Shown here in pieces: positions 1 to 64,000 of a stretch of DNA of 64,000 nt; position 1 is the first letter of the stretch; each line of letters starts with the position of its first letter. The DNA lies in assembly GCA_951406725.2 (NCBI GenBank), contig OX597831.1, positions 55,552,001 to 55,616,000 of the forward strand. The letters run 5' to 3'. The notes beneath the pieces were generated by a model that had not been told where the DNA came from, did no database searches, and saw only the letters and a program-made list of their open reading frames with translations. The DNA is from Octopus vulgaris. Taxonomy: Eukaryota. The translations under genes and the position numbers were made by a program.

Positions 1-459
1 ACAATGCTTATAATTATAATAATAACAGTTTCGAATTTTGATACAGGGCCAACAGTTTTAAGGGGAAGAAGTCAATTATATCAACTCTGGTACTTATTTT
101 ATGGACCCTGAAAGGATATAAGGAAAAGTCAGTGGTGGTGGAATTTGAACTTAGAATGTAATGACAAAATGCTTGTGGACATTTCGCCCCACATGGTCAC
201 AATTCTGCCTTAATAATTAGAACACTAACATAATAACAATGACGATAATAATGATGGTTTCAAATTTTGGCTCAAGGCCAGCAATTTCAGGAGAGGGGCT
301 AAGGAAATTACTTGGACCCCAGTGATCAACTGGTACTTATTTTACCAACCCTATCAGGATGAAAAGCAAGGTTGACATCAGCGGAATTTGAACCCAGAAT
401 GTAAAGATGAAATGCTGCAAGACATTTTGCCAGCTTGCTGCCTAAATGACAATACGAAT

Positions 460-1902
460 CATCATCATCATTTAACATCCATTGCCTATGCTGGCATGGA
501 TTGGACAGTTTGACTGGGCTGGCACGCTGGAAGGCTGTGCCAGGATCCAATGTGATTTGGCATAGTTTTCTACAGCTGGATGCCCTTCCTAACGCCAACC
601 ACTCTAAGCGTGTAATGGGTACTTTTACATGCTACTGGCATAGGTGCCATTTGCATGACACTGGTATCTGCCATGACTGCGATTTTACTTGGTTTGATGG
701 GTCTTCTTCTCAAGCATGACATAATGCCATAGGCCTTGGTCATTGCCTCCACGAGGCCCATACTCAAAAGGAGCTTGGCCACTTTGTCTCCATGAGGCCA
801 AACACTTGGAAGAAACTCAGCCACTTCACCTCTGTGAGGCCTGCTCAAAAGCAACTCAGCCATTTTGCCTCTGTCAGGCCCAATGCTCAAAAGGTACTCA
901 GCCACTTTGCCTCTGTCAGGCCCAATATTCAAAGGTTGATCTTTTTACATACCACCAGCATGGGTGCACTTAGCTCAATGAGTCCTCTTAAGCTGAGGAT
1001 ATTGCCAAAGGTCTTGGTCATTAGTCATTGCCTCTGTGAGGTTCAAAGTTCGAAGGTCATGCTTCACCACCTCATCCCATGTCTTCCTGGGTCTATCTCT
1101 ACTATAGGTTCCCTCCACAGTTAGAGATCAACACTTCTTTACACAACTGTCCTCGTCCATATGCATCACATGATCATACCAGCACAGTCGTCTCTCTGGC
1201 ACATCACATCTGATTCCTCTTATGCCTAACTTTTCTCTCAAGATGCTTATACTGTCGAACATGCACATCCAGCGAAGCATACTTGCTTCATTTCTCTCAA
1301 TCCTACACATGTCCTTGGCTGTTATAACCCATGTTTCACTGCCATGCAGCATAGCTATTTGCACACAGGCATCAAACAATCTGCTTTTCACTCTGATAGA
1401 GAGGCCCTTTGTTGCCATCAAGGGTAGGAGCTCTCTGAACTTAGCCCAGCCTAATCTTATTCCCTCGGAACAACCATCTCCACTACTAACCTGGCCACCT
1501 AGATACCAGAAGCTATCTAATACCTCTAGCTTGACCCCCCCCCCCCCCCCAGCAGTCGATGGAGTCTATTTTCCACACATGTTCAGTATTTATTATGCCT
1601 GTGCACCTTCCAAATATAGAAGTTACTTTCTCTGTTAACCTTCCTTTGATGTTACTGCATCTTTTGTGTGTCCAAATCTTACACTGGGTGCATCTTATGG
1701 AGTTTCTACCTACACCTTTTCTATAGATTGAGCAGAGCCATCTACCTGAGCAGATTTGTGATCTGTCTGCCTTCCTACTTACTATGACTTTGGTTTTTGC
1801 TAGGTTAACTCTAAGGTCCTTTGATTCTAGACCTTGTTTCCATACCTAGAACTTCTCTAGCTCAGGTAGTGATTCAGCTATAAGAGCAAAGTCATCAGCA
1901 TA
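460..1902 (-). mobile_element. Degraded 3' part of an RTE LINE, with ~39-bp tandem repeats (770-935) in the 3' UTR
   Basis: MLHGSETW...NEASMLRWM peptide matches the 25-kb copy; same tail and (GAT)n. Confidence 0.85.
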
Positions 1903-2967
1903 ACACAAATAAAATGGTAAAGACACTAATAATATTAATAATAATAATGGTTTCAAATTTTGCCATGGGGGCAGCAATTCTGGGAGAGGGGATGAGTCGA
2001 TTACATCAACCCCAGTGTTCAACTGGTACTTATTTTATCAACCCTGAAAGGCCTTTGCAGAATTTGAACTCAGAACATAGTGACAGGCAAAATAACGATA
2101 AACATTTCATCCAGTGCGCTAACAATTCTGCCAGCTCACCATTAATAATAAAGAATGAGGAGGAGGAGGAAGAGAAAAAAGAGGGCATTAGAAGAAGGAG
2201 GGGGAATAACAAAGGGGAGGCATAAGAAGAATTAGGTGGAAGGAATAAAAATAAATAAACTAATTAAGAATAATAAAAAATTAGATATATAGAAGGGTTG
2301 AAAATTAAAGATAAAAAAAATGGAGTTAAGGAGAAACATGGATGTCATCCCATTCAGACTTGCAGTTGAGGGTGGATTTGTATTACAGACAGACTCAGTG
2401 GTTTGTCTCAACATTTTATTAGAAGTATCTGTATACAAGATATCTAATACAAGTCACCTAAGGAGCCATTGCAATCAAATGTATGCTGTTAGAAAACAGA
2501 GTTAGGCCTTGTTCCAATGTTCCTTGAATCTTTTGCAAATACTCCTAGAGATTTTGCCTATGTAGGCTTTGGGAAGATTTGCACAATATGTAATATATTC
2601 TGTGGATAAAATGCCCAATGATGAATTTACCAACAATATATCATCTTGTAATGTACATTATCTTGTGAGAAATTCATCAATGTATTTATCATGACTAATT
2701 ACCTGCAATGAATTTAATGGCTGCTCTTGGAAAACAGTGTTGAAAATTTGGAGGAAGAAATTTCTAATAAAAACTATTCAAAATTCTTGATTTTCCTTTC
2801 AGATCCTAGATCTCCTAATCTAATGGCAGTTACAATGACTGGAAAAATAGAAAATCATAACAACTTTGCATTTTCCACATTCACTAACAGCTATCTTGCC
2901 AAACCACATCCCACTTTTAAAATATTCTTCACACAACCTACAAATGACAGAATTGATGTGAAATTCG

Positions 2968-3482
2968 ATGACTGGCACCCGTGCTAGCGGGGTGCAAAGA
3001 GCACCGTATGAGTGCGATTGTTGACAGAGCGGCTAACCGGCTTTCATGCCAGTGGCACATAAAAGGCACCATTCGACTGTGATCGTTACCAGCGTCGCTT
3101 TACTGGCACTTGTGCCCCGTGCTAAGAGCACCATCCAAGCGTGATCATTGCCAGAGTAACTAACTGGCTTCCGTGCAGGTGGCATGTAAGAGGCACCATT
3201 CGAACGTGATTGTTACCAGCATCGCCTTACTGGCACCTGTGCCAGTGGCATGTGTAAAAAGATTCGAGCGAGGTCATTGCCAGTACTGCCTGACTGGCCC
3301 CTGTGCCAGTGACACATAAAAGCACCACTACACTCTCGGAGTGGTTGGCATTGGGAAAGGCATCCAGCTGTAGAAAATCTGCCAAATCAGATTGGAGCCC
3401 AGTGCAGTCATCTGGTTCTCCAGACCTCAGTCACACCATCCAACCCATGCTAGCATGGAAAGTGGACGTTAAACAATGATGA
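2968..3482 (+). repeat. RTE 3'-end repeat with ~60-nt tandem units; other copies at 5725-6000(-), 7640-7923, 14990-15264, 16553-16875, 17167-17419, 20168-20305(-), 24470-24793, 63430-63820(-)
   Basis: Shared GGCATCCAGCTGTAGAAA...CCATGCTAGCATGG...GTTAAA(C/T)(GAT)n tail identical to the RTE 3' end. Confidence 0.85.
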
Positions 3483-3717
3483 AAAGCCTATGGTTTTTAC
3501 ACCTCAAATTATCAGCTTAAAGTGAAATACACTGTTCTATAAACCGTTTCTGTGAGAAGATCTAAAAGGACATAAATAAAGTTCAAATAAAATTTTATCA
3601 TAAGAGCCTTTCTTAGGGTTATAATATTATGCCAATAGTGAAAGTGAATCTAAATACAATTTAATAGAAATGCAAAACAATATTGTATGCAATTAGCATG
3701 TTTATTATTTTATTTAT

Positions 3718-3835
3718 TTAATCTTCTTTCTCAAAATGATTTTTTGAAGCAAAATCTTGCATGAAACAAATGAGTTTCTCAACATCTTCAATAGTAACTG
3801 CATTATAAAGTGAAGCACGGAAACCACCAATTGAC
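3718..3835 (-). CDS. PSAT1: PSAT1 exon 10, terminal ([18 protein letters not shown]...FEKED*)
   Basis: GGxRASxYNA motif; CAG acceptor; TAA stop; total CDS 1122 nt = 373 aa. Confidence 0.95.
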
Positions 3836-4356
3836 CTGCACAAAATAGAAAAAAAAAAAACATGATTTTTTTTCAAGTGAAGATGATTACAATTGAGCAT
3901 GAAAGTGGAACTTGCAGAAAAAAACCCATTTTTTATCCCCCTACAATGTTTTTGAATCTAAGAGATGAATGTGTTTAGGGCCCAAGTTAGTAAAAATAAA
4001 TCATTTGAATTAAATCCCATTTCAATAACACCTTGCATGTGCATTTCTTCAGTTGAAATTAAAAATCTGAAAACAGAAGAATTTTGAGAGAAAGTTATTT
4101 AATTTCTCATCTAGATTTCTTTCTACAAAATATTGCTACAGAATCCTGACATATATTTTATTATTACTCTAAAACATATATAGCTGTAGTTATTACTGTG
4201 TAGCCCTAGATTTGAATATATTAACAAAATTCTATGTTCATTTGATCTATATTTCTCTCTCATCTTTTCATCCTTACTATGGGTGAACTTTTAATTAATT
4301 AAAATTTCATGTATAAGCATATATTCAAACATACATGCACACACACACACTCTTAC

Positions 4357-4494
4357 CTATGGCCAGATAAACCAACTAGGTTTCTTTCCGCCGCTTCTTT
4401 GAGGAATTTCTTCTCCATTTCACTCCTCCTATTGTCAGAGCCAAATTTGAAGATGATGTTTGTGCGACTGCGAACACTTTTGTCAACAGGACAT
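4357..4494 (-). CDS. PSAT1: PSAT1 exon 9 (CPVDKSVRSRTNIIFK...LVGLSGHR)
   Basis: RSxxN and GHR motifs; AAG/GTAAGA; 138 nt. Confidence 0.95.
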
Positions 4495-5355
4495 CTTTAA
4501 AGTAATAAATGACAAAATTAATTTTAAATTTTTACAGATGGTAAATTTTTCTGATATTTTTCATTACATTTTATATAGGTATGAAGAGAATGCTTTAAAC
4601 TGGAATGAGGAAATAGAATGTTGTAATTGTCGTACATCTTTTTTTTTTTTTTTACCTTAGAGTCATTAGATGTTTCTGTGTTGTGAGTGTGAAAGCATTT
4701 CTAAGGAATATTGGTTTTATAGTATCTCTTAGAAATTTCCGTTCTTCTTATTTTATATAATGCTAAGGTGGCCAACTGGCAACACTGTTAGCATGTCAGA
4801 CAAAATGTATAGAGACATTTTTTCTGGTTCTTTACATTCTGAGTTCCGATTTCACCAAGGTCAACTTTGTCTTTCGTCCTTTCAGGATCAATAAAAATAA
4901 GTACCAGGCAAGTACTGGTGTCAATGTATTCAACTTACCCATTCCTCTCAAAATTACTGGCCTTATGCCAAAATCAGAAAGATAATGTGTGATCTATTTT
5001 TCTGAGTAATGTAAAATAAAAAATGAAGAATTACTTAGAGAATGGTAAACTGTGCACATGAGCATTTGTGTATATTTGCATGAATTTGTGCATGTGTATT
5101 TAATCATGTGCGTGCATATGTAAGTATAATTTTATTGTTTATTTATACGTGTATGTGGACAAGACAATGAGAGAGACTCGAATGTGTGTAGGTGTGTGTT
5201 TTAATACCTGAAATTAATTTTGCCTATAAAAATAAGGAAAGACCAAATGGGAGATTGTTGGACAAAGTGAAATGAGAGAGAGAGAGATAAGTATATGTGT
5301 GAATAGAGACAGATAGACAGGTAGGCAAACATAGAAATTCTTATGGATAACTTAC

Positions 5356-5484
5356 ACATAAAATCCATTTGATTCATCAATTACTTTGTATAGAGCTTCA
5401 GATTTAATTTTACATCTCTGATACGTAACTGCCAAGCCACCTTCTTCCTTCAGGTTTTTCAATACTGCTCCCAAAACATAGATA
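5356..5484 (-). CDS. PSAT1: PSAT1 exon 8 (IYVLGAVLKNLKEEGG...IDESNGFYV)
   Basis: CAG/GTAAGT; 129 nt; phase-consistent; PSAT-like IYV...GG...GFY. Confidence 0.95.
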
Positions 5485-8393
5485 CTGTATAATTCGCATA
5501 AGAAAAAAAAAAACAAGACATTGAAACATTTCACTCTAAACAGTGACTCTTTGCAATAGGCAAACATTTCAATAAAAAGGGTATGTCATAGGTTGCAGAG
5601 CAGTTTTTAAAAAAATCAAATTTTTGTTTTTTTCTAATTGTGTTTCTACAGAAACATATTGACATTTTAAAAAGCTTCTAAGCAATGTACGGTCTCACCT
5701 GTTGCTGCTGCAGCATTGACATTCTCGTCATCATCATCAACAACAACGTCCACCTTCCATGCGGGCATGGGTTGGACAGTTTGACAGGAGCCAGCCAGGT
5801 AGAAGATTACACCAGGCTTCTGTGTCTGTTTTGGCATGGTTTTTGTGGCTGGATGCCCTTCTTAACACTAACCACACTGCAGAGTGGACTGAGTGCTTTT
5901 TACATGGCACCAGCACAGACAAGGTCAGTTTTGGAATTTCTTTTTTTACAGCTGGATGCCCAGTGTGGACTGGGTGCTTTTTATGTGGCACCAGTACCAG
6001 CAGGGTCACCAAAATAACATGCGACACAAGGAATTTTTGAGAAGGGAGGGGTCTTTGGAGGAGATGATCTTGTATAAGATGATGAAAGGTTAGAGAGTAA
6101 CAGACAGAGAGGCAGAAACAGGTGTCTTGCTATAGAGGAGGTATATGGTTACCCAGCTAGAGAGTGAGTGGTGGGAAGGAAGAGAGTGAGAGTTAACAAG
6201 AAAAGTACAGAAACAGGTGTGCTGTTATAAAAGAGATATTTGGTTACCTAGCCAGAATGAAGAGCAAGGAAAGGAGAGAGAGAGAAAGAGAGAGTGATCA
6301 AGAATGAGGGCAGAGAAACAGGTGTGCTGCTATAGAGGAGATACAAGGTTACCCAGCAAATGAAGTACAGAGAGATAATTCAAATTCTAAGTAGTTTTGT
6401 GTCTATCTTCCAGATTATTATGGTATTCTTAATCAACCTGAAAATATCATTGGAGCGAGTAATTTTATAGTCAGCTTACTATTGATAATCACTCAATTGT
6501 GATATAAGAATGGAACTTAAGTTGTTTTGCCCTGAAGGAGCAAAGCTATGATCAAAACCCTTCCAGCTGTGACCAAACCTGTTTTTTCTCCAGGTAGTGT
6601 GTATCCAGCATGACAGTATTCAATGTGTCTTTACTCTTTTAAGACAGTAGGTATGAGTTAAGAGAAATTTGGTTGCTATTTCTAGCAAGTTGAATTACCA
6701 AGTAGAGGTGCCCTTGTTGATTTAAGGGTAGAACTTATTTTTCAGTCAAGTAAACAAAGACAGATTAATGCACCTTGTGCTACAGGTATATCGTAGTTGA
6801 GAAGGCACTAAGCTTACAATCTCAAATAGATAATAGGTCAGTATGTTAACCACAGACAGTACATTCTTAATGTTTTTTAGTTGATGCCCATTCTCCTAAA
6901 GCTAAGCAACTCACTTCTCTTTCATCTGTCATCCTGTAAACAACACAAAATGCACAGTAACAGTGTTAGAGTTAAAATATACATTATACAGAGTCCACCG
7001 TAAAAATGTATACAACACTTGAGGAAAGGAAAATTCTTGTATAAATATTTAACTTGTATAAGTGCCTCTATAAATATAGATACCCCTTTCAATGTTTTAT
7101 CAGATTGTGATGACACTGAATTAAAATTTCTGTACAGATTTTTCCTTTCCTGAAGTGTGTATACATATTTTTGGCAGGCTCTGTATATTGCATAAGGTCA
7201 TAAGAATATATAAACTGGAGTTGTTGCTTAGCTCTAGGTGAATCCCAACCAAGCAGACATATGGCCAAAAGTGTTTCAGCTCTCATCATCCCATCATTGT
7301 GTACATCAGGAACTAGATTGTTTAATGTGACATTTCTGAAGACAAAAGGGTGAGAGATTTGGTTGCTATTCTCCACAGGTTGAGTGACCACATAGAGGTG
7401 TCTTTACTGGTTGTTCACACATTCATTTTTATTGTTTAGCTTGAAGTTAGCTTTGATCAAGCAAACTGATGATAAAAGGCATTCCAGCTGTGACCATCTT
7501 GTTTTTTTCACAGTGTGCAGGGAACCTAGGATCACATAATCCAATGTACTCTTTTCCCAGACAGTGAGTGTGATTTGAAGAAGATTTGGCTGATATTTCT
7601 GGCAGGTCAAACGACCACACAAAGGCTCCCTCAATAACTTGTTTGATGCCAGTACCGCCTTGACTGACTTCCATGCCGGAGGCACATAAAAAGCACCGAC
7701 TGATCATGGCTGTTGCCAGCCTCCACTGGCCCCTGTGCAGGTGGCACGTAAAAAGCACCCACTACACTCACAGAGTGGTTGGTGTTAGGAAGGGCATCAA
7801 GCTGTAGAAACACTGCCAGATCAGACTGGAGCTTGGTGCAGCCTCCTGGCTTCCCAGACCCCAGTCAAACTGTCCGACCCATGCTAGCATGGAAAACGGA
7901 CGTTAAACGATGATGATGATGATACTGGTTTATTCTACAATAACTGCAAACTAATGATGTCGTTAATATTTAAATTTAAACATGAACAATCTAATACAAA
8001 CGATATTCGTTTATACTCTAGGCACAAGGCCCTCTAATACAAATGATAATACAAAGAGTTAAGTTTATCATAGAAAATCAACATTAACACTTTCTTTAAC
8101 CTTTCAGCATTCAAAGCAGCCATATCTGGCCTAAAATATTTTACCAGTTGTATGTTCAAACCACCCAGATCCAACCTCTTAAACATACCCTACAATGCTG
8201 TTCTAAAAATAAGCAAAAATATCATGAAAATCGCAAAGCTAAGAGATAATGCATGGTTAATTCAAAACAATGTGAATAAATATAAATTACATTTGAGAGA
8301 ATAATCTGAAAGCTAAAGGGTTAACTCATTGAAATTATATGGTAAAACAAATTATTTGATAAAACAACCAATAACAAAGTAAATAAGAAATAC

Positions 8394-8563
8394 CTAAAAA
8401 CCGGAGGAGTATTCAAGCAGGAGTTGTTGTTAACCATTGCCTTGTACTCAATGACAGCTGGACATAATGGTGAAGCTACATTGGTTAGGTCATCACGTAC
8501 AATGACCAGTGTGACACCAGCACAACCGAGGTTTTTCTGGGCTCCAGCATATATTACACCAAA
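8394..8563 (-). CDS. PSAT1: PSAT1 exon 7 (FGVIYAGAQKNLGCAGVT...NTPPVF), with PLP Schiff-base lysine
   Basis: AGAQKN catalytic-lysine motif and NTPP motif; CAG/GTATTT; 170 nt. Confidence 0.96.
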
Positions 8564-9381
8564 CTGAAAGGAAGAGTAAGAAAAGTGTTCATGTATATAT
8601 TCTTTCATTCTTTTACTCGTTTCAGTCATTTGATTGTGGCCATGCTAGAGCACCACATTAAAGAGCTTTTTAGTCGAAGAAATAAACCCCAGGACTTATC
8701 CTTTGTAAACCTAGTACCTAGTGGTCTCTTTTATGCGGACGTAAACACACCAACATTGGTTGTCAAGCAGTGATGGGGAGACAAACACGTACACAAAGAC
8801 AGATATATACATACATATAAAATACAAAATACAGTTATATCTTGAGATAGCTAGTAATAACGATACTCAAAATATAATACAGACTGGAGTTGTAGTGCTC
8901 CAAATGAGCTATATTGCACTTCTTAATTTGAGCAGAGGCAACGCGAGCAGGAACTAAAGGAACATTACTAAGATCCACACACAAAGATCAAATACATACA
9001 AATATTCATTTATATCTACAGAATGGATATAAAATCTGAGATATATAAATATAATAATATATATAAACAGATAAAAATCAAATATATATAAATATATAAG
9101 AATCAGTGTTACATACAAAACAGTGAATTTATGCTTAAAGTTATAAAACATTGGTAAATTAAAAATTTGGGATAATAAAACATAAAAAGGACACATTAAA
9201 ATGACATATTAAAATTCTAGAAAAAATACAGAAAAACTACAAAAATGACAAAATTTTTCATCTACAGGCCATTTTGGAGACATGCCAATTAAAATGATAC
9301 ATTTCATATTTTTGAAACTGACACTCCCCTCATCAGGATGTTTTTACACACAATACACATACATGGAAACAAATGTACAAT

Positions 9382-9430
<49 letters not shown>

Positions 9431-9747
9431 GTCTTAATATTTTCGCAGATGGCTGGTATGTAATATATATATAAAACTGAGAATGTGTGTGTGTGTGTCT
9501 CTGTCTGTCTGACCGTCTGTGTGTGTGCATCACTAAAACTCAAGAACTATAGATTTCATTCAAATTTTACACATGCCTTACTTAGGGTCCATGCAGTGTC
9601 ATGGGCCAAAAACATTTTCAACTTCTTGCCTAATGCGAGTCTGGAGCAATCTCTTATCTTTTACACTGTGTCTATATTACATGTCAAAAATGAAACAATA
9701 ACATTGCTATCAATACTTTCACTATCATATGGTTTCAATTTCAATTA

Positions 9748-11648
9748 CCGTATTTGACGGCATATTAGACGCACCCTCATTTCAGCAGGTCAAATTCAGG
9801 AAAAAAAGTTTTAAGTGTATTTAAGCATATATTGTTGAAAGCAGTCTAGCAGCACATTACAAAAGCAGAAAACATTGCTGTATAAAAGCAAGCATACAAA
9901 TTACAATAGTAATCATCTTTTTAACCAGAAAACTCTTCATCATCTTCAAAACAAGGAACATCTTCATCACTACTGCTGAAATCACTGTCTTCAAATAATG
10001 CATCATCTTCTGTGCCATCAAGGGCATTGCTAATGCCACACTTCTTAAAAGCCTTCACAATGATTTCAGGCCTAACATCACCCCAAGATTTCTTCACCCA
10101 CTCACACACTTCAGCAATGGTGGGCCGCTTCATTCTTCCTGTGGGTGTGAGGGCATGATGTGGCTCTGCCATCCACTTGTTCCTATGTTCACGCATGTTC
10201 TGCTTAAATGGCTTATTCACAGACACATCTAAAGGCTGCAATTGGCTCGTCAGTCCACCAGGAATGACAGCTAACTGCATTTTCAATTCTCCCACCCTTT
10301 TTTTAATGGTTTCAGTTCTATGTGCTCTAAACTGATCCCAAACCAGAAGAGAAGGTTTTCTTAATAGTCCACCAGGACGCCTTGACCATATATTTTGTAA
10401 CCACAGTTTCATTCCATTTTCGTCCATCCAGCCTTTTTCGTGAACATGAACTAGTACACCTCTTGGAATTTTATCCTTAGGCTGAGTTTTTCTCTTAAAT
10501 ATCAAAAGAGGTGGCAGTTTTATGCCATCAGCACAACAGGCCAGAGCTACTGTATAGTGGGTCTTTTCGTGGCCAGTGGTTTTTATCGAAACCGTTTTAG
10601 ACCCTTTGACACTCACAGTCCTGTTGGATGGTACATCAAATGTGAGTGGAACTTCGTCCATATTCCCTATTTGGCCCAGTTCAAAACAAGTTTTTTTTCT
10701 TGCATTTATAACAAATCTATGAAAATCTAATATTTTTTCTTCATAATCAGCAGGCATTTTGGATGTTTTTGTACGCATTGATAAACCCTTCCGTTTCATA
10801 AGCCTGTAACACCAATCTTCTGTTCCTGCAAAGTTCTGTATCCCTCGTTGTTCTGCTACTCTCATGGCCTCATGAATTATCATTTTGGTAGATACACTTC
10901 TCCCTGAGTTTCTCTCATCAAGCACCCACGTTTTTATATCATCCTCAAGTTCTGGCCAATGTGGGGCTGGGCAACGATGGTTATGTTTACCTTTCTGTGC
11001 TCTCATCAGCTGCTCTTCTTGCTGTCGCCAGACACGTATCATTTTTTCTGTAGGTGGTGGCCCAAAAACCCTTGCTGCTGCTCTATTTCCATACTCCTTA
11101 GCATAATCTACCACTCGTAGTTTGTAGATTTTGTAGCTTGATCTTTTTGCTGCCATAGCCGTGAGGGTGCTTGTATTGTTGTAGTGTGTTTTGTTATGAT
11201 CATAAACTTTGTTGTACCAAGATATCCAACCTACCTCCGTATATACACGAACTCGCAACGATCATGTGCATTCCGTAGTTTTACTCCTCACCGTCAGATG
11301 GCATCGAGTTAGGGTTCCGATCAGCTGATATTAGTAAACGTGTGTCATGGGTCGCAGCCTAACAATTTACGGTAGATTGCTTTGATTTTTACGATAATTC
11401 GTATTTTAAAGTAATAATACTGGTAATAATAATAATAATAATACTAGCAATAAAATAATGATGCATGAGTACGAAAAATATCATTAAGGCATTAGCGTAG
11501 GTAGAAATACTTATCGTAAGCTAGGTTAGTGAGCGTCTGGGAGAAGATTAGCCTATGGGAGGGTCTTGACTTCGCTTATTAGATGCAGGGCGATTTTTTG
11601 AGCCAAATTTTTTGGAAAAAAGTGCATCCTATATGCCATCAAATACGG
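9748..11648 (-). mobile_element. pogo-superfamily DNA transposon (POGK/Passer-like, DD35D), full length
   Basis: TIRs CCGTATTTGAcGGCATATtaGAcGCAC at both ends; TA TSD at 9746-9747 and 11649-11650; transposase ORF inside. Confidence 0.92.
9921..11156 (-). CDS. pogo transposase, 411 aa from MAAKRSSY: Brinker-type DBD, CENP-B HTH, DDE_1
   Basis: NMDEVP, LLVWDQFRAH and QPLDVSVNKPFK motifs; 35 residues between the 2nd and 3rd Asp; acidic C-terminus; no stops. Confidence 0.9.
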   Translation of the reverse strand: MAAKRSSYKIYKLRVVDYAKEYGNRAAARVFGPPPTEKMIRVWRQQEEQLMRAQKGKHNHRCPAPHWPELEDDIKTWVLDERNSGRSVSTKMIIHEAMRVAEQRGIQNFAGTEDWCYRLMKRKGLSMRTKTSKMPADYEEKILDFHRFVINARKKTCFELGQIGNMDEVPLTFDVPSNRTVSVKGSKTVSIKTTGHEKTHYTVALACCADGIKLPPLLIFKRKTQPKDKIPRGVLVHVHEKGWMDENGMKLWLQNIWSRRPGGLLRKPSLLVWDQFRAHRTETIKKRVGELKMQLAVIPGGLTSQLQPLDVSVNKPFKQNMREHRNKWMAEPHHALTPTGRMKRPTIAEVCEWVKKSWGDVRPEIIVKAFKKCGISNALDGTEDDALFEDSDFSSSDEDVPCFEDDEEFSG

Positions 11649-11733
11649 TACTTTCATTATGCATCTATATATATTAGTTTCATTTCTATGATTTTCAATA
11701 TGTATTTATATACGTGTTTGTATATGTATGTAC

Positions 11734-11768
<35 letters not shown>

Positions 11769-12761
11769 GTCGTGTTAACAAAGAGATGTGGGTTTGAGTC
11801 CCATGCATATAGGAAAGCCTTCTTTTTTTCTGTCGAGGGCATATATGCCCCGTTATTAGGCTATTTTCCTTAGCCATTGCACGGTGATCGCCATAAGCTC
11901 TAAGCTTATATAAAATATCATTATTATTATTTACAGCTCCGTATAACAATACCAATCACATCGAAAGCATATGTATATATACATATATAGGTGTAGAAAG
12001 AAGACTGTTGTATATTTGTGTGTGTGTGTTTGTCTGTGTCTGTACCCCAATCATTGCTTGATAACCAATGTTGCTGTGTTTACGTTCCCATGACTTAGCA
12101 CTTCGGCAAAGAATAAATCCTGTGGTCGATTTTTTTGACCAAATTGGTGCTCCAGCATGGCCGCAGTCACATGACTGAAACAAGTAAAACAATAAAAAAA
12201 AACTATGCCCTTTTAATTCCAAGCATACTCTTCTAGTATATATCGATATATGATGGGCTTCTTTCAGTTTCCATCTACCAAATCCATTCACAAGGCTTTG
12301 GCTGACCTGAGTCTGTAGTAGGAGACATTTGCCCAAGGTGCCATGCAGTGGGACTGAACTTGGGACCATGTGCATGGGAAGCAAGCTTCTTACCACACAG
12401 CTACGCCTGTGCTTGTATATATTTATTAAATAGTGCTTGCATCAGGTGAAGTACAATAGGAAGTATTGAATACTCAGAGATCTGAATGAAAGTTTTCCTT
12501 TGCCTGTGTCATTTAATAAATTTAGCCCTTTATTTCCAGTGATATTAGGGTCTACTTCATTTGTTGTTACACAGTGGCTTGTCAATGTATATAATATTGC
12601 TCGAAATGAGGAGTAGATGGACAGCTGACAACTGATGAAGGATCACTTTTTTATGTTACTTGTCCTATTTTCCATTTGTTTCTCTCGTTGTTCACATACC
12701 CAAGTTTGCCTCGTATTTCATGTTGTTTTTATGTTTTGTGACATCCTGTACCCATATATGC

Positions 12762-12792
<31 letters not shown>

Positions 12793-13114
12793 CATATAGA
12801 AACCACGACATATTAACAGATAATAGCAGGTGTTTTAGGATGTTTACTCTGGCTAAGAGGAACCAGGTATTATGTCAGCAATAAAGTACTTGCTTCCTAG
12901 CTACATGGTTTCGGGTTCAGTCCCACTGTGTGGCACTTTGGGTAGGTGTCTTCCACTATAGCCCCGAGCCGACCGGAGCTTTGTGATTGAATTCGGTAGG
13001 TGGAAGTTACTGCCGTGTGTGTATGTGTGCGTATAGCTGCTCAGTGCCTCTCCGAAAGAGAGAGAGGGAACTAAGAAGTAAAGACAAATGAATTATAAAA
13101 GCATTGAGATTTAC

Positions 13115-13209
13115 CTTGGAAATGTCCACAGGTCTTGACATAATATTTGAGGACATATCACACACTATTGGGACACCATTGGTATCTGGAACTTCTTTAA
13201 ATTCAACCC
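13115..13209 (-). CDS. PSAT1: PSAT1 exon 6 ([32 protein letters not shown])
   Basis: DMSS PLP-binding motif; TAG/GTAAAT; 95 nt. Confidence 0.95.
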
Positions 13210-13319
13210 CTATGACAAAAAAGAAAATTTTTCAAAATTTATAAGTTTCACCATCAGCAACAGCACCACGATCATGACCACCACCACCAATATCATTATG
13301 TTGTTGTCTTCTTCTACTT

Positions 13320-14363
13320 CCAATCAGGACTCACGCCATTAGCCACAAAGAATAATCTCTAATTCGAGCCTACTCTTAGCTACTAAGAATGCGTTTGGTA
13401 ACTTGAAGATCCACCCACCACACGTGATAGACTGGCGGCTGCACGGGTGCAAAAGCTATGTTGCTATCCTCATTCCGTAAATGGTGGTTTTTAACAGGTG
13501 GTGAGCAGAACCATCCTGGGGTACAGAGGATTTGCAATCTAGACTAGGGTCTGAAAGTTTCACCACACCATAGTGGGTTACACCATGGTTCCTCTGCTTT
13601 GTGGCAAAAGTAGGAAGAAAGAGTGAGAGAAAGTTGTGGTGAAAGAGTACAGCAGGGTTCATCTCTCCCCCTGCCGAAGCCTCATGGAGCTTAGGTGTTT
13701 TTGCTCAATAAACACTCACAATGTCCAGTCTGGGAATCGAAACCACATTCTTATGACCACAAGTCTGCTGCCCTAACCACTGGGCCATTGCGCCTCCACT
13801 GCTGTTGCTGTAGATGCCTCAACTAGAAGTTCAGCATTGCAATTTGAGTTGGAATGGTAGAAAAGCATTAACTTGAACTGACTTGAGATTTGAAAGCTCT
13901 GGGGAAAAACTTGGGCAAGAGGAATTCTGCCTCAGATTTGTTTGATAGAGTAGCAAATTGCATTCTCTTCACAATATGTTTCCAGTGGTTGCTGCTTGTT
14001 TGTTGAGCGAAGCGGTCTTCGTCCCAGTGGGAGAAGTCCGCAACGTGGTCCTTTGCTATTTGTAAGACCTGCAGAAGAGAAAGCAGGTCAACCCCCGACA
14101 CCGAGAGCATCGACGGATGGATGAATGCACATCCAGGCTCAGCGGTTGCATAGGAAGTCGGGGACAAGAAACAGGAAGAAAGAGTGAGAGAAAGTTGTGG
14201 CGAAAGAGTACAGCAGGGGTCACCACCACCCCCAGCCGGAGCCTTGTGGAGCTTTTAGGTGTTTTCGCTCAATAAACACACACAACGCCCGGTCTGGGAA
14301 TCGAAACCGCAATCCTCTGACCGCGAGTCCGCTGCCCTAACCATTGGACCATTGTGCCTCCAC
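13320..14363 (-). mobile_element. Two adjacent tRNA(Arg)-head SINEs (13320-13799, 13997-14363) with different tails
   Basis: Same 5' ~190 nt as the 30914 SINE; second copy has TSD AGTGGTTGCTGCT. Confidence 0.8.
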
Positions 14364-15270
14364 AGTGGTTGCTGCTCTATTAGCTGCTGTTACTGTAACA
14401 ACAATAACAGCAGCAGCAGCCACCACACTTAAAATTTTTTCACCAAACTCATTGCTCTCACCTTGTTGATAACATCTCTACATGGCTTTCTGCACTCTCA
14501 CATATCATTTATCTACACATAATCTTTTTAGTGACCACCACTCTTATAGAGTGGCAACCTGTCAAAAATTTTCTTTAGGTCCATAAACAGTGGGTATAAG
14601 AACTCGCTCTTTGCTAAGAACTCCTGTAGTTGTTTCACTAGGAAGAAGGTATCAGTGGTAGCCTGCTCTGGCACATACCCTATCTCACCTATTCTTATTT
14701 TCTTCCAAATTAGTTAAACCGTAGCTTTTTTTTTTACTTATTTTCATAATTTTGTTCAGCAATTTGGTAGCTCTGTAGTTGCTTCTTTCTAGAATATCTT
14801 TACTTTTGTAGCAACTGATAACAATACTGAAATGGAAATTACCCTTTCTGTACTCCCTGATTGACTATGCAAGTGACTAACATATGTCCTGCCTTGCTGG
14901 ATATTTCCAGAATCTACCACTCATGAACCAATTGTTTTCTTTGCTTCATATCCTTAAAGATAATATATCGATATATATATATAAGTATGGATCCATCCAA
15001 TCCACACTGTAAAGTGGTTGGCATTTGGAAGGGCATCCAGCTGTAAAAATCATGCCAAAACTGACCTTGTCTGTGCTGGTATCATGTAAAAACTACTCAG
15101 TCCACTCTGCAGAGTGGTTGCTGTCAGGAAGGGCAACCAGCTGTAAAACCCTACCAAAACAGACACAGTAACCTGGGGTAATCATCTACCTGGCCGGCTC
15201 CTGTCAACCGTCCTATCCATGCATGCATGGAAGATGGATGTTAAACAATGATGATGATGATGATGTATGA

Positions 15271-15309
<39 letters not shown>

Positions 15310-15844
15310 CGCGCGCGTGTGTTTAGGTATAATGTACAAGTGTGTATCAACTATATATAACTGTAAAGCAATGGATCCCTAAACTAGTAATAGGCTTCCA
15401 CACAGTTTCTGGCTATTGAACCCCACTCACTATGTATTGGTCAAGGATATGATAGAAGACAATTGGCCAAGTTGACATTCTGTGGAATTGAAATCAGAAC
15501 CAATCAGTTGTCAAGCGAACTCCTTAAGCACACATCCATGTCTTCACATAAGCAGTGATGCAATCATGTTTAACGCTTTCGTTACCAACCTGGCTGAAAC
15601 CGGCTCTGGATCTGAGTAGAAATGTTTTGCTTTCATAAGTTTTGAATTAAAATCTTCCACCAAACCTTAGTCACAATTTATGTTTCTAACACTAGCTGAA
15701 TGATAACGATATTATTTTATTAAATTAAAGAAACACAGAGCATCTCAAAATATATACAGTAATGAAAGGGTTAATGATTCAATGTTCTGGTTCAACTATA
15801 TTGGTCCTAAGATAAATATAATTCAATTCTGTTGCTAAACTTAC

Positions 15845-15922
15845 CATCAATAGTTTCATTGTCACAATAATAAACATAAGAAGCATCTTCATTTAGGTTC
15901 CAAGACTCTGAAGAAGGTATGG
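15845..15922 (-). CDS. PSAT1: PSAT1 exon 5 ([26 protein letters not shown])
   Basis: YCxNET motif; CAG/GTAAG; 78 nt. Confidence 0.95.
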
Positions 15923-17576
15923 CTGGAGAAAGTAAAAAGAAAAAGAAACAACATAAGTCATTTTTTTTTATTAATTTTCCTTTTACAATTAAAAATAAAA
16001 TGGACTGTGTATATGCTTATGTATTTGCGCATGCCTCTGTATGTTAGTCTCTTTTTCATTGGTCACATCTTTGGGCATAATTTATCACAGGGTATTATTA
16101 AAACACTAATATCTTTTCCTTTAAATGAAAGAAAAAAAATATCAACTGAAATGAGGGCTGTGTAAGTTAGATGACTCTAAACATCAAATTAAGGCTGTGT
16201 ACACACACACTCATACATAACTGAAAATATCCTAGAGGAATATATGGTTCAAAAGTACAATAATTATAATTTTACTGATTTCAAATTTCATGGTGCCACA
16301 CACACAAAATGGAATGTACTAAAAAATACTAATTTTCAAAATGAGGATATTTATTAAATTAAAGTAAAATTCAAGGAAATAAAGCAGATTTAAAGCTGTA
16401 GCTTTAACTCAAACACTCTGTCAACAACATTGATTGAGTTGTGCTATTAGACCCTCAGGGCTGAAAAAATTTAGCAGTATCTGCACCAAGCAGTGTTTAG
16501 GCATAAGTGAGCTTTAGATAAGTTAAAATATGTTTGTGATATATTTTAACTTCTGGCCTCCGTGCCGGTGGCACGTAAAAAGCACCGTCCGATCGTGGAC
16601 ATTGCCAGCCTCGCCTGGCCCCCGTGCCGGTGGCACGTAAAAAGCACCATCCGACCGTGGCCGTTTGCCAGCCCCGTCTGGCACCTGTGCTGGTGGCACG
16701 TAAAAAGCATCCACTATACTCACGGAGTGGTTGGCGTTAGGAAGGGCATCCAGCCGTAGAAACATTGCCAGATCAGACTGGGCCTGGTGCAGCCTTCTGG
16801 CTTCCAAGACCCCAGTTGAACCGTCCAACCCATGCTAGCATGGAAAGCGGACGCTAAATGATGATGATGATGATGAAGGTAAATTTACTGCAGTTACCAT
16901 GGAGAAAAATTTTCTCTTATAATTCCCAGATCATTAATGTAGCTGGAGGAAGTGAGGGTACGGTCCAACCAGGGTGGAATTTTTAGGTCTGCTGTAGGCA
17001 ATATCTGTTTTTTGTGACATCCAGTGGGGAAAATGGAAGACCACTCTGGGCGGCACATCCTCTAGCTGTGCTAGTGTCCCAGATGCAATATTTCTAGCTT
17101 TTTAGCCATTCTCAATGGGAAATACTGAAGAGAAGTAATATGGGCAGATTTAAAGCAGTAGCTTTACCTGTGCCGGTGACACGTAAAAGCACCAATCGAT
17201 CATGGCCGTTTGCCAGCCTCCCCTGGCCCCTGTGCCGGTGGCACGTAAAAAGCATCCACTACACTCACGGAGTGGTTGGCGTTAGGAAGGGCGTCCAGCT
17301 GTAGAAACATTGCCAGATCAGACTGGAGCCTGGTGCAGCTTCCTGGCTTCCCAGACCCCGGTCGAACTGTCCAACCCATGCTAGCATGGAAAGCGGACGT
17401 TAAACGATGATGATGATGACTGTCAACAACATTAATTGCTGAATTTCTTCTGACCTGGCAGACTAATAGCACAACTCAGTCACATATAGTAGAATTAGAA
17501 CCTGAAACTGCATGACTGTAAACGGAACTTCTTGACCACACGACTATGCATACTCAAAGCAAGTCAGAAAACTTAC

Positions 17577-17782
17577 AGCAATAACTCTCCATTTTAGGTA
17601 AAACCTTGTGAACTGTTCCAAATTTTGAAGCTTCTTTTGCAGCCTTTTCTGACCATTTACCAGTAACAAAGTAATCAGCACACTTGTTAGGTTTCAGCTG
17701 CATCAGATTTAATGCAATTCCTGCAGTTTGTCCTGTACCACCCGCTGACAGAAACAAAACATGATAATTCTCTGGAATATTC
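17577..17782 (-). CDS. PSAT1: PSAT1 exon 4 ([18 protein letters not shown]...[17 protein letters not shown]...SYC)
   Basis: PxNYxVLF, GGxGQ and TGxWS motifs; TAG/GTAAGT; 206 nt. Confidence 0.96.
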
Positions 17783-19375
17783 CTACAAGAAAAATTCAGC
17801 AATTTATTTATTTGTTAATTTTTTAACAAATTTGAAATGAAAACAAGTTATTCTTACTATTCTTACAGAATTAAAAGGAATTTTGTTACAAGATGTACAG
17901 TATATGCGCAGGAGTGGCTGTGTGGTAAGTAGATTGCTTACCAACCACATGGTTCTGGGTTCAGTCCCACAGTGTGGCACCTTGGGCAAGTGTCTTCTGC
18001 TATAGCCTCGGGCCAACCAAAGCCTTGTGAGTGGATATGGTAGATGGAAAACCGAAAGAAGCCTGTCGTGTATATGTATATATATATATGTGTTTGTGTG
18101 TCTGTATTTGTCCCACCAACATCGCTTGACAACTGATGCTGGTGTATTTATGTCCCCGTAACTTAGTGGTTCGGCAAAACAGACTGATAGAATAAGTACT
18201 AGGCATACAAAGAATAAGTCCTGCAGTTGATTTGCTTGACTAAAGGTGGTGCTCCAGCATGACCACAGTCAAATGACTAAAACAAGTAAAAGAGAGGGAG
18301 TATTATAGAGAGTGAGTATAGAAAATGGAAATAGAAAATGGTACAGATATCAGGAGAACCCAGAAGTTATAATCAGCATTAATAAGAAACTGTGGGGATG
18401 CGGTGAACCGGGAGAAAAGGGTCAGTGACATCAAAGCCTGAGGGACCCGACCAGAAGAGGTGTGAGGGAGTTCATGTCAGCAGAAGTAGAACCACCGTGG
18501 CCCTCTTTGCTTTGGGGCATTTGTGGGAGACAGATGCGTGAGCTAGAGAAGGAATTTACTAATAAGTTCTGGCAGTAGGTTAGGTGGGTAGGGCACTTTT
18601 TGGATGTAATCCAGTTGGATAGTCAATGCTGCAAGGGAACCTGAGAGATAGGTGAATCATACTTTGTTCATACTACAGAAACAAAAGGAAGTCTACCTGC
18701 ACACTCTTGGTGGCCATCACAACTGAATCTCTTGAATGTTCTGAATTGGAGTCAGTTAAGAATAGGTAATTTTTTGTTTTTGTTTTTTTTTTCCTTTTGT
18801 GGTGATCTTAAAATACTGGAGTATAAAGACATTAACTAAAGGAAGGTAGGATTATTTTGTTATCTTTTATCTTTTACTTATTTCATTCATTGAACCGTGG
18901 CCTTGTGAATGGATTCGGGAGCTAGAAACTGCAAAAAGACCTGTCAAATGTGAGTGTGTTTGTGTGTGCTTACATTTGTGCTTCTCTTAAAATTGCTCAG
19001 CTACAGGCATTGATGTTGCTATCACATTTCCCCTGACAACTGGTTATCTGCTAGCTTTATGTCTCCAAAGACATATGGAATAAGATATCCTTTACTTGAA
19101 AAACAGGTGAAGGTTAGTGGCAGAAAGGATATCCAATTGTAAAACAATGCTTCAGTATATTCTTCTAACTCATGCTAGCATGGAGAAACAGGCAGAAAAA
19201 TGAATGTCTGAATTTATTTGACTGCCCCGAATTCAAAAGTTGTCAACTGCATTAGATTGTATCTCTAAAAAATAGTTATACCCTTTTAGACATGATAGCG
19301 AAACTGTATAAAAGAAGAAACGATTTTTAAAATGAATTCACTTGAAATTAATAAAGAGAACATTAATCAACTTAC

Positions 19376-19445
19376 AAAAGATCTCTTACGTCATCCTTGA
19401 TTTTCTGAAGGATTTGACGGAATTCCTCACTTCGGTGGCTTAATT
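19376..19445 (-). CDS. PSAT1: PSAT1 exon 3 (ELSHRSEEFRQILQKIKDDVRDLL)
   Basis: ExSHRS motif; CAG/GTAAGT; 70 nt. Confidence 0.95.
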
Positions 19446-21359
19446 CTGAGACATATCAACATAATGGGAACAATTAATGCAGAGCAAAAGGCACAATGAA
19501 ACAAATATTATAAAGTAAGGATTAAAACACAGTCATAATTGTAACATAGAATTAACTCTTACTTGTAAGATGGCAATTTGATGCAAAAATGAAGTAAATA
19601 AATATCTTTTACTTGTCCTTGTCATTGCACTGCAGTCATGCTGGAGCACTACCTTGAAGGGTTTAGTTGAACAAACTGACCCCAGGGCTTATTTTTTTTT
19701 AAGACTGGTACTTATCTAATTAGTCTCCTTTGCTGAACTGCATTGAAACCATGTGATTTCAGGTACAGTCCCACGGCATGGTACCTTGGACAAGTGTCTT
19801 CTACTATAGAACCCAGACTGACCACTGCCTTGTGAGCGGATTTTGTAGACAGAAACTAAGTGAAAGCCAGGAATATATATATATATATGTGGAGGCATGT
19901 GGCTTAGTGGTTAGGGTGTCAGCATCAGGATCATAAGATTGTGGTTTCGATTCCTGGACCGGGTAACACATTGTGTTCTTGACCAAAACACTTCATTTCA
20001 CGTTGCTCCAGTCCACTCAGCTGGCAAAAATGAGTAACGGTGTGATGGACTGATGTCCCGTCCAGCTGGGGAACACATACACCATTGAAAACCAGGAAAC
20101 CGGGCCCATGAGCCTGGCTAGGCTTTAAAAGGGTGCGTTTATTTTTTATTATATATATATATATATATCATCATCATCGTTTAACGTCCGTTCTCCATGC
20201 TAGCATGGGTTGGACGGTTCGACCGGGGATCTGGGAAGCCAGAAGGCTGCACCAGGCTCCAGTCTTATCTGGCAATGTTTCTACAGCTGGATGCCCTTCC
20301 TAACACCATATACTATGGTGCAGGTGTGGCTGTGTGGTAAGTTTGCTTCCCAACCACATGGTTCTGGGTTCATTCCCACTGCATGGCACCTTGGGCAAGT
20401 GTCTTCTACTATAGCCTCGGGTCGACCAAACCCTTGAGAGTGGATTTGGTAGACGGAAACTGAAAGAATACCATTATGTGTGTGTATGTGTGCGCGCATG
20501 TATCTGTGTTTGTCTCGCACCACCGCTTGACGACCTGATAGCCACTGTTGGTGTGTTTGTCCCCATAACTTTGTGGTTTGGCAAAGAAGCCAATAGAATA
20601 AATACCAGAATGAGTACTGGGGTCAAGTCATTTGAGTAAAAAAAAAAAAAATTCAAGGTGCTGCTGCCCCAGTATGGCCACCATCTAATGATTGAAACAA
20701 GTAAAAGAAATAAAAGAGATGTATGTGTGTCTTTGTTTGTGTGTGTGTGTACGTTGTCTTCATGTTTGCATCTACACTTCCTCCTAATGCTTGACAACGA
20801 GTGCTGGTTTGTTTACATCCCTATAACTTAGCACTTCAGCAAAATGACTGATAAATCAATTTGTTTTGACTAAACCCTTGAAAGTGGTGCCCCAGCATGG
20901 CCTTGGTTCAGTGACTGAAACAAGTAAATGATAAAAAGAGGCGCAGGAGTGGCTGTGTGGTAAGTAGCTTGCTAACCAACCACATGGTTCAGGGTTCAGT
21001 CACACTGCGTGGCATCTTGGGCAAGTGTCTTCTGCTATAGCCCCGGGCCGACCAATGCCTTGTGAGTGGATTTGGTAGACGGAAACTGAAAGAAGCCTGT
21101 CGTATATATGTGTGTGTGTGTATGTGTTTGTCCCCCTAGTATTGCTTGACAACCGATGCTGGTGTGTTTACGTCCCCGTCACTTAGCGGTTCGGCAAAAG
21201 AGACCGATAGAATAAGTACTGGGCTTACAATGAATAAGTCCCGGAGTCGATTTGCTCGACTAAAGGCGTTGCTCCAGCATGGCCGCAGTCAAATGACTGA
21301 AACAAGTAAAAGAGAGTAAAAAAAAAGAGAGTAAATGAGTAAAAAGAACTGAAACTTAC

Positions 21360-21420
21360 CCAATATACCAATTCCAGTTTGTCCGTAATTAAGCAGATCA
21401 TTTTGAAGCTCAGTCAAAAC
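21360..21420 (-). CDS. PSAT1: PSAT1 exon 2 (VLTELQNDLLNYGQTGIGIL)
   Basis: AG/GTAAGT flanks, 61 nt, in frame with exons 1 and 3; resembles PSAT helix region. Confidence 0.92.
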
Positions 21421-22399
21421 CTTCAAGATAAATAACATCATATTACACATGTTATTGCCAACAGGGAGCCATTATAAGGTTTCTCAAACTGCTAAAAATA
21501 GTAGTCAAATCTCCCCCAAATCACACCATCACGGTCTTAGAATAGGACACATTGCATGTAATCCTGAGTTCCCTGCATGTAGGAAAAATAAGTGATGGTC
21601 ACAGTTGGAATGCCTTTCATAGTAGATATATTTAATCAGGCTTAACCTGGGACTAAGCAACAACGACAACAAGGCTAGCCACTGGATTTGGTCAAAAAGA
21701 GACGATTACCGATGGCTAGAAGAATATTGAGCTTTATTTGATAACCAGTTGATCTAGCAAACAGGGCCGCATATCAGTGAGGGGGTCATGTGCGCATTGA
21801 TATCGTTGAGAGGTAGGCCCTAAAATGGCGTGCATTCTCTCCTGATGACTCCATACACTTGCTGGCTTCCGGTATGCGGAGTTTTTGACTGGTAGCATTT
21901 GCATGTGCAAGTTGTTTGCAAGACATCTAACCTGCAGATCATCTTGGATTGAGCAAATTTATGTTCAAATGTGTTTCCACTGCGACTATCCAGTCTTATT
22001 CTGGCATAGTGCATCTAGGACGCCATTCTCTAGTGGTCCTGTTTTTTGTAATACATTAGATTGTGATTTGGTTGAGATTTGGCTGCTATTCATAGCGGAT
22101 TAAATGTCAGCTTAGAGGTTCTATTATTGGCTCTTCGAGGGGAGGGTTTAGTTAATTGGCTTCATGAGGGTATCATCATCATCTTTGTTTAATGATCACT
22201 CTTCCATTCATGCATAAGGAGAGAGAGAGACAGACAGACAGGGGAAAATGGTGAAGATGTGTCAGGAATGAAGAGGTACAGAGAATTAGATAAGGTGGGT
22301 GAGTAGGTAGGTTTTGTGAAAATGCAAAAGGAGAGTGGAAGATGGGAATGAAATACAGTGAATGGACATGGGTGGAGACAGTGGTCTGTGTTTTATAGA

Positions 22400-22990
22400 A
22401 TTGAGAAGGGCTAATCCACTACAAAATGCTTGAAAACAACCACGTGGTCCAATGCAAACCTTTATTTTCAGCAATTGCTCAAGCTCAACAAGGTAATCCA
22501 GCAGAAATGGCATGCTTCTTCAGCATGACAGCACTTACCTACACATCACTAATTTGACCAAAAATGCTATTCAAGAGTTCTGTACAAGGGGGTGCTGGCT
22601 TTGAGTAAAAGAAAATACAGGAGGATCAGTTAATTATGATTTTATTCAACATATTCTCCTCTCAGCTTCACACATTTATTGCAGTGGTCCTTCAGTTTTT
22701 CTAAGCCCTGTAAGAGAACTTGGAAGGTTGGGCCTCCAACCAAGCCTTTCATGATACCCTTAAAACCAGGAACTTTTCAGCACCCTTCATATTCTCCTCC
22801 TATAGCACCTTCAGATTATCCTCTTTATCAGTTGCTCTCCAAAAGTCTATGAGGCCCTTCATTCAATAACAATATGTTGAGTCTACCATCAAGGCATTGA
22901 CAAATTTGTGGAATATTGGTAAGAAGTTGTGAACAATGAAGGAAAATATATTGACTGATTTGCCAAAGAAAAATAAAGATTAACATAATT
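22400..22990 (+). mobile_element. Decayed mariner-like relic with a ~200-bp Tc1/mariner MITE (~22584-22790) inside
   Basis: LLQHD..H-like peptide; MITE ends AAGGGGGTGCTG / CAGCACCCTT. Confidence 0.5.
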
Positions 22991-23199
22991 GGAATAAAAT
23001 AAATAAATTTATCTGAAAATCCAGTATTATTACTTCAGTACAATATCTATTAGAAGAATGAGTTTGCATTGAGTTAAGCCATATATAGATGCATCCATAG
23101 ATACAAGGGAGGTTTGGTCATTTTGTGGGATGAAGTGAGTAGTTGTAGTTGATAGCCATTGAGGCAGTTTTTGTGTGCCCTTGATACTTTCTCCATACA

Positions 23200-23640
23200 G
23201 TTGCATGAAATCTCACCAATAAAAGGTGAAATTTTTTAGATTCTTCAGTCAGTAGCCTGTTATAAGATCTGGGTTTGGGCATTTATGGTTTAACATTTTC
23301 TGTAGAACTGTTTCCAGTATTTTACCATCTATTTCATATTACTTTTGCTGGTCATGTCTGCAATAGTCCTGCTCCAATTATTTTAGCCATACAGCTTGTT
23401 TGTTCAATTGATCATCTGTTTTCCATACAGGTCTCCAGTAGCCCTTAACATGATCTTTTGTAGGGGTGTCTTTTACAAAGACTGAGCCTTTTGCATTAAA
23501 GCTGTGATAAACTGACTTGGGATCTCTTGAGCGTTTGTAGCTTTTGTGCTGTAGCTGTGCGTTGTTGTTTCAGCTGGTGCAGTTTGGAATTTAGGTTTGT
23601 GAATCCTGTATCACCAAATCACCTCTCTAGTTTTTTTCTG
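23200..23640 (-). mobile_element. Relic of an R4/Dong-like non-LTR retrotransposon (pre-RT region)
   Basis: Minus-strand translation YWRPVW...NKQAVWL...NHKCPNPDLITGY*LKNL resembles the NWKAPGPDxIxxYWxK block. Confidence 0.45.
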
Positions 23641-25202
23641 AGGTCTTCTTGACGTCATATGAAGTTGTTCTCAGTGTTACATTTCACAACTACAATTATC
23701 TGGTGAAATACTTTTACGCAGGAATAAAATTTTATTTTTTAAGTTATGTGCCCATGCTGGTTCAGGCTTTCTACTTGAATTTTGATTGCATGGCTGCAGT
23801 TCTTCGTGATACACTAGTAATATTATAGCTGAGATACATATCAAAAGGTAAATGGTTTTGTAGGTTGTTTTTTTATACCTCCTGACTCTGTGTGTGTATG
23901 TGTGCACATGCATCCATGTACATGTGTGTATTACTTGTGCATTTCAAAAACACAATAGAATAAACAAAATACATATAAAATGTGTGGAATGTGAAGCTAT
24001 TCAAAAGAATGAAATAGTGTAAGAATGATTGATGAGAAAGTTACTATCAATGTTATTAATTCACTTTCATGAGAGTAGTGTCAAGTGAAATCTAATACTT
24101 AAAAAATACAATAAAATTTTGCGTTTACAATAAATTATTTTTGCTTAACTCTTTAGCATCAGATTACTCAGTGAAATGTAATGCTTATTTATTTACAATG
24201 CAAATGACCTTAAGATCTGTAATACTAACTTCAGGAAACCTGCAGGCCACCTGTTCAGCTACAAGCCCGGTGGGCACACTAATCAGTTTGACTACATTCT
24301 CGCCAGGAAATGAGAAAGATGGCTGCTTATAAATGCCCAAACTTTCCCAGGTGAAGAATGCACCCCACAACATAGGTTAGTTGTTAGCGACTTCATTAAA
24401 AGCATCCTTCAATCATTGGGTGATATGTTGTGCTTGTGAAGGCCTGTCAAACTGAGTAAAGTAGTTGTAGCTGATGCCAGTGCTATCTGACTGGCACCTG
24501 TGCTGGTGGCATGTAACAAACACTGTTCGAGCATTGCACTTCATGGAGGCAATGACAAGTGACCAAGACCTTTGGCAATATACCATGCTTGTGTCAGGTC
24601 AATGGCACCCGTGCCGGTGGCACGTAAAATGTTCCCACTACTCTCTTGGAGTGGTTGGCATTAGGAAGGGCATCCAGCTGTAGAAACCATGCCAAATCAT
24701 ACTGAAACCTGGTGCAGCCTCCTGGCTCACTAGTTTTCAGTCAAACCATCCAACACATGCCAGCATAGAATGCGGACATTAAATGATGATGATGAATGGT
24801 TTGAATTAATTGTACACTATCTTGTGGCTCAGGGAATTCAATGATGTGATTGTTTATTTTTAGAATGACATTGTTTGTTAGGTGCAAGAGGCCAGATCTG
24901 TCCAATATGAATGTAAAACAGGTAGAATACTTTGGTTGGGTATGGCTGGTTTAAATGCTAAAGGGTTAATAAATATAATTCACTAATATTCCAAGAACCT
25001 CAAAGGTGCACAATTGATAGTCATGCCCTTCACCTCCATAAGGTGCTGCTGCATTGATAATATTCCATTTGAATTTCAAATTGACTTTAAAATCTACAGG
25101 TGCTCAGTTAATGATGTCAAATGCACTATTTTAGAATTACAAAATTAAATTTAATTATACATATTCATGCATATATACACACACATATATACATATATAT
25201 AT

Positions 25203-27337
25203 AAGAGAATGAATGGGAGAAAGAGAGTTTGCCGAATGTCGACCCACCAGAGGGACCAGCTATCCAAATTGACAGTACCTTGGTAGTTAAAGCAATCAAG
25301 AGTATGAAGGCAGGGAAAGCCCCCGGCCCATCACGAATCATTGCAGAGATGCTCAACATATATGGCAGTGTTGGCTATAGCCTAGTCACCCGTATAGTTA
25401 ACCAGGTGATACATGAAGGAGTCATACCCAATGACTGGTGTAGCAGTATAATAGTCAACTGCTACAGAGGTATCAAGTTGCTGGATTAAGTAATGAAGGT
25501 CACAGAGAGGGTCATAGCCCAACTAATCAGAGAGAGAGTTAGTTTAGATGAGATGCAGTTTGGGTTCGTGCCAGGGAAAAGTACCACTGATGCTATATTC
25601 CTGGTAAGACAACTGCAGGAGAAATACCTAGCCAAAGATAAACCTCTGTACCTGGCTTTCGTTGACATGGAGAAAGCCTTTGACAGGGTCCCCTGATCCC
25701 TTATCTGGTGGTCAATGAAGAAACAAGGGATATATGAATGGTTAGTGAGAGCTGTGCGAGCCATGTACAGGGACGCTGTTTGTAAGGTGAGGGTTGGCAA
25801 CGAGTACAGTGAAGAATTCCGGGTAGAGGTTGGGGTCCACCAAGGTTCAGTCCTCAGCCCCCTCCTATATATCATAGTCCTCCAGGCAATAACGGAGGAA
25901 TTCAAGACAGGATGCCCCTGGGAGCTCCTCTATGCAGATGACCTTGATCTAATTGCTGAGTCACTATCAGAACTGGAGGAGAAGTTTCAGGTGTGGAAGC
26001 AAGGATTAGAATCGAAGGGCCCTAGAGTCAACCTAGCTAAAACCAAAGTCCTAATAAGTAGGAAGGTAGACAAATTACAAACGCCTTCAGGTAGATGGCC
26101 CTGCTCGATCTGTAGAAAAGGCGTAGATAGAAACTCTATAAGATGCACCAAGTGTAAGCTATGGACACATAAGAGGTGCAGCAATGTCAAAGGAAGGCTA
26201 ACTAGGAAGATAGTTTTTGTATGTGGCAGATGCTCAGGAGCAATAAACACTGAAAATGCACAAAGACCAATTTCCGCCACATTCCAGGGAGAAAAACTAG
26301 AAATAGTTGATAGCTTCCGTTACCTAGGTGACCAAGTCAGTAGCGGGGGTGGGTGTGCTGAAAGGGTAACTGCTAGAGTAAGAATAGCCTGGGCAAAGTT
26401 CAGAGAGCTCTTACCTCTGCTGGTGACAAAAGGCCTCTTGCTCAGAGTAAAAGGCAGACTGTATGACACATATGTACGAACAGCCATGCTACATGGCAGT
26501 GAAACATGGGCCGTGACTGCTGAGGATATGCGTAAGCTCGCAAGAAATGAAGCCAGTATGCTCCGATGGATGTGTAATGTCAGTGTTCATACTCGACAGA
26601 GTGTAAGTACCTTGAGAGAAAAGTTGGACCTAAGAAGCATCAGTTGTGGTGTGCAAGAGAGACATTTGCGCTGGTATGGTCATGTGGCGAGAATGGATGA
26701 AGATAGTTGTGTGAAAAAGTGCCACACCCTAGCGGTTGAGGGAACCTGTGGAAGAGGTAGACCCAGAAGAACCTAGGACAAGGTGGTGAAGCATGACCTT
26801 CGAACTTTAGGTCTCACTGAGACCTTTGGAAGTATGCTGTGCGTGAGAAGACCCGGCAGGACAAGTGAGACCATAACCTGTGGCCTCTACCTGGGATGCA
26901 GCCAGTCCACTTATGCATACCTTTCCTTCTTGGGACACAAAACTCTACTTGTGAAGGCCTGTTTAGGCAAGTGAAAATCAAAATCGAAATCGATCAACAT
27001 CAATGGAAATTGTAGCTGTGATACCAGTGCCGGTGGCACGTAAGAGAGCCATCCGAACATGGCCGTAGCCAGCGCCGCACCAACTGGCCTCCATGCCGGT
27101 GGCATGTAAGAAGCACCATCCGATCATGGCCGTTGCCAGCCTCATCTGGCACCTGTGCCGGTGGCACGTAAAAAGCACCCACTACACTCACGAAGTGGTT
27201 GGCGTTAGGAAGAGCATCCAGCTGTAGAAACACTGCCAGATCAGACTGGGCCTGGTGCAGCCTTCTGGCTTCCCAGACCCCAGTTGAACCGTCTAACCCA
27301 TGCTAGCATGGAGAGCAGACGTTAAATGATGATGATG
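25203..27337 (+). mobile_element. RTE-clade LINE, 5'-truncated and inactive; RT plus PHD finger; 3' UTR ending in (GAT)n
   Basis: KAPGPS, QFGF, FVDMEKAFDRV, GVHQGSVLSP, LLYADDL, FRYLG motifs; stops at ~25487 and ~25694. Confidence 0.93.
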
Positions 27338-27459
27338 CATATATATATACATATATATACATACATACAAAGTTAATTCAAACATGAAAACACAACAACG
27401 CGAGGTTGTGGAACAAATATAGTATTATTGGATGCTCAGGAAGGAAGGGAAGAAGGAGG

Positions 27460-27494
27460 GTTTAACGTTTCGAGCAGAGCTCTTCGTCAGAAAC
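27460..27494 (-). ncRNA. Minimal type I hammerhead in a ~200-bp cassette (27369-27565) between microsatellites
   Basis: GTTT-CTGACGA-A-GAGC-TCT-GCTC-GAAA-CGTT-AAAC; palindromic AACGTT helix III. Confidence 0.65.
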
Positions 27495-27564
27495 ATAGGA
27501 AAAGGAAAGATCCAGTGAGGGAAGACATTGGGAAAAAAATCGCCAACGATACACACGCAGTCAC

Positions 27565-27759
27565 ATATATACATACATATATATACACATGTATATATAC
27601 ACACATATATATAGACATATATATATATACTCACACATATATATATATATATAGAGAGAGACATATATACGTACATATGTATATACGTACATATATATAT
27701 ATATACATACATATATATATATACATATATATACATACATATATATATATATGCATATA

Positions 27760-27857
<98 letters not shown>

Positions 27858-28049
27858 CATACATATATATATACATACATATATATATACATACATATAT
27901 ATATACATACATATATATACACACATGTATGTATATATATGTATGTGTGTATGTATATATTGTATGCATGTATATATATATTGTATGCATGTATATATAT
28001 ATATATGTATGCATGTATATATATGTATGCATGTATATATGTACGTATA

Positions 28050-28084
<35 letters not shown>

Positions 28085-28137
28085 ATATGCACTTACCACA
28101 AACATATATATACATACAATATATGTGTGTGTGTGTG

Positions 28138-28180
<43 letters not shown>

Positions 28181-28236
28181 ATATGCACTTACGCACAAAC
28201 ACATATATATACATACATATATATGTGTGTGTGTGT

Positions 28237-28292
<56 letters not shown>

Positions 28293-28340
28293 ATATGCCT
28301 ACACGCACGCACATATAGATACACATATACTACACACACA
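27565..28340. repeat. Compound (TA)n/(TACA)n/(TATG)n microsatellite in PSAT1 intron 1
   Basis: Seen directly; source of the spurious YIYI ORFs. Confidence 0.95.
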
Positions 28341-28474
28341 TGCCTGCGCATCTCAACACACCTGAAGTTGTTATTTGTGCATGAGTGTTAGACATTAATT
28401 TAAAATCTCCGTTTGTCTCCAACACGCTAAGATTACAAAAAGAAAAAAAAAAAAGAAGAAATGTCAGTACCCAC

Positions 28475-28531
28475 CTTAAGTGAAATCATAGAAGGGCCAG
28501 CTCCAAAATTTATCTTTCTTGCATTAGACAT
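28475..28531 (-). CDS. PSAT1: Phosphoserine aminotransferase exon 1 (MSNARKINFGAGPSMISLK)
   Basis: ATG at 28531; SerC/PSAT N-terminal NFxAGP motif; donor GTGGGT; phase 0. Confidence 0.93.
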
Positions 28532-28699
28532 TATAAGGATAAAGATAAGAAAGACCGATGAAAAAAGAAAAAAAAGTGATAGATATATGCAAATATGCAA
28601 GTACGACGTTGAAACACAGAAGCTTTTTCGGAACAGAAATTGTACACAAGATTGAAAATGCAACGTGGTTTAAATTAAAACTCTAAAAAGTTTGTTTGC

Positions 28700-28740
28700 A
28701 AAATCACGTGGGTTTTAGCAGTCGAGTCTATTGGGCGAGG
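28700..28740 (-). promoter_or_regulatory. PSAT1 proximal promoter: E-box CACGTG (28705) and CCAAT (28730-28734)
   Basis: Motif matches ~170-200 nt upstream of the ATG in a CpG-richer patch. Confidence 0.35.
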
Positions 28741-29516
28741 ATAGCAGCTGTCTGGGTCTCTAATACTAAAGTAGTAAGAGTCGTAGGAGCTGAGAGCGAC
28801 TGCTTAAATTATGTGCTTTGCTCTCGCTCAAAAGTTTTACGGTTAGTTTAACTTGTCAATAGTAACTTGTTCTTCAAATGAATAGAACATTTTACTTTTT
28901 GTTATTCATTATTCATTTTCCCACTTGGTATAAAGAAAATATTTATTTTCCCACTTGTTGGATTAGTTTTGTTTCTTTTGATTCAATAGCAATATATATA
29001 TAGAGAGAGAGCGATAGCTAGCTAGATAGATATGTATGTACGTATGTATGTGTGTGCATGTGTGTGTCTGTGTTAATGCATACATATGCATTTTGTGTAA
29101 TAGATTGACCTAGCTTCAACATTACTTCCTTGCGTTTGAGTAGGAGACGTCTACCTCATAAAATATTCGATAGCAGTTGCTTTAAATACCGTGGCTGCTG
29201 TCCAATGACTGTAAGAAGTGAAGGGTAAAAAAAAAAAAGAATAGAAACCCACTCATAGGCGCAAACACACACAAGTATATTCCTACTTTTTTGCTTGTTA
29301 CAGGCATTGGATGCAGTTATATTTGTTTTAGACTCTAGTACTTATTCTATCACTTTCTTCCAACCAAACCGCTTTCTTATGAGCATGTAGATAACAAAAC
29401 ATTTAGTCAGTGCCAAGAGACTAATGCACAGATGTACTCACACTCACACACACGTGCGTGTGAGTGTCTAGTTTAAAAGCATACAAAGAATAAACATTGA
29501 CTAAAGGACTCAATGC

Positions 29517-29925
29517 GGATCTTTTCGGTTTGAACGGCAGTTTTTACTAGCGGTGTCATATGAAATTGTCACCCATAATTATGGCCCTAGTATCGATCTA
29601 TTGCATTTCAATCTGTGTTAGGGTTGGGGGAGGGTATCTTTTTTTCTTCACAAATGTAAATAAACCCAATCTGTTTCTTAAACGAGGGACATATTCATAC
29701 GGCACAGAATGTTTTTTTTTACCTCAATGGACGTCAGTGATTGGTTGAAATTGCAGAAATTGAAGAAAAAAACAACAACAAATATCTTACAAAGTATAGA
29801 GTTTTCTCAATAAAGCCAAGAGAAAAAGATGTTTTATAAACACATTCCTACCAGTATACGAAGTTTAAAATTTTTTAGTTACCTAGAAATTATGTTAAAA
29901 ACTGCAGTTCAAACTGAAAAGATCC
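29517..29925. mobile_element. MITE with GG termini and 8-bp TSD (CTCAATGC), Merlin-like
   Basis: TIR GGATCTTTTCgGTTTGAACgGCAGTTTTT; exact TSD at 29509-29516 and 29926-29933. Confidence 0.8.
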
Positions 29926-30007
29926 CTCAATGCATATCCAATATTTGTTATAATTATGATACTCAATATGTATATGTATACACACAAACACGCACGCACA
30001 CACATTA

Positions 30008-30800
30008 AAGGAAAAGGAAAGGAAAACCAAGGCAGGGCGGGCATCTCAGGCTGTTTAGAATATTTAATTAGGGTAAGGTGAATCAAGAAGGGAGAAGCAG
30101 AAGTATTGGGTTGTCCGGAAAGTTCATGCCGATTTTTAAAGGAAAGAAAAAGGTCAATAAATACTTGCCATTACATTTTTAATCAACCAAATATGAACCA
30201 TTTTGTTGCACAATGAGTCTCCATCTTTGCTTGAACTTGAAAATTCCATCTTCCCAGAATTGGGGTGGTCTCAAGGCAAACAATTCATCAAGGTATCTTT
30301 TTACGTCATCCAAGGAATTGAAATTTTTACCATGAAAACTATTCTGCAGTGACCTGAATAAGTGGAAATCCGAAGGAGCAATATCTGGTGAATATGGAGG
30401 GTGGGGTAACACGTCCCAGCCGAGCTCCAGCAATTTTTGTCTGGTTCCCAAAGCATCAAGTGCCGAAAATGAACTTTCTTATCTTCCATTTTAAAGGGTT
30501 ACAAAATTAACACAGGTTATAGGAACATAAACCTTCTTCCATAAAAAGATAGCTTAAACTGTGCTCTAAATGAAGGTGTAGTCAAATCTTATTTTATGGA
30601 CTCAACCATGTTCTAAAATAAGTCGAAAGGTAAGCTACTATAAATCGGCACAAACTTTCCGGACAACCCAATAATTACTTCTATTTCTCCTATTTTCAAT
30701 TTTCCTTCTACTTTTCCTTTTTTGATTCACCTTACTCTAATTAACTACTTTAAATTACCTGAGATGCTCGTTTTGCCTTGGTTTTGTTTTCCTTTTCCTT
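30008..30800. repeat. Foldback element (arms ~30008-30103 and ~30705-30800) hosting the mariner
   Basis: AAACCAAGGCA..GCATCTCAGG..TTAATTAG.GTAAGGTGAATCAA is present in inverted form on the other side. Confidence 0.7.
30106..30671 (-). mobile_element. Internally deleted mariner element
   Basis: TIR TTGGGTTGTCCGGAAAGTT..TGCCGATTT; TA TSD; N-terminus MEDKKVHFRH joined to C-terminal HPPYSPDIAPSDFHLF. Confidence 0.92.
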
Positions 30801-30913
30801 ATCTGCTGACTCGGAAGCCTATTACGGATCCCTAGCTCCAGCCTCAGCTGTGAACTTGGAACTTAACGGATGACCAATTATAGCACTTACACAGCGTATC
30901 TATTGGTTTGGAT

Positions 30914-31297
30914 GGAAGCACTCCGTCGGTTACAACGACGAGGGTTCCGGTTTATCCGAATCAACGGAACAGCCTGCTCGTGAAATTAACGTGTAAGTGG
31001 CTGAACACTCCACAGACACGTGTACCCTTAACGTAGTTCTCGGGGATATTCAGCGTGACACAGAGAGTGACAAGGCCGGCCCTTTGAAATACAGGTACAA
31101 CAGAAACAGGAAGTAAGACTGGGAGAAAGTTGTGGTGAAAGAGTACAGCAGGGATCACCACCATCCCCTGCCGGAGCTTCGGGGAGCTTTAGTTGTTTTC
31201 GCTCAATAAACACTCACAACGCCCGGTCTGGGAATCGAAACCGCGATCCTATGACCGCGAGTCCGCTGCCCTAGCCACTGGGCCATTGCACCTCCAC
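30914..31297 (-). mobile_element. tRNA(Arg)-derived SINE with 16-bp TSD; near-identical copy at 48565-48947
   Basis: A box TGGCCCAGTGG, B box GTTTCGATTCC, TCG anticodon-like loop; TSD ATCTATTGGTTT(G/A)GAT. Confidence 0.85.
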
Positions 31298-31549
31298 ATC
31301 TATTGGTTTAGATCATCAGTGAACTAAACCCCTCATATTATATATGTATGTGTGTGTGTGTGTGTATTTAAATATAGGCGCAGGAGTGGCTGTGTGGTAA
31401 GTAGCTTGCTTACCAACCACATGGCTTTGGGTTCAGTCCCACTACATGGCAACTTGGGCAAGTCTCTTCTACTATAGCCTCAGGCCGACCAAAGCCTTGT
31501 GAGTGGATTTGGTAGACGGAAACTGAAAGAAGCCTGTTGTATGTATGTA

Positions 31550-31584
<35 letters not shown>

Positions 31585-31639
31585 CATTATTGGTGAATTG
31601 AAGAAATGGAGCTGAACGCAGATTGAACAGAAATCGTTT

Positions 31640-31733
31640 TATTTCATTCTACACGTGTTTCGAAAGGCACAAATTACCAAAATCCGATGGAATAATGGGA
31701 CCATATTGTGTCTTTCTCTTCAGGAAGAAAATA
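31640..31733 (-). ncRNA. Type I hammerhead ribozyme (left arm, identical copy)
   Basis: Reverse complement of 33498-33591. Confidence 0.85.
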
Positions 31734-32320
31734 GGAAATCCGTTGGAAAAACAAAAACAGAACAGAGGCGGAGCAAAAACAAATCGAACTATGCTCCTAA
31801 GAGCCCATGGCGAAACTGTTTATCAGTGTATGTTGAGAACCGGTGGCTGAAGAATTCAACGGGTCAGGCATCGGTCAATCATGTGGGTGAGGGGGCGTAG
31901 ATGTTCTTTGTGACCGAGAATAAAGTTCTGACTATTTAAGGAATATTGGATGTTTTATAAGGGGCGAGAAAAAATCTACTTAGAGACGTGTGTGTGTGTA
32001 TACTGTTCTATATACGTGTGTGTTGGCGTAGGGGTAGAAAACATTTTTTGTGTACGTGTGTGCGTTTGATCGTTCGGCTGTCAGTGGCTACTGCCGTGAT
32101 GACCGTTGGGTGGCAGAAAAAAAATATATATATCATGTTTTATGTGTGTGTGTGTTCTCATCTAAGCCTGCCTTGTCAAGGAAACCCCCCGCTGTGAAAA
32201 AACCAAGCCCCGTTTGTCTTACAGGAGTAATTCCCCTTGCAGTGGTTAATCGTAGATATCTTAAAGGCTATTTCAGAATTTGTTGCCAAGGGCTATGGGT
32301 GCCGGTATTATTTATAAACG

Positions 32321-33023
32321 CTATTTAAAAGCCAGATAAGTGTAACGCCGCCAATGGGGGCATCGAAAAGCCGACTGTAAAAGCCCGTTTACCATCCGGC
32401 CTCTGGCAAACAAAATATGGAAGAGTTCGGAGACACAAAGGTTGCACTGCCTTCTGCCCCTATCAAATGGGAGGGCCACCGACAAAATTGACCATTCCAG
32501 CCTGTAGCTTAAGTTCGTATCCTTCAGTCGCCATATTAGCTTACTGAGTCCCGTGGTCTGGCGCTTGTTCATGTCCCGAAAAGTTGCGTAATGGTTGGAG
32601 ACACGCAAAGACAATCTTGAGGATGAGGCCCCTACATAAGTGAAGACATCTGAGTCCGTGTAAACCTTGCATTGGTAGACGGCGTTTTTGATCTTGGAGT
32701 TCGCCGACGTGAATCTAATTCTGCTAGGATTAGTTTCTGAAATTAGAACTGCGTTCCTGTCACTATATTCGTTCCGAGACCTGCAGCCGCTTACTACTCT
32801 ATTTTCCACTACGTCACTATTAACTATAGGAATAACCCCTGATTCTCCACTATCTATCAAAGTGCTGTCATTGCTACTGCCCGTGGTGCTGCTATTGCGG
32901 GAAATGATGCTGGGGATGCTATTGGGGCTCTCTACCCTACTCCCATTGTTACCGTCAACCACAACACCCCTATTTATAACTATACCCCTAGTGGGTACTC
33001 CCTGGCTGGAGCTGAGATTATGT
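32321..33023 (-). CDS. GIY-YIG endonuclease domain of a PLE (Neptune-like), N-terminally truncated, no ATG upstream of the domain
   Basis: AVYQC...TYVGAS...LR..NH...LSKLIWxLK...WSIL...CNLCxxE...N...CPH pattern; frame stays open up to the inversion junction. Confidence 0.85.
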
Positions 33024-33497
33024 GTTTTTTCACAGCGGGGGGTTTCCTTGACAAGGCAGGCTTAGATGAGAACACACACACACATAAAACATGATATATA
33101 TATTTTTTTTTTCTGCCACCCAACGGTCATCACGGCAGTAGCCACTGACAGCCGAACGATCAAACGCACACACGTACACAAAAAATGTTTTCTACCCCTA
33201 CGCCAACACACACGTATATAGAACAGTATACACACACACACACGTCTCTAAGTAGATTTTTTCTCGCCCCTTATAAAACATCCAATATTCCTTAAATAGT
33301 CAGAACTTTATTCTCGGTCACAAAGAACATCTACGCCCCCTCACCCACATGATTGACCGATGCCTGACCCGTTGAATTCTTCAGCCACCGGTTCTCAACA
33401 TACACTGATAAACAGTTTCGCCATGGGCTCTTAGGAGCATAGTTCGATTTGTTTTTGCTCCGCCTCTGTTCTGTTTTTGTTTTTCCAACGGATTTCC

Positions 33498-33591
33498 TAT
33501 TTTCTTCCTGAAGAGAAAGACACAATATGGTCCCATTATTCCATCGGATTTTGGTAATTTGTGCCTTTCGAAACACGTGTAGAATGAAATA
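33498..33591 (+). ncRNA. Type I hammerhead ribozyme (right arm)
   Basis: CTGAAGA 33508-33514; stem II GAAAGACACAA/TTGTGCCTTTC; GAAA 33570; palindromic helix III ACACGTGT; GUA cleavage after 33581; helix I TTTCTTC/GAATGAAA. Confidence 0.85.
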
Positions 33592-33923
33592 AAACGATTT
33601 CTGTTCAATCTGCGTTCAGCTCCATTTCTTCAATTCACCAATAATGTTCTAATTTCAATTATCCGCACCAACGCACGGTTGCAACACCATATGGTTGTAC
33701 CTCCAACCGTGCTGTTTTACTGCTGTGATTTTTGCTACTAAGGTATCGGTTAAACTTTTGATTAATCTACTACAAGATTATTCATCTTTCTATTTCACAT
33801 ATATATATATATATATATATATTGGTAAAAACGGTAAGATAACAAAAGAAAGAAAGAGAACTCAATATTATGTAAATAGTGGAAATTTATTTATAAAATA
33901 ATATGTTACAATTACTCAATAGT

Positions 33924-33989
33924 CAAGATAAAACTCTGAGTTTCAGATGCCGAAGTGGAAATCCACAACACTATCTCTTCGGTTATCTA
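33924..33989 (-). ncRNA. Variant/degenerate hammerhead (CCGAAGA core)
   Basis: AGATAA-CCGAAGA-stem II-GAAA-CTCAGAG-TT-TTATCT; 6-bp helix I; near-palindromic helix III. Confidence 0.5.
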
Positions 33990-35019
33990 GCCATCTGAAA
34001 AAACGCTATGAAAAAATACCGTTATATAAAGGGAAATTACTGTGTTATATTTATGCTACTTATATAAAATAAGATTAAAATTTCATAGTAAAACACGTAA
34101 ACATGGCTAGTCATACGCTCACATGTGCGCTCGCGGACCTACGTGCGTACTTATACGTCACTATGAAAACGTACACATCTTCACTCGCATTTTTCGCCAA
34201 ATATATACGCATATATATACAACCTCATACACACACACACATGCGTACTGTAAAAGTGCATACATGCGTCTATATACGCACAAGCACAAGAAAAACCATG
34301 GTTAAAGGTAACAGAAAAAAACATAAGGAAGTATACAAAGCATAAAAACCACGTTCATATACGGACATGCCCTTATGTACTCATACACACACACGCCCAT
34401 ATATGTACATACCCGCACATGTTTATATACGCATACATACACACACATATACGAAAAATGAAGATACATATGCCCCCCCCCAAAAAAAAACCCTAAAAAA
34501 ATGGAAAAATACTAAGTAAAAACGTCTATATATATATGCATTCTTATGCCCGCACACACGCACACATCTAAAACTGCCCATTCATATATATTCACACATA
34601 TATGTGTGTGTGTGTTTGTCCCCCCAACATTACTTGACAACCGATGCTGGTGCGTTTACGACCCCGTAACTTAGCAGTTCAGCAAAAGAGAAAGATAGAA
34701 TAAGTACTAGGCTTACAAAGAATAAGTCCTGGGGTCGATTTGCTTGACTAAAGGCGTCGCTCCAGCATGGCCACAGTCAAATGACTGAAACAAGTAAAAG
34801 AGGTTTAAGTAACCTCATTAACGGATAGAAAATATCCAATGAAATACTGGTTTGTTATCCATTATTTTGTTGTGAATAGTAATGTTCCTAAAATAATAGG
34901 TTTAAATATAAGTCTTGGTTTATAGATATTCAAATTAAAATCCAGAAAATGAGGAATTAGCATTAATATAATTTAATGCTATATATTTCTGGGTTTTAAT
35001 TTGGATATATATATATATA

Positions 35020-35536
35020 TGTTAGAAGAAATGAGGTACTCAGAAATCTGGATGATTTTATATTTACAGATATTTATTAGTCTGTTACATGTTTTTATAA
35101 ATCATATATCATATATTAGCGCTTTCGTCCACTCTGGTGGAGTTTTCAAATTGAACTATTGCAGGAATTTTCACTCTTTTTATAGTATTATTGAGTGTGT
35201 AGGGGTGGGGAGAGATATAAGATAGTACAAGAGGGTGAGGGATGGGGAGAAAGTGAGAGAGAGGAGCATGGGTGTGTGTGTGTGTGTTTGTATCTGGTGT
35301 TAAAGATGTTAAAGTAAAAGAAGGAAAGGAAGGAGAGAAAGAAGAAAAAAATTTGTTGATATCTTTGTAGCTGGTCAGTTTGTCAATAATAAGTGATTCT
35401 TGGCTTTTAGCAATGGCAAATACAGCTGTTCACTCCAAGAGGGGCAAAATGTCACTTTTCAAAAAATTGTCTGGATTTCCTTTTTATCATTGTCTTGTGA
35501 GGGAGAATGTGTGTGTGTGTGTGTGTATGTGCGTGC

Positions 35537-35573
<37 letters not shown>

Positions 35574-35716
35574 TATCTGAAAGGGGTGATAAAGGAAAAG
35601 AAGGAAAGGAAGGAGAGAAAATTTGTTGATATCTCTGCAGCTGGTCAGTTTGTCAGTAATAATCGATTCTTGGCTTTTAGTAATGGCAAATCCAGCAGTT
35701 CACTCCAAGGGGGGCA
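35020..35716 (-). mobile_element. Decayed PLE-like 3' end: degenerate hammerhead (35113-35152) and two tandem ~140-bp copies resembling a GIY-YIG C-terminus
   Basis: TTGAAAA-CTCCAC..GTGGAC-GAAA-GCGC-TA; duplicated units translate to ...LTSCRDINKF; bounded by (TA)n. Confidence 0.4.
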
Positions 35717-35726
35717 ATATATATAT

Positions 35727-35770
<44 letters not shown>

Positions 35771-36264
35771 AATTAGGGTTCAGCTAACTGCTTTACCACA
35801 TACCGAAATTAGAAATAGGAGTTAAAAATTCCTTTTCTGCTACTATAAGAATCTCTATGACGGTAAACATACTTTTTTTACGAAGGCAAAGAGAAAAACA
35901 ATGAATCAACACGACGTTTCGAGAGTAAAGTAATTTGATTTTACTTCTCTCTTCAGTATGATATTTCCAATTTTTTATAAAATTTGAAAGGCTGAATATG
36001 CACACAATTGAGTGTCATCATGTAACAGATATCATCCAACCAACACTGTGCCTTGAATGCCATGGTTAAAAAATATAAATCCTCATGAAATTATATTTCA
36101 GAACCTTATTCCATCTGGTTACGGAGGCAATAGCTCTCTTTTCCTCAGTAGCATTTAGGATGAGTGATAGGTTGAAAGAGTCAGTTATAGTGGAAGGCTG
36201 TTCGAAGCTTGGGGTAAAAGGGTACATCCATCGTCTCTCCTCCCATCGTTCCTGGACAGTCCAA

Positions 36265-36857
36265 GGCAAAACTTTCGCTTGTCCCCACCCCAAAACCAAC
36301 CTTTTTAAAAACTTTTTTTCTCGACACAAATCTCTCCCCCCCCCCCTTTTCGACTACGGGGAATACAAATCTGCAAAAAAATTGGCAAAAATCGACATTT
36401 CTAAATTACCACCCCCACCCCTATTTCCTTCATTTTTAACTTCTTTTCAGAATTTTTTTTGGATTTTTTTTTCTCAAAATATGCGGAAAAATACGGAGAT
36501 TATAATTCTGAAAAATATTTCCAAAAGTCTTTCTAAAATTATTTTTAAAGAATTTTTTCTTTTCAAAATATGCGGAAAAATACGGACATCAGGATTCGGA
36601 TAAAAATTTCAAAACATTTCTGTACTTAGGGTTACGGTTTTACTGTTAGTGTTAGGGTTAGGGTTTTCGGGTTAGTGTTGCGGAAAAAAGTCAAAATTGA
36701 AGAAGTTGTTTGATGGGAAGGCGGTGGGGAATTTTCAAAATGCCGATTTTCGGAACCTCCGTATCTGAAAACGGGAATTTTTGGCAAAAAGAAAAAAATT
36801 CAAATAAACAAATTTGGGAGGAAATGGGGTGGGTGAGGTGCGGGCGGAAGTCTTTCC
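36265..36857. mobile_element. Degenerate GG-terminal MITE with internal TTAGGG-like repeats; TSD CAGTCCA(A/G)
   Basis: Imperfect TIRs; 7/8 TSD match; TTAGGG units at 36626-36675. Confidence 0.55.
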
Positions 36858-38410
36858 CAGTCCAGCTGCCTCCAAAATAAGGAGTATATTGAATTTATAT
36901 CAGAATGATGAGCAAAGCCACTCGCATTCAGTCAGCATGGTGATCCATGTAGAACCAGCATTCAAAGGAATTTTATACATCGTCAGCTCACTCTTCCACA
37001 TATAACCCCATTTGTTAGACTATAAGGATGATATAGAGCTCTTCCAGGTTAAGTAAACTACCAACGTTCGTCTCAGACATAGCAATAGCAAGCCCTCCGG
37101 GTTTCAATCAAGGAATACCATCGATATTCAATGCAAACAGTGCAGTAGTATCAATGGAGTTACTCCGCTCAACTCTCGAGGCAGAAAAAAAATTAACAGA
37201 TTAAGAAAATAGGAGATAAGTGGAGTCCCACTGTACTCGCTAAGCAGAGTGGTTGAACTGTCAAGCCTTCATGTCTGACTGAATTAAATGTGTTTTTAGG
37301 TAAACTTTGAGAACCACCCTAGAGCATCATGGTGTGGGCGACTGCTTCACACTCTAGTTCAGTACCAACCTTGAGTTAAACGGGTGAGAACTCCGAATAT
37401 ATGCTATAGGAAACCGATGACAATTTATTTTCGTTATAAAACATATCAAAGCATATCAAATTCGAACGAGTCGGAGATAGTCCTTAGGCTTTTAAAGAAT
37501 CAATAGGTTTGCGCAAAGATCGAGGGACATATGTAGGGGACGATACTCTTGGAAGAAAACGTGTTCACGAACTATGTGAGACACCAAAAGATAGAGGCCA
37601 ACCGACATTGGTTACTTTACGATGTTGTGGGCGAAGACCATAAATTCTTGGACCAGGGACTACTGGGAATGATGTAATAACGGTACAGGTTCAGGCCAGT
37701 CTAAGCAATCATCCAGATGAGCAGATGAATGATAGATCCGAAAAGAAATATACTTATGCATTATAACAAATTAATAAATAAAAAAGCAATTTAAAGATGA
37801 AAAATCGTAGAGTCCTCACTATAGATGACTTTTAATTCCGAACTAACAAGCAGAAGAGCACATAATCAATATTCAATATCTTATGAAAAACAGAAAAGAC
37901 TCCAGTCTGGGTCTTTCTGCTGGTTAGAAAAAGCGGCGAGGTGGTAAAAACGTTAGCACATTTGGCAAAATGTTTAGCGGCATTTCTTTTGACTCTACGT
38001 CTAAAGTTCAAATTATACTGAGGTCGACTTTGCTTCTCGTCCTACTGAAATCGATAAAATAAAAATCATTTGCGCACCGATCGTTGTAATCGACCATCCC
38101 ACTTCTCCCAAATTTCCAGGCTTTGTAGAAGGAAATAATAATACTTAGGGTGACAAGCGATACTGGAAAAAGTTTTAAGAATCCTCCTCCTCAATAGAAT
38201 AAAAAGTAAAACCAAAGAAACAACGGGAAATATCGGATATATCTAACACTTTCCCATGTATTGATAAGAGATATTGAGCGTAACTTCGGTATAGGTACCG
38301 GATACATTTCAAGAAAGTGGTTTTTTTAAATATATATATGGGGGGGGTTAGGGTTTGTGTTAGGGGTGGGAGAAAAAGGTTTCTGTTATCCTCAGAAATG
38401 TAAACAAAGC

Positions 38411-38560
38411 CACTTCCGGTACTTATACCGAAGGATCGCCGAGTCCTCGGTTTTTGACCGAAGGAACATTTACTCTTTCTGTGAATGTACACGATATCGG
38501 GTGGGAATTATCTCCCTTCCATAATTCAACATGGCGGCCTCGGTTAGTAAACACGTGTTT
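38411..38560 (+). promoter_or_regulatory. NOC3L core promoter motifs: ETS (CACTTCCGGT, 38411), YY1 overlapping the ATG (CAACATGGCGGC, 38527), E-box CACGTG (38552)
   Basis: Consensus matches clustered in a locally CpG-enriched patch at the predicted first exon. Confidence 0.55.
38531..38542 (+). CDS. NOC3L: NOC3L putative coding exon 1 (MAAS)
   Basis: AACATGG Kozak-like context in a CpG-richer patch; donor GTTAGT; phase 0 matches next exon; too short to confirm by homology. Confidence 0.65.
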
Positions 38561-39415
38561 TTCTCTTGAGTCGTTTTATTGAAACAAATTTTACCTTTTT
38601 ATATACTTGCATAGAATATCTCATTAATTTGCAATTTGATTAATTGCTGTTATCATAATGATGTTTATAAATGACTTTTTACGGAATGTCTCTAAGCATA
38701 TGGGAACCTAAATAGCATAATGTAACTTATTTATTGTGGTTACTAAGTTACTACGCAATGGAAGTGAGCACAAATTTGAAAATTGTTATTCAATTGTTAT
38801 ATATAATGAGAATTTTGTCGATCCAGATAATAATTCACACATTGAATATAGAATATTTTTGGAATCGCATGAAGAAAAATTTAAAGAATGTCTTATACTC
38901 GAGTGTTTCAGTCGTTTATGTTTCAAAATCTGTCGCGTAACGAAATGAAACGGCCACCAAGAACTTGCACTTTCCTTAATTTCTGTTCACAGTTATGCAT
39001 CAATACAACCTACGTTTTATGTTTCGATGCTTTTTTTTTTTACTTCTCGTTATAAAATTGGTTTTAAAATCAGTATACCTACACATTTGTGCCCTCCATC
39101 GATTTTGTTTTTTCAATGAAACTGTATATTGACCATGAAATTTTCTACAAATTTTCAGCAGAACCTGAATTCTTTACTCGAAGGTGGTGCTCCAGCATGA
39201 CTTCAGCTTCTGGCTGAAACCAGTAAAAGAGTCAATATGCATCAGATGGTCTAGATACCGATTATATCGGAATTTGTTGTGAAGAGGTTTTTCCGAGGGT
39301 GGGGAGTGCTTCGTAAAATTCTCTCGGGTTGGCTTTCCTATTAACTGGATATTTTTAATGGAATTTCTTATAAATACCTTTCGAATGGTGTATATTACAA
39401 TTATATATTGAAATT

Positions 39416-39757
39416 GGTTAATGTTTACAAGTACACCGGCACGAAAAAATCGACGTTTTTTCTTTCCTTTCTTTTTTTTTTTCAGCGGAATCCTGTTTTC
39501 GAATAAGCCAAAAACCACGTTTACAAAATTTTAAATTCCCTCCTCTCCACCTCAAATTTTAACTATTTTCGAATTTTTTTTTCCCAATCGGGATAGAGTG
39601 GTGAGGAGTGTGTGAATCAATTTTGGAGTTTCCTCAGAAAATTTGAAATTAATTATCCCCACCCCCCATATTCTCAATATCCATATTTTCCCACGTAGAT
39701 TGAAAAAAAAGATAAAATTCGATTTTTTTCGTGCCGGTGTACTTGTAAACATTAGCC
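39416..39757. mobile_element. MITE with GG termini and 8-bp TSD (TTGAAATT), Merlin-like
   Basis: ~38-bp TIR GGtTAATGTTTACAAGTACACCGGCACGAAAAAA; exact TSD at 39408-39415 and 39758-39765. Confidence 0.82.
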
Positions 39758-42120
39758 TTGAAATTTAATATGACAAAAAAAAAAAAAAAAAAAAATTTGG
39801 TAGGCTCGCACACATATATTCACATACGTCTAAAATGAAATTTGAAATCTTGAACGAAAATGTGATGTGTGTCAGTTAGAAAAGAAAGCCCACCAGTTTG
39901 TTTTAGTTTGTGTTTTTTTTTTTTTTCGTATTAAATTCCGATATAATTGTAATCAACACTCTGAAAAATATTTGTGTAGAAAATTTCATTAAAAAAAAAG
40001 ATACTTATTTTTCTGAAAGTTATGAGGAAACAAAACCGACTTTTGTGAATTTTCAGAAACTTTCCTCCCCACACTCAGAACATTTTTTCCCAACTATATA
40101 CTCAGAATTTCTAATATGTTTGTAAAAAAACAATTGCATTAAAAAATATCCATTTTTCGGGACATTATGAGGAAACAAAGTTTGTGGGGGTGGGGTGCAT
40201 ACTTGTATAGGTATGCCTTAAAATCATCAACTCATTACATTTTAAAATCTCTTAAAATAGAAGTTAACAATACTTGACTTTTGTTTCAGTATTTTACATA
40301 ACAGTTGTTTTTCTTTCCTTTTTGTGTTTTTAAACTTATACACTTCCTATTTCTCAGAAATATGCCAGGCTTCTCTCTACTATCCTGTTCTTTAAATTCA
40401 GCCAAATACTTTTCCTTTCAAAGAAAACTGAATTTTTGACAACTTTATACTACTATGATGGTCTTTCTTTCTCTTTTTCTGAATGTCAGTGGATAAATTC
40501 TTCAATCTTAAGTTAGCCCTGATTAAGAATTACATTTTTTCTTTTGACATAGTATATTATATATTGTGTTATGTTTTAAGATGGTAGCAGTTATAATTTA
40601 AAGGAGATATGGTTACTATTTCCTTAGTTGTCAAAGGCATTGGTTCAGTTTGCACTTTTTGGTTTAGTGGTCACTGCCAGGGGACTACAATGCCCTGGGA
40701 ATGATTCTTGCAATAGACAAGTATTCCTTTATCATGGGGAGAGGTTTATATATTAATTTAATGTCACAAGAGTAAAGCTATAATAGCCTTTATGTCTCTT
40801 CAGACTCAGGACAGGGGGATATACATGTCTCTTATACATTTTAATAAAAATGTTGATTTAGAGAGGTTTATTAAGTTCTTAATTTGATGTGGCTTTTTAG
40901 TCAGTTTGAGATTAGTGCTCTGACTACACAGTATGATCGGAAAACAATCTAGTAAATATTAGTTATATATTATATGTATAATTAACCAAATGGCAATGAC
41001 CAACCAATTCTGAAATGCATAGCAACAGAGAATGTAGCCATATCCAGCCCAAATATTCTTCTTGTTTTATGTTCAAACTGGTTAGATCTGGTCTCTCTCA
41101 CCTACTGTACAATGTCATTCCAAAAATATAAGAGCACATCATTGAAATCTCAAAGCTATGAGACAATGCATGATTAATTCGAACTAATGTGAATAAATAA
41201 CGTTTGACAGTTATCTGAATATTAAAGGGCTAAAACTGGATTATTATATCATTTAACAAGGGTTAATGTTTATATTGACTTCTGATTAGAACAGATATGC
41301 CTTTATAACTTATTGTGATAGGCAAAGTATGAATTCCTCTACATTTCACATTTTACCTGTGGTCCAGGTGTGAATGCCTAAACATCTCAGATATCAAATC
41401 AAATGTAAAAGAATCAGATGGATATACATTCATATTCATATTATGCATATAATATCCACAAGCTTATCTGTGCTGTCCAAAATGTTGGTAATTTCTATTT
41501 GTTTTCCTTGTTAAAAAAGAAAATTCCTTTCATTATATTCCTTTTAAGAACCACAATGTAGAAATGACTCGGTTAAGCTTGTTTTTGGAACATAAGGTTC
41601 TTACATAAAATTGAACTGTAAGGCTGGATGGTTTTTAAAAAGTGAGATATTTGTATTATGTAGTCCAAGGTAGGTTGATATCAAATATTAATTAACAAGG
41701 TATGTTGTTGAAGTATGCTTTCCTGCTCAGTACAACCCAACATCAGTCTAGGGTTGGAGGTGACTTGTGCATAAAGTGGTCCCTCCCTGGGACATGTCAC
41801 AAGCAAATTATTGTTGCAAAAATCAGTATAATGAAGAGGGTTTTGCTTAGTGTACCTTGCTAGTATGGCAAATATCTGTTGGAAGTTCACTTCACCTGCA
41901 AGACTAGCAGGTAATGCATAACTCTCTTTGTAAAGTATGTTGTTTTCTTATTAGTTCTTTTGGTAAAATAATGTAAACATTTCAAAAGTGCAAAACAATG
42001 TCTATATTCAGATTTTTATATCTTAACATTCAGAAATTGATTTTTCAAATGATGTTTCATACATTATAGTAACTGAAAAAAAGTATTTTTCTAATCAACA
42101 TTTTCTAACTAATTTTTCAG

Positions 42121-42377
42121 TCGAAAAAGAATATGAGAAAGAAGGGAAAAGGGAAAACAAGTAATGTAAAAATTGCAAATAAAAACCAAGCAAAATTGAA
42201 AAAGAAAGCTAAAATGAAAGAGAAAACTAAGCAACTACGTAAACAAGCTAAAGAACAGGTTCCAGAAGTTGAATCACAACCTGAGAGTGAAGTGGAGTGT
42301 GAAGATACTCTTGATGCTGAAGATCTTCAATATTATCAAGACAACTTGTCAAACATTTCATTCCTTAAAAATGAAAA
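42121..42377 (+). CDS. NOC3L: NOC3L exon 2 (Lys-rich N-terminus SKKNMRKKGK...SFLKNE)
   Basis: TTTTCAG acceptor; GTCAGT donor; phase 2 matches exon 3; basic then acidic nucleolar-type composition. Confidence 0.85.
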
Positions 42378-43446
42378 GTCAGTATAAATACTACACAGTA
42401 TATACCTTTTTCTTTTTATGTATGCTTGTGTAAAATACATTTTATTTTTCTTTGTTATGAAGGGTGGAATCAGCTTTTCACATCATGAGGTGCCACATAA
42501 AACGCTTTGATGTGGGTGCTGGTACCCTGTAATAAGCACTGGTGATAGTATCACTTTGTTTTTCATCCTTTCAAGGTCTTTGAAATATGTAGCAGTGGAG
42601 CATCAGAGTGATGTAATGAACTAACCTCCTACCCCAAAATTTCTGGCTTTGTGCCTTTAATAGAAAGTTATTGTATGCCTTGCCTATGGCAGTAGGTTCT
42701 ACCTAGGACAGATTTGCAGTATTAGGCTACAGTACTTTACATTCTGAGTTCAATTCCTTTGAGGTTGATTTAAACATACATCCTTCTTGTGTTGTAAAAT
42801 AAGTACCGATCAAGTATTGGTGTCAATTGAAATTATATGCCCTTCCCTAACATTTTATGGTCTTGTGTCACATTTAGAAGTCATTATGACCAGATGTACA
42901 GCACAATGATCTTTCTAAGTTTGAACTTATGAGCTCATTCTCAGTGATTCAGTACATATCCAGCCCAAATATTCTTGTTTTATGTTCACAAGAGTAAAGC
43001 TATAATAGCCTTTATGTCTCTTCAGAGTATATAAACTACAGTTATGTGTTAAAAAACACACATCAGGGCAATAAATAAAAAGGTTGACTAGACCAAAATA
43101 TTGCTTTTGGTATTGCAAGTTGCCAGTAACCGATAGCTTCTTAAATTGTTTATTGTAAGCTAAAGTATGTTCACTTAGGTAACATTATTTGTGTTGGAGA
43201 TTGACATTTTGGCATTGGCTTGCTATAATAGGTAAGATTTGTGTAAAGGATGTGCTCCTTATGAATAACAGTTTATTTGAAATAATCTCTTTGTAAGAAA
43301 TGTGATGCAGTAATGGTTGTTGGATGCATAGAATATGATATATAAAGTCGACAATTGTTAGAGTCAAATATAATGCAACATTCAGGTAATTAATGTTTGA
43401 TATAACTATGATTGTATAATACATACTGTGATTTTCTTTTATACAG

Positions 43447-43619
43447 GGGTATCAATAAGAAAGCAAAGAAACGAAAATGGCAAGAGGGAGATGAAAGTTC
43501 ATATGAGAAAGCTCCCCGAAATAGTTTTGCTGGCGATGAGAAAGTTTATAAACGTCTTTTGCCAGTCAAAATGAAGAATAAGATAATACCACAGTCTCGT
43601 GAAATCATTCCAAAATCTG
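43447..43619 (+). CDS. NOC3L: NOC3L exon 3 (GINKKAKKRK...YEKAPR...LLPVKMKNKIIPQSRE)
   Basis: YExxPR and LLPxK...IIPQ motifs as in NOC3 proteins; CAG/GTTTGT. Confidence 0.88.
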
Positions 43620-44549
43620 GTTTGTTTACAAGTTTAATCTACTTTTCTAATTGGGTTTGTTATGTTCCACTATATTTGGCTGTCATTCCCTAGCAAGATA
43701 GATCGTGACTGTCACAATCTTAAAATCAGATTTCTCAAATTCAGTTCTCTCTATTGATTTTATGCTAAGTTGCTTTATTTAAGCAGGCTTTATTAACAAT
43801 TTAGCCACATTAGCATGCAAACAGTATTGCTAACCAAACTGAGCTGAATCGTAGGCATTATAAAACATTGAATTGCATAGACAAGACAAAGAACATAATT
43901 TCATTATGAAATTAGTGTTTGATGTAATTGACTTACTTTCAGCTTAGGATCTGAATCATCCACATAAATACGAGAACCTGTTGTTGTATATAATTTTCTT
44001 GACAGAAAATCCATTTGGCATTGTTGGTTTCACATGACTTTAAAACAGGCATACAAATCAATGTAACAAATAGTGTTAAACATTCAAACATTGTCACTAT
44101 CTTTCCAAATCTTGCTACTTTTTACATGAAATTTTCAGTCCTCTAAAATTGTATTGCTGTATTTGTCAACTTATCTTTTTTTTACTGTAAGTTTTGGTCT
44201 GAAAAATTTGATTTATATGCTGGCAAATACAGTAGGTATGACAAAATGATGTGGCACATGATATTTTTATATCCCCAGGATTTAAACATCTTAGTTTCAT
44301 AATGTTCAAGCAGCGTTAGATTGTTGGATGTTGATATATAAACTGCAAATAAGTGGCACTAAAGATTTAAAAGTCTAGTGAAGAATATTTTTAGGTGTAA
44401 TTATTTTGATTTGTATTTAAATTGGTCGCTCAGGTTAATTTTATGTTTCTTGTTTGTTACTTCAAAATTTGCTTTTTTTCCCATTGAAGAACTTGTCTCA
44501 ATGCATTTGGAATTGATATGATATTTTCTATTTTATTTCGATTCTAAAG

Positions 44550-44746
44550 AAGAGGAAGATAAATCTGATTCTGAGAGTCAGAATGAAGAAGTAGATGATG
44601 AAGAATTTGCATTTAACCACCAAGATGATGATTTTACAAATCTTAGTGCTGCTGAACAGATGCTAGTAAAAGAAGAACATTTGACAAAAGCCAAACAAAA
44701 GATGGCCCTGTTTGCTCTTTCCATTATCGAAAATCCTAATGAACAT
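44550..44746 (+). CDS. NOC3L: NOC3L exon 4 (acidic stretch ...KQKMALFALSIIENPNEH)
   Basis: Open and phase-consistent; AAG/GTAATT; acceptor could shift by 3 nt (NAGNAG). Confidence 0.88.
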
Positions 44747-45218
44747 GTAATTCTTATTTTTATTTCTTTCTAATTGCATAACACTTTTGTTTGCTATACT
44801 CACCTTATATACCTATTGTCAAAGCACTTTTAAGAAATTAGACCGCACATACGTTGCATTTTGATAGTTCAATGATTTCAGTCATGTACAATTCTGTAAC
44901 TCACCATAACTAATGCTCCCTTCTGACACAATACATTTATCATTACTGCTATTTTACAACCTTCGTTTTTCATTGTTGACATAAATTAGACAATATTTAA
45001 GTTAGCGTTAATATATAGGATACAAGAAGCATTAAAAAGTTAACCAGAAAGTACTGGTTAAAAAGAACTCAAACCAAAATATTGGTCAGTGACTATCATA
45101 TAACATCTCTCCATGCAACCTAATTCTGTAACAGTTCATCTCTGAATTTTAATATTCTGATATTTAATCTACTTTCCTCCTATGCATTTGTTATAGTTAC
45201 CTGGTACCATTTGCTTAA

Positions 45219-45898
45219 CCCTTTTGGCCTGGCTGGTACATATTTGTACCAGTCAAAAATTTTACAACCAAAATCTTTAGAATTTCCATTCTATGTGATG
45301 CAGTATAGTACCGCTCTGATTTTAAGTGTTTATTATTGGTTCTCATGCTTTGATAAGTTGTTTATAACATTTTCTTCACTGTAAATGTATTTTCTTAATC
45401 ATAAACATATTGTGCAGAGTTTTTAAGCATTGGATAGTAATATTCTTGTAACAATGTTGCAATACATATTTCTAAAAGTAAATCATTTTGACTGGTACAC
45501 TCCTGTACCGTTGTGGTTTTGTATAGGCATACACTTGTATCATTGTAGTCTGTTGTATAGCTAAGATTGTATCAGTTGTGTTATAAAACTGTTCTATAGA
45601 GAAACTTTTTTTTGTTGTGAATCCATAATATTCGAAATTTTCATTTTTTTTTTTTCTGCAAGATTCACTGCAGTATTTTGATACAACTGATACATACATG
45701 GTACTTCATCGAAATACAATGGTACATGAATGGTAGATTAGAAAACCCAAATGATACAAATATGTACCAGACTAAAAATAGTGTCTACATAACTGGCACC
45801 ATTATAAACTGTCTAACAAGAATCTACACTTTATAGTTATACCAAAATTTTAGAGAAAATGCATGCAAATCTTGAGAAAAAATTCTGGGTTGAAAGAG
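45219..45898. mobile_element. Longer TTAA-flanked piggyBac-like non-autonomous element
   Basis: TTAA|CCCTTTT...GAAAGAG|TTAA; subterminal inverted TGGTACATATTTGTA motif. Confidence 0.55.
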
Positions 45899-46187
45899 TT
45901 AAGGCAGGTTCTTTATACATTTATATTATCAACTGTTTTCACATCTCACTTGTGGTCAGCTTTCCCTTATAAGTTTGAATTACACATCTAATGGATCATG
46001 TTAATTCCTTTCTGTCCAAAACTGCAGATCTTGTGTATTTGCTGCCCATGTTTCTATAAAATATACTTTCACATCAATCATCATATACTTTTCTGCATTT
46101 TATTGATTTTAAATAATATTGATGGTAGTTATGGAGATGCACTTGCATAGCAAGTGACCTGATCTGAGATCGTGTACTGAAACAAAA

Positions 46188-46375
46188 ACAGTTACAGTGT
46201 GGAAGGTATTTATAAGCTATTTCAAAACACACGAAAACCGTTTGATTCACTTCAACATTTAAATTTAATTTGTCAGAATATCTTTGTCACTTTGAAACAG
46301 CAACCTGTTCACTGACAAAATTCTGTGCTGTGTGTTTTTAAATGGCTTATAAACACCTTCCACGTTGCAATTGTT
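46188..46375. repeat. Short inverted-repeat element
   Basis: GTGGAAGGTaTTTATAAGCtATTT.AAAACACAC is inverted at 46330-46375. Confidence 0.7.
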
Positions 46376-46946
46376 ATTGGCAGTTAGATATTGTTAAAAC
46401 CAACTACAAAATAATTCTCAGTTTTTCCATAGAATAAGTAGACATTTCATGTTTATGTAAACACATTTAACTATATATAGGTTCTGACATTCAGATTAGC
46501 TCATTAAATTATCATTAAAATTGTTGGTAAATATTGTTAAGTGATCATTTTTAATATCACTGATAGGTATAGACTTACCTCTAAATCACAGCAAGCATGT
46601 TTTTGCTTGTATCTTTATTTAATAGAATCAGTTTTTTTAATCTTATGTTGAGGCATCAGTCCTCACTGAAGGGCCCTGTGCAGAACTTGTTTCTTGTGTG
46701 TTCTTCCTTAAAAATTGATTCTTGCACAGATTGCTGCTACTACAACTTTCTTTGATTTGGAGTGATAGTATGGATGTAAATTATACACACACACACACAC
46801 ACACACCACGCTAAACCTATTTAGACAGGTTTCTTCAACATAAAACCATGGAAGAAAATTCTGCTATTTCTACAGAATTGTTATAATCTTGTAAAATTCG
46901 AGTTAACTGGGACTCAGTTTCAGTTGTTGGCTTATATACATTTCAG

Positions 46947-47111
46947 ATATCCCGGCTGCGAGAATTACTGCTTATGTTACAAAACCCCACCTCCTCTGAC
47001 GTGGATGTTGCCATCAACAAACTTGGTATGATTACTCTCATGGAGATATTCAAAGATATCGTTCCTGGCTATAAGATACGGAAGTTAACTGAAAAAGAAC
47101 AGCAACAAAAG
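46947..47111 (+). CDS. NOC3L: NOC3L exon 5 (ISRLRELL...EIFKDIVPGYKIRKLTEKEQQQK)
   Basis: Diagnostic NOC3 FKDIxPxYxIRxLTExE motif; CAG/GTAAAT. Confidence 0.95.
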
Positions 47112-49125
47112 GTAAATGTTCTTTAAATATACTGTATATATTTTTGTAAATATAACATTAATATTTTATTATCACTCGTCACTGACGATTCTTTAATGTT
47201 CTATGTCAAGGGAAGTAAATCAGAGTGGACCATCGACCTATAGAAATATCGGTTTGTTATACAGGACTCTCATCAACATCATCTGATCAGGCAACATGCC
47301 TGAACCAATAAGATATATTGGCCTTTTGCTAGCTGAAATATCTCATCTGCACACACCACCGCTACAGATGATAGTAGTAGTTTGCTAACTGAACTTTTTG
47401 ACCTTGGCTGTTGACTGTTATCTGTTCATCTGCTCAGCATCTCGTGATACTGACTACTCAATAAATTCATCTTCTGAAATAATTCATATTCATCATTCTG
47501 CATTTCATGATTTCAGCATTTCCTGGCTCATGCCAGGTTACACGCTATTTAACTCGTAGCTGGGACCCTGACAAGTGCCACAATTCCAGGTTAGAGTAGA
47601 CCTAGGAAGAAGTGGGGCTAAGGGGTGGTTCCATATTCCTCAAAACCCTGGAACTCCAGAAGCAGGCCACTACCAGATGCATTGAATTAAATTGAATTGT
47701 ATCTTATTAAGATATATAATTACGGCTAAAGATACAAGCATATTGAGAGCTAAGCTTAGATGGAAGTTATTGTGGATTTCAAATGTCCTGTCAATTGTTT
47801 GTCATTTTATTAGTGTAATCAATTGCAACTTTCTTATTCCACTATATCCCTGTCATTTAAACGTCCATTTTCCCATATTTGCATGGGTCAGATGAGAGTA
47901 CATCGAGGCAGAGTTTCTACTAACAGCTTGGACAAGTTTTATGCAAAAAACTGGAAACTAAGGACACAGTATGAATGAGCCCTTTGTTGACAAAATTTGC
48001 TCCAACATGTCAAGAAGCCTGCTTTCATGGTGGACTGCAAGCTAATGACACTGTCAAGAAGCCATGTTTGTAAACCAGCAACAGTGAAGGAAATATAAAC
48101 TTATATACAATATGCTTCAGTTTCTGTCTACTAAATCTATTCACAAAGTAGTGGTCGCATGGAGCTATAGTAGAAGACACTTGCCCAAAGTGCTATGCAG
48201 TGAGACTGAACCTAAAACTAAGAAGTATGACATAATTTGACCTTTGACTTGTTTATAATTTAACTGATTTTTTTGAAAAATTATAAGTTAGGCAATTACT
48301 GATGTGTAGTACCCATTGTAGGATCTTATCGTTTCGTTTTTGTGTCTCCTTTTTTCTTATGCTGGTGTGGGTTGGATCTGAATTATTGATGTCACCCTTA
48401 CATGTTTTACATGTAAGATACTTTTATTCCATGTCTTCACACACTGAACTGTTGCTGGACATTTTGTGTATAGGAAACATAAACGTCATTGCTGAAGCGA
48501 TGTCACTGTGAAGACCCATAGATGCAAACACAAATGCATGTATACATATGCATGCACATGTGTGGGAAGCACTCCGTCGGTTACGACGATGAGGGTTCCG
48601 GTTGATCCGACCAACGGAACAGCCTGCTCGTGAAATTAACGTGTAAGTGGCTGAGTACTCCACAGACACGTGTACCCTTAACGTAGTTCTCGGGGATATT
48701 CAGCGTGACACAGAGAGTGACAAGGCTGGCCCTTTGAAATATAGGTACAACAGAAACAGGAAGAAAGAGTGAGAGAAAGTTGTGGTGAAAGAGTACAGCA
48801 GGGATCACCACCATCCCCTGCTGGAGCCTCGTGGAGCTTTAGGTGTTTTCGCTCAATAAACACTCACAACGCCCGGTCTGGGAATCGAAACCGCGATCCT
48901 ACGACCGCGAGTCCGCTGCCCTAACCACTGGGCCATTGCGCCTCCACACACACACACACAGAGGAAACAAGAACTAAAACTTGGTTGAAAACACTACCAG
49001 TTAGAAATGTATTTATTCCTACAATTCACACGTATAAATCCAAAAGTAATTGCTTTTCCTTAGCCATAATATTTGTTAATTTAGTTTTCTACACCGATGA
49101 CTAACTTCAAAGTTATTCATTTTAG

Positions 49126-49219
49126 ATGTCAAAAGAATTTAAAGTTTTACACAGTTTTGAAGAATCATTGCTGAAATCTTACAAACATTACCTTGAATAT
49201 CTTTGGTCAGTCGTTTCTC
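49126..49219 (+). CDS. NOC3L: NOC3L exon 6 (MSKEFKVLHSFEESLLKSYKHYLEYL)
   Basis: FExxLxxxYxxYL motif; TAG/GTAAGT. Confidence 0.92.
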
Positions 49220-49589
49220 GTAAGTATTCCTTCTTTTTACTCTCATACCTGTTCATTACGTCTCAGAATGTCATGCTCTTTGTGGATTTTTCTGCTATTC
49301 ATATTAACTAGAATTTCGAGCTCTTTTGATGAAATGAAAGTGATTTTAAAGTGAAGTATCATTTTGCATGGATGAGATGGAACAAATTATCCATTTATTT
49401 TTTCAGTGTTAACCTGAAATACATTTTATTGAATTGGCTGTGTGGTAAGTAGCTTGCTTACCAAGTACATGGATCCGGGTTCAGTCACATTGCGTGGCAC
49501 CTTGGGCAAGTGTCTTCTACTATAGCCTCGGGCCGACCAAAGCCTTGTGAGTGGATTTGGTAGACAGAAACTGAAAGAAGCCCATCGTA

Positions 49590-49636
<47 letters not shown>

Positions 49637-50341
49637 CTGTGTTTGTCCCCCTAGCATTGCTTGACAACCGATGCTGGTGTGTTTATGTCCCCGTCACTTA
49701 GCGGTTCGGCAAAAGAGACCGATAGAATAAGTACTGGGCTTACAAAGAATAAGTCCCAGGGTCGATTTGCTCGACTAAAAAGGTGGTGCTCCAGCATGGC
49801 CGCAATCAAATGACTGAAACAAGTAAAAAAGAGTAAAGCGTATTGTATTTTAGTAGAAATATTTTCGTCATCATCAGTATTTTAGCATGGTTTGGATAGA
49901 TTTGCTACGTAGCATATCTTCTCTAGGCCCATTTTTCTGTGATATTCAGTCTTGGAATTTGAGCTCATCACTTCTTTCTCAGTTTTCCTATTCCACTTCA
50001 ATCCTCTACTGCCAGTAAATGACAAATTTTGACTTAGCACTGCTTGCATATTCACATTTGCAAGCTCCAACCAATGATATTGTCACTTCTGTGTACTTCA
50101 GCTGATATTTTTAATGCTCAGCTGCCTCTCTTAAAGCTATTGTGCTCTGTTCTGTTGATTAACACCACACAGACAAGCCTCAATCACCATTTCTTTGTTT
50201 CCACATCTTTCTCATTCAATACCCATACCTCAGTACCGTGTAGTGCCACAGTTTTATACATATTTCATATACAGTAATACCTCACTTTACAAGGACCTCC
50301 TTTATGAGACCCTGGGTTTACAAGTTTTATTTTATAATAAA

Positions 50342-51123
50342 CTAGCAGAGATACCTGGCCTTGCTTGGGATTAAAATGGCATAGTTGTGACTGCAGCCAT
50401 GCTGGAGCACCGCTGTTGGTTGAACAAATTGACCACAGGATTTATTCTTTGTAAGCCTAGTATTTATTCTATCAGAGTCTTTTGCTGAACTGCTAAGCTA
50501 TGGGAATGTAAACACAACAACATCGGTTGTCATGCAATGGTGGGTGTACAAACACACACACAAATATACGCATATATACGACAGTCCCCTTTCAGTTTCC
50601 ATGTATGAAATCTACTCACAAGGTTTTGGTCAGCCTGAGGCTAAAATATATATATATATATATACACACACATATATTTAGGACAGATTTCTTTCAGTTT
50701 CTTTCAACCAAATCCACTGACATGGCTTTGGTTGGCCCAAAGTGCATGTTGTGGGACTGCACCCGGAATCATGTGGTTGGGAAGCAAGCTTCTTAGCACA
50801 CAGCCATGCCGCACCTATATATATATATACACACACACATACATAGTGGAAGTAATTGAAATTGAAACCATATAATAGTGAAACTATTATATCACATTAC
50901 AATAGAGATGTTATTGTTTTACTTTTGACACGTAATACTGAAACAGTGTAAGAGATAAGAGATTGCTCTGGGCTTGCATTAGGCAAGGAGTTGAACATTT
51001 TTTTGGCCCATGACACTCCATGGACCCTAAATAAGGCATGTGTAAAATTTGAATGAAATTGTTTGGGTAGTTCTTGAGTTTTAGTGATGCACACATACAT
51101 TCTCAGTTTTATATATATATAGA
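50342..51123 (-). mobile_element. Non-autonomous Helitron-like element containing a SINE (~50390-50815)
   Basis: A|TC 5' end (TCTATATATATATAAAACTG); 3' subterminal hairpin-like CCCAAGCAAGGCCAGG then CTAG|T; no TSD. Confidence 0.7.
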
Positions 51124-51435
51124 TATAAAAAGTTTAAACAGCATGTGGTGACACTGATTCTGACATGTCTACACAGCTGCATATAGCGATGGAGTAAAAT
51201 GATGGCATAAAATTTCATTGCTACTATGAGAAATTATTGCTCTGCTTTATGACTTTTCACTTTACAAGCAGTCTTTGGGAATAAATTAACTTGTATGTTG
51301 AGGCATTACTGTAATTTACCTTTTCTTTATACTTGTATCTTTATTTTCTCTTTATGGGTACATCCAAACATAAATTTAATTAACTACTTTTGGTGCTGAA
51401 TGTATTCATAATTTTAATACATTTTTTTTCACATA

Positions 51436-51833
51436 GGCGCAGGAGTGGCTGTGTGGTATGTAGCTTGCTAACCAACCACATGGTTCCGGGTTCAGTCCCA
51501 CTGCGTGGCATCTTGGGCAAGTGTCTTCTGCTATAGCCTCGGGCCGACCAGTGCCTTGTGAGTGGATTTGGTAGACAGAAACTGAAAGAAGCCTGTTGTA
51601 TATATATATATATATATATATATATGAATATATGTGTGTGTCTGTGTTTGTCCCCCTAGCATTGCTTGACAACCGATGCTGGTGTGTTTATACGTCCCTG
51701 TCACTTAGCAGTTCGGCAAAAGAGACCGATAGAATAAGTACTGAGCTTACAAAGAATAAGTCCTGGGGTCGATTTGCTCGACTAAAGGCGGTGCTCCAGC
51801 ATGGCCGCAGTCAAATGACTGAAACAAGTAAAA
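51436..51833 (+). mobile_element. Major tRNA-derived SINE with central (TA)n(TG)n; copies at 17906, 20318, 20940, 31377 (split), 49435, 57042, 59185, 59910 and 11990-12410(-)
   Basis: GGCGCAGGAGTGGCTGTGTGG head, GGTTCAGTCC B box, CCTTGGGCAAG core-like motif, tail ...GAAACAAGTAAAAG. Confidence 0.88.
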
Positions 51834-52782
51834 GTTAATAATAGTTTCATAGCATTTATCTATGATCCATTCTGTAGCATCACAACCATTCCAGTGAATT
51901 TGGATACAGCCACTTTAGTCTTCATCTAGACAATGCAAATAATTATGTTTGGGTATCTACTGATCTACTCCTTTATTGCTGTTGAATAGAATTGAACTGA
52001 GAAAAATAACATATGCTTATGCTCCAACAATGTGCAAATTTGATATTTCCAGCTCAAACATTTACCCTTCAGCATTCAGATTACTTTGTCAAATGTAATG
52101 CTTATTTATTTGCATTATTTTGAATTGATCATGCACTATCTCATAGCTTTGAGATTTTGATGATGTGATTGCATATTTTAAAAATGACATTATGGGGTAG
52201 GTGTGAAAGGCCAGATCTGACTGATATGAAGATAAAACTGGTAGAATATTTAGGTCAGGTGCAATCAGTTTAAACAAAAATACATGGAGGAGACATTACT
52301 TAGATGCATTTGAGTTTGATGAAGAGATAGATAGAGTGAGAAGAAAGAGGTGTCTACATAAAGAGTGAAAGTGAAAGAAACAGATGTCTTGTCTTTAAAT
52401 TGCTACAGTAGATATTGCCAAAGTGATTGTTGTATCATCTGACATCTACTGTAGTAATGGAATCTCATTTCACCAAATCTTATTTATACATGAAACTGAG
52501 AAGGAAAACAGGAATGTGTGGTGTTTTTATTATGTGATAACCCCATAAATATAATTTCAAAGTAAAATTATCAAATAGTCAATATAAAAGGTGTGTGTGT
52601 GTATAACACCAGGCAAGAAACTCTAGAAGTTCATATTTAATGTAGATTTTCCTGGAATTAAATTTTTTGGCCTAAAAAGTAATTTTTTTCAGTTTTTTTT
52701 TTACTGGATTTCCAAATAATTACAAAATTCTTAATAATGAATGATTTGGATTAAATATTTGCATGATTCAATTTAATTTCAG

Positions 52783-52832
52783 AACCCAAAGATGACTCTA
52801 CATTATCACAAACTAAACTAAATGATAAAAAG
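52783..52832 (+). CDS. NOC3L: NOC3L exon 7 (QPKDDSTLSQTKLNDKK)
   Basis: TTTCAG/GTGAGC; needed to bridge phase 1 to phase 0. Confidence 0.8.
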
Positions 52833-53518
52833 GTGAGCAAAATTCGTTTGTAATACTTTTTCTTATGTATTATTCCTTATTATGGAATGACTGTAGTATT
52901 GAATCTCCATATTGTTATGATATAAGTGAAGAAGCATTTGGCTTTCCAGCTAGGTGCAGTAGTGGCTGTATGGTAAAGATGTTTGCATTGCAGTCAAATA
53001 GTTCCAGGTTTGCCCCCCCCCCCCCCCCCACAACCATGTGGTATCTTGGAAAAGCATTTTCTAACATTGCATCAAAGAGATTCAAGTTTTGCAAGTGAAT
53101 TTGGATAGACGGAAACTGTGTGGAAGCCTATCCGACTATTCTTGAATAGTAGGCTTAATCCATCACCAGGTGTAGCACAAATATTTGATCTTTAGTCAGC
53201 ATGCACTAAGCAAGTAATTGGACTAGGTGCCCCCCCCTGAAGATAATTTGATATCTCAGTGTGCTGCATCAACCCATGAATTTGGTTTCATCCCACTATT
53301 TGCGACAAGTCTTGGAGGCATGTAACATACCATGAGCAGTACTCTTCCTCTTTTAACCTGGCCATCATTTTAAACGAGATCTCTTCTTTATTTCTTCAGT
53401 ATTTTAACAGTTTGTCTTGTTTGATACACACTTATGGAAGTGTAGCTAATTTATCTATGTGGTTGTTCTAATTAAGTTCAAGTTAGATCAAAGGTTTCTG
53501 TTTTTTTTTATACAACAG

Positions 53519-53638
53519 GTTATGAAAGAAGTTGCTACTCAATGCCTGTGCAAGCTACTTGTTAGCTGTTATCACTTCAATTTCCGCAGTGAACTCATCT
53601 CATTTGTTGTCCCTTGCATGAATCTGTTCAACAAAGTG
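53519..53638 (+). CDS. NOC3L: NOC3L exon 8 (VMKEVATQCLCKLLVSCYHFNFRSELISFVVPCMN...)
   Basis: HFNF motif of NOC3; CAG/GTATGA. Confidence 0.94.
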
Positions 53639-53750
53639 GTATGATTTTTCTTTATTCTTAATTATTCTTTACATATATATATAATACATTATATGTGTAT
53701 ATCATCATCATCATCGTTTAATGTCCGTTCTCCATGCTAGCATGGGTTGG

Positions 53751-53782
<32 letters not shown>

Positions 53783-54827
53783 AAGAATGAGAGAAAATGT
53801 ATATCTTCACACAGTCTTCATTACTTAATCAAGCAAATACTTATTCTTTATTAAGATTTACCTTAGCATGTGAATAGAAGGATCAAGCACACTTATGATC
53901 AAAAGGCAGTCCAGTTATGACCTTCTCAACATTTTTTTGCTACAGTCTGTCTTGGATCACATAATGTGTCCATTTTTTAAGACAGATGTGATTCAAAAGT
54001 GATTTAGCTGTTATTTCAAGTGTTGGCATATAATGGCCTTGATTCATAATTGGCAAGTTCTTTCCATTGACTAAAAAAAGGCAACATTACATCAGTTTGG
54101 TTTTCCTCTTTAAAGTTAGAGGTTCTAAGGGTGCTTGACTCCTGAAAGCATTGTAGGAATGCTGTTGTGACATGCAGTGTGTCTTGAGTATTTTACTTGT
54201 GCTAGAGCTCATCTCTGTCCAAGTCTGAGCACGACTGATTTCTTCTACTGAAACAGAAGATGAGGAGAGAAAGAACAGGAGAGAGAAGAAATGGCTCCAG
54301 TACCAGACTGGTACTTTATTTTTCAACACCAAAAGAGTGAAAGATAAAATTGACTGCAGCAGGATTGGAACTCAGAGCACTGGAACATATTACAGAGCAG
54401 TTTCTCTGGTGCTCTACCAACTATGCTAACTCACTGCCTTATTCTATTAGGATATCAATGATGTGGGAAAAGTAAAGCCCTTGGCTATTTGCATATATTT
54501 CATTGTTTTTTTCTTTCTTTTTGGAGCATTTTGTTTTATGGCTATATACTCTCATTCTTACTGAGCAGTTATTTATGTAATCTGAGTAGAATTTAATTCT
54601 TCACCCAAGCAAAATAAGTTATATGCTTTGTCCCTAAGTACACAACTTATTGGTTACAGTGAAGTGTGAACTCATGACCATATATTCAATATGTCAATCC
54701 CCTTGACTTTAAAAGCATTGTGTCTGTTTGCTTGCATGAAATCAGTAAGATGTTCATCTTTAGTTATGTTATATTCAAGCAAAGGCTACATTTGTCGATA
54801 ATTTTGTTAATTGTTATCCAATTCCAG

Positions 54828-54899
54828 AGTTCAAATGCTGCATGTGAGGCAGTTAAAGAGGTTTTCAAAATTGATAAACTTGGTGCTGCTTCTCTTGAA
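54828..54899 (+). CDS. NOC3L: NOC3L exon 9 (SSNAACEAVKEVFKIDKLGAASLE)
   Basis: CxAVxxxFKxDKxGxxSL motif; CAG/GTGAGT. Confidence 0.93.
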
Positions 54900-55537
54900 G
54901 TGAGTAAAAATTTGCTTATGTTATATCATTGCTAGTTTGACTGTTTAATACTTAACCATTTCATTACCCTATTTCTACTGAAATATACTCCCTTTGTTTC
55001 AATTAAGTTTTTAAATAATTAAGAATTTGATAAAATAATTTTGTCGTTATCAAGCTGGTGCTTGGAACTTAAATTAGCATGAAAATTTGATGGATGATTT
55101 TAATTTAAAACAGGATGTTTGTATTCTAGAACTAGGGACAATCTCAGGCACGTTGGTAACAAAAGGGTTTTCAATAGGTTACCACATGGAGAACCTAGTG
55201 GCTGTTGACTTCTGCATTATACCTTTTTGTTGTCCTTGAATCTGATGACAGTGAATTGAAAAGTATTTGAATATTAAATGTAATCTAGCAGAACTCTGTA
55301 ACCCATAACAGCCACAAAATATAAAATTTGTGATGATATTGATTATTATTAATGAGTGTAAGTGAAAAAGACAGCTACCTTAGAGTAGTAAACAGTTTGA
55401 TCTTTTATTAGTTAACTCCATCTTTGTTTCTATATAAAGTATTTTTCTTTGTATCCCTTAGTAATGTGACAATACTTCTTATATTAACAGGATTTTTCTT
55501 TTCCTATAGTAATCTGACTTTTCCTCTATATTTTCAG

Positions 55538-55594
55538 ATTGTAAAAGGTATTGAAGATCTTGTTAAAAAGAAAATATCTCTTGTGAAACCTAAG
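55538..55594 (+). CDS. NOC3L: NOC3L exon 10 (IVKGIEDLVKKKISLVKPK)
   Basis: TTTTCAG/GTAAGT; phase 0. Confidence 0.9.
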
Positions 55595-55989
55595 GTAAGT
55601 GGAATTGGACAGAATTTAAATTATCCTGAACACTCTACCTTTTGGCAGTGATCATAAACCCAGTTATCTTTATTTCTAGCGAAGAGGAGGAAGAGAGGAA
55701 CTTGATTAGAACTCTTCATTGTTTGATTATTCTAAGTTGCTATGTTTGAGAATGGGATTAGCTAGGTTGCCATCTAAGGCTGTGGATTTGGCTGTGCCCA
55801 GATGGAGACGGATCTGCAAAGTTTGGAAACGGGAAGCATTGAAAGGTTTAATGAGAGACAAAGGAAGAAACTAATTCGAGAATACTGTTATTTATACTGA
55901 AAGTGAATTTGGAAGGGGAACCAATGGCATAATGTGGCTTTAGCTGGTTAAGTCAAAAGTTTTTTTCATATTCGAAGCTTTAATTAATA

Positions 55990-56870
55990 ATTCAAACAAA
56001 TTAAATATGAAAAGTGTTTCTTCATCAAAATATATCCCATCTTAGTCTGTTGCCATTGTTGAGCCAGAAGCTCAATTCCACTCTTATGCCATTTTGCTGG
56101 TTTAGAGGCAAAAAACTTTCTGCATCTGTTTTCAACCTCATTCACATTGTAGAACCTCCGTCCATGCAGGAAATGATGGTACAGCGTCTGGACTGAAGGC
56201 AGGGTGAGGCAGCATTTGCAGCCCTTCAAGTTTACACTTGGTCACATTGGCAGTGTGTGCTGGGGCATTGTCATGTTGTTGGAATGCATGTCTTCAATAG
56301 ACCAATGCCAGGTAGTGGGCTTTTAAATCATAATGTACTTGCTGCAGTTGTTGAGCATAAAGGTTAGCATTCACAGCATAACCTTCAATTCAAAATGCCT
56401 GTCTTTGACAAGTTCTGAATTCTGGCCAGAACAAAACCACTGATTTTTCTTAGATTTATGAAAATAGATCCAATTTTCATCCCCAATTTGATGCCAAAAA
56501 TTAGCATCTTGAGGATTTGCCAGCAGTTGTCTGCAAACGTTCATACCTGGTCATTGGCCAGTTCGTGAGGAGCTTCTCAACAGTGCCTGCTCACCAGGCC
56601 AAACTTCTGGAGGTGTCAACTAATGATGCTTTATTAAGGAACAAGTTCTGCTGACAATGTAAGAGTGTTTGTGCTTGGCTATTGTTCAGCCATTTCAAGT
56701 AAGGCCTCATCTTCCACAACAGGTTGTCTAGTGAAATGTGGAGAAAAGGACTGAGTGTAAGGGCAGAAGTAGAAGAAATTAATGATGTGTAAGACCCAGG
56801 AACTGTCAACAAATGGTTCAGATGTTTCAAGGAATGTGACACCAGCCTCATAAACAAACCAAAGTCAGGG
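55990..56870 (-). mobile_element. Decayed mariner transposase relic
   Basis: FFASKPAKWHKSGIELLAQQWQ (mariner C-terminus) and TVNKWFRCFK (HTH) peptides. Confidence 0.6.
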
Positions 56871-57711
56871 TGACTGCTGTCAGGGAAGAAATGAGGAATA
56901 TTCTTTCACACTGCATTTGGAATGAAAGTAGATTTGATCTTAATGGTCAGATATTGTCAAACGTTATCTGCTCCCAACAATTTCTGAGTCTACACTTTTG
57001 GTTCGGAAATGGAAAGAAGAAATTTTGAAATAATTATTGTATAGGCGCAGGAGTGGCTGTGTGGTAAGTAGCTTGTTTACCAACCACATGGTTCCGGGTT
57101 CAGTCCCATTGTGTGGCACTTTGGGCAAGTCTCTTCTACGATAGCCTCAGGCCGACCAAAGCCTTGTGAGTGGATTTGGTAGATGGAAACTGAAAGAAGC
57201 CCGTCGTATATATGTATATATATATGCATGTGTGTGTTTGTGTGTCTGTGTTTGTCCCCCTAGCATTGCTTGACAACTGATGCTGGTGTGTTTATGTCCC
57301 CGTTAATTAGCGGTTCGGCAAAAGAGACCGATAGAATAAGTACTGGGCTTGCAAAAGAATAAGTCCCGGGTTTGAGTTGCTCGATTAAAGGCGGTGCTCC
57401 AGCATGGCCGCAGTCAAATGACTGAAACAAGTAAAAGAGAGGTGTTGGTATGTCTTTGTGGTTAAGAAGCTTGCTCTGCAACCTCGTAATTTCCCATTCA
57501 ATCCTACTGTGCAGCACCATGGGGAAGTGCCTTCTATAGTCTTGGGCTGACAAATGCCTTTTGAGTGTGTAGTGATGCCATCTTGGAAATCTCCAGCATG
57601 CGCAGGGTTGGAGTCTTCCAGGAGGCCTGCTGCAAGTTCCCTCGTGCGCATGCACAAATACTGTTGAAGTTAATCAGAAGTCTTGACTCTTTCTTCGATT
57701 AATATTTTATG

Positions 57712-57940
57712 TAAAGGATGTGAGCTGCACCCATCCAGTGCGGGAATCTCTCATCCTGTTACAAGTGAATTTGGTAGATGGAAACTGTGAGAAAACCTGT
57801 CATGTGTATGTATATATATATAATATAAAGGATGCGAGCTGCACCCATCCAGTGCGGGAATCTCTCATCCTGTTACAAGTGAATTTGGTAGATGGAAACT
57901 ATGAGAAAACCTGTCATGTGTATGTGTATATATATATATA
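57712..57940 (+). repeat. Tandem duplication, 2 x ~114 bp
   Basis: TAAAGGATG(T/C)GAGCTGCACCCATCC... at 57712 and 57826, nearly identical. Confidence 0.9.
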
Positions 57941-57980
57941 TATGTATCAAATGAAATAAAAAACAGAACACAAAGGATGT

Positions 57981-58074
57981 CGCAGTACACATGTTTCGAG
58001 CTTTATAAAACAACTTATTCTTACATCAATGTATAATCGACATAACAGATAGTTTAAAACCCTCTTCAGCCGCA
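57981..58074 (-). ncRNA. Type I hammerhead ribozyme in a ~350-bp cassette (57946-58298) between (TA)n runs
   Basis: TGCGG-CTGAAGA-GGGTTTTA...TAAAGCTC-GAAA-CATGTG-TA-CTGCG; all three helices pair. Confidence 0.75.
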
Positions 58075-58329
58075 TGCAATTGCTACACCAAAGGCTTGTA
58101 TCACATTATGAAAGGTTTGAGAAAGAACATTTGGTATTATTTATAATGGTAGGTAAACTGAGTATCACTGAGAAAGTATGTTTGTAAATCTTCATAATCA
58201 AATAGGTGTACAGGGTATTATTGGACTCCAAACATACTAGCTGGCATATACAGGTGCTTACATTTATCAAGTATTCACCCTGGATTTATTGTACCTACCT
58301 ATATATATATATATATAAAATAAAAAATA

Positions 58330-58578
58330 AATGCGCCCTTTTTAAAGCCTAGCCAGGCTCGTGGGCCCAGTTTCCCGGTTTCTATGGTGTATGTGTTCCC
58401 CAGCTGGACGGAACGCCAGTCCATCGCAGCATTGCTCATTTTTGCCAGCTGAGTGGACTGGAGCAACGTGAAATGAAGTGTTTTGCTCAAGAATACAATC
58501 TCGCCCAGTCCAGGAATCGAAACCGCAATCTTACAATCACGGTGCTGACACCCTAACCACTAAGCCACGCGCCTCCAC
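58330..58578 (-). mobile_element. tRNA-derived SINE, third family; copy at 19889-20140(+)
   Basis: GGCTTAGTGGTTAGGGTG A box, GTTTCGATTCC B box, shared body. Confidence 0.75.
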
Positions 58579-58719
58579 ACACACACGCACACACATATAT
58601 ATCTAAATAAATGAAAGTTCAAAAGGAGATAATTGAAGAATTATAACATTACTTATTTTACAAATGCTGAAATATTCTGTTCCTGTATTATTAAAATATC
58701 ATATTCTGTTTTGCACTAG

Positions 58720-58839
58720 GTATTGAGTACTTTGCTGTCTCTGAAGATTAAGGAAATTGACATTGCTCAAGCCAAAAGCAAGGCTGAAAAGGAAAAACAT
58801 AAACAGAAATTACTGAAAATGTCTCGGCGGGAAAGAAAG
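58720..58839 (+). CDS. NOC3L: NOC3L exon 11 (VLSTLLSLKIKEIDI...KMSRRERK)
   Basis: LxLxIKE and SRxxRK motifs; TAG/GTAATA. Confidence 0.92.
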
Positions 58840-58899
58840 GTAATATGTCCTTTGCATATGTATTCTAACACTGAACCTTTTGAATTCTGATCTTTGGAG

Positions 58900-58933
<34 letters not shown>

Positions 58934-60452
58934 GTTGTGGACGAGTGTCATTATCATACAAGTAGTGTCTTTTGATTCCAATCTTCCATGAATACTTGTC
59001 TGGCTATGGGGTAATATTACATTACTTGAGAACAGGTGAGTGTTGGTGACAGGAATTGTATCCAGACATAGGAAAAGCTGTCTCAACAAATTTCATCTGA
59101 CCTTTCTGTAAGCATGAAAAAGTAGATATTAAAACAATGATGATATATGTATGCATGTATGTACATATATATATATATATATGTGCAGGTGTGGCTGTGT
59201 GGTAAGAAGCTTGCTTCCCAATCTATATGGTTCCAGGTTCAGTCCCACTGCATGGCACCTTGGGAAAGTGTCTTCTACTATAATCTTGGGCCAACCAAAG
59301 CCTTGTGAGTGGATTTGGTAGATGGAAACTGAAAGAAACCTGTTGCGTGTATGTGTATCATCATCATCATCGTTTAACGTCCTGTATTTGTCCCCCCCAC
59401 TATTACTTTGCAACTGATGCTGGTGTGTTTATGTCCCCGTAACATAGCAGTTCGGCTAAAGAGATCAATAGAATAAGTACTAGGCTTACATGCTGTCTCC
59501 AAAATAGGACTAGAATGATTTTCATCCAGTTGAGGAAAAAAAAACTGTTGAATGTGAAGTCCTCAAATGAAATAATAAAAAGTTCCTGGGTCTTCTTGTG
59601 CCTTATTCCTCACCATGACAGAAACAATGAATTCCCTTTTTACCATCATCATGTGACAATTTCCTATCAAAACTGCTTTTGCTCTGATGTAAAAATCAGG
59701 GACAAACAAATGATGGGGAAAGAACCTCCCTACCAATCCCTGTTTTGCCCCATGGCCAACTGTACACTGCATTTTCTCAGGCATAAAGACATTTGAGTGT
59801 CAAAGTCTTCGGTTATAACAGTGCTAATAGACTCACAGAAGGCATTATCTGCAAAGAACTGCTGTAGGCAATTAATAGTTTACAGTAACATATTTGGCCA
59901 ATTTTTAACCATGTGGTTAAGAGGCTCACTTTGCAATCATGTGGGATAAGATTCAGTCCCACTGTGCAGTGCTTTGAGCAAGTGTCTTCTATTATAACCC
60001 CAGACCGACCAGTGCCATGTCAGTGAATATAGTAGATGGAAACCGTGTGGAAGTCCATCATATATGTGTGTCTTTGTGTTTGTATAACCTCCCCCACCGT
60101 CTCCCTCACTCAACAGCCAGTGCTGGTTTGTTTACATCCTTGTAACTTAGTTTGGCAAAAGAGACCAATAGAGTAAGTACTAGATTTAAAAGAAATAAAT
60201 ATTGGGGTTGATTTGTTCAACTAAACCCTTCAAGGTGGTCCTCTGACATGGCTGCAGTCCAGTGACTGAAACTAGTTTAAGATAAAAGATTTTTCATATT
60301 GTTACATCATATTTAATATAAGATTAAAATTTAGAACAATTTAAAAAGTCTTCTAAGCTGCATTTGCCATGATCAAGGGAAAGCTCAACATTTTTCTGCA
60401 AAATAGCAAGAAGAATCTACTTTTTTTTTTTTTTTATCATAATGGTATTTAA

Positions 60453-60673
60453 CCCTTTAGTGTTCACATTATTCTACCAAAATTAATGCTTCTTTATCCA
60501 CATTGTTTTGAACTAATCATGCATTATCTTGTAGCTATGAGATTTTGATGAGGTAGCTGTTAATTTTTAAAACGATATTGTAAGGTTGGTGTGAGAGACC
60601 AGATCTGGCCAGTTTGAACATAAAACAGGCAGAATACTTTTGGCCCGATATGGCCGGTTTAAATGCTAAAGGG
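60453..60673. mobile_element. TTAA-flanked MITE (piggyBac-like CCC...GGG); related copies at 8100-8320, ~24145-24965, ~41030-41232, ~52062-52275
   Basis: TTAA|CCCTTTAG...CTAAAGGG|TTAA with a shared internal sequence. Confidence 0.75.
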
Positions 60674-61684
60674 TTAAACTGTGAAAATATTTTGGAACAG
60701 TGACAAATAATTGTTGACTAACAAAATTTGTTCCCAGAAAAGTCTGCAAGTTATGAAGAATCAGTAAAACAACACATTCAATTTTCGACAATTCAAATTT
60801 ATTTACATACGCAAACCTAACTTTGGCATTCAGGTTGTAATGTATTATAGCTATGTGTTAAATTAATGTTATTTCTATTCTACCAGCTTATTCTATTCCA
60901 TTATCATCTCTTTCACTTCCAATCAAAATTATTCTCCAAATCTACATAATTGTTCATTACTTCAATCTACAAATGCTTGTAGTAACAACAGGAAAAGATT
61001 TGGTGACATAGTTTTTGTCTTTTTTGTATGAGCAACAAACATCCTTTTTGGTAATTGTTATCATTGGCGCCATTATCTTTTCATTGGTAATGGTTTTGTT
61101 ATTTTACAGTGAATAAAAATCATCCTTGTTGGTAATTTGTCATCACTGGTATCATCCATAATCTCCATTTTACAGCAAAAATTGGTATCCTATTCACTTT
61201 CAACACTGAATTCCTATTAAAATATACTGCCTTTTTTTTTTTTTATTTTGGTAATACTAAATAATTTAATAAAATAACATTATTATTAAACTGGAGTTTG
61301 GAACATAAATTAATATAAAATTTCTTTGGAAAGTGTTAATTTAGGTTAATTTAAAATAGAAAGTTTGTATCATAGATCCATGGGTAGTTTTAGGTGGTGG
61401 TTTGGTATCAAAAGGGTTAACAACATCAATCTCATTGAGATGGTGGGAGAGTGGGGGTCGGAAAGGTCACAGGTAAATATTCCTTCCACAAGACCCATCA
61501 AGTAAAATAAAAAATAATAAACACAGCAACTAAAGGAAAGAAACCAATTGCAGAATTATTGAATGTATTGAAAATATCAAACTGTTGTTAGTGAGATGAT
61601 GGTATTGATAGTGATGATAATGATGTGTTTGGAGGTGTTGATAAAGGCGATGATTTAAAGTTGTATAAACATTTTCTGTTTCAG

Positions 61685-61765
61685 AGAGAGAAACAAATGG
61701 AACGTCTACAAAACGAACTTCTTGAAACCAAAGCCTCAGAAGACAAGAAAAAGAAGCTAGAATAT
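61685..61765 (+). CDS. NOC3L: NOC3L exon 12 (REKQMERLQNELLETKASEDKKKKLEY); gene continues beyond window
   Basis: Coiled-coil LxxELxExxAxE motif; CAG/GTAAGA; 466 codons in total, no stop reached. Confidence 0.9.
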
Positions 61766-62099
61766 GTAAGATTCCACTGGAACTGTTTTTCTTAAATCGA
61801 ATTATGTGTGTGTGTGTGTGTGTGTACATTTGTCTTCAAGTGTCTTTGCATGTGGTGACTTGTTTATATCCCACATAATTTGCCCAACACAATTTCATTG
61901 TGAGAAGACAAATGGAATAAAAGAAACTACTTGAAATTAAGTAAAGATTGGCACCAGGAAGGGCATCTGGCCATAGAATAATACCTCAGGAAATTTTGTC
62001 TAACATGGCAAAACTAACATAAAAACAATGATCATGATGTGTGTATGTGTATGTGTGTGTAAACTCCATATACTGTACCCAACGTAAGATATGGACTCA

Positions 62100-62860
62100 C
62101 AAAAGATGTAATGAAATCACAGACAGAGAAAGTCAGCTTCATATGTACTGGAACAACACTTACTGTGAGTGTGCTTGAAATAGATTCTCTTAAATGCCTG
62201 ACTGGCGTACTAGTAGTCATTGATGGTTTGTATTACCTAGGAGACATACTTAGCAGTGGAGGTGGTGACTCTGAAAGTATAGTAGCCAGAGTAAAAACAG
62301 GTTGGAAAAAGTTCAGGGAGCTAATACCTCTTCTAGCAACAAAAGTCACTTTTCCTAAAGTGCAGGGTAGGTTATCTGACACATGTTAGAATTGTGATGT
62401 TGCATGGTAGTGAGACATGAAAGGAACCTTGAAAGCAGAAAACTTGTAATGACTAGAAAGGCAGCGAGCTGGCAGAAATGTTAGCATGCCGGGCGAAATG
62501 CAAATCGGTATTTCATCTGCCGTTATGTTCTGAGTTCAAATTCCGCTGAGGTCAACTTTGCCCTTCATCTTTTCGGGGTTGATAAATTAAGTACCGGTTG
62601 CGCACTGGGGTCATTGTAATTGATTTAATCCGTTTGTTTGTCCCCTCTATGTTTAGCCCCTTGTGGGCAATAAAGAAATAAGAAAGAAATGAAGCTACCA
62701 TGCTCCAATGGATGTGTAATGTTTGTGTGTGTGTGTGAACAACATTATAAATGATGTAAGAGAGAAACTGTATTATAAGAAGAATACAGTGTAGTGTATG
62801 TGTGTGAGGAAGCTGCGCTGGTATGGATGTGTGATGTACATGGAGGAAATCAGCGTGAAG
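62100..62860 (+). mobile_element. Old RTE fragment interrupted by a SINE (62459-62681)
   Basis: YLGDILSSGGG...ARVKTGWKKFRELIPLL matches the RTE C-terminal region. Confidence 0.75.
62459..62681 (+). mobile_element. SINE, fourth family (GGCGAGCTGGCAGAAA...GAGTTCAAATTCC); copies near 30-210(-), 255-440(-), 1945-2140(-), 4765-4980, 37932-38130, 54300-54440(-)
   Basis: Dispersed repeat with a B-box-like motif and shared AAGTACCAG body. Confidence 0.7.
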
Positions 62861-64000
62861 GTGTCAACAAGTAGGTTCTTGACATATGGAGAGGTAAGAT
62901 GTGGCTGGCATAGCTGAGTGGTGGCAGGGATAATGAGAGTTGATGGAATGTGGTTAAGAACAAGACTCATTTGTTCATAGGTTTACTCAATCTGAGCTGA
63001 CCTGAGGTTAAACAAAATACATTGAGGTTTAAATCTGGTGTCTATTCTCTGTAGTACTAATTGGGTTATATTGTTACACTGGTAAAATTTGTGTTAATGT
63101 GAACTGTGTACTTTCATTTTAAGCCTTTTTATTGTTATATAATCTATTTATACACACTCACTGCCTATAATACTATCTTGCTCAATCTACTGTATTCCTG
63201 ACATTGCTTTATACAGTCTATGTGTTGTATATACTTTGCTTTGTACATAGTATTAGTTGTATATGCTATCTACCTGTGTAAGTTGTCAGTTGGTATGTAT
63301 ATCATTTATTTTGTTGTATATACAGTCTCTTGGTTGCTTATACTTTCTATAATTTGTAAATGTTGTCAATTGAGTATATATATCATCTGTTAGTTGTATG
63401 CACTGGCTATTAGTTGTATATATATGTTGTCATCATCATCATCGTTTAATGTCTGCTTTCCATGCTAGCATGGGTTGGACGATTTAACTGCAGTCTGGCG
63501 AACCAGATGGCTGCACCGGACTCCAATCTGATCTGGCAGAGTTTCTACAGCTGGATGCCCTTCCTAATGCCAACCACTCCGAGAGTATAGTGGGTGCTTT
63601 TACATGCCACCGGCACGAGGGCCAGTCAGGTGGTACTGGCAACAGCCATGCTCAAATGGTGCTTTTTATGTGCCACCTGCACAGGAGCCAGTCCAGTGGC
63701 ACTGGCAACGACCGCGCCTGAATGTTGTTTTCACATGCCGCCAGCACAAGTGCCAGTAAGGCGACGCAGGTAACGATCACGCTCGATTGGTGCTTTTTAT
63801 GTGCCATCAGCACAGAGGCCAGCTTATACTCTTTATTGGTAGCATTTATTGTTTGCATGTGTATTCTATCAGTCGCTTGTATATACTGTCTTCGCGTTGT
63901 ATACAATAATCTCCATGTTGTAGTCCCTTACATAGACTATTATGGTCTATTTATCATTCTGTCTTACAGAACACCAGAGTAATACAGCATGTTTTTGCAA

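Follow-up and report, generated by a model that had tools for sequence, protein, structure and literature searches.

Hammerhead motifs beside (TA)n tracts in Octopus vulgaris most likely mark the tail ends of separate PLE families

Introduction

The 64,000-nt stretch of Octopus vulgaris DNA analysed here, referred to as the window, harbors several hammerhead-shaped motifs and raises the question of what brings such dissimilar sequences together beside (TA)n microsatellites. An initial annotation had proposed five cassettes between 27369 and 58298, belonging to ends of Penelope-like elements (PLEs) or retrozyme-like RNAs that use (TA)n as a landing site and may share GIY-YIG and RT machinery. 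The combination of hammerheads with (TA)n insertion is not new, as it has been published for Hydra PLEs including a family of Octopus bimaculoides (Craig et al. 2021, PMC8557442). The cluster most likely consists of ordinary PLE tail ends, a pattern already described in octopus. We assign a probability of roughly 85% to the view that five or six distinct PLE families left the cassettes as 5'-truncated copies, that the nuclease and RT of the respective family likely placed each copy in an already present (TA)n tract, and that the hammerhead, located near the 3' end of the element, simply came with it.

Results

Hammerhead motifs and their cassettes

Both strands of the whole window were searched with a type I descriptor comprising the core CYGANGA, a helix II of at least 3 bp, GAAA, helix III, UH and a helix I of at least 3 bp. 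Five motifs were detected, with C3 at 27490(-), 31723(-), 33508(+), 33982(-) and 58069(-), all of them inside the range annotated initially. The motifs at 31723 and 33508 are the two arms of one element, so that the five motifs represent four unrelated cassettes (D, A, B and E). The type I core is exact in D, in both arms of A and in E, and is present in B with U4C. Four of the five cassettes proposed initially (27460, 31640/33498, 33924 and 57981) thus hold intact cores; the one at 35113 may at most be a U3-A8 variant, and an additional cassette, F, had escaped the initial annotation.

Cassette D (27369..27564, minus strand), delimited from the sequence, is a likely PLE 3' end which borders on the TA-rich tail (27339-27368) belonging to a repeat copy (27083-27337) and possibly continues in 5' direction through the AT-rich tract 27565-28289. 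Its minimal type I hammerhead (27460..27494, minus strand) shows CUGACGA, an extra A ahead of a 4-bp helix II, the loopless helix III ACGU, a GUU triplet and a 4-bp helix I. Cassette B (33823..34583, minus strand) is multicopy, non-coding and likely a 5'-truncated PLE end; its hammerhead (33926..33988, minus strand) has a CCGAAGA core, an extra U ahead of GAAA, helix III ACUC-A-GAGU, a GUU triplet and a 6-bp helix I. Cassette E (57944..58299, minus strand) has a TA tract on either side and includes a hammerhead (57981..58074, minus strand) with CUGAAGA, an 8-bp helix II with a long extension, helix III ACAUGUGU, a GUA triplet and a 5-bp helix I. Cassette F (35768..36070, minus strand; the 5' limit is a guess) contains a candidate minimal hammerhead (35905..35963, minus strand, C3 at 35956) which was found once the helix I requirement was dropped. 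This motif (35913-35956) is damaged, with the exact core CUGAAGA, a helix II of 4+5 bp, ACGU, a GUC triplet and a helix I one base out of register. The hammerheads of B and E are of the Hydra type, and those of D and F are loopless and minimal.

Cassette C (35021..35716, minus strand) lies between (TA)8 and (TA)25 and is multicopy over the examined part, to 35260. The candidate within it (35115..35151, minus strand) has a UUGAAAA core, a 5-bp helix II with C.C at its base, helix III AGCGCU and a 2-bp helix I. It is absent from the type I descriptor set and appears only among the matches with two core substitutions, whose number is at chance level. A tight U3-A8 descriptor, written after the motif had been seen, matched it alone, and three of 100 shuffles likewise reached one match. 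A U3-A8 variant is plausible here, and the motif may also be a chance match. A looser U3-A8 descriptor was set aside as unreliable: of its five matches (mean 1.16), four were AT-rich and had only 0-1 bp in helix I.

As had been noticed initially, the cassettes share little primary sequence, the best blastn match among the six having an E of 0.067, and their helix III is palindromic (four exact, two near).

Cassette A and its nuclease

Judged by its predicted fold and by an RT-bearing relative, cassette A (31584-33798) carries a PLE coding end, namely the C-terminal GIY-YIG nuclease of a Hydra-type PLE. The distal 3' untranslated part of the main copy (31584..32203, minus strand) forms the left arm of an inverted repeat and includes a hammerhead (31647..31726, minus strand) with CUGAAGA, a 5-bp helix II with an extension, helix III ACACGUGU and a GUA triplet. 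The 5'-truncated open frame of 233 aa (32321..33022, minus strand) comprises, in this order, a Ser/Asn-rich linker, a cysteine-free replacement motif and the GIY-YIG nuclease with the residues AVY..YVG, R, H, CNLC, E, N and CPH. It is followed by an inverted 5'-truncated copy (33024..33647, plus strand) with the second hammerhead (33505-33584), which differs from the left arm by two 2-nt indels and no substitution; the opposite-strand joint 32204/33024 was seen in contigs of three of the four sequencing runs. Past this copy, multicopy depth defines a tail of about 150 nt (33648..33798, plus strand), which is likely part of the family A RNA, and one contig (record 28 of run X9) covers 33470-33683 and extends into it. 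Cassette A therewith shows the traits of EN+ PLEs, a hammerhead near the 3' end, 5' truncation, an inverted copy and a tail, the last two being typical of PLEs.

A full HMMER search with the frame returned 2699 homologues at E<=0.001, longer relatives of the nuclease among them. In protein P0151 of Octopus sinensis, an RT (YRDD) is joined to a linker and nuclease of the A type; the window copy breaks off before the RT, and the position of the nuclease C-terminal to it is known from this relative. The predicted nuclease structure (pLDDT 88.8) resembles I-TevI (Z 9.2, rmsd 2.4, 89 aligned) and T4 EndoII (Z 8.6, rmsd 3.4, 111 aligned). Foldseek gave no match to the model under E 0.001, and its top six rows were nevertheless GIY-YIG enzymes. 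Pfam had no match for the frame and nothing above cut-off for six relatives, a PDB sequence search gave 0 matches, and a word-index protein search with 150 candidates gave no longer relatives of the nuclease.

Probable truncated copies and possible retrozyme monomers

When the cassettes were compared with 227 proteins by tblastn, only A gave a coding match, and D, B, C, E and F matched none of them; these five are putative PLE members by their motif and position. Two further signals were examined and discarded as probable noise, namely a second tblastn cluster (24984-25085, best E 1e-4), near a five-copy repeat without a hammerhead, and a single match at 2584-2685.

Given their brevity (about 200-760 nt) and lack of a coding match, some of these five cassettes might instead be single units of non-LTR retrozymes or related RNAs, non-autonomous monomers that depend on an autonomous PLE for RT and nuclease. 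A 2026 preprint reports that retrozymes derive from PLEs and that the proportion of monomers ranges from 0 to 1 between families (bioRxiv 10.64898/2026.07.22.740005). We regard this explanation as improbable for any of the five, since no tandem array containing a hammerhead was found anywhere in the window and the hammerheads are either minimal or Hydra-type and not canonical retrozyme ones. Furthermore, the contig depth over B peaks at the hammerhead end and is lower 5' of it, as in truncated copies. Many other copies exist of A, B and C, and over A the summed depth in run X1 drops from 869,566 at the hammerhead end to 14,136 at the 5' break. Each of the 30 bins has coverage in X4 and in X9, two runs of contigs whose RNA origin is only guessed and which carry no claim of transcription, RNA ends or circles. 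Neither the retrozyme-like RNAs nor the shared machinery of the initial annotation is thus borne out: none of the motifs lies in a tandem array, and with a coding match in one of six cassettes, 5'-truncated copies of separate families are the simpler reading.

(TA)n tracts and the split host repeat

Downstream of the seven predicted cleavage sites, the nearest perfect (TA)>=5 is reached after 115, 67, 218, 110, 97, 146 and 43 nt, in agreement with the proximity claimed initially, and upstream distances amount to 153-2417 nt. The predicted site at 27464 passes only at (TA)>=5, its distance at >=6 being 7296 nt. The sites fall in about three clusters, which, counted alone, yield a p of about 5e-4.

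Such an association could be passive if the elements insert in AT-rich DNA in general or create the TA themselves. TA is common in the window, with 35 merged tracts in 64 kb, and CA/TA-rich segments occur in A, B and D; in addition, the fingerless Poseidon nuclease prefers AT-rich DNA (5'-ATT-3'; PMC11167929). Nevertheless, a tract lies within 150 nt downstream of only 8.1% of background positions and strands, whereas all six families have (TA)n within that distance, and the arrangement around A and B argues further against a passive origin. The block formed by both cassettes (31584-34583), which are separated by (TA)12 (33799..33822), interrupts one copy of a repeat that we take to be SINE-like. 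The 5' half of this copy (31369..31583, plus strand) ends in an internal (TA)15 and aligns to the 5' half of all five intact copies, and the 3' half (34584..34802, plus strand) resumes at the internal microsatellite. Since the intact copies hold the microsatellite at the same place, the target tract came first, and passive association appears still less probable than retrozyme monomers. The initial proposal that PLE 3' ends land in (TA)n is therefore upheld, with a GIY-YIG coding end in A and a target that existed before insertion.

Two SINE families contain or adjoin 27 of the 35 TA tracts, so that SINEs seem to be the chief supplier of TA locally. In the split SINE, one repeat class is seen to provide targets for another.

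Controls for chance matches

In 150 dinucleotide shuffles of 1-kb blocks, the type I descriptor gave a mean of 0.14 and a maximum of 2 motifs, confirming within the window the excess predicted by the initial annotation. Without the helix I requirement, six motifs were found against a shuffle mean of 0.75. Loose core descriptors give chance-level counts: with two core substitutions there were 20 matches against a mean of 19.9, and 29 of 60 shuffles reached 20. Among 68 Rfam matches up to E 1 in the window none was a hammerhead; these rows are miRNA and snoRNA models on microsatellites. Free-energy folding gave unremarkable z-scores (-0.16 to -1.34) and did not recover the hammerhead fold, and a metagenome scan confirmed none of 91 pattern matches.

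The Rfam result, the weak z-scores and the loose descriptors might suggest that AT-rich repeat DNA produced the motifs by chance. This explanation may apply to motif C alone and is otherwise highly unlikely, given that the observed counts were reached in 0 of 150 and 0 of 60 shuffles and that position 33972 carries the helix-II-pairing letter in most other copies (797,344 of 803,881 summed depth, 110 contigs, run X1).

The linker of family A

The A frame aligns with RT-bearing proteins that show the marks of the Hydra clade: DKT, QWR, CxxC-E-N-CxH and no CCHH. A itself has CNLC-E-N-CPH and lacks CCHH inside the GIY-YIG domain; of the DKT and RWK motifs that characterise the RT of this clade, DKT is present in the relatives P0030 and P0169, and the RT region concerned is absent from A and P0151. 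Insertion in (TA)n agrees with this clade, on one locus per family. The Naiad clade, with an N-terminal nuclease and no canonical hammerhead, does not fit, as in A the nuclease comes last in the frame, with a hammerhead behind it.

In Hydra PLEs, (TA)n is listed for 26 of 27 families, the linker zinc finger is treated as the likely cause of this targeting, and the insertion bias is named an open mechanism (PMC8557442). The CxCx5C finger is absent from A, and we therefore call A Hydra-derived and do not file it as a canonical Hydra member. In A and in six proteins of five clusters the finger is swapped for a cysteine-free motif conserved across A and these clusters; the finger is present in 45 of 46 other scorable RT-bearing relatives, the set on which the count is based. 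A regular expression run on 150 short homologue fragments (37 finger, 2 replacement, 21 neither, 90 unscorable) was too noisy for use. As read from these alignments, the loss of the finger together with a conserved replacement is a new detail.

Discussion

Taken alone, the hammerhead cluster is what textbooks would lead one to expect, and its importance lies chiefly in repeat annotation. In the proposed course of events, the GIY-YIG domain would nick (TA)n, reverse transcription would begin near the 3' end of the RNA and stop early, and each insertion would leave TA for the next element, so that families stack. The palindromic helix III suggests that cleavage requires a tandem transcript in which one family is present twice, and it is the reason why the lone copies in the window are predicted to be nearly inactive in cleavage. 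A double hammerhead requires helix I strands from the same family, and on this reasoning we rejected cooperation between families at the RNA level.

The useful part is family A, which is young, high-copy and fingerless and makes the linker-finger idea testable. Tentatively, and at somewhat less than even odds, we propose that it is a recently active Hydra-derived octopus lineage which has exchanged its finger linker for a cysteine-free, conserved beta-hairpin without losing its homing to (TA)n, and that SINE TA tracts act as shared landing pads for unrelated hammerhead families. If this is true, family A is a natural test of the linker finger as director of microsatellite targeting; either the linker-finger idea would be wrong or a second reader would have evolved.

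Comparison with known systems

Within-genome variability, palindromic helix III and the U3-A8 core have all been reported for PLE hammerheads, which are typically single, variable and truncated (Cervera and De la Pena 2014, PMC4209133). The minimal hammerheads of metazoan PLEs described there share with the window a palindromic or loopless helix III, an extra base after position 9, the U3-A8 variant of candidate motif C, and many unrelated families per genome with mostly single motifs and opposite-strand pairs. In contrast, A and E have an extended helix II of 54-65 nt, and the U4C core of B is without mention in the consulted passages of that account.

Animal non-LTR retrozymes (PMC7229834; bioRxiv 10.64898/2026.07.22.740005) resemble the cassettes in their short non-coding units, type I hammerhead and proposed PLE origin, but are defined by tandem units, which the window lacks, and circular RNAs of 170-400 nt. 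Poseidon PAc of Anolis (Frangieh et al. 2024, PMC11167929) offers a tested mechanism of AT-rich nicking and internal RT initiation which explains tails, and it inserts in vitro without need for hammerhead cleavage; it belongs to a different clade, however, and the available portion of that study does not report it as a (TA)n microsatellite specialist.

The closest system is the Hydra clade of C-terminal EN+ PLEs, including Hydra-1_Obim. Family A differs from it in its long Ser/Asn-rich linker, in its tail (about 150 nt versus 30-40) and in lacking the CxCx5C finger found in all nine Hydra rows of Fig. S7 (PMC8557442), and the hammerhead of Hydra-1_Obim is matched by none of the six window motifs. 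In common are, for A, a C-terminal GIY-YIG domain without CCHH and with CxxC and CxH around E and N, and, for the window, a hammerhead near the 3' end, a 4-bp near-palindromic helix III and insertion in (TA)n. Within PMC8557442, helix III of Penelope-3_HM (File S2) is identical to that of hammerhead B, and Penelope-13_HM of the Hydra clade has an inverted 5'-truncated copy, as in A.

Hammerhead motifs in the window

A type I hammerhead descriptor, scanned over both strands of the full 64 kb, returned five motifs, compared with a mean of 0.14 in 150 dinucleotide shuffles made block by block, none of which reached five. Placed by their core position C3, they lie in candidate 3′ ends of Penelope-like elements (PLEs), namely cassettes D (27490), A (31723, with a second motif at 33508 in an inverted twin), B (33982, core CCGAAGA) and E (58069). 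Without the helix I requirement six motifs were obtained against a shuffle mean of 0.75 (0/60 shuffles as many), and F (35956) was added. The initial annotation had proposed five cassettes unrelated in primary sequence. D, A, B and E stand well above shuffled frequency, with all five motifs inside the range it had marked; F had been overlooked, and the motif at 35113 (cassette C) is unproven as a hammerhead. The absence of relatedness was borne out, as no significant DNA similarity was found among the six cassettes (best E 0.067).

The core of motif C, UUGAAAA, agrees with the U3-A8 variant known from PLEs, and its helix I comprises just two base pairs. A loose descriptor which includes this motif gave 20 matches versus 19.9 in shuffles and thus performs at chance level, while C is the sole match of a tight descriptor, devised after the motif was seen, to which 3 of 100 shuffles do equally well. 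Rfam hammerhead models found no match in the window and free folding of the motifs was unremarkable, both of which are expected since helix III of such motifs is unstable.

TA tracts as probable targets

All motifs point towards a (TA)≥5 tract, 43-146 nt off in six families and 218 nt off for the tailed inverted twin of A; upstream distances are 153-2417 nt. The background chance of a TA tract within 150 nt is 8.1%, and the association has a p of about 5e-4 when three clusters alone are counted. For D, the nearby tract counts at the (TA)≥5 threshold only. Of 35 merged TA tracts in the window, 7 adjoin a hammerhead end and 27 fall within or next to copies of two SINE-like families. Immediately before cassette E, a 114-bp tandem duplication (57702-57942) contains a SINE-like half ending in TA.

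The block 31584-34583, consisting of A, (TA)12 and B, interrupts a single copy of a 400-bp repeat, which we take to be an octopus SINE. Its halves (5′, 31369-31583; 3′, 34584-34802) join at an internal TA/TG microsatellite. Since this microsatellite recurs in each of the five intact copies that were aligned (short in one), the TA target, judged from the alignment, evidently predates the A/B insertion.

The stretch or part of it was found in 20 of 24 listed sequencing runs, from 8 studies, and contigs of four runs were compared over 32204-35260 at 80% likeness. In run X1, A, B and C each have a summed depth in the 1e4-1e5 range (individual contigs listed, 22-62), which shows that they exist in many copies and gives no copy number. 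Depth over A is highest at the hammerhead end and drops towards the 5′ break. The opposite-strand joint 32204/33024, seen in three of the four runs, shows that other copies of A go directly from the frame into the 3′ end and that the inversion is local to the window. A single contig covers both the hammerhead and the tail of A. At position 33972, nearly all other B copies have the base compatible with helix II pairing; no variant fell in the core of C among the variants listed (40 of 251). Cassette C also contains a direct duplication (35269-35450/35552-35720, 83% identical, (TG)n between).

The reverse transcriptase (RT)-nuclease of each family would most likely nick a pre-existing (TA)n; RNA would be copied from near its 3′ end with an early stop, and the hammerhead-bearing end would thereby be left beside TA, with new TA for the next arrival. 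For a Poseidon element in vitro, an excerpt of PMC11167929 describes AT-rich nicking, internal initiation that accounts for tails, and no requirement for hammerhead cleavage. The helix III words of the window motifs pair as dimers (-1.7 to -10.3 kcal/mol), not alone, and single minimal hammerheads failed to cleave in the experiments excerpted from PMC4209133; on these grounds, the lone copies are predicted to be nearly inactive passengers.

The nuclease of cassette A and its linker

Cassette A (31584-33798) contains a minus-strand open frame which ends at 32321 and is broken off at 33023. For its C-terminal 139 residues, 2699 homologues were recovered (E≤0.001), the nearest named proteins being from Octopus sinensis; Pfam gave no match for the frame. 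A structure model built from 115 sequences (pLDDT 88.8) matches I-TevI (Z 9.2) and T4 EndoII (Z 8.6), with other GIY-YIG nuclease domains next in the list; the top Foldseek rows point the same way, though weakly (E 0.02). The frame retains Y, Y, G, R, H, E and N, with CNLC and CPH flanking E and N and no CCHH, which are the Hydra marks in the excerpt of PMC8557442. The 620-bp arms of A differ by no substitution and by two 2-nt indels only, and the insertion is therefore young. In P0151 (Octopus sinensis), RT (YRDD), thumb, an Asn/Ser-rich linker and an A-type nuclease form one protein. The PLE proteins P0001, P0003, P0151, P0167 and P0175 are filed in public databases as host genes (dyrk1-like kinase, Myb-like, GATA-like) because of their Asn-rich linkers.

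The CxCx5C linker zinc finger is present in 9/9 Hydra rows of Fig. S7 (PMC8557442, in part). Among 48 RT-bearing proteins compared, two stop before the linker; the finger occurs in 45 of the remaining 46, recognised by pattern in 39 and by eye in 6, with P0151 as the sole exception. A cysteine-free motif at its place, for which two strands plus a short helix are predicted (residues 18-34), is common to the window frame and six proteins (five 50%-identity clusters). P0151 clusters with the finger-bearing P0018 (Argonauta), P0168 and P0169 (SH-aLRT 99) in a rapidly built tree, unrooted and lacking an outgroup. This grouping suggests that the finger was lost in the P0151 lineage, subject to the long branch of P0151 and to gaps in half of its columns. 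No publication on such a finger-less Hydra-type family was found in a search which did not extend to subscription journals or Repbase. Finger-less TA targeting becomes less surprising since Penelope/Poseidon likewise have no linker finger and favour AT-rich DNA (excerpts of PMC8557442 and PMC11167929), and since targeting by family A is seen at one locus.

Other repeats

What appears to be an intact DNA transposase is encoded at 9921-11261 (-) by an unbroken 446-aa frame, in which Tc5/pogo-type HTH and DDE_1 domains were recognised (E 4e-31). Related RT fragments at 25697-26776 (+) and 1128-1845 (-), with 74% DNA identity and a PHD/C1-like cysteine cluster within, are presumably RTE-type LINE pieces. 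An AT-rich, MITE-like 230-bp repeat with ends TTAACCCTT/AAGGGTTAA has five window copies (8095-8324, 24797-24969, 41036-41234, 52061-52258, 60449-60678), in which no hammerhead was found. TTAGGG-like runs and GCGGA motifs occur in four non-coding stretches (29490-29910, 36080-36800, 38250-38480, 39260-39760), with short inverted matches at 39405-39471/39702-39771; these stretches are possibly one DNA-element family. At 30008-30800, an inverted repeat (30008-30103/30705-30800), inside which further inverted ends lie close to 30107 and 30673, encloses an interior which, to our eye, resembles a decayed mariner.

Comparison with known elements

Retrozyme-like RNAs, also considered by the initial annotation, are disfavoured, as tandem units define retrozymes (PMC7229834 and bioRxiv 10.64898/2026.07.22.740005, both in part) and none of this kind was found around the motifs within the window. 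An O. vulgaris annotation, in its accessible part, lists 336 insertions from 31 Penelope-like families with recent activity, and leaves ribozymes unmentioned. Variability, palindromes, an extra base and opposite-strand pairs are known for PLE hammerheads (PMC4209133, in part). According to an excerpt of PMC8557442, 26 of 27 Hydra families are listed with (TA)n, Hydra-1_Obim included, and several Hydra-family hammerheads begin roughly 100 nt before the 3′ end (104, 105, 101 nt). Helix III of B is identical to that of Penelope-3_HM, whereas no window motif equals the Hydra-1_Obim hammerhead, both as given in the same excerpt. The hammerhead/TA pattern is thus real and largely known, with the addition of one testable variant.

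Follow-up and report, generated by a model that had tools for sequence, protein, structure and literature searches.

The described systems that come closest to the present locus are Penelope-like elements (PLEs) of the Hydra clade. According to the accessible parts of Craig et al. (2021, PMC8557442), these possess a nuclease without CCHH and with CxxC and CxH motifs around the E and N residues, a type I hammerhead near the 3' end and a (TA)n target, and they occur in octopus, traits that all recur here. The same source lists (TA)n as the target in 26 of 27 Hydra families, including Hydra-1_Obim of Octopus bimaculoides, and ties a CxCx5C linker to the (TA)n targeting of Hydra-clade elements. 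In the usual PLE layout given there (Fig. 2 legend), the 5' end bears an inverted copy that is itself 5'-truncated and one of the two ends bears a tail; our copy displays both features. In one Hydra-clade element, Penelope-13_HM, the inverted copy is likewise 5'-truncated and both strands carry a hammerhead (PMC8557442), as found here. Dimer-type hammerhead motifs have been described in PLEs, an architecture that the hammerheads of this locus fit, and in 2014 truncated PLEs were named as the source of opposite-strand hammerhead pairs spaced by 100-700 bp (both in the accessible text of PMC4209133).

Further systems share some of these features. The Penelope families of Adineta vaga (PMC3846280, accessible parts) also comprise 5'-truncated copies between inverted pLTRs with a tail at one end, as well as microhomology junctions and Asn-rich in-frame inserts between RT and nuclease, but their tails measure about 31 bp and their pLTRs about 200 bp, many of their junctions contain palindromes, and target duplications are visible. 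In the case of the Poseidon element PAc of Anolis (Frangieh et al. 2024, PMC11167929, accessible parts), AT-rich DNA is cut and extended by the protein on both strands, and reverse transcription starts at two sites in vitro, a behavior that would explain two outward ends of unequal length in our locus. PAc belongs to another clade, and its hammerhead overlaps the ORF start. Animal non-LTR retrozymes, as described in the accessible part of bioRxiv 10.64898/2026.07.22.740005, are likewise RT-less, PLE-derived and equipped with a type I hammerhead, but they are non-coding direct tandem repeats, whereas here one inverted pair surrounds a coding remnant. A non-LTR retrozyme was rejected as a classification, given the single inverted pair and given that a search of the 64-kb window (the whole stretch of 64,000 nucleotides of Octopus vulgaris DNA analyzed here) for a further copy of the arms or the element found none.

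Structure of the insertion

The insertion consists of two outer arms and a core. The left arm (31583-32203, 621 nt, minus strand) and the right arm (33024-33648, 625 nt, plus strand) are inverted relative to each other and align with 0 substitutions and two gaps of 2 nt each, one within a (GT)n run and the other within a poly-A run. Between them lies a core of 820 nt (32204-33023). Read on the minus strand, the main copy begins at the head-to-head junction (33024-33025), where a GT is common to the truncated core and the inverted arm. A Ser/Asn/Val/Gly-rich spacer without start codon follows (32777-33025, residues 13-95), which is a remnant of the linker from RT to nuclease, then a Cys-free segment that replaces the CxCx5C linker (32678-32776, residues 96-128), and the Hydra-type GIY-YIG endonuclease domain (32321-32677, residues 129-246), as delimited by the alignment of relatives and by fold prediction. 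The stop codon (32321-32323) is followed by a single, unduplicated proximal 3' UTR (32204-32320, minus strand) and by the left arm, which runs in nuclease sense and represents the main copy's distal 3' UTR (pLTR-like end). The whole 3' UTR, at about 740-890 nt, is long. The right arm is an inverted, shorter second copy of this 3' end. Among the contigs of the public runs, one spans the border of left arm and core (32132-32858) with 2 differences.

Both outer ends of this single copy adjoin (TA)n. A short repeat of very high copy number (about 31380-31535) has the left tract (31553-31582) at its 3' tail, and the depth of this flank reaches 1e7 in three DNA-like runs. The right tract occupies 33799-33822. 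TA tracts of at least 6 units make up 700 of the 64000 bases, that is 1.1% of the window. Between the right arm and its tract, a tail of 150 nt (33649-33798, plus strand) is present on the inverted copy only. Since this tail shows repeat-level depth in the three DNA-like runs and one contig (33470-33683) crosses from the arm into it, it is part of the element family; its length contrasts with the tails of 30-40 nt in described families. Altogether, the arms differing only in (GT)n and poly-A length, the 820-bp core, the (TA)n at both ends and the one-sided tail of the preliminary description were all recovered from the sequence.

Each arm bears a type I hammerhead. In the inverted copy (33498-33591, plus strand) the core extends over 33508-33514 and the predicted cut falls after 33581; in the main copy (31640-31733, minus strand) a mirror image of this motif has its core starting at 31723 and its predicted cut at 31650, with 66 nt from the cut site to the end of the left arm. 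When the core was held unpaired, folding gave a 9-bp stem I with one bulge and a long stem II, while stem III, formed by a palindrome, reaches 8 bp in the dimer. Compared to Hydra-1_Obim (accessible text of PMC8557442), stem II is longer and the sequence is another one. At E <= 1, Rfam returned no hammerhead for the locus, its matches being limited to microRNA ones caused by microsatellites and a single weak one to U6atac, and the unconstrained fold was no more stable than shuffled sequences (z 0.53). The complete hammerheads proposed earlier are thus borne out by cores and constrained fold, with Rfam silent. The left motif lies in nuclease sense and downstream of the nuclease and the right one points the opposite way, which agrees with the earlier view that both ends are 3' ends of the element facing outward. 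As the motifs are on opposite strands, one transcript carries one motif plus its antisense; we infer that neither hammerhead can cut in RNA from this locus, each being paired with its own antisense arm.

The encoded nuclease and its relatives

A single stop-to-stop frame of 246 codons (33061-32321, minus strand) is mostly contained in the core. Its first Met is residue 164, downstream of the VYQ and YVG motifs, and in-frame ATGs farther upstream are each met by a stop. The uninterrupted GIY-YIG frame reported before is therefore open as stated, but has no start codon ahead of its catalytic motifs. Judging from the reading frame, the nuclease would not be producible from this copy unless splicing or a non-AUG start came into play.

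The identity of the nuclease was approached by relatives and by fold. The window protein itself had no match in Pfam. Relatives were drawn from 1.84 billion representative sequences, where 2473 matches were obtained at E <= 0.001; among the best 150 of these 2473, which were used further, 86 were aligned and 23 of the 86 match the Pfam GIY-YIG family. The predicted fold of residues 96-246 (pLDDT 89) has I-TevI as its top structural match (Z 9.1, rmsd 2.4, 89 residues aligned), with T4 EndoII at rank 2 (Z 8.5) and UvrC at rank 4. Foldseek gave no match at E <= 0.001, and its ranks 1-7 were nevertheless GIY-YIG nucleases; a sequence search of the PDB with a profile gave 0 matches. The conserved residues Y129, Y142, G144, R153, H157, E212 and N225 are all present. 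In GIY-YIG nucleases, such Y, R, E and N residues have catalytic roles. The CxxC (206/209) and CxH (C234/H236) motifs flank the conserved E212 and N225, and in the near-invariant columns of the 86-sequence alignment the sole change is one Lys, which is S151 here. The CCHH motif is absent from the nuclease, with only C131 lying between VYQ and YVG.

Other searches contributed little. Word-index protein searches found no relative, even with part of the Octopus sinensis protein P0152 (see below) as query, and carry no weight; neither a protein scan nor a DNA-motif scan of metagenomes turned up a relative, and a protein atlas offered only unnamed clusters, one of them with GIY-YIG on 11% of its members. 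Overall, the GIY-YIG identity that had been suggested is backed by the Pfam matches of the 23 relatives and by the I-TevI-like fold, and the motifs are those of the nuclease type by which Craig et al. (PMC8557442) define the Hydra clade. An assignment to Neptune was rejected for the missing CCHH and CX2-5CxxC motifs; for Neptune, Nematis and Naiad together, the CCHH and CX2-5CxxC linker are absent and the nuclease ends the frame (in Naiad it is N-terminal). Because the CxCx5C linker is missing as well, we call the element Hydra-derived and not a strict member of the Hydra clade.

Some relatives are fused to RT. Among the best 150 of 2473 matches, the two best and one cluster mate are gene models of Octopus sinensis. 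Residues 16-178 of the window protein align with 47% identity to residues 348-516 of P0152 (XP_036366068.1, Octopus sinensis), a protein of 544 aa in which RT motifs, thumb, Asn/Ser-rich spacer and the same nuclease start follow one another. Its residues 1-305 match a longer relative at the end of the RT core and in the thumb (E 7e-27 and 9e-11) and, by eye, also Hydra-1_Obim in the alignment of Craig et al.; the protein starts downstream of the RWK and DKT motifs. In P0002, a single frame comprises the thumb motif, a spacer rich in Asn and this nuclease. Pfam found no RT family in P0152, P0030 or P0020. The named relatives come from gene prediction and represent another subfamily, with 56-61% identity across the nuclease part. 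Neither RT nor anything else upstream of the part aligned to P0152 was found in the window, and the core therefore begins in mid-linker.

Contigs of public runs were also compared to the locus (four runs; the listed matches fall mostly in the very-high-copy repeat of the left flank). In run X6, a contig of 924 nt is identical over 32897-33025 and its remaining 795 nt are not on this locus. In run X15, three contigs depart from the locus behind 33025 and continue alike (agreement 0.99); 30 letters of this continuation, read by hand, give ten stop-free codons in the nuclease frame. Two further contigs of X6 part from the locus behind 32158 and end in a long unrelated stretch; this is perhaps a subfamily or an insertion that has only the distal 3' UTR in common. 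Five listed joints of arm to arm were considered as other inversion junctions and rejected, as their short side measures 21-27 letters and they lie near local palindromes or repeats.

How the insertion arose

That a truncated and inverted PLE insertion is at hand, whichever the mechanism, we hold to be very probable. The Penelope-like origin assumed at the outset is upheld, and a fresh truncated insertion, which had been named as a mere fallback, becomes the best reading in light of relatives with thumb or RT upstream of the same linker, contigs continuing beyond 33025 and the missing start codon. More specifically, we consider it probable that an RT-encoding, Hydra-like Penelope element was recently inserted in 5'-truncated form together with its own inverted 3' end by priming on both strands at (TA)n. 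The protein of a full-length source copy would have nicked both strands of a TA tract, and its RT, primed at each nick, would have begun to copy one and the same RNA at two sites separated by 150 nt. Start sites at this distance would leave a tail on one side only. One cDNA would have reached about 1.44 kb and stopped within the linker, its counterpart would have ended within the 3' UTR at about 0.78 kb, and both would then have been joined head to head over a 2-nt overlap, although an overlap of 2 nt is common by chance. A single insertion event probably produced the main copy together with its inverted counterpart. At 31689 and 33542 the two arms agree in a minority base, most of the family depth showing a different one, which fits a single template. 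Priming on both strands would also be in line, by analogy, with the in vitro data from another PLE, Poseidon.

The same truncated element could have acquired its inverted arm by fold-back or self-priming of the cDNA or from an antisense template, or the arms could stem from two separate insertions into one TA tract. Self-priming is the explanation favored for head-to-head repeats by Arkhipova et al. 2013 (PMC3846280, accessible parts), and the right side of the same TA tract seems to hold another PLE-like end. However, we regard these routes as rather unlikely: the junction has no palindrome and 820 unpaired bases separate the arms, the (TA)n needed for a second TA-targeted insertion is lacking at the junction, and the identical arms with their common minority allele point to one template. 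The locus had also been proposed to be a distinct, RT-less mobile unit of nuclease plus ribozyme, in which the whole cassette of arm, core and arm would be transcribed and moved in trans and would recur in many copies with the same junction. The open frame, the identical arms and the abundance of the family (63-84% of the element's sampled words are present in 19 runs with two organism labels) could be read in this manner, and non-autonomous PLE derivatives exist (PMC8557442; bioRxiv 10.64898/2026.07.22.740005; accessible parts of both).

Nonetheless, such a unit is very unlikely, as the relatives are fused to RT or thumb, the catalytic motifs have no upstream start codon, and contigs run past the junction with other sequence, while an open frame is to be expected in any young fragment. 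In addition, summed depth along the element drops to its minimum in the bin over the junction (32992-33085) in 3/3 DNA-like runs, which is a weak sign, such depth not being equal to copy number. An assembly or fold-back artefact that stitches pieces of the family together was weighed too, since none of the 32 listed records (of about 560,000) spans the locus or bridges the 33023/33024 junction, polishing can yield perfect arms, and assembly problems at such structures are noted in the accessible text of Craig et al. (PMC8557442). But the mirror halts at the element end without including the flanks, the right end has a family tail that the left one lacks, two simple runs distinguish the arms and the core is non-palindromic, so that we deem an artefact very unlikely. 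Under the preferred reading of both-strand priming at (TA)n, the copy was likely dead on arrival, having neither RT nor start codon and having its hammerheads paired with antisense arms in any read-through RNA.

Age, possible editing and surroundings

With 0 substitutions over 621 bp and a rate of 0.0036 per site per My (PMC13282606, accessible parts), an upper bound near 0.7 My can be set on the age of the insertion, assuming that the arms were not equalized by conversion or polishing; the bound doubles if the rate is pairwise. In O. vulgaris, 31 recently active Penelope-like families have been described (accessible text of the same source). The youth and recent activity inferred at first from the arms agree with their identity over 621 bp.

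Octopus is an animal rich in A-to-I editing. In run X6, taken as RNA only by guess, 51 of 95 listed places are A>G or T>C, flanking repeats included, compared to 18/82, 19/71 and 21/84 listed places for the three runs that are DNA-like. At 31693-31714, two contigs of X6 show four T>C differences on the plus strand (A>G in element sense) within 22 nt of the hammerhead stem II; all four are nearly absent in DNA-like runs, but those at 31693 and 31713 also appear in single contigs of X7 and X15. This cluster is possibly due to editing or to one diverged copy. The A>G/T>C excess of X6 was discarded as evidence of editing, as it covers flanking repeats and two of the left-arm sites also occur in DNA contigs.

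Several other features were observed in the window. The right flank (33823-34025, minus strand) is another high-copy repeat with summed depth near 1e6. It folds into a type I hammerhead-like structure with its core starting at 33982 and a predicted cut at 33932; the core reads CCGAAGA compared to CUGANGA, and the repeat ends 110 nt past the cut, at the same (TA)n tract. A second PLE family that used this target probably left its 3' end here. Hammerhead-like cores are also found on the minus strand at 58069, 35956 (missed by a stricter scan) and 27490, with a (TA)n or (TATG)n run within about 45-190 nt, and are likely further PLE 3' ends. Farther away, 0.8 kb between inverted repeats of about 130 nt and 82-89% (30008-30800) looks like a small DNA transposon or MITE, and about 1 kb of mixed (TA)/(CA)/(TATG) microsatellite (27377-28387) yields long open frames. 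An uninterrupted frame of 446 codons (9921-11261, minus strand) reads like what we take to be a pogo/Tigger-type DDE transposase, and the frames at 25486-26776 and 1128-1638 are presumably remnants of an RTE-type LINE reverse transcriptase.

A nuclease without the cysteine linker

The main departure from the Hydra clade concerns the segment upstream of the nuclease. Residues 96-128 contain no Cys, and consequently no CxCx5C linker, and are predicted to form a beta-hairpin; in the accessible parts of PMC8557442, Hydra-1_Obim keeps CxCx5C, whereas here a Cys-free segment stands behind a long Ser/Asn-rich spacer. The Cys-free segment is common to the Octopus sinensis proteins P0002, P0003 and P0152, while the cysteines are kept in Hydra-1_Obim and in an Argonauta protein. 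A CxC-type pattern was detected in 57 of the 103 proteins with sufficient upstream sequence, and most of the other 46 resemble broken gene calls. A quick tree of the nuclease was calculated for 61 of 156 proteins, those with short cover or no linker label being excluded. In this tree, six rows without linker cluster together with one that keeps the cysteines (SH-aLRT 99), and a single loss of the linker does not follow from it.

We tentatively propose, as quite possible yet slightly short of probable, that an abundant, recently active and Hydra-derived octopus lineage has replaced CxCx5C by a Cys-free hairpin and a Ser/Asn-rich spacer and has kept its (TA)n targeting. One linker-less copy within (TA)n is a lead, and not a test, regarding the role of the linker in targeting. 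In the literature outside subscription journals and Repbase, no report of a linker-less octopus family or of nuclease-only hammerhead units was found. The linker-less nuclease is a modest new variant, its closest relatives likewise having no linker.

In conclusion, the insertion is ordinary for its group, as layout, ribozyme and target have already been described, and it is of use as a neat and recent case of head-to-head joining in which the positions of the two 3' ends differ by 150 nt. The linker-less nuclease matters slightly more than the insertion, since the linker had been linked to (TA)n targeting. If the proposed lineage is real, it would be a natural test against the view that the linker confers targeting to microsatellites.
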